Shown here: piece after piece, positions 1 to 33,758 of the stretch | Position numbering within the stretch: the stretch's first letter is position 1 | Layout: every line of letters begins with the position of its first letter | Assembly (NCBI GenBank): GCA_966211485.1 | Contig: CBIHPB010000001.1 | Coordinates: 1-33,758 of the forward strand | Length of the DNA stretch: 33,758 bases | Direction: 5' to 3' | Source of the DNA: an uncultured Bdellovibrio sp. | GTDB lineage: Bacteria; Bdellovibrionota; Bdellovibrionia; Bdellovibrionales; Bdellovibrionaceae | Translations under genes and position numbers: made by a program | Notes under the pieces: generated by a model | What the model was told of the DNA's origin: nothing | What the model saw: only the letters and a program-made list of their open reading frames with translations | Database searches by the model: none

Positions 1-153
1 GGAACTGGCCCTACAGTCGATTTCGTCTATTGTGATGTCCCGGTCTGTGGTCCAAAGAATCCCGCCGTGCTTGGGTCGAGTTGCGGTTGTCCAAAGTCCG
101 GAATCGCGCCTGGCCGTCTCGATCCGGGCGCTGTTTTTAGATATTCTTTAGGA

Positions 154-1146
154 ATGAAGTTAGAGCTCCGCAAAGTTGATCCAAAGGACCGACGTATTCT
201 GATCGTTGATGACGATCCGGATAGTCTGTCGATCATTGCGGAAGCGCTTCGCTGGGACGGTTACCAAGTACAGACCGCCATCTCGGGGCCTGAAGGCCTT
301 GATCTGATCCAACGCTGGAATCCGGATTTGATTTTGCTGGATGTGAATATGCCGGGCATGAACGGCATTGAAACGCTGAAGGATCTTCGTCAGCGTGAGC
401 AGTATGTGTCGGTTATGTTTATCTCGGGAAATACCAGCACTGAACACGTGATCGAAGGTTTAGATTCCGGTGGTGACGATTACATTCCAAAACCTTTCGA
501 TCCGCTTGAGCTGTTGGCGCGAGTCCGCACCCAGCTGCGAATTAAAGATCTGAATGATCAGTTGCGAAGTGCCAACGACCGCTTGAAAGAGCTGGTCGAT
601 ACCGACGATCTCACGGGTCTTTACAATATGCGATCGGTGTATCAGCGCCTGGAATCGGAAATTCAGCGCGCCCGTCGTTTCGGCCGTCAGGTCTGTGTGG
701 TTATGATGGACATGGACTATTTCAAAACCGTCAACGATGGACACGATCACCTGTTCGGAAGCTTTGTTCTTTCCGAAGTAGGCGCCGTCATCCGTCGCAG
801 CATCCGAAATATCGATTTGGGTGCTCGTTATGGTGGTGACGAGTTTTTGATGATCTTGACGGAAACCAATGCCGAAGGTGCGGCGAAATTTTGCGAGCGC
901 CTGCGCACGACCATCGGTTCACACACTTTTAAAAGCGGTAAAGATGAAATTCAGCTCACTTGCAGTGTTGGTTTTGCCATCACGCCAAGCGGGGATAATC
1001 AAACGGATGCCCGCGGGTTGGTCCGAACGGCTGACCATGCGCTTTACGAAGCCAAGCGAAGCGGCCGCAACTGTGTGAAATCAGTCGAAATTCAAAAAAT
1101 CGACGAAGTGGAAACGATTCCTTACAAGAAAAAAGCTGTCGGCTGA
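154..1146 (+). CDS. Response regulator receiver - GGDEF diguanylate cyclase
   Basis: The N-terminal REC domain has an ILIVDDD acidic pocket, the phospho-acceptor context LILLDVNMPGMNG, and KPF. The C-terminal domain has GGDEF at 832-846, with an RxxD I-site (RNID) five residues upstream. I chose the ATG at 154 (MKLELRK...). The reading frame is open all the way to nt 1, so the true start is uncertain. Confidence 0.85.
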   Translation: MKLELRKVDPKDRRILIVDDDPDSLSIIAEALRWDGYQVQTAISGPEGLDLIQRWNPDLILLDVNMPGMNGIETLKDLRQREQYVSVMFISGNTSTEHVIEGLDSGGDDYIPKPFDPLELLARVRTQLRIKDLNDQLRSANDRLKELVDTDDLTGLYNMRSVYQRLESEIQRARRFGRQVCVVMMDMDYFKTVNDGHDHLFGSFVLSEVGAVIRRSIRNIDLGARYGGDEFLMILTETNAEGAAKFCERLRTTIGSHTFKSGKDEIQLTCSVGFAITPSGDNQTDARGLVRTADHALYEAKRSGRNCVKSVEIQKIDEVETIPYKKKAVG

Positions 1147-1238
1147 TTTTCAGACTTTCAACAAGAAACTAAGTCTTCTCTTCAGAGTGTGAATTTGGAC
1201 TTGCTCGCCCTTGGAACTGCCTTTAAAACTGCCCTCAG

Positions 1239-2243
1239 ATGTCTGAAACTTTGACCGCCCGAGACCGGGCAACCATCCGATCTTCTTGGATTTCCTTGAT
1301 TGTGAGCACCATCATCATGGTGATCAAATTCGGGGCTTACCAGATGACCCACTCGACAGCAGTCTTGTCGGATGCGGTGGAGAGTATCGTCAACGTGATT
1401 GCAGCGGTTGTCGCCGTTTTCGTCATGAGGGCTGTGGCCGAGCCAGCCGATGAAGACCATCCCTATGGACATGGAAAACTGGAATACTTTTCCGCCGCTT
1501 TCGAAGGCGGTTTGATCGCTTTCGCCTCAGTGATGATTTCAGCCGAAGCGGTTCGTGCGTTGGCTCGCGGTGAAAATCTGCATCAGTTGGATGTCGGTGC
1601 CGGCATTATGATGATCGCAGGCGTGATGAATATCGGACTGGGTTATCACTTGCGATCGGTTGGACGAAAACACAAATCCGAAGCACTGGCCGCCAGTGGC
1701 GAGCACGTGATGTCCGATGTTTGGACCACAGCAGGTGTTATCATCGGCCTGACGGTTGTGCACTTCACACAGATTCCCTGGATCGATCCTTTGGTCGCGC
1801 TTTTGGTGGCGGGACAGTTGGGCCATTCAGGCTACAAAATTGTGCGCAAATCTGCGGGTGCTTTGATGGACGAGATCGAGCCTCAAAGTTTGAACGAGCT
1901 GGCGGCTGCATTTCAAAAGCACCGACAGCCTTGGGTGATTGACATTCACAATTTGAAAGTGATCCGCTCGGGCCATTTTCACCATGTCGATGGACACCTG
2001 GTCGTTCCCGAATTTTGGGACGTGGCTCAGACTCATCAGCTGGCCGAAGATTTCGAGCACAGCGTGGTTGCGACTTATCCGTTTGACGGCGAGATCGCAT
2101 TCCATATCGATCCTTGCGAGCGGAAGTACTGTGCCCACTGTGCGGTGGAGAACTGTCCGATTCGCCGCCACCCTTTGACAACGCAAAAAGAACTGACTGT
2201 TGCAACTCTCATCCGAGGACCGATGCCAGATGGAAAAAACTGA
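1239..2243 (+). CDS. Cation diffusion facilitator (CDF) family metal efflux transporter
   Basis: Contains multiple TM helices, the CDF signature around DHPYGHGKLEYFSAAFEG, and a C-terminal cytoplasmic domain with His residues (HFHHVDGH). It ends in an unusual Cys-rich tail, C-x4-C-x2-C-x4-C. Confidence 0.85.
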   Translation: MSETLTARDRATIRSSWISLIVSTIIMVIKFGAYQMTHSTAVLSDAVESIVNVIAAVVAVFVMRAVAEPADEDHPYGHGKLEYFSAAFEGGLIAFASVMISAEAVRALARGENLHQLDVGAGIMMIAGVMNIGLGYHLRSVGRKHKSEALAASGEHVMSDVWTTAGVIIGLTVVHFTQIPWIDPLVALLVAGQLGHSGYKIVRKSAGALMDEIEPQSLNELAAAFQKHRQPWVIDIHNLKVIRSGHFHHVDGHLVVPEFWDVAQTHQLAEDFEHSVVATYPFDGEIAFHIDPCERKYCAHCAVENCPIRRHPLTTQKELTVATLIRGPMPDGKN

Positions 2244-3018
2244 GATGACGATGGAAACCACACACTTTGAACCAACGAATTTTGATGATAGCGGTGAAAT
2301 TGAAATTCACGACTTGTTTGCAAGCACGGAATTCAAGCGTCCGATGGTCAACCTGACTCGCAATTTGAAATTTCCAAACTATTATACCGATGCATTGGAC
2401 AACGAGTTCCGCGATTACTCTTTCAATGAAGAGCGCGCTCCACTGAACAAAGGCAAATGGCGCTCGGACATTTTCAAAGTTTCGGATCAAACGCCGGTGG
2501 ATTTGGAAATCGGCACGGGGAATGGAACCCATTTCCAGCACCGGGCCGTGAATCATCCCAGCCGCTGTATCGTGGGTCTTGAGTTGAAATACAAGCCGCT
2601 GATCCAAAGTATCCGCGGTTGCCTGCGCAAGGGTGCGACGAATGCGCGCATCTGCCGTTATCATGCGATGAATATCGATCTGATGTTTGAGCCTGGCGAG
2701 CTGAACGATATCTACATTCACTTTCCAGATCCATGGACCAGCCCGCGCAAACCGAAGAACCGTTTTGTGAACGCGCGCGTTTTGGATTGGCTGTACGAGC
2801 TGCAGCGTCCGGGTTCTTACCTGAATTTCAAAACCGACAGCCGCGAATACTATCTGTGGGCGATGGAGCAGATTCGCGAATCGAAATACAAAATCGTTTT
2901 CGAGACGACTCATTTGCATCAGACGGAAATGGTGAAGGAAAACTTCATCACTCAGTTTGAAAGCATTTTCTTGCGACAGGGAATTGAGATCAATTTCGTT
3001 CGTCTGCAAAGGCTGTAA
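2230..3018 (+). CDS. trmB: tRNA (guanine-N7)-methyltransferase
   Basis: TrmB motifs are present: DLEIGTGNGTHF (SAM binding), HFPDPWTSPRKPKNRF and FKTDSREYY. The ATG at 2230 has a GAGGA about 11 nt upstream. TTG 2200, ATG 2245 and ATG 2251 are alternative starts. The gene overlaps the end of the CDF gene. Confidence 0.85.
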   Translation: MEKTEMTMETTHFEPTNFDDSGEIEIHDLFASTEFKRPMVNLTRNLKFPNYYTDALDNEFRDYSFNEERAPLNKGKWRSDIFKVSDQTPVDLEIGTGNGTHFQHRAVNHPSRCIVGLELKYKPLIQSIRGCLRKGATNARICRYHAMNIDLMFEPGELNDIYIHFPDPWTSPRKPKNRFVNARVLDWLYELQRPGSYLNFKTDSREYYLWAMEQIRESKYKIVFETTHLHQTEMVKENFITQFESIFLRQGIEINFVRLQRL

Positions 3019-3021
3019 TCG

Positions 3022-3312
3022 ATGCCTTGGATTTCATTTGCGAAAAAGCATCGGCCTGCGATTCAGGTGATCCCGGGTGCGAATTTGATGAAATCCTTGC
3101 TGGGGGCGGAAGTTCCTGTGGCCTCGAGCTGTAACGGCGATGGCGTCTGTGCCAAGTGCCGGCTGACCATCACAGTTGGCGAGAAAAATCTGTCAGCACC
3201 GAACGACACAGAAAAATTCCTGAAAGAAAAGTTCCAACTGAAGGCCCATCAGCGCATCAGCTGCCAAACATTTGTTCTGGACGATGTCGAAGTCGATGCC
3301 GGATACTGGTGA
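3022..3312 (+). CDS. Small [2Fe-2S] ferredoxin-like protein
   Basis: 96 aa with Cys spacing C37-x5-C43-x2-C46-x34-C81, similar to adrenodoxin/putidaredoxin-type 2Fe-2S ligands. It starts 3 nt after the trmB stop. Confidence 0.65.
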   Translation: MPWISFAKKHRPAIQVIPGANLMKSLLGAEVPVASSCNGDGVCAKCRLTITVGEKNLSAPNDTEKFLKEKFQLKAHQRISCQTFVLDDVEVDAGYW

Positions 3313-3429
3313 TTGGCCGCGTCAACGCGATGAAATGGCGATTTAGCCTACAGCGACGGCAGAGATGCTCTGGGCCTGGATTCACAATGCAGATGACGTG
3401 AACAAGCTCTTTGTTCTACAGTCTTCCCC

Positions 3430-4383
3430 ATGACAAATTCTGAAGCGACAAACACGAATATTGAAAAAGTATTGATTATTGGTTCGGGCCCCGCCGGCCT
3501 GACAGCGGCTGTTTACACGGCTCGTGCGAACTTGAAACCTCTGATGATCGAAGGCGAAGAAGCCGGCGGTCAGTTGATGATCACGACCGACGTTGAAAAC
3601 TATCCGGGCTTTGCTAAAGGCGTAACTGGTCCTGAACTGATTTCAGTCATGCGCCAGCAAGCGGAAAAATTCGGAACACGATTTCTGACCCGTAATGTGA
3701 CGAAGGTGGATTTTTCTCAGCGCCCTTTCAAAGTGTGGGTTGGAAAAGATCTTTACCAAGCACAAAGTGTGATCATCACAACCGGTGCTTCAGCGAAATG
3801 GCTGGGACTGGCGTCCGAGAAAAAATATATGAACCGCGGTGTCTCGGCTTGTGCGACCTGCGACGGCGCTTTCTTTAAGAATGTTGAAGTCGGTGTGATC
3901 GGTGGCGGTGACACGGCGATGGAAGAAGCGAACTTCCTGACTCGATTTGCATCGAAGGTCTATGTCATTCATCGTCGCGACAGTTTCCGTGCTTCCAAGA
4001 TCATGGCGGAACGAACGATGAAGAATCCAAAGATCGAAGTGATCTGGAACACAGAAGTCGAAGAAGTTCTGGGCGATGACAAATCGATGACCGGTGTTGT
4101 GATGAAAAATTTGGTGACCGGCGTGACTCAGGAAAAGAAACTGCAGGGTCTGTTCCTTGCGATCGGGCACAAACCGACAACCGATCTATTCAAAGAATTT
4201 ATCCACTTGAACGAAACCGGATATATCAAAACCAAGCCTGGTTCGAGCTACACCAACGTCGAGGGTGTGTTCGCGGCCGGGGATGTTCAGGACCATGTTT
4301 ACCGTCAAGCGATCACGGCTGCGGGAACTGGTTGCATGGCAGCGATTGATGCGGAAAGATGGCTTGAGGGCCAAAACGCATAA
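3430..4383 (+). CDS. trxB: Thioredoxin-disulfide reductase
   Basis: FAD motif GSGPAG, redox-active CATC at 3850-3861, NADPH motif [11 protein letters not shown]-terminal GDV...AAGTGCMAA, and the typical length of 317 aa. Confidence 0.95.
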
Positions 4384-4413
4384 TCGGCTATCGCCAGGGG
4401 CAGTTCAAAAAGA

Positions 4414-4920
4414 ATGGCAAAGAAAAAAATCAATGCTTCGGATCTGATCGCGAAAATCGAAAAGCTGGCCAAATCACGAATGGCCAGCGGTGAAGTCGTT
4501 GAACTGCAAAACTTCCGGGATCTCAAAAAGAAAGTCGAAGCCAAAACCATTCTGGTCATCGAAGATGACGAGACCATGCGTGCAGCTTTGAAAAAGATTT
4601 TCGAAATGGACGGGTTTGTCGTGCGGCTCGCGGCCGATGGCACCGAGCTTTCTGTTGCCTTGGAAGATATCTCACCTGATTTGATTTTGCTGGATATCGG
4701 ACTGCCTTGGTTGAACGGTTTTGAGCTGGCTCAAATGCTGAAAGAGCACAAAGAGCTGAAGAAGATTCCGCTGATCTTTGTTTCTGGTAAAACCAGCGAT
4801 GAAGATATCAAGCGAGCGTTTGAAATCGGCGCCAATGATTTTATCAAAAAGCCTTTCGAAATCGAAAAGCTCAAGAAGACAGTCCACACACTTTTAAAAA
4901 TTGCAGATCACGATCAGTAA
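4414..4920 (+). CDS. Stand-alone response regulator receiver (CheY-like) with charged N-terminal extension
   Basis: REC motifs are ILVIEDDE, LILLDIGLPWLNG and KKPF, with no output domain. A Lys/Glu-rich leader of about 45 aa precedes the receiver, and an internal Met (MASGE) is an alternative start. Confidence 0.8.
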   Translation: MAKKKINASDLIAKIEKLAKSRMASGEVVELQNFRDLKKKVEAKTILVIEDDETMRAALKKIFEMDGFVVRLAADGTELSVALEDISPDLILLDIGLPWLNGFELAQMLKEHKELKKIPLIFVSGKTSDEDIKRAFEIGANDFIKKPFEIEKLKKTVHTLLKIADHDQ

Positions 4921-6104
4921 GCGATCGTCATCCCTGCGATGCACTTGGTATCCACTCCATAACTATAGAATGGCACCGAGCCCACTCGGGTCAGGACAGC
5001 GGCGTTGCTGACACCGATTTTGCTGGCGTCGTAAGTGAATTTTTCGATCGCATAGTTCACCACAGTTGTCGCGGTTGAAATCGCGGTGGCCATGTAGATC
5101 GTGTTGGTCGTTGGATCCAATGTCATCGCCGAGACATTGAACAGAGTGTATGGATAAGTGCCTGTGCTGATATCGTACAATGTGTTCGCGGTGCCGATGG
5201 CTCCGGTCGAGTCATTGTAGTCGTATGAAATGATCATATTCGTGTTGGCTGTGGTGGCGCTGTTTCCCCACGCCACAATCAGTTTCGAATTCACACTGTC
5301 GTAGACAGCCGCCAATGGCCACGAGGTGCCGGCTCCAGGAGCTGCTTGCGCAGCAATACACTGGGTCGCACTGCTCGCACCGACCGCTGGCATGCTGATC
5401 AATCGGTTCTGAGCGGCGACGGCGTGGCCCGCAATAATGCGATTGTTGGCGGATCCCGTATGAAGAGCGAAAGAATACAGAGTGTTGGTTGTTCCGCAAG
5501 TCGCGCCCAAGTTGTTCATCACATAGTTCACGGAAGCGGAAGGACCCGAGAGACGAATTCCAGACGAGCTGATTTTATCGATTGCACCACTGCGAATTGT
5601 GAACAGTCCGCCATCGTTCGTCTTCGACATAAATCTTGGAATGGCCGAGAAAATCGTTGCAGGTCCCGGAGTCAAACCGAAGTTTGCTCGAGCGGAAGCA
5701 TTTTTAGGAACGACTTCAAGTCGCCCTGAAGTACCGTTGCCGACGAGGACGGCGAGATGATCTGTATCCCAATCAACAACTCCGACTGGAGTGTCACCGG
5801 CAGAAGCAGGTGAGGCATTATAATCGGCGATAATGGAATCACGCATGCCGGTTGACAGATTCACTCGGAAAACAAGATTGGAAGATGTGGTCGCTGTGAA
5901 AGTCGTCACACCCGAAGAGGCCTGACATGTGCCACTTGCCACGTAGAGGTAGCGAGAAGCCACTGGCGGAATTGTTGTCGTGGTGGTGGTCGTCGTGGTT
6001 GTTGTTTCCGTTGTCGTTTGTTCTGCCGCTTTTGGCTGGCAAGCCAATGACAAGCAACAAACGGCGAGGGCGATAAGTGTAGACATCCTATTTGTCGAAC
6101 TCAT
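4914..6104 (-). CDS. Predicted lipoprotein with poly-threonine linker, function unknown
   Basis: The ATG at 6104 has a GGGAG 6 nt upstream. The signal peptide plus lipobox is ...CCLSLAC. This is followed by TTTETTTTTTTTTTT (encoded at 5973-6017) and a Gly/Ser/Thr/Ala-rich, probably beta-rich domain. I trimmed the longer ORF-track start at 6215. Confidence 0.6.
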   Translation of the reverse strand: MSSTNRMSTLIALAVCCLSLACQPKAAEQTTTETTTTTTTTTTTIPPVASRYLYVASGTCQASSGVTTFTATTSSNLVFRVNLSTGMRDSIIADYNASPASAGDTPVGVVDWDTDHLAVLVGNGTSGRLEVVPKNASARANFGLTPGPATIFSAIPRFMSKTNDGGLFTIRSGAIDKISSSGIRLSGPSASVNYVMNNLGATCGTTNTLYSFALHTGSANNRIIAGHAVAAQNRLISMPAVGASSATQCIAAQAAPGAGTSWPLAAVYDSVNSKLIVAWGNSATTANTNMIISYDYNDSTGAIGTANTLYDISTGTYPYTLFNVSAMTLDPTTNTIYMATAISTATTVVNYAIEKFTYDASKIGVSNAAVLTRVGSVPFYSYGVDTKCIAGMTIAY

Positions 6105-6281
6105 GAATGCTCCCGGAAATCTTTGAAATCTCTTATTAAGATTTTCGGTCTTCGTTCGCTCAAACTTGATGAAATATAAAGTCTGGTGCAGATTTTGAAG
6201 AGCGACCTCGACCAATGACGAGTCCTGCTAGTTTGTGGTTTTACAGTTGCCTCAAGCATCTAAATTTACCATCATCAGCAC

Positions 6282-7463
6282 ATGCGCCTGTTACCTCGCT
6301 CGCTCATCGCTGTTTTGTGCCTTCTCGCAAGTTCCGCAACCTTCTTCATCAGTTCGCAAAGCTTTGGTTACGCGACCTTCATCGGGCTTGGTTACATGAA
6401 CTGTATGACCTGCCATTACAACCCTCACGGTAACGGACAATTGAACGATTACGGACGAGCCTTGTTTGCGGCTGAAATTGCGGCCAAACCTTTCTGGAAC
6501 AAGAACGCGTCGGACGACGACTTGGGGAAAACAGCTAGCTTTATGGGACAAGAGCCGACTCCGCGTGCCTTTCATCCGTCCTTTAAATATCGAGATCTTT
6601 ACCTGACCACAAGTCCAGGTGGAACCAACTCGTACAAGCGCTATCTCATGCAAGCGGATGCGGGATTTGCTTATCACTTTGACGAAAATGACAAGTACAT
6701 CTTTGTCGGCTCGGCCGGTTACACTCGGACGCCGATCAATGCGGATATCAAAGAGGGTGCTTGGAATTACAATTTGATTTCGCGTGAACACTATCTGCGT
6801 GTGCAGATGACGGACACTCAGTTTCTGACGGTCGGTTTGATTGATGTGGCCTTCGGTCTTCGCTTGGTGGATCACACGGCTGTCAATCGCAAGGGGATTG
6901 GTTTGGATATGAATAGCCAAACCCACGGCGTGCTCTACAACTACTTCCCGGAAAAATGGATTTTCGGTCTGCATGCTTTTGGCGGCAATCAGATGCGCGA
7001 TGAAATTTCTCGCATGTCTGGCGTCAGTACGACGGTCGAATACGAGCTCAAAGAAAAACTGACGGTAGGAGCTTCGGCCTTGATGGGAAATACGCAGGTG
7101 CAAAAGCAAACGACCTACGCACTTCATTCGCGAGTCGGTATCGGCAAAGGTTCCAGCTTTATGACCGAGTGGGGACTGAACAAAACCGAGCCGAAAACTG
7201 GCGACGCGACGACCGGTGCTTATGGAATTTTGGCTGGATCGATGCGTTTGATTCGCGGGCTTGATTTTGAAACCCAGCTCGAGATGCAGAAAGCAAACAT
7301 GGACGATTCGGACGAGGGTTATCGCTATTCTTTGGGCCTCGTCTATTTCCCGTTTCAGCGTGTTGAATTGCGTTTCCAAGCTGTGGATATGCGTTCATTG
7401 GCTCCAACCGAAGTGAGAGGAGACGCATGGTCTGCACAAACCCAATTGCATCTTTCTTTATAG
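6282..7463 (+). CDS. Predicted secreted beta-barrel (outer-membrane-like) protein carrying an N-terminal CxxCH motif
   Basis: Signal peptide MRLLPRSLIAVLCLLASSATFF. CMTCH at 6402-6416 sits just after the predicted cleavage region. The rest shows alternating-hydrophobic strands with Gly/Tyr-rich turns through to the C-terminus. I do not recognise the family. Confidence 0.55.
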   Translation: MRLLPRSLIAVLCLLASSATFFISSQSFGYATFIGLGYMNCMTCHYNPHGNGQLNDYGRALFAAEIAAKPFWNKNASDDDLGKTASFMGQEPTPRAFHPSFKYRDLYLTTSPGGTNSYKRYLMQADAGFAYHFDENDKYIFVGSAGYTRTPINADIKEGAWNYNLISREHYLRVQMTDTQFLTVGLIDVAFGLRLVDHTAVNRKGIGLDMNSQTHGVLYNYFPEKWIFGLHAFGGNQMRDEISRMSGVSTTVEYELKEKLTVGASALMGNTQVQKQTTYALHSRVGIGKGSSFMTEWGLNKTEPKTGDATTGAYGILAGSMRLIRGLDFETQLEMQKANMDDSDEGYRYSLGLVYFPFQRVELRFQAVDMRSLAPTEVRGDAWSAQTQLHLSL

Positions 7464-8161
7464 CTCTCAGCATTTTCCTGATGTTGGCCTTCGACGGACA
7501 TGCGGCCAGCGCACGGAAACCCGCGCAGGCAAAAGCTCCTGCAAAACCTGCAACTTCTCCTGCTCCGACATCGAATGCCGCTAAGCCATCGGCTCCAAGT
7601 CCTGCTCCGGCTGTCACAGCGGCGCCGGCTCATCCTGTGGCAGCTCGATCAATTGCGCAGAAATCTTGGGGAGTCGGCATTATGAGCTGGTCCGAGATGG
7701 TGGTTGTCACAGATAAAAATGGCAATTCGGCCGATGCTCGTACGCAGATGTACACGCCGTCTTTTCATTATGCTCTTCGCGAAAATCGCGCGACTGATGG
7801 CTTATTGTATGAAGGGTATGCTTTCTACGGTAAGGCCGATATCCAGTCGGAGTCGATTTCGCTGATCTATTTCCAAAAGCGAGTTCCAATGTACGGCTTT
7901 GGTGGTTCGGTCGGTTGGTACTGGCGCCCAGAGGCCAAGCAAGTGAACATCGGTGTGTCCGCTCCACTGCAAATGCGCCATGTGGATTGGACATCGCCAC
8001 CGGATGGCGGCGGTGTCGATAAGAAAGATCAATTCAATCTGGGTCTGATGTTGGATATGCGTTGGCGGATGACAGCGGATATTGCCATCAACCAGCGTGT
8101 GGGTACTTTCTTTGGGATCAAGGGTTCGCTTTGGATGGCGAACCTCGAGTGGACGCTTTAA
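7427..8161 (+). CDS. Predicted secreted protein with Ala/Pro-rich linker and beta-rich C-terminal domain
   Basis: Signal peptide IASFFIALSIFLMLAFDGHAAS, then an AP-rich low-complexity stretch (KAPAKPATSPAPTSNAAKPSAPSPAPAVTAAPAHP), then amphipathic beta-like segments ending in LEWTL. It overlaps the upstream gene by 37 nt. Confidence 0.5.
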   Translation: MVCTNPIASFFIALSIFLMLAFDGHAASARKPAQAKAPAKPATSPAPTSNAAKPSAPSPAPAVTAAPAHPVAARSIAQKSWGVGIMSWSEMVVVTDKNGNSADARTQMYTPSFHYALRENRATDGLLYEGYAFYGKADIQSESISLIYFQKRVPMYGFGGSVGWYWRPEAKQVNIGVSAPLQMRHVDWTSPPDGGGVDKKDQFNLGLMLDMRWRMTADIAINQRVGTFFGIKGSLWMANLEWTL

Positions 8162-8832
8162 TTATTCTGCGCCCCTTGATTAATCCAGTCTTCGATCGCC
8201 TTGACTTGCGCCGAGCTCAAAGATCCGCCCTGTGGCATTTTACCACCGGTGCGTCCGACAGTAATGGCCTGATACATGATACTGTTCGCAGCATTTCCAG
8301 GGATGACTGACTTCACGACATTGGCATAGCTATCAAACTTGTAAGTTCGGTTCGCATGGCAGGTTTTGCAGCGAGCATCCCAAACCAGTGGGAACAAGAC
8401 GCTGAACTTCGGTTCGATCGGAGTGACGCCGCCGACGGCTCCGCCATCTCCGGTTGTATCTTGTCGCAAATTTTTGATCCAGTTTTTCAAAACGTCGACT
8501 TCAGCGCCTGTGAGGCTTGGGCCTTCGGCTGGCATTCGACCTTGGCTGATTTCGATAATGATTGGTGAAAGCTCGGGTTCGCCAGGTACAACCAGGCGCG
8601 AGTAAACCAGATACTCGACGTCATTCAAATCGCCGACGTTGCCGCTCATGTTGGTGGCGCTATGGCAAGAGGCGCAGTGTTTGTTCATGATCTGAACGGC
8701 AGCGTCTTGGACTCCGGCTTGGCTATCCAAGTCCAAAGCGGCGCTGTACTCAAGCTCGGTCGGCTTACCACAGTTCTGGTAAAGCAGAAGCGGGAGCAAG
8801 GATAAGATGATCACATAGGTTGCCTTTTTCAC
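8158..8832 (-). CDS. Di-CxxCH lipoprotein, two PSCyt1-like (planctomycete cytochrome c-like) modules (module A, gene 5)
   Basis: Signal plus lipobox-like LLLYQNCG. Motifs CASCH and CKTCH are each followed by a (V/I)PG...S...MP...L...W(I) pattern. The protein ends in WINQGAQNN. Confidence 0.75.
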   Translation of the reverse strand: MKKATYVIILSLLPLLLYQNCGKPTELEYSAALDLDSQAGVQDAAVQIMNKHCASCHSATNMSGNVGDLNDVEYLVYSRLVVPGEPELSPIIIEISQGRMPAEGPSLTGAEVDVLKNWIKNLRQDTTGDGGAVGGVTPIEPKFSVLFPLVWDARCKTCHANRTYKFDSYANVVKSVIPGNAANSIMYQAITVGRTGGKMPQGGSLSSAQVKAIEDWINQGAQNN

Positions 8833-8853
8833 GTACCACTCCTAGTTCATTCA

Positions 8854-10545
8854 CTAGTTATTTTTCGCACCATCTAAAATCCACTGATTCACCAAATCGA
8901 CTTCATCACGAGGACGGAATCCATCCAGCGGCATCGACTGCAAACCTTCCAAGTTCGGAGCATCCGCATTCATACGGCGGAACATCTTGTGTGCATTTGG
9001 ATCCATATTTCCAGGCACGATGATACCGCGAGATTTCATGTCCTGATAGTCGGTCATGTCATAACCGCCCTGTCTCTGGACCGAGTTGTGACATTTCACG
9101 CAGTTCAGGCCCAAAACACCGGCTTTCGGATTCATCAGCTGAGCAAAAGTCGGAGCGGTCGCATTTGGATCTGCTGGCGGATTGTAATTTGGAAGCGAAA
9201 TCACCAGTTTCGAGTTTGCTCCAAGAACGCCACCCAATGGAGATCCCAGAGACAATCGCAAAACTTTGTCGCTGTCCGGACGCAAGTCATCTGAGAAGAT
9301 CAGATTGAAGCTTGCGGATTTTTGATAAGGCTTGAAGTTCAATGAAGTCGAAGTCGTCGAATCGACTCGGTAGTCCCAATCAAATCGGTTCAGGCCGGCA
9401 TTTCCCAGCAGGCCGACGGCCGCTTTTTCCATACCGACAGCACCGTCAAAATTTACAGGCACTGAAAGCGATTCGATATTTGCACCCGTGACATCCACCT
9501 GGATCGTGACTTTATTGGCGTAGCCCAGTTGGCTTGGCTGAATAGTCATCGACGTCACTGTGAAGTTCACAGCAGGCGGTGGAGGTGGAGCGGGCAGATT
9601 GACGATTTCAATGTTGCCGAATTGGACAGCCAATGTATCGGCTGTTCCCAATGGACCGACCGAAACCAAAGAGCCCGGAGCTAAAAGGGCTGTCGTGCCC
9701 TGGTAAACATTCATGTCCGTTTTTTTAAATGTGGTCGCATAGCCGACTGGGAATCCGTTGATGCGGAAGTTGATCCCTTTGACATGCAAACTGTTCGATC
9801 CGACTTTCAGAATTGGCAGGCTGACCAAGTAAGCGGTCTCACCGGTTGGAACTTTGTATCCCGAAACGACGACAGACAATTGCACGCCCGCCATGTTTGG
9901 AATTTCTTTTCCGGTTAATGTCGACAGAGTGGTGCTAAGATCCCAAGTCAACGTCTGACGATCGAAGACCGTTAGCGTCTGATCCATTCCATTCACACGC
10001 GTCGTCACATCTTTAGAGCCGATCTGCGGAATTGTTTGCGCGGTGGTTTCATAGGTTGGAGAGAAAGATTCTTCCGCTGTTGTCGCACCGGTACCGCCCT
10101 CTCCACAGGTGGCTTTGGCTTTCTGGAAGCTTTGCCATTGCAGACGCAGACCCTGGATGATCTCCAGGTTTTGCGAGCCTGTGTAAGGTGGGTTGTGACC
10201 GTTGTTGACGGCGTATTGAGAGATTTTATCGTAGCCCAACATCTGGAACCCGGCATATGCATTCACCTTGTCAGGTGACGCGAATGTTCCTTTGCCGGGA
10301 CCGTTGACGTGACAGTTCATACAAGTCGAAGCCAAGAATTGATGGTAACCCCGGTCGAAAACGTCGATCTCTTCTTCCTTACAGACATCGATGGCATTGT
10401 AAGTATCAACGCCGATGCTGGAAAGGCTGCCGCTCATGGAATCCGCTGTCTTTCCTTTCCCGCAATTGTTGTAGGAAAGCAAAAGGACGGATCCCATGGC
10501 TGAGAGAAGAGCTATCCGGATGTATTTACGAGTATTCACTTTCAT
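8854..10545 (-). CDS. Di-CxxCH lipoprotein with central beta-sandwich and Calx-beta-like region and PSCyt1-like C-terminus (module A, gene 4)
   Basis: Signal plus LLSYNNCG. CMNCH lies near the N-terminus and CVKCH near the C-terminus, and the protein ends in WILDGAKNN. There is a PPPPP linker. The segment ASFNLIFSDDLRPDSDKVLRLSLGSPLGGVLGANSKLVISL resembles a Calx-beta strand pattern. It is a paralog of 20796-21989. Confidence 0.75.
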   Translation of the reverse strand: MKVNTRKYIRIALLSAMGSVLLLSYNNCGKGKTADSMSGSLSSIGVDTYNAIDVCKEEEIDVFDRGYHQFLASTCMNCHVNGPGKGTFASPDKVNAYAGFQMLGYDKISQYAVNNGHNPPYTGSQNLEIIQGLRLQWQSFQKAKATCGEGGTGATTAEESFSPTYETTAQTIPQIGSKDVTTRVNGMDQTLTVFDRQTLTWDLSTTLSTLTGKEIPNMAGVQLSVVVSGYKVPTGETAYLVSLPILKVGSNSLHVKGINFRINGFPVGYATTFKKTDMNVYQGTTALLAPGSLVSVGPLGTADTLAVQFGNIEIVNLPAPPPPPAVNFTVTSMTIQPSQLGYANKVTIQVDVTGANIESLSVPVNFDGAVGMEKAAVGLLGNAGLNRFDWDYRVDSTTSTSLNFKPYQKSASFNLIFSDDLRPDSDKVLRLSLGSPLGGVLGANSKLVISLPNYNPPADPNATAPTFAQLMNPKAGVLGLNCVKCHNSVQRQGGYDMTDYQDMKSRGIIVPGNMDPNAHKMFRRMNADAPNLEGLQSMPLDGFRPRDEVDLVNQWILDGAKNN

Positions 10546-10580
10546 CCCCCAAAACGACGTTCCAAAACCAGGGTCTTCAA

Positions 10581-12068
10581 CTACGCAATCTTCTTCATCG
10601 CATCGATCTCAGATGGATTCAGAGTTCGTGGCAAGGCCTTGTCGATCTCCAGCAATTTGCCGTTGAAAGACAACCAGTTCACGAAGGCTGCTGCAACCGC
10701 GCGGTCTGCTGACGAGATCAGCGGAGAAGCCGCACCCTGAGCATTGTTCATGTAACCAATCTGAGTTCCTTGAGCTTGCAATGCGCCCGATGGATTGAAC
10801 GCCAGGAAGTAGTAGCTTCCGGTATTACCAGCATCGTTAGTCCATGGTGCTCCTGGAATATCAGATTCAGGCGAGGCCGCCGATCCGTCCGATGTGATGA
10901 AGATGAAAACTTTCTTACCCATGGCCGCAGCGGTCTGCAGGATCTGGCCGATGATCACGCCAGTTCCGTTGTCGAAGCCGTCTCCACGAGTGCGCGAACC
11001 ATCGTGATAGTCAGCTCCACCGCGATTGATGTTTCCAGAGCCTGCGTTTCCGTTCAAGGCATTGAAAACGATCGTCGCCATCTGGTAAGCCGCCGAGCTT
11101 GTCGACGTATTGGCCTGCAGGTTCCAAACACGCGCCACATCCGCGTTTGCACGAGGATCAGTCGTGTTGCTGCCTGGATTTGCGATCAGGTTTGTATTGT
11201 CAGCAGTTCGGCAAGTGATGATGTTTTCCAAATCAGCACCGCTATTCTGCGCGACATAACGCTTGGCTTGGTGAACGCTGAGATTTTGAATCGTCTCAAA
11301 CATTTTACCGGCACGGTTTGCCGCCACCAGTGGTGACAAGCTTCCGGCCACACCCAAAGCGCCGGTTAAACTTTCATAAGAAGAAATAATCAGCGGAGCC
11401 GGTGGATTGATGAAAGCCGCCTTGGCTCCCAATCCAGTCGGCGTGTTCGCTGTTCCCATATTGCCGACCAGTTTTCCATTCAGGCCCATAGCTCGGGTGA
11501 TCCCGGACATATCCGAGTTGTTGTTCGAGCTGTCATCCTGCGTTTGCACAGGAATGCCGTGGAAAGTGGTTTTTGCCAAAGTGTCGGCCATCGCCGATGT
11601 GCGAAGTCCGGCCAGCAAGGTGGAAGTTCCAAAGAATGCCACGTTGTTTGAAAACTCGCGGTCGATTTGGAAGGATCCGGTCTTGCCCTGTCCCAGTTTT
11701 GCATATGAAGACAAAAGATCTCCGCCTTCGTTCAATGGAATATAGTGGGATGAAAAGTTACATCCGCCCTGGCAATTCAGGGTGATCACTGGAATCCAGT
11801 CGCCGCCGCCTGAAACCTGGCACTGCAAAGCGGCCTGTGCGGTTTCTGGAATCATCATCTGAAAAATGTTCTGGCTCATCAAAGCGCCAGAGAATGAGAT
11901 CACTCCGGTTGACAGAAAGTCGCGGCGGCTCAAAGCTTTCAGGCCGTGCGATTTCTGGTGTTCGTTCAGCAGCTCTTGATTCTTGGCTGCCGTATCCATC
12001 ACTTCATCTTTGGTGAGTGTCGTGTCCACACCCGCCATGATATTTTTTGTCTTGTTATCTTGTCCCAT
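10581..12068 (-). CDS. Tat-signal periplasmic protein with conserved GGADYHDGSRTRGD motif, function unknown (module A, gene 3)
   Basis: The ATG at 12068 has a GGGGG 7 nt upstream. The twin-arginine motif is SRRDFLSTG. It is a clear paralog of 19348-20784, sharing NPPAPLI, GGxDYHDGSRT and ITSDG. The motif order is loosely reminiscent of DUF1501-type sulfatase-like proteins. Confidence 0.75.
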   Translation of the reverse strand: MGQDNKTKNIMAGVDTTLTKDEVMDTAAKNQELLNEHQKSHGLKALSRRDFLSTGVISFSGALMSQNIFQMMIPETAQAALQCQVSGGGDWIPVITLNCQGGCNFSSHYIPLNEGGDLLSSYAKLGQGKTGSFQIDREFSNNVAFFGTSTLLAGLRTSAMADTLAKTTFHGIPVQTQDDSSNNNSDMSGITRAMGLNGKLVGNMGTANTPTGLGAKAAFINPPAPLIISSYESLTGALGVAGSLSPLVAANRAGKMFETIQNLSVHQAKRYVAQNSGADLENIITCRTADNTNLIANPGSNTTDPRANADVARVWNLQANTSTSSAAYQMATIVFNALNGNAGSGNINRGGADYHDGSRTRGDGFDNGTGVIIGQILQTAAAMGKKVFIFITSDGSAASPESDIPGAPWTNDAGNTGSYYFLAFNPSGALQAQGTQIGYMNNAQGAASPLISSADRAVAAAFVNWLSFNGKLLEIDKALPRTLNPSEIDAMKKIA

Positions 12069-12088
12069 TTCAAACCCCCAAAATTGAA

Positions 12089-12712
12089 TTAAAGAATCAG
12101 CGTATCCAGCGCACTGAGCATCGATGTGCACATGAACAGCATCGAGTCGTGTGCCGTGTTCGAAAACGCCGATTGAATTCCGCCCATCACGATGTCCGAT
12201 TCTGTTGGGTCTTCATCACGAGACCAGCAAGAACGGGCCAAGCGTCTCATCGCATCTTGCATTGTGCCGTCTGCTGGCAAAGACATTCCTGCCCAGTCGA
12301 CGCCAATGAACATACGAGGAGCGGTTTTTTCATTTTCGATCAAGTCTTTGCAGACCTCGCCAGCCAGAGAAGTCAAAGCCATCAACGCCGGAGCTGTATA
12401 AGTGCTCACCGCGCCGGTCTCTGACATCGTTCCGACTTTCGAAGAGTACATTGCCAATGTTCGGTCTGAAGGCAGACCAGAACCTGTGCAAGATGAAAAG
12501 TGATCCAAGGCCGCTTTTCCGTAGACCAAGGAAACAGTCGAAGTATTTGGTTTGATTCCCGGATCGTCGTCCGAGCTACCAGAGTTCTGTGCACTGTTGC
12601 CAGATTCATCGCCAATCACTGTGAATTTTCCGCACCCTTGACCCAGACCAACGATGATCACAGCTCCGGTGACCAAGATGGTTGAGATTCGTGCAATCAG
12701 TTGCTTTCTCAC
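12089..12712 (-). CDS. Small lipoprotein, function unknown (module A, gene 2)
   Basis: The GTG start overlaps the upstream stop (GTGA at 12709-12712) and is preceded by GGGGGAGGAAAA. The lipobox-like signal is GLGQGCG. The C-terminal MLFMCTSMLSALD is shared with the paralog at 18657-19325. Confidence 0.65.
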   Translation of the reverse strand: MRKQLIARISTILVTGAVIIVGLGQGCGKFTVIGDESGNSAQNSGSSDDDPGIKPNTSTVSLVYGKAALDHFSSCTGSGLPSDRTLAMYSSKVGTMSETGAVSTYTAPALMALTSLAGEVCKDLIENEKTAPRMFIGVDWAGMSLPADGTMQDAMRRLARSCWSRDEDPTESDIVMGGIQSAFSNTAHDSMLFMCTSMLSALDTLIL

Positions 12713-14967
12713 TTTTCCTCCCCCAAACAGTTTGGTGTGATCACCAAACGCTTAAATAAATAATCAAGCTTATAACCATTCGATTCAAATTCACTGGCCG
12801 CTGTCTTCATCAAAGCTTCGTCGAAGCTTTGTGGCTCACGCTTACAGACCGACGCGAATACACGCTTGGCCATACAGCGAGAGAACTGCTCGGCATTTCC
12901 CACCATTGTTCCAAATTCTTTCACGCCTTTACCGGACGTTGGACCGCGCCAGCCAAAGTAACCTTGTGCCCAAGGCTCGACGGCAGCGTTACTGAACAAG
13001 TTGTCCGTGATCACGCGGCCGCCTGGGAAGATGTGCTCGTTGTGGTTCATTTTGTCGGCTACGAACGAAACGTTTCCAAGGCTTGGCAGCTGAGTCAGAG
13101 CTGGGTCTGTTGCCTTCAAGCCGGCTGACATACCCATTTGTGTTCCTTCATTCATGATTCCAGCATTCAGGCGAGGAACCACGAAAGAGTTCTTCACAAA
13201 GTTATTGCTGAATGTGAAGTAGGCAAAGGCACTTCGCAATGGATCCATGCGCGAGTGGCAGGCACGGCAGCTGGTTGTGAACTTGGTGTGCGAACCGCTT
13301 GGGAAGCGATCCACGTCGCGTCCGATCGGAGCATCACTGCCGTTTGAATCCGACCACTTGTCGATTGGCGTGCACAGGAATTCACGGAAAGTGAATTCAA
13401 TTGGACGGCGGTTGGTTCCCGCAATCGCATGTGCGCCCATGAAAGCTCGAGACGTGATCAGTCCCGCTGGATCTGGATGCTCGACAGCTTTCGAGCCGTC
13501 ATAGATCATTTGTTTTGCTGGAACGAGAACTTTTGCCAGGTCGAAACCGCCGGCCTGCAAGGCTTCATAGTGACGGTTCGATGTCAGAATATCACGTACG
13601 ATATTCGACGGGACAGCGGCCTTCTTTGGATCGGCCATGTAAGTGATATCGCTGTTCACCAGAACGCGTGCATCCAAACCATCGCGTGTAACGCCAATCA
13701 TGGTCGCGACAAAGTCATTCAAAGTCGTGCTGATGACTTCTTCACGAGTCGACATGCGAGCCGCCATATCGCGAACCGAAATATTCAAGAAGTTTGGATC
13801 TTTGGTTGCCAGTCCTGCCGCTTCAAATGTGCGACCTTGATCAATCAGGTCCGCCATTTGTCCAATGATGGGGTTGTCAACCACGGTCTTCACGCCGGTG
13901 ATACGGTTGTAGATCGTCTGAGCGCGAGTCACGCTTGGTGTGATCTTGCGGCTGAGATCAATTGGATAAATCGTTGGAGGTGTGATGCGTGGAGCACCGG
14001 CACCCAGGATTTCCTGATCGGTCAAAGCGCGGCAGTACACAGCCACCATATAGACTTTGCCCATCCAAGGCCAGTGACGGCTGCGTTTACCTGGGCCTTC
14101 GCCACCTTGAGTTGGCTTGCCGAAATCCTGATCAGCACTGGCTTCGTTACCGATGGCCAGGCGGATATCCAATTTGCGAGACAGTGAACCGGCGCTGTCA
14201 TCTGGGGTGTCGTAGGTCACGTTTGTTCCAGTGACATGCCAGTTTGAAAAGTTACCGCTAAATCCACGAGTCACAACGAAAGGACCTGTGTCGTTTCCGT
14301 TGTCGTCGCTATTGTACAGACGAGCAGCACCCCCAGCCGTCTTCACGAAGTAGACGTGCTGTTTCTTTTGCAGCAAGAATGTTTCGTTTGGCGCCAGCAA
14401 GTAATCGACCAGGTCACCGTTGTAGTTGGTGCCAGTCGAGTTGTTTGATGTGCGAGTTGTCGCCTTGTATGTATCGCCCATGTTGTAGGCTTGGTAGATA
14501 CCGAAGTTGTGAAATTCTTTGAAATAAGTGTCTGCCAAAGAGACCATGCGCAGAGACTGTTTGAAGTATCCGTTCATCATGTTGTTGTCGTCTTCAGCGT
14601 TCACCAGTTTTTCGGCCGGCGTACGGCTTTCAAGCCACATTTCAACCGTCATTTCGTTTGAAGCTTTGCAGGCATTGGTGATTTTGTCGGCCGAAGTCAC
14701 CGAGCGAATCAGATTTGGCTCTGAGATTTCCAAGTGATCGGCGCGAGAGTAAAACAATGCGTTGGTGCGAACGATTTGCAAATTCAATGGATTTGGTGCC
14801 AGGTCCTTGATTGTCCAAGTTGCGGGATCGATGTTGTCTTGGCTGAAGACATACAAAGCGACCGCAGAGTCCCGAGTCGGACCATTTCCGGCAGAGTCCA
14901 GCGCCCAAGTCACTGATGACCCGGCGACTGACAAGAAGAATGTAAATAAAACTTTTCCCGTTTTCAT
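12709..14967 (-). CDS. Secreted LamG-like + PSD/DUF1588-like CxxCH protein (module A, gene 1)
   Basis: Has a signal peptide. The N-terminal ~340 aa end in WMGKVYMVAVYCRALTDQEIL, typical of LamG/concanavalin-like domains. The C-terminal ~410 aa are collinear with 17421-18656 (PDPAGLITSRAFMGAHA, EFTFREFLC, CRACHSRMDPLRSAF). A GAGGGG SD lies before the ATG at 14967. Confidence 0.75.
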   Translation of the reverse strand: MKTGKVLFTFFLSVAGSSVTWALDSAGNGPTRDSAVALYVFSQDNIDPATWTIKDLAPNPLNLQIVRTNALFYSRADHLEISEPNLIRSVTSADKITNACKASNEMTVEMWLESRTPAEKLVNAEDDNNMMNGYFKQSLRMVSLADTYFKEFHNFGIYQAYNMGDTYKATTRTSNNSTGTNYNGDLVDYLLAPNETFLLQKKQHVYFVKTAGGAARLYNSDDNGNDTGPFVVTRGFSGNFSNWHVTGTNVTYDTPDDSAGSLSRKLDIRLAIGNEASADQDFGKPTQGGEGPGKRSRHWPWMGKVYMVAVYCRALTDQEILGAGAPRITPPTIYPIDLSRKITPSVTRAQTIYNRITGVKTVVDNPIIGQMADLIDQGRTFEAAGLATKDPNFLNISVRDMAARMSTREEVISTTLNDFVATMIGVTRDGLDARVLVNSDITYMADPKKAAVPSNIVRDILTSNRHYEALQAGGFDLAKVLVPAKQMIYDGSKAVEHPDPAGLITSRAFMGAHAIAGTNRRPIEFTFREFLCTPIDKWSDSNGSDAPIGRDVDRFPSGSHTKFTTSCRACHSRMDPLRSAFAYFTFSNNFVKNSFVVPRLNAGIMNEGTQMGMSAGLKATDPALTQLPSLGNVSFVADKMNHNEHIFPGGRVITDNLFSNAAVEPWAQGYFGWRGPTSGKGVKEFGTMVGNAEQFSRCMAKRVFASVCKREPQSFDEALMKTAASEFESNGYKLDYLFKRLVITPNCLGEEK

Positions 14968-15042
14968 TTTCCCCTCATTTACCCTTCAACGAACCGCAAA
15001 CCCCAAAACGTAATTCTGTACAAACTTCGTTACACCCTGTCC

Positions 15043-16896
15043 TTAGGGGATAACTGTCGACAAGAAGCTGGCAGAGCCCGATGTATTGTTCGGCTCGGCA
15101 TTCAACTTCGCGCCAACGACGATATCAGTACCTGAGAAACCAACACTGGAACCAAATTGATCGTTATCCGCACCAGTCGTGCTGGAAATACGGCGGACAA
15201 ATTTGCAAACGCCATCGCTTGTTGCAAAGTGGTCAACCGCACCACCGCGTGTTCGCAACTCTGGAGCACCGATCAAAACACCAGCCGAGCCGATGGCGAC
15301 AGATGTACCGAAGCGACCTTCACCATTTGAAACATCCATCAAAGTCTGAAGCGCCGCCGAACCTGTTGGATTCGTGATCAGCAGTGCGAGACCTGCTTTG
15401 CGTGCACCATTCAAATAACCTGGAGCACCCACCAGAATTTTTCCACCGTAGATCGCAACTGACGAGCCCAGCTCGGCACCCATTGCGATTGTGAGCGTGA
15501 GGTCTTTGCCAGTTTGATCTTTCACAGCCAAGCCAGTTTTGTTGGCATTGGCACGCAGTGGATTGGTCATGACTTCATCCCACGATGCGGATTTCGAGTA
15601 GATCAACAATTCACCAGTCATTGTGTCGCGGTACAAAGTCGAAGCCGGAGCACCGACTGCCAACAAGCCACCTTCGATGGCAACCGCAGCACCGAAGTAA
15701 GAGTTGTTTGGCAATGGACTGGCGATATGAGCCGTCTGAGCAAAGCTTGAGCTATCAAAGATATAGACCGCACCTTTTGAGCTGGATTCAGCTGGAGCAC
15801 CGACCGCGATTTGACTGCCGTCGACCGCAACTGCGCGACCGAATTTGCTTCCAGCGACTGTGCCTGAAAGCTTACGGGCCATGGCAAAAGTTCCGCCACT
15901 GGCTTTGAAGACATAGGCCGCACCGGTGTTCGAGCTATTGAACTCGCTTCCAACCACCAAAGTGTCACCCTTTAAAGCCACTGAAGCCGGGCTGTCGTTG
16001 GCAGCTCCGCGGTCAGCCACGATGGCCGTGTCATCTGTTCGCAAGATTTGCGAGCGAGTCCATTTGTTATCGCCGCCTTTTTTGTAAATATAAATCGCTC
16101 CGATCAACTGAGCCGTGTTGCCGTCACCGTCATCACCCGGAGCGACAACAGCCGCTGTCGATCCGTCGATTGCAACCGCTGCACCCATTTGGTCGAAGGC
16201 ATCCAAAGATTCTGTTGTGACTTGCTCTGGATAGCAGTTGTTTTTGAAAGTGACCGTGATGATTTGCTCGGTGCTGCGCTTGTTCGTGTCAGCCGTGCTT
16301 TGAACAAAAACACGGTACTTGGCCGTGCCTTCAAAGCACTGTTTGTCCGTATCATTATCATTCGGACGGAATGAAATCGAGATGGATGTGCCCGGACTTG
16401 CATTGGCTGGTGTGCGAGTGCAAGTAATATCATTATTCACAACCGCTGTACGAACGCCGGCGCCGTTTACCGCTGTCACAGTCATTGAAGCATCAGTCAC
16501 ACGTTGGCAGGACACTGTTGCGCCTTGCTGACACTGAGAAGCTGCGTTTGATTTTGTGTATGTGAAAGAAACCGTATCAGATGCCTTACGTCCGCCGTTG
16601 TCGCCACGGCCTGAAAGGGCTGTCAACGAAGTACCGCTTAATGCCGTTGCTTCAGGAACACCAACATCAGAAGCCAAACATGGAATTGTATTTAATGTCG
16701 TAGAGGTCGTTGACGTGGTTGGCGTATTTGGATCTTCAGGAATGTCGGTGCCGCTGCCATCGCCTTGGGAAGAAGAGCCCATCGAAATTGAGCCTTCAAC
16801 AGTCTGGAAATTCTGCGCACAGTTTTGGAATGGCAACAGCAGTAACAAGGCTGTAGCTAACCACAACAAACTACGGCGTTTGTTCATCTTCTTCAT
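15043..16896 (-). CDS. Lipoprotein with seven FG-GAP-like repeats (integrin-alpha-type beta-propeller)
   Basis: The ATG at 16896 has a GAGGGG upstream. Signal plus LLLPFQNCA. There is a Thr/Ser-rich linker and a Cys-containing domain. Then come seven repeats of the type FG.AVA..G..(I/L)(A/V)VGAP....G(A)(V/I)Y(I/V)F. I trimmed the ORF-track start at 17070. The gene lies 75 bp upstream of module A gene 1 on the same strand. Confidence 0.8.
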   Translation of the reverse strand: MKKMNKRRSLLWLATALLLLLPFQNCAQNFQTVEGSISMGSSSQGDGSGTDIPEDPNTPTTSTTSTTLNTIPCLASDVGVPEATALSGTSLTALSGRGDNGGRKASDTVSFTYTKSNAASQCQQGATVSCQRVTDASMTVTAVNGAGVRTAVVNNDITCTRTPANASPGTSISISFRPNDNDTDKQCFEGTAKYRVFVQSTADTNKRSTEQIITVTFKNNCYPEQVTTESLDAFDQMGAAVAIDGSTAAVVAPGDDGDGNTAQLIGAIYIYKKGGDNKWTRSQILRTDDTAIVADRGAANDSPASVALKGDTLVVGSEFNSSNTGAAYVFKASGGTFAMARKLSGTVAGSKFGRAVAVDGSQIAVGAPAESSSKGAVYIFDSSSFAQTAHIASPLPNNSYFGAAVAIEGGLLAVGAPASTLYRDTMTGELLIYSKSASWDEVMTNPLRANANKTGLAVKDQTGKDLTLTIAMGAELGSSVAIYGGKILVGAPGYLNGARKAGLALLITNPTGSAALQTLMDVSNGEGRFGTSVAIGSAGVLIGAPELRTRGGAVDHFATSDGVCKFVRRISSTTGADNDQFGSSVGFSGTDIVVGAKLNAEPNNTSGSASFLSTVIP

Positions 16897-17420
16897 ATTC
16901 CCCTCGACAACTCGACCTATCGGAAAGTCCGTAGATTTAGTTAAGCCCAATTTCCCAAAAAGAAACAAAAATATCGGAAACAGTTCGAAGGTAGGAGGTG
17001 CAAAGGCAGGACCTGATCGGTCACTACTTGTTCGACAGCGGCTTCGGGTCTGTATTCGAGAGCGACTCATTTTCGACTCGAGATGAGACGTCTCAATACT
17101 GGAACGGTGTCTAGCGAAGCTTCGTTGACCAGAGTGTCTACAAAATCGGTTGTCTGATTCGCTGGCATTCAGACAGCTGGCAAGTTTTCATTCAGGCTTG
17201 TTTCGGTCTGGAAACTTCTACGGTTTTTCTGTGGAAGTCCGATAACTTATCAAAGTTCGACAGTGGTGTTTTGTGATTTTGCATTCGGTTTGAATGCTGA
17301 CAGCTGGGCGACAATATAGAGAGTGATTTTTATTTGGTTGTCCTGAGCTCGAATTTACCCGCAAACAATGCTGTGGTCTTTGCTTTGCTTTTGTTCAACG
17401 TTGGGTGAAAGGGGGGTGAA
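16897..17420. promoter_or_regulatory. Divergent intergenic control region between the two paralogous operons
   Basis: This 524-bp non-coding gap lies between divergent starts at 16896 (-) and 17421 (+). It contains the perfect palindrome GAGACGTCTC (17085-17094), two copies of GACAGCTGG (17172-17180 and 17299-17307), and the hairpin GCATTC-N5-GAATGC (17281-17297). A weak sigma70-like TTGAAT (17290-17295) is followed 17-19 nt later by AATATAGA. No element has been validated. Confidence 0.45.
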
Positions 17421-18656
17421 ATGCGAAAAGCAGCATGGATTTCTATTTTGTTCGTGCAAGTTTTAGGCATTTCCGCCTTCGCTCAACTGGATCCAGCTTC
17501 GGTGACGGCCAAAAAACTTCTCGAAAGAATCTCCAGCACCAAAGTTCCTGCCGATCACGCGCTGATTGCTCCGATGGCCGCCCGAATTCGCGCTGGAGAT
17601 TATGTTGGCGCCGCTGAAATTGCGCAAACGCATCCGAATTTCCTGAGTGTCACGGTCAAACAGATGGCATTGAAGATGTCGACTCGGGAAGAAACCATCC
17701 GCCTGAGCCTCAATGATTTCGCAGCTTCATTTATTGGCGTCACCCGCGATGAAACGGATGCCAGAGAATTGCTGACGGGAAACTTCTATTATATGGCGGA
17801 CGCGACCCGCTTGCCGGCCGGTGTGACTGTTCGAAGCGATCTGGCCAATGATATTTTGAAATCGAACAATCACTATCAGGATCTGGAAAGTCCACTGATA
17901 GATATAGGCTCGGTTTTAAAACGCGTCAGTGGTCAGCAAATGGTCGACGGAGCCAACGCAGTCGTCGCCAATCCAGATCCAGCCGGTGTGATCACGTCGC
18001 GGTCCTTTATGGGTGCGCATGCAACGGCTGGAACTTCGCGCCGTCCAGTTGAATTCACATTCCGAGAATTTATGTGTGTGCCAATTGAAGACTGGGCTGA
18101 CACCAAGGCGTCTGATATCCGTGTCGGTCAGGATATTGACCGTTTCCCAGGAAACGATCACTTGAAATATCAGACGACCTGCAAGGGCTGTCACTCGCAA
18201 ATGGACAGTCTGCGAGGTGCTTTCGCCAAATGGGATTTCACCGGGAATCGCATCATCAACGGGAAGGTTTCAATCAAGGCGGGTGACCTGAATGCGACGA
18301 CGGGACTTTCTGGAAAAGTCTCTCGCAACAATTCGGTTTTTTCAGGTGGCTACGTCACTACGGATGATTCATTTTTCAATAATGCGACTGGTTTTGCCAA
18401 TGCCGAAACTTTTGGCTGGCGTGGACCGGCCAGTGGAAATGGCGTCAAGGATCTTGGCACCATGGTGGCGAACTCGAAACGCTTTAGCATCTGCATGGTC
18501 AAGCGGGCTTATGATGCAATTTGCCGCTCGAACATGGTGCCCAAGCAAAACATGATTTTTCTTAGCCACCAGGCCAATAAGTTCGAACAAAATGGCTACA
18601 ATTTGAAACGACTTTTTAAAGAGCTGGCGGTCACCCAGCAGTGTATGGGGCAGTAA
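17421..18656 (+). CDS. Secreted PSD/DUF1588-like CxxCH protein (module B, gene 1)
   Basis: SD GAAAGGGGGG before the ATG, followed by a signal peptide. CKGCH at 18180-18194 sits in the context TTCKGCHSQMDSLRGAF, which resembles the CxxCHxxxDPxG core of planctomycete PSD-type domains. It is a paralog of the C-terminal part of 12709-14967. Confidence 0.75.
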   Translation: MRKAAWISILFVQVLGISAFAQLDPASVTAKKLLERISSTKVPADHALIAPMAARIRAGDYVGAAEIAQTHPNFLSVTVKQMALKMSTREETIRLSLNDFAASFIGVTRDETDARELLTGNFYYMADATRLPAGVTVRSDLANDILKSNNHYQDLESPLIDIGSVLKRVSGQQMVDGANAVVANPDPAGVITSRSFMGAHATAGTSRRPVEFTFREFMCVPIEDWADTKASDIRVGQDIDRFPGNDHLKYQTTCKGCHSQMDSLRGAFAKWDFTGNRIINGKVSIKAGDLNATTGLSGKVSRNNSVFSGGYVTTDDSFFNNATGFANAETFGWRGPASGNGVKDLGTMVANSKRFSICMVKRAYDAICRSNMVPKQNMIFLSHQANKFEQNGYNLKRLFKELAVTQQCMGQ

Positions 18657-19325
18657 ATGCGATTTGAAAAAAAGGGCAACACGCTTGTTTGGCTTTCACT
18701 GGCTTCGCTGGTGGGGGTTGCCATGTCCTTTCAAAGTTGCGGCCAGACTCCGTTTGGCGCCATGGGTTTTGAAGTGAAAGAACTGGAAAGCAGTGGCGGT
18801 GAAGCGGATACAGGCTACGTCACGGTTCCCTATGCTTTGCTGTCAGCCGATCAGGTTTTCAAAAGTATGGCGTCAGTCACAGGTGTGACTCCGGACGCAA
18901 CGATCACCAATGAGTTCAATTCTGTCTCCAATGTTTTGGGATCTGGATACGATCTGCGCCTGATGACTTCGCCGATGATGATCGGCAGTGCGAATCTGGC
19001 CAGCCGTTTCTGTAACGCCACAATAGCCGGTCCAATGACAAAGGGCCGTTTCTATCCAGGAATCGATTTCAGCAAAGGCGTTGAAAGCGTAGGCGGAGTT
19101 CCGCTTCTGACAGATGAAGCCTTTCAAGCCAGTGTCGAGCAGCTGAGCCAAGCATTCTGGGGCCGCATGCCAAGCTCGGAAGAATCTCAGATTCTCTACG
19201 AGGCGAAAGAAGAATTTTTAATGGAGTACTCGCCGATGGAAAAGCAAAGCGCGGATTCGTCGACGAAATTGATGTTGTTCACGTGCACAGCGATGTTGGT
19301 CAGTTTCGACGCCATGTCGTTTTGA
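18657..19325 (+). CDS. Small lipoprotein, function unknown (module B, gene 2)
   Basis: Starts immediately after the upstream stop (TAAATG). Signal plus MSFQSCG. The C-terminal LMLFTCTAMLVSFD matches the paralog at 12089-12712. Confidence 0.65.
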   Translation: MRFEKKGNTLVWLSLASLVGVAMSFQSCGQTPFGAMGFEVKELESSGGEADTGYVTVPYALLSADQVFKSMASVTGVTPDATITNEFNSVSNVLGSGYDLRLMTSPMMIGSANLASRFCNATIAGPMTKGRFYPGIDFSKGVESVGGVPLLTDEAFQASVEQLSQAFWGRMPSSEESQILYEAKEEFLMEYSPMEKQSADSSTKLMLFTCTAMLVSFDAMSF

Positions 19326-19347
19326 TGGGTTTGTGCAGGGGGAAAAG

Positions 19348-20784
19348 ATGGGGAAGAACAAAAAAGACATCCCAATGTGGGCTCGGACCGGTCATGCGAA
19401 ACCGGTTTCTCGACGTGAATTTCTGGCGTCGGGTCTGATTCCATTTTCCGCTTCTATGCTGATGCCGAACTGGACAAAGCTTCTGTTGCCAGAGCTGGTG
19501 GCAAATGCGGCCGAGCCCATTTGCTCGACAGGTGCTTCAGATTTGATTCCATTTGTAACTTTGAATCTGGCAGGAGGAGCCGGTCTCGCTGGAAATTATG
19601 TGGCATTGGACCAAGGTGGTCAGATGCTTCCGTCCTATAGTTTGGTGGGTCTTGGCAAAGCTCCAACAGTTGAAAATGAATTTGGCAAAGTCGGATTTGC
19701 CGGAATGAACAACGGAGTTCTGACCAGTAAATTTCTGCAGGGAATTCGCGAGCGAGCACCGACAGCCATTTCCAAGACAGCTTTTGTGGCATTGTGCGTG
19801 CGATCGCGCGATGACTCGAGCGAAAATCGATTTGCTGCCGACGGTATGGTGGCCAAAGCTGGCCTTCAAGGTGCGCTTTTGCCAAACCTGGGACAAAGGC
19901 AAAATACTTTGGCTGGAATTGGGCAGGAGCCTTCCACTGTCAATCCGCCGACACCATTGATTGTCAATAATTTCTCGGCTCTGACATCCTCTCTGGGATA
20001 CGCGGGCGCCATTGGCAGTGGCTTGAAGACGGCGCAAAAAGAATCGCTGGCTCGTCTGATCAGCCGCCTGTCTGAATCTCAATCTCGAAAGATTGCCAGC
20101 ATTCAATCAGGTGCTGAGATTAAAACTTTGCTTGATTGCGCCGGGATTAAAAATGAAGAGCTGGTCAAAGCTGGAACTAATGTTGTCGATCCACGTGCTG
20201 ATTCTTCAGCGGGGACTCAGCTCAGTACCATCTGGGGAATCAATGCCGGTACGAATGGAAATGACTCGAACTTGATTTTCGGCTCGATGGTTTACAACGC
20301 TTTGAGAGGCACAGCCGGGTCTGTTGCTTTGGAAATCGGTGGATACGATTATCACGATGGATCTCGCACAACGGGTGATAACAAGGATCTGGATGCGGGC
20401 CGGGCGGCGGGACGAATTTTGGAATCGGCAGCGGTCTTAAATAAACCGGTCTTTTTGTACATCACATCAGACGGTGCAACCTCATCGGTGAATTCGGATG
20501 CGCCGGGTGCCGCATGGACCAGCGATCGCGGAACAGCGGGACTGGCATTTATGCTTTACTTCAATCCATCGGGACGTCCGGAAACTTCGGGCTCTCAGAT
20601 CGGATGGTTTACCGACGGACAAACGGCGGATGAAACTTTCATCACCGGCAACAGTCCCGAGGCAGCGGCAGCGGCCGTCTTTGCCAACTATCTGGTGGCA
20701 AATAAGCGTCTGGATCTTTATGCCGGTATTGCGGGGCGAACGTTCGCAGGGGATCAGCTCGATAAAGTATTGAAATTCACGTAA
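19348..20784 (+). CDS. Tat-signal periplasmic protein with conserved GGYDYHDGSRTTGD motif, function unknown (module B, gene 3)
   Basis: The ATG at 19348 is preceded by AGGGGGA. The twin-arginine motif SRREFLASG has its RR codons at 19411-19416. It is a paralog of 10581-12068. Confidence 0.75.
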   Translation: MGKNKKDIPMWARTGHAKPVSRREFLASGLIPFSASMLMPNWTKLLLPELVANAAEPICSTGASDLIPFVTLNLAGGAGLAGNYVALDQGGQMLPSYSLVGLGKAPTVENEFGKVGFAGMNNGVLTSKFLQGIRERAPTAISKTAFVALCVRSRDDSSENRFAADGMVAKAGLQGALLPNLGQRQNTLAGIGQEPSTVNPPTPLIVNNFSALTSSLGYAGAIGSGLKTAQKESLARLISRLSESQSRKIASIQSGAEIKTLLDCAGIKNEELVKAGTNVVDPRADSSAGTQLSTIWGINAGTNGNDSNLIFGSMVYNALRGTAGSVALEIGGYDYHDGSRTTGDNKDLDAGRAAGRILESAAVLNKPVFLYITSDGATSSVNSDAPGAAWTSDRGTAGLAFMLYFNPSGRPETSGSQIGWFTDGQTADETFITGNSPEAAAAAVFANYLVANKRLDLYAGIAGRTFAGDQLDKVLKFT

Positions 20785-20795
20785 GGGGATTTTGG

Positions 20796-21989
20796 GTGTT
20801 TGGGGATATCAAAGATAGTCTGAAAAACGGAATCTCATTGGTTGTCATCATGACCAGTGCGGTGATCATTTTCCAGAACTGCGGCCGGGTTGGCTTTCAG
20901 GCTCAGAAGGGCACGGCCTTTGGCTCGGTCGGAATTTCTTCCGAAGCCTGCGAAAGCATTTTGAAACAGACTTACTCGCAAACTTATTTTCCACTGCTGA
21001 AAGTCAACTGCAACGCCTGCCATTCGGCCGGCCACGGCAGCACGGATCTAGAGACATCCTTCCGCGGATTTCAATCCAAGGGTGTGACCATGATCAACTA
21101 CAAGGCCACCAATCCGCATGGCGATAACGGAGTGAATCTCACATCCGAATTGGCCGAGATCAAAGAGGCCTGGGATGAAGGTCAAAGCAAGTACATGGAG
21201 TGCGTGTCTTCCGCTGATGATTCGGGCGGGACGGCCGGTGGCAAATTGAAAGTGATCGGAAAACCTGTACCTGATTTGGCAGTCACCGGAGTGCAAGCTC
21301 AGCAAGGCGCTTGGAAAACGGTCGAATGGGATTTGGAAACCGAAGTTCCAAAATCTCGTCAGGGACAGTTCCGGGCTTTCTTGAAAATTGAGGCTCGCCT
21401 GTCTTTAAATGGAATGAATATTGTCGGAATTGATTTCCGAAATCCAATGATGAAATTGAAATCGGCGGGCAATGGCCAATACATGAAAGCCAATGGCCTG
21501 AATATTTTGATCGACGACCAGATGATGTCCAATGTCACCATGTACACTGGCGTGTCGGCGACAATCACAGATGCGACCTATGTAAATCTGGCGCCGGGAT
21601 CGGGCGTGGCGCTGGCTTATTTACCGGATGTGAATGTGTCGATGCCAGTCTCGCTTGAAATCACAGATCTTCAATACACCAGCAACGATGGAACCACGAC
21701 AACGACCATGCCAAATGGTGGTGGCGGCGATAAAATTTCCTGGTCACAGCTGACAGGAGCCGATACGGCGGTGAATGTTTTCCGTCGACGATGTTACACC
21801 TGCCATCAAGGTCTGTCGGCGCAAAAAGGACTGGATCTTTCCGTCTATGCAACAGCCTCTGGCAAAGCGACCGAAATTCTGGGACGCGTGAATAATGCCG
21901 GAAGCCCCATGCCTCCGGGCGGATTGCTGTCGCAGCCCGAACGCGATCTCATTGGCCGCTGGGTCAACAACGGTGCTCCACAAAATTAG
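20796..21989 (+). CDS. Di-CxxCH lipoprotein with central beta-sandwich and PSCyt1-like C-terminus (module B, gene 4)
   Basis: The GTG at 20796 is preceded by AAGGGGA. Signal plus IIFQNCG. CNACH at 21009-21023 and CYTCH at 21792-21806. The protein ends in WVNNGAPQN. It is a paralog of 8854-10545 without the Calx-beta-like segment. Confidence 0.75.
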   Translation: MFGDIKDSLKNGISLVVIMTSAVIIFQNCGRVGFQAQKGTAFGSVGISSEACESILKQTYSQTYFPLLKVNCNACHSAGHGSTDLETSFRGFQSKGVTMINYKATNPHGDNGVNLTSELAEIKEAWDEGQSKYMECVSSADDSGGTAGGKLKVIGKPVPDLAVTGVQAQQGAWKTVEWDLETEVPKSRQGQFRAFLKIEARLSLNGMNIVGIDFRNPMMKLKSAGNGQYMKANGLNILIDDQMMSNVTMYTGVSATITDATYVNLAPGSGVALAYLPDVNVSMPVSLEITDLQYTSNDGTTTTTMPNGGGGDKISWSQLTGADTAVNVFRRRCYTCHQGLSAQKGLDLSVYATASGKATEILGRVNNAGSPMPPGGLLSQPERDLIGRWVNNGAPQN

Positions 21990-21992
21990 TAT

Positions 21993-22757
21993 TTAGTAAG
22001 GAATCGACAGCCGTGAAGCCAGCAGCGCTTTCGTGTGCGGGTGCTGCGGCTGCTGGAAGAGATTTTTCTTTTCGTCCAGCTCGACGATCATGCCTTCGGA
22101 CATGACAGCGACACGATTGGAGATTTGCTCGATCACTCGTAAGTCGTGAGAGATAAACAGATAGGTCAGGCCCAATCGGCTTTGCAAATCCTTCAGCAGC
22201 TGCAGGATTTGCGCTTGCACCGAAACATCCAGCGACGAGACGGCTTCATCGCAGATCAGAAGGCTTGGTTCGACAGCCAAGGCCCTTGCAATGCAGATCC
22301 GCTGGCGTTGGCCACCGGAAAAATCTCGCGGATGCCGGCTTTTCATGGCGGGATCCAAGCCGACCATTTTCAAAAGCTCATCGACACGTTCTTGCCGCTG
22401 CTTTGAATTTTCGCGAATCCCATGAACTTGCAGCGGCTCTTCTAACATCGTTCCGATCGTCAGGCGGGGATTGAGGCTGGCGTAGGGATCTTGAAACACC
22501 ATCTGAATCTGACGCCGAACCGGCAAAAGGGAAGATCCCTGCAAATGCGTGATGTCTAGCCCTTGAAATTCAATCGTCCCACTGTCTGGATCTATCAGGC
22601 GCATCAAGCAGCGAGCCAGTGTGGATTTTCCGGATCCGGATTCGCCCACCAAACCCAACGTTTCACCGCAATTCAATTGAAAGGACACTCCACGAAGAGC
22701 CTGCCGGTCTTTGAAGGACTTTGTCAGCTCGCGAACGCTCAGGAAGACTGGATTCAT
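21993..22757 (-). CDS. ABC transporter ATP-binding protein, OppF/DppF-like
   Basis: Walker [10 protein letters not shown], signature FSGGQRQR, Walker [13 protein letters not shown] and the H-loop SHDL. It overlaps the upstream ATPase gene by 4 nt. Confidence 0.9.
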
Positions 22758-23707
22758 GCTGGCCCGCCATTTTTCAGAGGGAAATAGCAGGCCACCGACT
22801 GGGTTGCAGATAAAGATTCAAGGCGCGGGTTTGACTCCAAACATTTAGCTTGAGCATAAGGGCAGCGCTCGGCGAATCGGCATCCGACTGGAAGATGATC
22901 GAATGGAGCAACCGATCCAGGGATCGCTTTTAGATTTTTGGCCGATTCCAGCAATCCTTTTGTGTAGGGGTGCCTCGGATGTTTGAAGATATCCGACACG
23001 CTTCCTGTTTCGATAATTTGTCCAGCATACATCACGGCTACTTCGTCGCAAACATGGCCGACGACCGCCAGATCATGGGTGATCAGAACCAAACCCAATT
23101 GCATGTCCTGCTTCAGTTGCTTCAGTAAATTCAGAATCTGCAGTTGCAGCGAGCTATCCAAAGCTGTTGTGGCTTCATCTGCGATCAGCAATTTGGGATT
23201 GCAACAGATTGCAAGGCCAATCAGAACGCGCTGTTGCTGTCCCCCGGATAGTTGATGTGGGTACTTTTCTAGAATTTCCTGTGGATTTGATAGATGCACT
23301 TTGCGAAGTGTTTCCGTGGCTTGGGCATGGATCTCATCTTCAGTGAGTTTTGGCTGATGCAAAGCGATTGTTTGCTTGAGCTGTTCGGCCACCGTGAAAG
23401 TCGGATTGAGTGATGTGTGGGGCTCTTGAAAAATCAATCCAATCTGGCTGCCACGAACCGAACGCAGATCATCGGCTGGGAGTTTCAGAAGGTCTCGTCC
23501 TTCGAACAGGATTTCGCCACCAGAGATCCGACCGGGAGGTGAAATCAATTTTAGAATCGACAGCGAAGTCATCGATTTTCCCGAGCCCGATTCGCCGACG
23601 ATGCCTAAAGCATGTCCTTGCTTCAAGGTGAAGCTCACATCATCCAGCACCCGGTAGGTTTGCTTGGCGGTGGCGATTTCGGTTTTCAGGTTTTTGACTT
23701 CAAGCAT
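22754..23707 (-). CDS. ABC transporter ATP-binding protein, OppD/DppD-like
   Basis: Walker [10 protein letters not shown], signature LSGGQQQR and Walker B LLIADEATTALD. The C-terminal Cys-containing oligopeptide-ATPase extension (CRFAERCPYAQAKC) is typical of the OppD/DppD family. Confidence 0.9.
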   Translation of the reverse strand: MLEVKNLKTEIATAKQTYRVLDDVSFTLKQGHALGIVGESGSGKSMTSLSILKLISPPGRISGGEILFEGRDLLKLPADDLRSVRGSQIGLIFQEPHTSLNPTFTVAEQLKQTIALHQPKLTEDEIHAQATETLRKVHLSNPQEILEKYPHQLSGGQQQRVLIGLAICCNPKLLIADEATTALDSSLQLQILNLLKQLKQDMQLGLVLITHDLAVVGHVCDEVAVMYAGQIIETGSVSDIFKHPRHPYTKGLLESAKNLKAIPGSVAPFDHLPVGCRFAERCPYAQAKCLESNPRLESLSATQSVACYFPLKNGGPA

Positions 23708-23725
23708 CTTGTTTAACTTGTTTAA
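23708..23725. repeat. Perfect tandem 9-bp repeat (CTTGTTTAA x2) abutting the ABC ATPase start codon
   Basis: Read directly from the sequence: 23708-23716 equals 23717-23725. On the coding (-) strand it reads TTAAACAAG TTAAACAAG ATG. It is followed by a duplicated AATTTTA (23724-23730 and 23734-23740), all within a 68-bp AT-rich divergent promoter gap. Confidence 0.9.
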
Positions 23726-23775
23726 TTTTACTCAATTTTAATGCCAGCGATCAAGGGTTCAAGTACAAAAAGGGA

Positions 23776-24450
23776 ATGCGTGATTTGTCTCAGGACTCCA
23801 GTCCCTTGGAAAATTATCTTCACATGCTCTTTCCAACCGAGCCTGGCGAACTTTTCGAAGAAGCACGCGAGGCTTCTCGGACTTTGAACAAAGCGGGCAT
23901 CAGTCTCAGTCCCCACGAAGCAAGATTGATGTCGACCCTGATTCACATGCAAAGATGCAAAAAATTTGTCGAGATCGGCACTTTGACCGGCCTCTCGGCG
24001 CTTTGGATTTTGCAAGGGTTGGAAGAAGGGGGCGAGCTCTGGACCTTGGAAAAGGACGAAGCTCACGCCAAAATCGCCAATCGCATCTTTGATCGCTACA
24101 AGGAAACAAAGACCGGCCGCAAGGTGCATCTGCTTGAAGGGGACGCTCAGAAGACTTTGCTGACTTTGGAAGACAAGGGACCTTTTGACGGCATTTTCAT
24201 CGATGGCAACAAATCAGCTTACGAGGTCTATCTCGACTGGGCGGAAAAAAATGTTCGACAGGGCGGTTTGATTATCGCCGATAATATTTTTCTTGGCGGG
24301 GCCGTCCTGACAGGAAACAAGGCCACCTTCTCGAAAAAACAAATCGATGTGATGAAATCCTTCAATGAGCGTTTGGCGGATCCGAAACGATATCGCGGTA
24401 CGATCATTCCGACTTCGGAAGGTTTGTTTGTTGCGATTAAGCAGTTTTAA
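23776..24450 (+). CDS. Class I SAM-dependent O-methyltransferase (caffeoyl-CoA OMT / YrrM-like family)
   Basis: SAM-binding VEIGTLTGLSALW, acidic LEKDE, and FIDGNKSAY plus GGLIIADN, which are characteristic of the cation-dependent O-methyltransferase family. Confidence 0.85.
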   Translation: MRDLSQDSSPLENYLHMLFPTEPGELFEEAREASRTLNKAGISLSPHEARLMSTLIHMQRCKKFVEIGTLTGLSALWILQGLEEGGELWTLEKDEAHAKIANRIFDRYKETKTGRKVHLLEGDAQKTLLTLEDKGPFDGIFIDGNKSAYEVYLDWAEKNVRQGGLIIADNIFLGGAVLTGNKATFSKKQIDVMKSFNERLADPKRYRGTIIPTSEGLFVAIKQF

Positions 24451-25193
24451 GTAGCAGTCGCAATCTCTTTCAAAAACTGCAAAACAGGCGCTTTATACTC
24501 CTCCGGATGTTCCTTCAACCCATCCACATGCTTCCCCTCAGGAATACTGAGCTTTTGCCAGTCAATTTGTGTGTGCGGTTCGAAAACCATGTCGATCATC
24601 TTCGGAGTGATCAAGGGATCCTTCCACCCTCGAATCGAAAGAACGCGGAATCCTTTCGGGAATTTTTCGAGATCTTGGCTGATGACTTCCAGAAAATGAG
24701 GATGCCAAAGACTGGCTGTCAAAAGGGCGGCCGCCGCTTTGATCGGATAAAGAACCAAAGAAATTTCATGGGTGAAGTAGTTCACCATCGAATGCCACAG
24801 CTGGCCCGATGGTCCGCCATCGCAGATCAAGCCCTTCACATCGGCTGCGTGTCGTCTGGCAACGGCTTCGATCGCACTGGCACTGGGATTTGAAAAAGCG
24901 AAGATGATTTTGTCGCCCGGAATCTCGTTCAGAATTCCCTCGATCTGATCGGCCCAAATATGTTTCAGGCCAAACTCCATTTGTGATGAAAAAAGATTGG
25001 TAGCGATACCACTCCAGTTGTCCCGAAGTTCCATCAACACGCAGTCAAATCCGGACTCATTCAAAAACTCGATGTGCCGTCTTAAGTTCTTTTTCTCGGC
25101 ACCAAAAAATGGAACCAGCAAAACAGTCTCTTGAAATTTCTTATGGGGGCTTGGAAACATCTCTCCGCGAGAGGGCAATTTAGCCTTAGTCAT
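24447..25193 (-). CDS. Hypothetical protein, possibly alpha/beta-hydrolase fold
   Basis: The beta-alpha pattern has candidate Ser (IIFAFSNPSAS), Asp (GWKDP) and His (EGKHVD) in the order expected for a catalytic triad. However, there is no canonical GxSxG, so the product call is weak. Confidence 0.45.
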   Translation of the reverse strand: MTKAKLPSRGEMFPSPHKKFQETVLLVPFFGAEKKNLRRHIEFLNESGFDCVLMELRDNWSGIATNLFSSQMEFGLKHIWADQIEGILNEIPGDKIIFAFSNPSASAIEAVARRHAADVKGLICDGGPSGQLWHSMVNYFTHEISLVLYPIKAAAALLTASLWHPHFLEVISQDLEKFPKGFRVLSIRGWKDPLITPKMIDMVFEPHTQIDWQKLSIPEGKHVDGLKEHPEEYKAPVLQFLKEIATAT

Positions 25194-25371
25194 GCGTTCA
25201 ATTTACTCTGCGATTAAACGATAGGCAAGCTGGCACACAGAAGGGAAAAAGCGCATTTCTGGCGTTTAAAATATAAATTCTTCCGTACAAAATATTGTCA
25301 GTTTCGGTGCTCGAGTGATTGCCCTAAATTACTGGATCAGGATCGAAAAAGGATCCGTATTTGGGGGCTTT

Positions 25372-26301
25372 ATGATGAACACAAAATCGACTCTGTTACT
25401 GACCTCAGTTCTGTTAAGCGTCCTGGCCTGTTCAAATGACAAAGGCTCAGGCTCTTCGTCGTCCGCGCCGAAAGCAGAGGCCACAAATGTTTCCGAAGTT
25501 CCCGCATTTCAAAAAACAAATCTGATGCCTGCCATTGGTGAAGATGGCTACAAAGAGTATGTCGAAACTCGTTATGGAAAAACCTGCCAAGTCTATCGCA
25601 GCGATAAAGGCGAGATTGAATCCTACCGCGACAAAGAAGGATTTGATGCCAACCTGAAAGTGGGCGACGAGTCCTTCACAAAGACTCAGACGACCAATCT
25701 CTTTGAAGACCGAAAATTTGAAGAACGCTACACAGTTTCCGAAAAATCGCTTCAGAAAGTTTCGTTGAAAATCACTTATTTCTCTCTGTTCTTCTCGGCG
25801 GCGGGCGGTGAATTGTTGACGAAGCCAGCTCCTGATCAAGGCGTCTGTGTGTTTGTCGGCGAGCATATGGACTGCGATTTTTCGAATAAAACGCCAGATG
25901 AAATGTCCGACTATCTGACTCCACAAGGTCTTCAGTACATGAAGACGCGAAAAGACAGCGAAGTCGAGATGGAAATGTGCCGCATTCAAAACGCCGACAG
26001 CTTTGATTCCAAGACCGAACTCGGTCAGTACAAACTGCAAGACGGTCAGTCGATCGAAGCCTACATGACCACTGAAATCGCCAAGGGCAAAGTTTTGTGT
26101 GGCGATAAAGACATGGGTGCTGGCGAAGTGAAATCGTACAAGGTGAACAGCTTTGCGATCAAAGCCATTCCTGGCATCGGTCACCTGACCGGCGAAATGC
26201 AGTGTGGTGGTGTTCTGCTGGTCGATTCACATGTGGTTTCAGTCGGCGGCAAAGCCGTGTCTTCTTACCGGTTCGAACAGGTCAAACCAGCCTTGAAATA
26301 G
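25372..26301 (+). CDS. Predicted lipoprotein, function unknown
   Basis: The ATG at 25372 is preceded by GGGGG. Signal plus lipobox SVLAC followed by SNDKGSGSSSS. The mature domain contains several Cys residues. I recognise no family. Confidence 0.6.
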   Translation: MMNTKSTLLLTSVLLSVLACSNDKGSGSSSSAPKAEATNVSEVPAFQKTNLMPAIGEDGYKEYVETRYGKTCQVYRSDKGEIESYRDKEGFDANLKVGDESFTKTQTTNLFEDRKFEERYTVSEKSLQKVSLKITYFSLFFSAAGGELLTKPAPDQGVCVFVGEHMDCDFSNKTPDEMSDYLTPQGLQYMKTRKDSEVEMEMCRIQNADSFDSKTELGQYKLQDGQSIEAYMTTEIAKGKVLCGDKDMGAGEVKSYKVNSFAIKAIPGIGHLTGEMQCGGVLLVDSHVVSVGGKAVSSYRFEQVKPALK

Positions 26302-26327
26302 TCCTGAGCTTGCATCTCTGAAGAGGG

Positions 26328-27968
26328 ATGAGACTCAAGCATTTTTATCGACAAATCAGCCATCGCTGGCGACAGATCCCTGTCGAACTTTTATCCACAT
26401 GCTTGACCACATTCGCCTTGCTTGGCGCACTGTCTTTCGCACCTGTTAATAGCCGGGCCGGAGGCTTCATTTGCCGCGAAAGTCAGGCTGGAGCTGTCGA
26501 GCGAATGACCCATAAAACGCTCGATGATTTGGTGCAAGAAAATGCCACTCCAGAGCATATCCAAACCAAAATCGAAAAGCTCCCGCTCCCGCCTTTCGTC
26601 AAATATTTTTTGACCGACGGTTTGATCCAGGCTCATGAAGCTGGGAAGAAAGTCTCTTTCAAAAACGGTCTTCAGGATGTGATCTTGCGCCTGGGTCAAG
26701 AGTTCATGCGACAACACCCCGAGCTTCAAAACGATCCGGAGATTCTGCAGGAAATTCAGAATTCGAAACTGACCGACGCCTACAAATGGTTTTTGATCGA
26801 TGGCGTGCTTGCCCACAGTCCCGCCAAAGCTTGGCCCCACGGCGGAACGATTTTTTCTCCGATAGAGCAGCTGAGCTTCTTTGAAACCCAGATCAACAGC
26901 GGAAGTCTGGATCGCACATCGATGGAAGTTCCATTTCCTGTCAAGCAGCTGTGGCGAAGTGCTGTGACGATTGAGACGGCGGGAGAAGTCCCAGAATTTA
27001 TTCGAAATCGGTTTCTTTTGCCTGGCGGCCGAGTCGAAGTTCCTGTGCATCCTGTCGTTTTCGATGGGCGTATGACTTCGTCGCAGTCACTGGCGCAAGG
27101 AGCAGAAAAGATTCCTTTTAGTTATGCACCCACATATCGGCGCTGGATGGGAAAGCTGACCGCTTCTCGGTCTACTTTTTTCGGAGCTGTCTCGGTCAAG
27201 ATTCCGACTCAGTTTCCAAATCCGACATGGACTCCGGAAAACAAAAAGATTTTAGTGATCGATGATGTCCGTGAAAGTCTTCCGCGAACCCGGTTGATCA
27301 ATGCCATCGACACGCGTCTTGGTCGCCCAAAGGGATTGGTCTTGTTGAAGGATGTGATGGCCATTCATGACCATGCAACGGGAAATGCGATTTTGATTCG
27401 CGACACCTCTCCATTGCTGGATGGACACCACTACATGCCGGCATTTAGCACGCCAGAGGTCGGAAAAGTGATTGCAAGAAAGCTGGGTGTGGATTTCGAG
27501 CCTTACTGGATGAAGCACTACGCATACTCGTGGGGGCGCACCAAGGCCTTGCTTTTGATTCGCTATGGACTGGTACTGGAAAGTTCTCACGAGCAACAAT
27601 GGCTCCTGCAAATGAAGATCGACGAGAAAAGACAGATTCTTGTTCCCACAGATGTGAACGCAGTTCGAGACCTAGGCGACACACTGTTTGTAGGACCAAT
27701 TGCTGAAATGATCGCGCCTGAGTTTCTAGAGAAGGATCAGCAGCATCGTCGTGTGCTGAATGACTTCAATGATCTTCGTATGGCTTCTTTGACTGACGGA
27801 CATTTTCTGGATACGGCGTGGAGTGATGTCCACCAGCAGGGGATTCGCGAGACGATTGAGACTGAACTTGGGATTAAACTGCCGGAGAACTGGTATCGTG
27901 GGGAGTATCTGTCGAGCGATGTGTTTCAGGCGGCGCTACGCAAGTACCACCACCTGAATCATCCTTAG
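26328..27968 (+). CDS. Predicted secreted protein, function unknown
   Basis: SD GAAGAGGG before the ATG and an N-terminal hydrophobic segment LLSTCLTTFALLGALSFAPVNSRA. See the findings for a weak motif-order resemblance to IucA/IucC-type or kinase-like enzymes. Confidence 0.6.
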   Translation: MRLKHFYRQISHRWRQIPVELLSTCLTTFALLGALSFAPVNSRAGGFICRESQAGAVERMTHKTLDDLVQENATPEHIQTKIEKLPLPPFVKYFLTDGLIQAHEAGKKVSFKNGLQDVILRLGQEFMRQHPELQNDPEILQEIQNSKLTDAYKWFLIDGVLAHSPAKAWPHGGTIFSPIEQLSFFETQINSGSLDRTSMEVPFPVKQLWRSAVTIETAGEVPEFIRNRFLLPGGRVEVPVHPVVFDGRMTSSQSLAQGAEKIPFSYAPTYRRWMGKLTASRSTFFGAVSVKIPTQFPNPTWTPENKKILVIDDVRESLPRTRLINAIDTRLGRPKGLVLLKDVMAIHDHATGNAILIRDTSPLLDGHHYMPAFSTPEVGKVIARKLGVDFEPYWMKHYAYSWGRTKALLLIRYGLVLESSHEQQWLLQMKIDEKRQILVPTDVNAVRDLGDTLFVGPIAEMIAPEFLEKDQQHRRVLNDFNDLRMASLTDGHFLDTAWSDVHQQGIRETIETELGIKLPENWYRGEYLSSDVFQAALRKYHHLNHP

Positions 27969-27976
27969 TGTCGTCT

Positions 27977-30802
27977 TTAATGCCGTTGCGGCCAGAGATC
28001 CGTCCACTTAGTCGGAGCCGTCTGCGTCAGCTGAGCCTCACCCAGAACCGTCTGACTGACCTTCACTTCTTCAAGCGCCGTTTCTGCCAGGACTTTTCCG
28101 CAAGCTTCCATCACGGATTCCCAGTCGATGCCGTGATAAGCGTAGATCTCGTTCGGACGACCGCACTTTGAGTGATGGCGAACGGCCAAAGATTCATGAC
28201 GGGTACCCACGATCGAACCCAAGTTATCCAGCAAGCCCGCTTCACCGTCGTGCACAGACACGATTGGGATGCGGCGACCAGAGACCGTCACGAACTCGTG
28301 ACCGTTTAGTTGTTGGTTTGGATGAACGTGCAGGTTACCGTTAATGCCCAAGCCTTCTTTCAAGTACTGATAGTCATTGCCATGAGCTTGAATACCGCAG
28401 ACCAGATCTGGCGAAGTGACCACGATCACGTTCGCGTAAATTCCGCGTGAAAGCAGAGCTTCCGACGCCTTGATCGCCTCAGTCGTTGGAGATCCCATCG
28501 AGAAAATATTCACGACGTTATCGCCTGGCTCGTAGCCTGCGTAGCCGCGGTAATCGATCAGGTAGTAAGCGCCTTGCAGAACTTCTTCACGAACTTGGTT
28601 CATGATCACAGTTTCATCTTGCGGAGCCAATTGTGCTTCATCAACCGCACCGTCCAACGGGAATTCCGTTCGGCACAATGGAGCTGTGACATCAGATTTA
28701 AAACGAGCCTGTCGTTTCAAATAGGTCGGCATATCTTTTTGCTCGACCCCACGGGTGACCCCGCGGATCATCACGCCGTTACGGCCTTCGTTGTCGTTGA
28801 AGATGTGACGACGAATTGATTCGCACAAAATCCAATCCAGCTCTTGGCAGAAGAACGGCTCCCAAACAATCTGGTTCGGAATCTGGATATCTGATTTCCA
28901 TCCGTGCTGTGCACCCTCTGGTGACAACGTCACACCCGATGGAGTTCCCACCAAGATGAACGAGCTCTTCCAATACAAGTTGTAGAAGTACTGATCCAGT
29001 GCACGCTTCAAAAAGAAGTCATAGACGGTCATCAAAGGCATCAATGGAATTCCCAAGAAGTCTTTGATCTTTCCGAATGAACCCACGCAAGAAACCACGT
29101 TTCCTTCGGCGATTTCAAAGCGGATGTAACGGTCGGAAATATCTTCGCCCGGAACCAGATCCGGAAGCTTGTTGTCTTTGACTCCCAGCTCTTGCTCGAC
29201 GTCGTGAACGACAGGTGCTCCGAAAATCTTTCCGTCCATTGCTGGATTCAGATTGGTCGAAGTTCCCACGTCCGGAGCCATCGAAACAAAAAGTTCAGAC
29301 GGAGTTTTCCAAACCAATTCATTCGGAGCCAAAGCCTTTTGGGTTTTGGTCAGCTCTTTCTCGTTCAGCGGAGTGTTCGCGATACGAGTGAGCTTCGCCG
29401 TCAACTGGCCGAGCATCCACTGCGTGTGAGGGTAGCTGGCCATCTTGGTGTTGATTTCCAATGATGGAGGAAGCTCGCCATGTTCCATGAATTTCTTCAT
29501 GAAGAATTCTTGGTTGGCAGCTTTGATGTTGTTTTGTTCTTTGATTTCACCGAACAGCTGATCGCCGCGTTTTTTCAGGAACAGGCCGGCCTCTGATTTT
29601 GGATCCAGGCGTTCGAACAAAGTGTCGCCTTTGATGCCTTGTTTTTTGCGCAGCTCTTCCATCTCATCTTCGTTCGGCAGGGCCGAGTGATTGCCCGGTG
29701 CCGCCGCCATTTTCAAGCCCCAGCCTTTCAAAGTGTGAGCGATGATCATGGTTGGCTTACGTTGGTCTTTTTTGCTTTCGAGCATGGCGTTCGCCAGCTC
29801 TTGCATGTCGTGACCGCCGAAATCGCGGAGAGCATCGAACAGATCTTGGTCGCTAACTGCGTCCAAAAACTTTTTCATGCTTGGATGTTCTTTGGCGATT
29901 CCTTTTTTCAAAGCCTTCATGTCTTGAACAAGCAACAGGGCTTGGAACTCGTAATCTTCCAATTCATTTTCCAGGAAATTTTTGAAAGCTTCACCGCCTG
30001 GAGTTTTGAAAAGTTCCAAGCGCTTGCTGCCGTGTTGAACCTGGATCACGTCCCAGCCATTGGCCAGCATCATCGCTTCGATACGATGAGCATCGGTTCC
30101 GCCCATGACTTTCTTGTTGGTGATGCGGTGGCCATCCAAAGACTGACGGTTGTAATCCACGATCCAAGTGAGATTTCCCAATTCGCGTTCCGCAAAATCA
30201 GGAATCGCTTCGTACATCGAGCCTTCACGGAATTCAGAATCCCCGCAGACAGCCCAGAAATGCGCTGGCGGAACTTTGTAACCATGATCAGCGGCAAAGC
30301 GATAAGCCAAAGCCAAATATCCCGCATTCACTGGTGGAATGCCGACCGTACCAGAAGGGAAGAAGTTGTGGTGATCGCTGTCGTAAGCCGAGTGATAAGA
30401 CTGGAACACAGGCTCGCCATTGTGCGAATACTTGCGAAGTCCCATCATCGCTGTGTTGGCTTCATCCAAAGTCAGCTTTGAAAAATCAGGTTTCAGTAAT
30501 AAATCCAAAAGATAGTTGTACGAGTGATCGGTCGGTGAGGCGTGCGGTTTGTTGGCAATATGATCAAAACCGGTTTTCACCAACAAGTGCAAAGCACCCA
30601 TGATGTGCAGGGCGCTGGAGCTACCGGACGCGTGACCACCGATTTTGGGATCGCCCTTTTCTTTGTCGCTGCGATGATTGGCCTGATAAATCATTTGGGT
30701 CGCCAAATAATGGGCGCGACGGGCAATAGTGTCCAAAGTAGGTGCCAATTTTTTATCTAACACTTCAGATTTGTTGTCGTTCTTCGAGTCATTTTTAGCC
30801 AT
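27977..30802 (-). CDS. Pyruvate/2-oxoacid dehydrogenase E1 component homolog (homodimeric AceE-like, transketolase superfamily)
   Basis: Collinear with AceE-type E1. Matching blocks are IGGHASGSSSALHIMGA (compare GGHxaSfxS), GDSEFREGS...LGNLTWIVDYNRQSLDG (a ThDP-binding-like block, compare GDGEMDEPES...NLxFVxNCNLQRLDG), GGHD, PTMIIAHTLKGWG and a C-terminal transketolase-like domain. 941 aa. Confidence 0.75.
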   Translation of the reverse strand: MAKNDSKNDNKSEVLDKKLAPTLDTIARRAHYLATQMIYQANHRSDKEKGDPKIGGHASGSSSALHIMGALHLLVKTGFDHIANKPHASPTDHSYNYLLDLLLKPDFSKLTLDEANTAMMGLRKYSHNGEPVFQSYHSAYDSDHHNFFPSGTVGIPPVNAGYLALAYRFAADHGYKVPPAHFWAVCGDSEFREGSMYEAIPDFAERELGNLTWIVDYNRQSLDGHRITNKKVMGGTDAHRIEAMMLANGWDVIQVQHGSKRLELFKTPGGEAFKNFLENELEDYEFQALLLVQDMKALKKGIAKEHPSMKKFLDAVSDQDLFDALRDFGGHDMQELANAMLESKKDQRKPTMIIAHTLKGWGLKMAAAPGNHSALPNEDEMEELRKKQGIKGDTLFERLDPKSEAGLFLKKRGDQLFGEIKEQNNIKAANQEFFMKKFMEHGELPPSLEINTKMASYPHTQWMLGQLTAKLTRIANTPLNEKELTKTQKALAPNELVWKTPSELFVSMAPDVGTSTNLNPAMDGKIFGAPVVHDVEQELGVKDNKLPDLVPGEDISDRYIRFEIAEGNVVSCVGSFGKIKDFLGIPLMPLMTVYDFFLKRALDQYFYNLYWKSSFILVGTPSGVTLSPEGAQHGWKSDIQIPNQIVWEPFFCQELDWILCESIRRHIFNDNEGRNGVMIRGVTRGVEQKDMPTYLKRQARFKSDVTAPLCRTEFPLDGAVDEAQLAPQDETVIMNQVREEVLQGAYYLIDYRGYAGYEPGDNVVNIFSMGSPTTEAIKASEALLSRGIYANVIVVTSPDLVCGIQAHGNDYQYLKEGLGINGNLHVHPNQQLNGHEFVTVSGRRIPIVSVHDGEAGLLDNLGSIVGTRHESLAVRHHSKCGRPNEIYAYHGIDWESVMEACGKVLAETALEEVKVSQTVLGEAQLTQTAPTKWTDLWPQRH

Positions 30803-30903
30803 GACGGTCCTCTTTTATCTAATGAAGCAAAAACTCTAAGCTGGAGGAAACTAGCACTACTCCAAGACACACGCAAAAGAGATGCAGAGCGTTCAGCCAG
30901 GCG

Positions 30904-31860
30904 TCAGGCTTCGACGACGAAATCCCAACGAATCTTGATTGTACCGTCGGGATCGATGATGCCAGACGGTGGATTTGGGAAGGGAGCGGCCTCTTGGAAG
31001 GCTTCGACCGCAGCCTGATCCAGGTCTCGGACGCCAGAATCGCCGACAACCTGAACTTTGATCAGTTTGCCGCCGCGATCCAATGTGATCTGCAGTTTTG
31101 TGACTTTGTCTTCTGAAGAGGCAATGCTGCGGCCCTCTTGTAAAAGCTTGGTGATTTTTTCGCGCACTTTGCCGCCCCAGTGCTGGTTCAATTGGCGGCG
31201 GATCCGAGCATAAAACGTGTAATAAACAAATTCACGCGTGCTCAGCAGGGTTTCCATCCCTTTGTCCATGTCTTTCAAATAATCGGTGGTCTGACTGGCT
31301 TCCGAACCGCCAGTTCCTGGAGTCGGATTGGGCTGTTGGCGGGGAGCTTTCGCTTTTTCCTCGGCATATTTCAAAGCATCTTCATCCAGAGATTTTTCCA
31401 ATTGGCGCTCTTGCTGTTGCTTGCGCTCGACCATTTTTCCGATATCCATGTCGGGCTTCAAATCCTGCAATTGCAATTTGGGTTTGCCACCGGTGCCTTC
31501 GGAATTGTCCTTCGCCTGACGGTTGCGGAATTCGCCTGTCTTGGCAGCCACGGTTTGCTTTTTGACGACCTGATTGTGAGCGCTTAAAAATTTGGCATCT
31601 TCCGGTTTTTCGTCATTCAGCTGCTTTTCGTCTTGCTCGACGATTTGCATTTTGTCGATCGGCAGCTGGTTCGGATCTTTTGGAATCAGAGATTCTTCTT
31701 TGGGCTTTGGCTCGATGTAGGAGATCTCGACGATCTCAGGTTTCTGAGGTGAAAAATAGGAGCCTAAAAAAAATGTGCCTTGCCATGAGATTGCGTGAAT
31801 CAAGATTGAAACAAGCAAGAACAGGGCAAACAAGTTTTTCCGGGACTGCCACTTTTTCAT
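30904..31860 (-). CDS. TonB-like energy transducer
   Basis: N-terminal TM anchor LFALFLLVSILIHAISW, a Lys/Glu/Pro/Gln-rich spacer, and a C-terminal TonB domain (GGKLIKVQVVGDSGVRDLDQAAVEAFQEAAPFPNPP). I prefer the ATG at 31860 because it has a GAGGA 6 nt upstream. The ORF-track start at 31872 is also possible. Confidence 0.75.
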   Translation of the reverse strand: MKKWQSRKNLFALFLLVSILIHAISWQGTFFLGSYFSPQKPEIVEISYIEPKPKEESLIPKDPNQLPIDKMQIVEQDEKQLNDEKPEDAKFLSAHNQVVKKQTVAAKTGEFRNRQAKDNSEGTGGKPKLQLQDLKPDMDIGKMVERKQQQERQLEKSLDEDALKYAEEKAKAPRQQPNPTPGTGGSEASQTTDYLKDMDKGMETLLSTREFVYYTFYARIRRQLNQHWGGKVREKITKLLQEGRSIASSEDKVTKLQITLDRGGKLIKVQVVGDSGVRDLDQAAVEAFQEAAPFPNPPSGIIDPDGTIKIRWDFVVEA

Positions 31861-31992
31861 CAAGTTCCTCATGCAGTCTTATCGGAATATGAAGGCCTAG
31901 ATTGAAGCTTTTTCACCTCATCCGAGTCCAGATCTCGAGGTCTGGTATGCCTTTTTGCTAGCCATTTCTTCAGCAGTTTTTAAACTGGAACA

Positions 31993-32712
31993 ATGGCGAT
32001 CGACGTATGGTGCAAGACCGACAAAGGTCTTCGCCGTGACTCAAATCAAGACTCGTACCTGATCAACAAAGATCTGGGTCTTTATGTCGTTGCGGACGGC
32101 ATGGGTGGCCATTCTGGAGGCGAAGTCGCTTCTGCAATGGCGGTGAAAACAGTCGAAGAATTCGTCGCGAAAAATCACACGTCCATGAATTCTCGCGAGC
32201 TGATCACCAAGGCTTATCAAGAGGCCAGCCGCAAAATCCACGAACGCGCCAACCAAGAAGCCCGCTTGATGGGAATGGGCACGACCATGGTCCTGATCTA
32301 CATCAAAAACGGCATGGTCTTTATCGGCAACGTCGGGGATTCACGCGCTTACCTGTACCGCAAACCTTATTATTGGCAGGTCACCGAAGATCATTCTTTG
32401 GTGAACGAGCAACTGCGCGCCGGAATCATCCGCGAGGACCAACTGGCCAGCTTCACCAACAAAAATGTCATCACTCGCAGTGTTGGTTACGAAAAAGATG
32501 TTCAGGCCGATGTGCTTCAACGCGAAGCCCAGATCGGCGACTGTTATCTGATTTGCTCGGACGGTTTTTCTGGATTGGTACCCGATCCGATGGCTTCCGA
32601 AATTCTTGGCAACACACCGAATGAAAAAGTTCCGGATGCTTGCGTCGCAAAAGCCCTGGAAAATGGCGGGGATGACAACGTCACCGTTATGTACCTCCAA
32701 GTAAAGTCTTGA
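31993..32712 (+). CDS. PP2C-family Ser/Thr protein phosphatase
   Basis: Motifs RRDSNQDS, VADGMGGHSGGEVAS, GTT, CSDG and GGDDNVTVM are present in canonical order. Confidence 0.9.
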   Translation: MAIDVWCKTDKGLRRDSNQDSYLINKDLGLYVVADGMGGHSGGEVASAMAVKTVEEFVAKNHTSMNSRELITKAYQEASRKIHERANQEARLMGMGTTMVLIYIKNGMVFIGNVGDSRAYLYRKPYYWQVTEDHSLVNEQLRAGIIREDQLASFTNKNVITRSVGYEKDVQADVLQREAQIGDCYLICSDGFSGLVPDPMASEILGNTPNEKVPDACVAKALENGGDDNVTVMYLQVKS

Positions 32713-32744
32713 CCTAGACCTCTCACCTCATAAACTGTTGAAAC

Positions 32745-33758
32745 GTGGAAAAGATCTCAAACGAAAAAAAGAAACTGACCCTCTTCCTGGTCACCAATGA
32801 TGCAGGACAGACACGCAAAGTCGTCATCCCAGCCAGCTGGGTGAAGTCGATTTCGCTTTTGGGCGGCATTCTGATTTTGGCGATGATCGCAGCCTTCGTG
32901 GATTATCTGGGGTTGCTTGCGCAAACAGCAGAGAACAAACGGCTGACCGCTGAAAATGCTCAGCTGACCAAGCAGTTCCAAATCGTTGAAGGAAAAGTTC
33001 AGGCGTTGGAAACCAGTCTCGAGCGAGTGAAGACCTTCACCACCAAACTGAAACTGATCACCAATGTCGAAGGCGAAGACCGTTCGCTGAAATTGGCGAT
33101 GGGTGTAAAGCCGCCAGCAAACCAACCGGTTGAAGAGTACGACCAGCCCATGGATCAGCGTGGAAAAGTCGAAGACATGGAAAACGCCGATGCCGAATTC
33201 AATGAAAAGAAACCATTGGACGAGCAAAAGGGCGAGCTGACCGTCGAAGAGCACCGCGATTACGCATCACTGGCCATTCGTATCGACAAGACGATCAAAG
33301 ATTCGCAGCTGCGCGAGCAAAGTGTTCTCGATCTCTGGGAGTCTTTGAGCGAGCGCCAATCACTTTTGAATTCAACTCCGAATATCCGTCCGGCCAAAGG
33401 ATGGTTCACTTCGCGTTTTGGATACCGGGTTTCTCCATTCACGGGACGCGCGGCCTTGCACACGGGTCTTGATATCGCGGCGGCACCAGGTTCTCCTGTC
33501 TATGCGACCGCGGACGGTATCGTGACTTACGCCGGTTACGATGAAGGTTACGGAAAGATGGTCACCATCGATCACGGTTACGGTGTGACCACTCGTTTCG
33601 GTCACAACGCTCAGATTTACGTTCAAGTCGGCCAAAAGGTTTCCCGCTGGGACGTCATCGCGTCCGTGGGTAACACCGGCCGCTCGACAGGTCCTCACTG
33701 CCACTATGAAGTGCGCGTCAATGGTGTCCCTCGTGACCCAGCTCTGTATATTCTGGAC
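32745..33758 (+). CDS. M23 family metallopeptidase with N-terminal TM anchor and coiled-coil (3' end outside window)
   Basis: This gene is not in the ORF track because it has no stop within the window. The frame is open from the TGA at 32739-32741 to the window end, and the first start is the GTG at 32745. The TM segment is SISLLGGILILAMIAAFV, followed by a coiled-coil (AENKRLTAENAQLTKQFQ). M23 motifs are HTGLDIAA, IDHGYGVTTRFGH and GNTGRSTGPHCHYEV. Confidence 0.85.
   Translation, partial: MEKISNEKKKLTLFLVTNDAGQTRKVVIPASWVKSISLLGGILILAMIAAFVDYLGLLAQTAENKRLTAENAQLTKQFQIVEGKVQALETSLERVKTFTTKLKLITNVEGEDRSLKLAMGVKPPANQPVEEYDQPMDQRGKVEDMENADAEFNEKKPLDEQKGELTVEEHRDYASLAIRIDKTIKDSQLREQSVLDLWESLSERQSLLNSTPNIRPAKGWFTSRFGYRVSPFTGRAALHTGLDIAAAPGSPVYATADGIVTYAGYDEGYGKMVTIDHGYGVTTRFGHNAQIYVQVGQKVSRWDVIASVGNTGRSTGPHCHYEVRVNGVPRDPALYILD

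Follow-up and report, generated by a model that had tools for sequence, protein, structure and literature searches.

Organization of the locus

The window (the whole stretch of DNA analyzed here, 33,758 nucleotides from an uncultured Bdellovibrio sp.) contains two operons that lie back to back and share four protein families in one common order. Operon A runs from 16896 to 8158 on the minus strand and is composed of an FG-GAP repeat lipoprotein gene, genes 1A, 2A, 3A and 4A, and a cytochrome gene (cyt5); operon B runs from 17421 to 21989 on the plus strand and consists of genes 1B, 2B, 3B and 4B. All eight open reading frames (ORFs) of the two four-gene sets were confirmed in position and strand, and these ORFs and the BLASTP comparisons of the paralogues bear out the claim of the first-pass annotation that the same four proteins occur in the same order in both operons. 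Spacing is as tight as it had described (0-35 bp with a GTGA overlap): genes 2A and 1A overlap by 4 nt (GTGA, 12709-12712), genes 1B and 2B abut (0 nt at 18656/18657), and the remaining gaps measure 11-35 nt.

In pairwise BLASTP, the A and B copies share 43% identity for gene 1 (418 columns, E 3e-114, with the 411-aa gene 1B matching residues 341-752 of the 752-aa gene 1A), 24% for gene 2 (E 2e-10), 36% for gene 3 (480 columns, E 1e-92) and 22% for gene 4 (E 4e-8; its C-terminal cytochrome domain separately 26%, E 3e-6). The shared strings quoted earlier (PDPAG(L/V)ITSR(A/S)FMGAHA, EFTFREF(L/M)C, MLF(M/T)CT(S/A)ML, GG(A/Y)DYHDGSRT, ITSDG and W(I/V)..GA..N) are each visible in these alignments. 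The copies are ancient paralogues and no product of recent duplication; the mirror-image duplication described earlier is to be understood as ancient paralogy of one gene set on opposite strands, not as a recent mirror event. The view of two four-gene operons diverging from the gap at 16897-17420 needs similar amendment, since the left operon begins with the FG-GAP gene, not with gene 1, and carries an extra dihaem cytochrome gene (8158-8832) at its end.

CxxCH motifs are concentrated in this region, with one in each copy of gene 1, two in each copy of gene 4, two in cyt5 (8158-8832) and one in the adjacent gene at 6282-7463 (bb1). The count agrees with the eight motifs, plus a ninth in a beta-barrel gene, reported before; it amounts to nine motifs in 5,003 aa (genes of 6282-21989) versus none in the 5,467 aa encoded by genes elsewhere in the window. 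Lipoboxes of the F(Q/N)NC type recur in genes 2 and 4, cyt5 and the FG-GAP gene.

The divergent intergenic region (16897-17420) contains two sigma-28/FliA-type promoter-like sites, resembling the attack-phase FliA consensus of Bdellovibrio, TTAAG-N16-CCGATA (PMC3627812). The minus-strand site (16944-16918, TTAAC-N16-CCGATA) lies 21 nt before the ATG of the FG-GAP gene, with a GAGGGG ribosome-binding site between them, and the plus-strand site (17218-17244, CTACG-N16-CCGATA) some 180 nt ahead of gene 1B. In related loci, the sequence upstream of the cassette is enriched in sites of this kind (12/86 versus 2.4% expected, counting consensus matches only and against a mostly coding background), a hint that the operons may be expressed in the free-swimming attack phase.

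The four cassette families and their accessory proteins

Gene 1 encodes a Sec-exported protein with one CxxCH. Gene 1A (12709-14967, minus strand, 752 aa) joins an N-terminal LamG-like extension to a PSCyt3/PSD2-like core, which is all that gene 1B (17421-18656, plus strand, 411 aa) possesses. PSD2 matches gene 1A at 25.9 bits (cut-off 25.8; residues 679-743) and PSCyt3 below threshold at its CRACH motif, and among 20 members of its family PSD2 is found in 18, PSCyt3 in 8 and Laminin_G_3 in 7 (best 1.8e-5). Gene 1B gives a PSCyt3 signal of 17 bits around CKGCH (residues 248-276), and among 32 members of its family 22 match PSCyt3 and 17 match PSD2. The PSD-like nature suspected earlier is thus supported, and gene 1 is remotely related to the PSCyt3/PSD2 proteins of planctomycetes. 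The AlphaFold2 model of gene 1B (pLDDT 83.8, pTM 0.85), confident overall but of low confidence at the CxxCH loop, found no fold match in the PDB (best E 2.8).

Gene 2 codes for a small lipoprotein, as had been proposed, both copies having a lipobox: GQGC in gene 2A (12089-12712, minus strand, 207 aa) and FQSC in its paralogue gene 2B (18657-19325, plus strand, 222 aa). The gene 2A family alignment shows two invariant cysteines besides that of the lipobox. No Pfam family was found for gene 2; a single member of the gene 2A family (1/33) matches PSD5/DUF1595 at 3e-4. Counted together, gene 2A-type and gene 2B proteins are found in 79/80 loci.

Gene 3 is Tat-exported, as predicted, with a twin-arginine motif in both copies (SRRDFL in gene 3A, 10581-12068, minus strand; SRREFL in gene 3B, 19348-20784, plus strand) and in 62/69 family members. 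The family comprises 955 clusters at 50% identity (E up to 1e-3). Its suggested equivalence to DUF1501 or DUF1552 is not detectable: no Pfam match was obtained in 31 members (E up to 10) plus 10 members, nor any Pfam or NCBIfam match for gene 3A, and hhalign against genuine DUF1501 gave a probability of 1.2% (2.6% without the Tat signals). The N-terminal nucleophile/metal motif of DUF1501 is absent from gene 3 (GGMSHLDTFDPK versus GGAGLAGNYV). A Foldseek search of the PDB with the gene 3B model (pLDDT 76.7, pTM 0.76) returned alkaline-phosphatase-superfamily enzymes in 50/50 of the matches listed (sulfatases, alkaline phosphatases, phosphomutases and phosphoethanolamine transferases), the best E among them being 1.3e-4 and TM 0.18-0.37. 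Conserved Asp, His and Asn residues lie at beta-strand ends of the predicted alpha/beta core. The gene 3B model weakly suggests an alkaline-phosphatase-superfamily-like fold for gene 3.

Gene 4 encodes a di-CxxCH lipoprotein and cyt5 a dihaem c-type cytochrome lipoprotein. Gene 4A (8854-10545, minus strand, 563 aa, SYNNC lipobox) is composed of an N-terminal haem motif (CMNCH at residue 75), a beta-rich middle and a C-terminal PSCyt1-type cytochrome c domain (21.8 bits, cut-off 22) with CVKCH at residue 482 followed by MP and WILDGA. Gene 4B (20796-21989, plus strand, 397 aa, FQNC lipobox) has CNACH at residue 72 and, in its C-terminal cytochrome c domain (Cytochrome_CBB3 26.1 bits, cut-off 27), CYTCH at residue 333 followed by SPMPPGG and WVNNGA. 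Both motifs are kept in 35/40 orthologues of gene 4A and 40/43 of gene 4B. The product of cyt5 (8158-8832, minus strand, LYQNC lipobox), the last gene of operon A and located after gene 4A in most type-A loci, contains two class-I/PSCyt1-type domains (CASCH and CKTCH) and exceeds the curated thresholds for Cytochrome_CBB3 (44.7 bits), PSCyt1 (28.9 bits) and Cytochrom_C. Its second domain shares with gene 4 the pattern CxxCH...MP...W(I/V)xxGA. These PSCyt1 signals support the earlier likening of the domains to PSCyt families, and the lipoboxes the description of gene 4 as a di-CxxCH lipoprotein; from the sequences we infer that the CxxCH proteins of the cassette carry haem.

Accessory to the cassette are cyt5, the LamG-like (lectin-like) extension of gene 1A, the FG-GAP lipoprotein, bb1 and bb2. 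The FG-GAP gene (15043-16896, minus strand, 617 aa, PFQNC lipobox), the first of operon A, matches FG-GAP_2 in four stretches (E 8e-36) and lies 5' of gene 1A in 18 loci.

A Cyc2-like barrel beside the cassette

bb1 (6282-7463, plus strand) codes for a protein with a signal peptide, an N-terminal CMTCH (the ninth CxxCH of the first-pass annotation) and about 350 beta-rich residues, with a beta-amphipathic bias and 12% aromatic residues. It has no Pfam, NCBIfam or PDB sequence match. When the bb1 family was compared by hhalign with 82 canonical Cyc2-like proteins, the probability was 94.8% (E 5.5e-8), and 74% (E 2.8e-5) without signal peptides (controls 0.005-0.43). Its orthologues, 13/14 of which have one CxxCH, occupy 12 of the 15 top ranks of a Cyc2 HMM among 2,174 ORFs; bb1 aligns in register with the Cyc2 haem site, and a sequence intermediate between bb1 and canonical Cyc2 exists. 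By these comparisons bb1 is distantly related to Cyc2, a monohaem cytochrome fused to a porin in iron oxidizers, although the Cyc2-defining FAR[Q/K][T/Y] residues and the PXL motif at +4 are absent. This likeness is new, having been missed in the earlier reading. Cyc2 oxidizes Fe(II) and has been shown to bind haem (PMC8406198).

The start of bb2 (7427-8161, plus strand) overlaps the end of bb1. Its small product, which contains an Ala/Pro-rich linker, is a putative outer-membrane protein and probably a partner of bb1. It lacks any Pfam match, has the strongest beta-amphipathic bias among the proteins tested and is homologous to the 198-aa product of the next gene after bb1 in Bdellovibrio sp. 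HCB290 (BLASTP E 1e-7).

Of the 80 loci, 14 have bb1 no more than 8 kb from the cassette, and one locus (L004) has a further Cyc2-like ORF near the cassette. In Bdellovibrio sp. HCB strains bb1 is directly 3' of gene 4 on the same strand, and in HCB290 genes 1-2-3-4-bb1-bb2 are adjacent and co-directional. Among canonical Cyc2 genes in 120 metagenome loci, none is adjoined by cassette relatives.

Conservation across related loci

The order 1-2-3-4 on one strand is found in 80/80 related loci long enough to show order, nearly all from Bdellovibrionota, so the four genes co-occur well beyond this locus; the order is intact even at 27-32% identity (loci L081 and L082). The type A and type B operons are each conserved independently, and their back-to-back layout is limited, among related loci, to this locus and one close relative; it brings together two operon types that separated long ago. 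CxxCH motifs are kept in orthologues, their number being conserved per family. The only recurrent flank families are genes 1-4 themselves, FG-GAP, bb1 and cyt5. The four-gene cassette is a self-contained unit characteristic of Bdellovibrionota. The named homologues of its proteins are all labelled 'hypothetical protein' and no component maps to a well-characterized pathway in HMM or structure searches; these results, the export signals and the conserved order uphold the proposal of an uncharacterized extracytoplasmic multi-protein system.

Possible function

With the Cyc2 likeness of bb1, passage of electrons across the outer membrane becomes a more likely mechanism. We tentatively favor, at a likelihood somewhat short of even, an electron-transfer chain that spans the envelope and serves a Tat-exported metalloprotein. 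In the mechanism that we infer, electrons would pass between the cytochrome-porin bb1 and a small redox-active solute outside the cell (Fe(II) in the Cyc2 precedent), lipid-anchored mono- and dihaem cytochromes would carry them across the periplasm, and the gene 1 haem would link these cytochromes to the gene 3 metalloprotein, which the gene 2 lipoprotein would tether to the membrane. Type A would bring extra ligand-binding modules (LamG, FG-GAP), and the FliA-type promoter-like sites hint at a role in attack phase. In Cbp2D, a secreted protein also containing DUF1587, a c-type cytochrome domain reduces an extracytoplasmic enzyme (PMC8981238), and PVC modules of DUF1501 and PSCyt proteins have been interpreted as electron-transport machinery that is targeted to the membrane and includes a Tat-exported enzyme (PMC3542564).

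Against an electron-transfer chain, bb1 forms a separate, convergent transcription unit in this window, and with at most two haems per protein there is no long haem wire. The need of gene 3 for cytochromes is puzzling, because the alkaline-phosphatase superfamily comprises hydrolases and transferases and is not known for redox enzymes. The weak points of this reading are the gene 3 fold (best E 1.3e-4, TM ≤0.37), the occurrence of bb1 near the cassette in no more than 14/80 loci, its lack of the Cyc2-defining residues, the absence of cassette relatives beside canonical Cyc2 genes and the reliance of the promoter sites on consensus matching.

An apparatus that scavenges nutrients by hydrolysis, of the PVC PSCyt/DUF1501 type, is rather unlikely, even if it suits the hydrolases and transferases among the gene 3 fold matches and the conserved Asp and His at strand ends. 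Gene 3 would then be a phospho- or sulfo-ester hydrolase, the CxxCH motifs structural, sensory or only occasionally redox-active, and a polymeric substrate from prey or environment would be bound by gene 1 (in type A through LamG) and by the FG-GAP protein, whose modules are present in the locus. In line with this reading, PSCyt genes of PVC bacteria adjoin sulfatases and bear carbohydrate-binding modules (PMC5615132, PMC3542564). The Cyc2-like barrel would be a neighbor, not a working partner, in keeping with its adjacency in a minority of loci only; however, cultured strains have bb1 and bb2 right after gene 4 on the same strand, the CxxCH motifs are strictly conserved over deep divergence, the His/Met-type PSCyt1 signature speaks for functional haems, and gene 3 is missing the DUF1501 nucleophile/metal motif.

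Less probable still is a redox module for iron (or another metal) in acquisition or energy metabolism, in which Fe(II) oxidation by bb1 in the outer membrane, on the Cyc2 pattern, would feed electrons through cyt5 and genes 4 and 1 into the respiratory chain, and genes 2 and 3 would bind, chaperone or import the metal product with no separate catalysis. The kinship of bb1 with Cyc2 (hhalign, HMM ranking) is consistent with it, and so is Tat export of gene 3, which suits a metal-loaded protein. Cyc2 pathways combine the porin with periplasmic mono- and dihaem cytochromes c (the rus operon pairs cyc2-cyc1), and the local cytochromes are all of the small mono- or dihaem type. However, bb1 has a degenerate form of the Cyc2 signature motif, most loci have the cassette without bb1 nearby, genes 2 and 3 resemble no known iron-uptake proteins, and Bdellovibrio-like organisms live as obligate or facultative predators and are not known to be lithotrophs. 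It is very improbable that the CxxCH motifs are haem-free metal-binding or disulphide motifs of a non-redox structural or adhesion complex of the envelope with FG-GAP and LamG adhesins, since, despite the absence of experimental haem evidence for PSCyt3-type domains in the literature searched, the low-confidence CxxCH loop of gene 1 and the adhesin-typical modules, cyt5 scores above the curated cut-offs for true cytochrome c families, MP motifs of the distal-ligand type are conserved, and the alignment of bb1 with Cyc2, a demonstrated haem binder, is in register at the haem site.

We regard the cassette as a variant of the uncharacterized modules in which PSCyt/PSD proteins are combined with a Tat-exported partner.

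Organisation and conservation of the cassette

The window spans an entire contig of 33,758 bp. Its two operons lie back to back, operon A on the minus strand (16896 to 8158) and operon B on the plus strand (17421-21989), and both encode a mono-CxxCH protein (gene 1), a small lipoprotein (gene 2), a Tat-exported protein (gene 3) and a di-CxxCH lipoprotein (gene 4). Every ORF of the first-pass annotation is present where that annotation had placed it, and the peptide strings it listed, the GTGA overlap and the spacings of 0-35 nt are as it described. The same four proteins in the same order on diverging strands form four paralogous pairs by BLASTP: the gene 1 copies are 43% identical (E 3e-114), the B copy (411 aa) matching the stretch 341-752 of the A copy (752 aa), the gene 3 copies 36% (E 1e-92), the gene 2 copies 24% (E 2e-10) and the gene 4 copies 22% (E 4e-8; 26% in the C-terminal cytochrome domain). 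Operon A, previously read as this four-gene set, does contain it, but begins with an FG-GAP lipoprotein gene (15043-16896, minus strand; FG-GAP_2, E 8e-36) and closes with an extra dihaem cytochrome gene, cyt5 (8158-8832, minus strand). The nine CxxCH motifs counted earlier are concentrated here: 9 in the 5,003 aa encoded by the genes of 6282-21989 versus 0 in the 5,467 aa of the other 15 genes of the window.

Genes 1 and 3 have hundreds of relatives each, all of them annotated as 'hypothetical protein' and, where the organism is named, belonging to Bdellovibrio, Pseudobdellovibrionaceae or Bdellovibrionales. A scan of one genome per GTDB species gave 283 gene 3 relatives, from which 80 loci were retained. 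Two MAG contigs aside, these come from Bdellovibrionota, among them cultured Bdellovibrio sp. HCB strains with complete genomes. The two contigs (L036 and L061) are labelled Bacillota and Streptomyces griseus and encode cassette proteins 42-50% identical to those of the window; their taxon labels are probably binning errors in the public assemblies. The presumed co-occurrence of the four genes beyond this locus was borne out by tblastn with the window proteins, since the order 1-2-3-4 on one strand was found in every locus of sufficient length. When the ORFs flanking the 80 loci were clustered, only the four cassette families reached 75-79 of 80, the next most frequent being cyt5 (23/80), FG-GAP (18/80) and bb1, the barrel gene discussed below (14/80). 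Even at 27-32% identity, loci L081 and L082 still have this gene layout, with one CxxCH in gene 1 and a Tat signal on gene 3. A tblastn search of plasmids with genes 1B and 3B gave no match.

Two kinds of operon with conserved layouts can be distinguished: type A (FG-GAP, a long, N-terminally extended gene 1, genes 2 and 3, a long gene 4 and cyt5) and type B (a short gene 1, gene 2, gene 3 and a short gene 4). Orthologues are 61-78% identical in type A (locus L069) and 41-68% in type B (locus L001), and gene 3B reaches 84% in the closest metagenome relative, whereas the paralogues within the window share only 22-43%, indicating that the split between the two types is ancient. A recent tandem or inverted duplication was ruled out on this difference and because types A and B occur separately in other genomes. 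The description of the locus as mirror-image duplicated operons is thus correct as to paralogy and back-to-back arrangement, and has to be amended as to origin, which is ancient paralogy instead of local duplication. The back-to-back layout recurs only in the closest relative contig, and is found neither in L069 nor in L001. Eight Bdellovibrionales loci (L035, L037, L043, L047, L051, L062, L064 and L068) have two or three copies of gene 4 in tandem downstream of gene 3, which makes the dihaem lipoprotein the amplified component of the cassette. Taken as a whole, the cassette is a real, deeply conserved and uncharacterised envelope system.

Cytochrome and PSCyt/PSD-like proteins

The predicted lipoproteins encoded by gene 4 and cyt5 each have a lipobox of the F(Q/N)NC type and a conserved pair of CxxCH motifs. 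The cyt5 product scores above the cut-offs of both Cytochrome_CBB3 and PSCyt1 (PF07635; 28.9 bits versus 22), gene 4A falls 0.2 below the PSCyt1 cut-off (21.8 bits), and gene 4B gives 16.1 bits for PSCyt1 and 26.1 for Cytochrome_CBB3 (cut-off 27). The three window proteins share a CxxCH...MP...W(I/V)xxGA arrangement, which is the class-I His/Met pattern. These matches identify genuine predicted cytochrome c domains in cyt5 and gene 4, and agree with the likeness to PSCyt/PSD domains that the first-pass annotation drew for the locus.

Gene 1 has a Sec signal and one conserved CxxCH. The C-terminal part of gene 1A is a borderline match to PSD2 (PF07624, DUF1585; 25.9 bits versus a cut-off of 25.8, E 8e-6), and gene 1B of the window has no PSD2 match. 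Among relatives, 18 of 20 proteins of the gene 1A type and 17 of 32 of the gene 1B type match PSD2 (E up to 1; best 2.9e-7). Around the CxxCH, a PSCyt3 (PF07627, DUF1588) signal of 17.0 bits in gene 1B and 13.9 in gene 1A does not reach the gathering score of 27 and spans only model positions 65-93 of 98; it recurs below threshold in 22/32 gene 1B-type and 8/20 gene 1A-type relatives. The recurrence of both matches makes chance unlikely, and it bears out the earlier PSD/DUF1588-like label, so that a remote homology of gene 1 to PSCyt3 is likely even though formal Pfam membership fails. N-terminal PSD3, PSD4 or PSD5 domains were absent by Pfam from genes 1A and 1B and from 52 relatives. In 7 of 20 orthologues the type-A N-terminal extension resembles Laminin_G_3. 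Gene 1B was modelled with confidence by AlphaFold2 (pLDDT 83.8, pTM 0.85) except in the CxxCH loop, and Foldseek found no match for it in the PDB (best E 2.8), suggesting that the PSCyt3/PSD2-type core has a fold that appears to lack a solved representative.

Gene 2, a lipoprotein with two invariant cysteines, matches no Pfam family; one of its 33 relatives gave a PSD5/DUF1595 match at 3e-4, which hints at gene 2 being a split-off piece.

The Tat-exported partner

Gene 3 has a twin-arginine motif (SRREFL and SRRDFL in the window copies), shared by 62 of the 69 type-B-like relatives and by 8 of the 10 that are type-A-like; the RR pair does not vary even within the distant set A3. At E up to 1e-3 this large family comprises 955 clusters at 50% identity, and 41 of its members, 31 searched at E up to 10 and 10 distant ones at E up to 0.1, gave no match in Pfam or NCBIfam. 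Neither an exhaustive HMM search nor a second, word-indexed one that used a profile of distant members yielded a Pfam-annotated remote relative; all the matches were Pfam-less and unannotated, and those carrying names belong to Bdellovibrionales.

The likeness to DUF1501/DUF1552 gene pairs drawn in the first-pass annotation could not be substantiated for gene 3, as neither Pfam model matches. DUF1501 (PF07394) references were collected from public contigs via the motif GGWDTHxNNF, and Pfam verified their identity (E 1e-98 to 1e-109); gene 3 itself has no PF07394 match. With hhalign, the gene 3 family gave a probability of 1.2% against DUF1501. A broader profile in greedy alignment reached 29% (E 5.9e-4, colinear), pairing GGYDYHD with GGWDTH and TSDG with SEFGR and leaving GRDH unpaired in gene 3. 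This best score hinged on the aligned Tat signals, and once they were removed it dropped to 2.6% (P 0.018), with controls slightly worse at 0.2-0.7. The invariant DUF1501 motif GGMSHxDTFDPK after the first beta-strand is absent, gene 3 having GGAGLAGNYV. From the profile tests and this missing motif, gene 3 is no detectable member of DUF1501, and this identity was rejected. As to the adjacent DUF1552 partner (PF07586, HXXSHH), there is no Pfam match of any kind in the gene 3 members. A search for canonical PSCyt3/DUF1552 proteins via a CxxCHxxxDPxGF pattern and an HxxSHH filter returned chance matches only, and viral contigs scanned with the gene 1A alignment for such references gave no match. 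Separately, 77 IMG/VR 'viral' contigs (L083-L159) were seen to carry genuine DUF1501 genes (Pfam E ~1e-100), which suggests cellular contamination of the collection or auxiliary carriage by large phages.

The structural model of gene 3 has a pLDDT of 76.7 and two disordered segments. All 50 PDB matches listed by Foldseek belong to the alkaline-phosphatase superfamily, including steroid sulfatase, E. coli alkaline phosphatase, iPGM, phosphopentomutase and MCR/EptC; they are weak (best E 1.3e-4), with a probability of at most 0.87 and TM 0.18-0.37 among the matches listed. The invariant residues D156, N160, D334-x-H336 and D375 each follow a predicted beta-strand, and in the superfamily as compared here (sulfatases, alkaline phosphatase, cofactor-independent phosphoglycerate mutase and phosphoethanolamine transferases) metal ligands likewise stand just after beta-strands, as do the Asp-x-His and Asp of gene 3. 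On the other hand, gene 3 has no sequence-level match to any solved member, its TM-scores are low, no candidate Ser, Thr or Cys nucleophile motif was identified after its first strand, and residues 205-320 form a large helical insertion. Sequence and profile searches of the PDB with gene 3, gene 1, gene 4A, cyt5 and bb1 returned nothing meaningful.

A Cyc2-like protein beside the cassette

The barrel gene bb1 (6282-7463, plus strand) codes for 393 aa with a hydrophobic leader, a CMTCH at residue 41, about 12 residues into the mature protein, and then about 350 beta-rich residues, a body that was checked by its beta-amphipathic bias and aromatic content. Exactly one CxxCH is found in 13 of 14 orthologues. 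Cyc2 is a fused cytochrome-porin for which the published criteria are a signal peptide, a single N-terminal CXXCH and a length of at least 365 aa, together with PXFAR[Q/K][T/Y] before the CXXCH and PXL 4 residues after it (PMC8406198). The signal peptide, single N-terminal CXXCH and length are all found in bb1, whereas FAR[Q/K][T/Y] and PXL at +4 are not. The orthologue pattern, AYP(D/E)F(I/V)(S/G)(Y/H)GYxxCxTCH(Y/F)NGxGNGPL(N/T)DYGR, retains A-x-P-x-F and the 7-residue spacing to the first Cys, with ARQ[TY] replaced; PL follows after a 3-4-residue insertion (GQL in the window copy), and the haem site is followed by LNDYGR where Cyc2 has LTxFGR.

A Cyc2 reference set of more than 120 genes, 82 of them full length with one CxxCH each, was collected with the pattern PxFARQ[TY]xxxCxxCH. 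Against it, the bb1 family gave an hhalign probability of 94.8% (E 5.5e-8), or 74% (E 2.8e-5) with mature regions only, colinear over the whole length; the controls gave 0.22 (reversed), 0.43 (gene 3) and 0.005 (gene 1B, also with CxxCH). In 2,174 ORFs of the Bdellovibrionota loci, bb1 orthologues were 12 of the top 15 matches to a Cyc2 HMM, with weak E-values (7e-5 to 0.08). The top match, L004:14351-15526, lies near a type-B cassette and encodes a barrel-like protein of 391 aa with a single CxxCH, a C-terminal Phe and an N-terminus (TPDFAVRYNQISCTSCH) intermediate between bb1 and canonical Cyc2. Homology to canonical Cyc2 is thus detectable at the profile level and bb1 can be called a predicted Cyc2-like protein, a distant relative that, lacking ARQ[TY] and PXL, is no member by the published motif rule.

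The Cyc2-like porin is recurrently linked to the cassette. In Bdellovibrio sp. HCB290 and relatives the genes 1-2-3-4-bb1-bb2 are adjacent and co-directional; the small OMP-like gene after bb1 in HCB290 has its homologue in bb2 of the window (7427-8161, plus strand; E 1e-7). No cassette relatives were found beside canonical Cyc2 in 120 metagenome loci.

Intergenic region and neighbouring genes

The attack-phase FliA consensus of Bdellovibrio is TTAAG-N16-CCGATA (PMC3627812), and two sigma-28/FliA-type promoter-like sites matching it lie in the divergent intergenic region: TTAAC-N16-CCGATA (16944-16918, minus strand) faces operon A, 21 nt before the FG-GAP start and with a GAGGGG ribosome-binding site in between, and CTACG-N16-CCGATA (17218-17244, plus strand) faces operon B. 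Of 86 cassette-upstream regions in related loci, 12 contain such sites, versus 2.4% expected (binomial p ~9e-7), an enrichment that is indicative only, as the expectation derives from a whole-locus background of mostly coding DNA. A scan for generic sigma-70 promoters and terminators showed no enrichment.

None of the neighbouring genes is conserved with the cassette; the flanks comprise GGDEF, response-regulator, cation-efflux, thioredoxin-reductase-like, OppD/F-like ATPase, methyltransferase, TonB-like and PP2C genes. Between a response-regulator gene and bb1, the window encodes a predicted lipoprotein of 433 aa (4914-6215, minus strand) with an 11-residue poly-Thr run within TTTETTTTTTTTTTT, which has no Pfam or NCBIfam match and is not conserved with the cassette elsewhere. 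Two OppF/OppD-like ABC ATPase genes (21993-23707, minus strand) are convergent with the end of operon B and unaccompanied by genes for a permease or binding protein. The closest relative contig has this pair near the end of its operon B, with one 403-aa gene between, and near the distant L081 cassette there is an SBP_bac_5 gene; these proximities may be coincidental synteny. Antisense ORFs of 176-362 aa (6291-7379 and 19537-20106 on the minus strand; 10770-11336, 13429-14187 and 16556-17086 on the plus strand) are regarded as shadow ORFs and not genes, since they cluster across loci only because the sense genes are conserved.

Possible function

Predicted export signals place every cassette product outside the cytoplasm. 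Drawing on two precedents, Cyc2 and the LPMO-reducing cytochrome domain of Cbp2D, a path for electrons can be sketched in which they would enter or leave at the outer-membrane cytochrome-porin bb1 and be relayed by the lipid-anchored mono- and dihaem cytochromes to the haem of gene 1. This haem would serve gene 3, a putative Tat-exported metalloprotein tethered by gene 2, and LamG and FG-GAP would be ligand-binding modules added in type A. We consider envelope electron transfer as a whole a plausible but tentative reading, somewhat short of probable, whose weak points are the weak fold evidence for gene 3 and the fact that bb1 is adjacent in a minority of loci.

A mainly hydrolytic scavenging system, for which the sulfatases and phosphatases among the structures matched by gene 3 speak, is an unlikely explanation. 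We hold an iron-redox or uptake module to be quite improbable. The Cyc2 family is characterised by a 16-strand porin barrel and Fe(II) oxidase activity, and the hosts of bb1, unlike those of Cyc2, are predators that are not known to oxidise iron. A non-haem structural complex, in which the conserved CxxCH motifs would carry no haem, is very improbable. A bolder form of the electron-transfer reading, which we regard as doubtful, is that the cassette and its Cyc2-like porin would constitute an unrecognised redox machine of predators, running from outer membrane to periplasm, in which gene 3, with an alkaline-phosphatase fold, would perform cytochrome-coupled chemistry and not plain hydrolysis.

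PSCyt/PSD proteins, reportedly described in 2004 in the Rhodopirellula baltica genome, and their Tat partners belong to the largest gene families of Planctomycetota and Verrucomicrobiota that still await explanation. The cassette is a compact relative in another phylum, with split domains and a composition fixed at four genes, and it is physically linked to a Cyc2-like cytochrome-porin. Two of its four families are not in Pfam, one of them with about 955 clusters at 50% identity, and its core protein has a confidently predicted fold that seems to be without a solved relative. It thus offers a tractable entry point to a long-standing unknown, and its presence in cultured Bdellovibrio strains with complete genomes makes the working hypothesis directly testable. 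If the redox-machine reading were true, a minimal version in tractable Bdellovibrio could reveal the function of the PSCyt/PSD plus DUF1501/DUF1552 families, and if the Cyc2 link were functional, predatory bacteria would gain an unsuspected route of extracellular electron exchange.

Comparison with known systems

Among known systems, porin-multihaem conduits such as MtrCAB and PioAB/MtoAB resemble the locus in that an outer-membrane barrel is encoded with lipoprotein or periplasmic c-type cytochromes. They are decahaem wires in 26-strand barrels (PMC8406198), and a conduit of this kind (MtrCAB/PioAB, ~10 CxxCH) was rejected for the cassette because the window proteins and all their relatives have at most two CxxCH each. 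The Cyc2 pathway of Acidithiobacillus, Zetaproteobacteria and Gallionellaceae is closer, since bb1 is also a protein of ~390 aa with a signal peptide, one N-terminal CxxCH and a beta-rich, porin-like body, and is likewise accompanied by small periplasmic cytochromes c; it differs in that bb1 is linked to a PSCyt/PSD-like and Tat-protein cassette.

Cbp2D of Cellvibrio japonicus is a secreted protein with an X183 c-type cytochrome domain, DUF1587 and other X domains, which reduces an LPMO (PMC8981238). Much as is proposed for the cassette, it combines an extracytoplasmic small c-type cytochrome with a 'planctomycete-specific' domain and substrate-binding modules, and passes electrons to an extracytoplasmic enzyme. 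In contrast to the cassette, it is a single multidomain protein serving a copper LPMO, and neither LPMO nor DUF1587 was detected in the cassette, so the likeness is one of logic and not of shown homology.

The PSCyt/PSD modules of Planctomycetota and Verrucomicrobiota (PSCyt3-PSD2..5 with DUF1552; PSCyt1/PSCyt2/PSD1 with DUF1501) are likewise tight gene clusters, in which 'planctomycete cytochrome' proteins with CxxCH motifs accompany a partner exported by the twin-arginine route. At times they carry Laminin_G_3 lectin-type and beta-propeller add-ons or occur in multi-gene versions, and their function was unknown in 2012 and 2017 (PMC3542564, PMC5615132). The link to the cassette is drawn from gene 1 (PSD2, PSCyt3), gene 4 and cyt5 (PSCyt1) and the common logic of CxxCH proteins, Tat partner and lectin or propeller modules. 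Unlike these modules, the cassette has its domains distributed over four polypeptides, mostly lipoproteins; what can be recognised is limited to the C-terminal PSCyt3/PSD2 part and lies mostly under Pfam cut-offs; the Tat partner has no match to the DUF1501 or DUF1552 model, nor does it have the N-terminal motif of DUF1501; and the hosts are Bdellovibrionota, with a Cyc2-like porin attached. Of the earlier interpretation, the conserved uncharacterised envelope system and its PSCyt/PSD signals therefore stand, and a DUF1501/DUF1552 identity of gene 3 finds no support in the Pfam models. The cassette is best filed as a Bdellovibrionota-specific variant of the PSCyt/PSD-plus-Tat-partner systems, with split, lipid-anchored domains and newly linked to a Cyc2-like cytochrome-porin.
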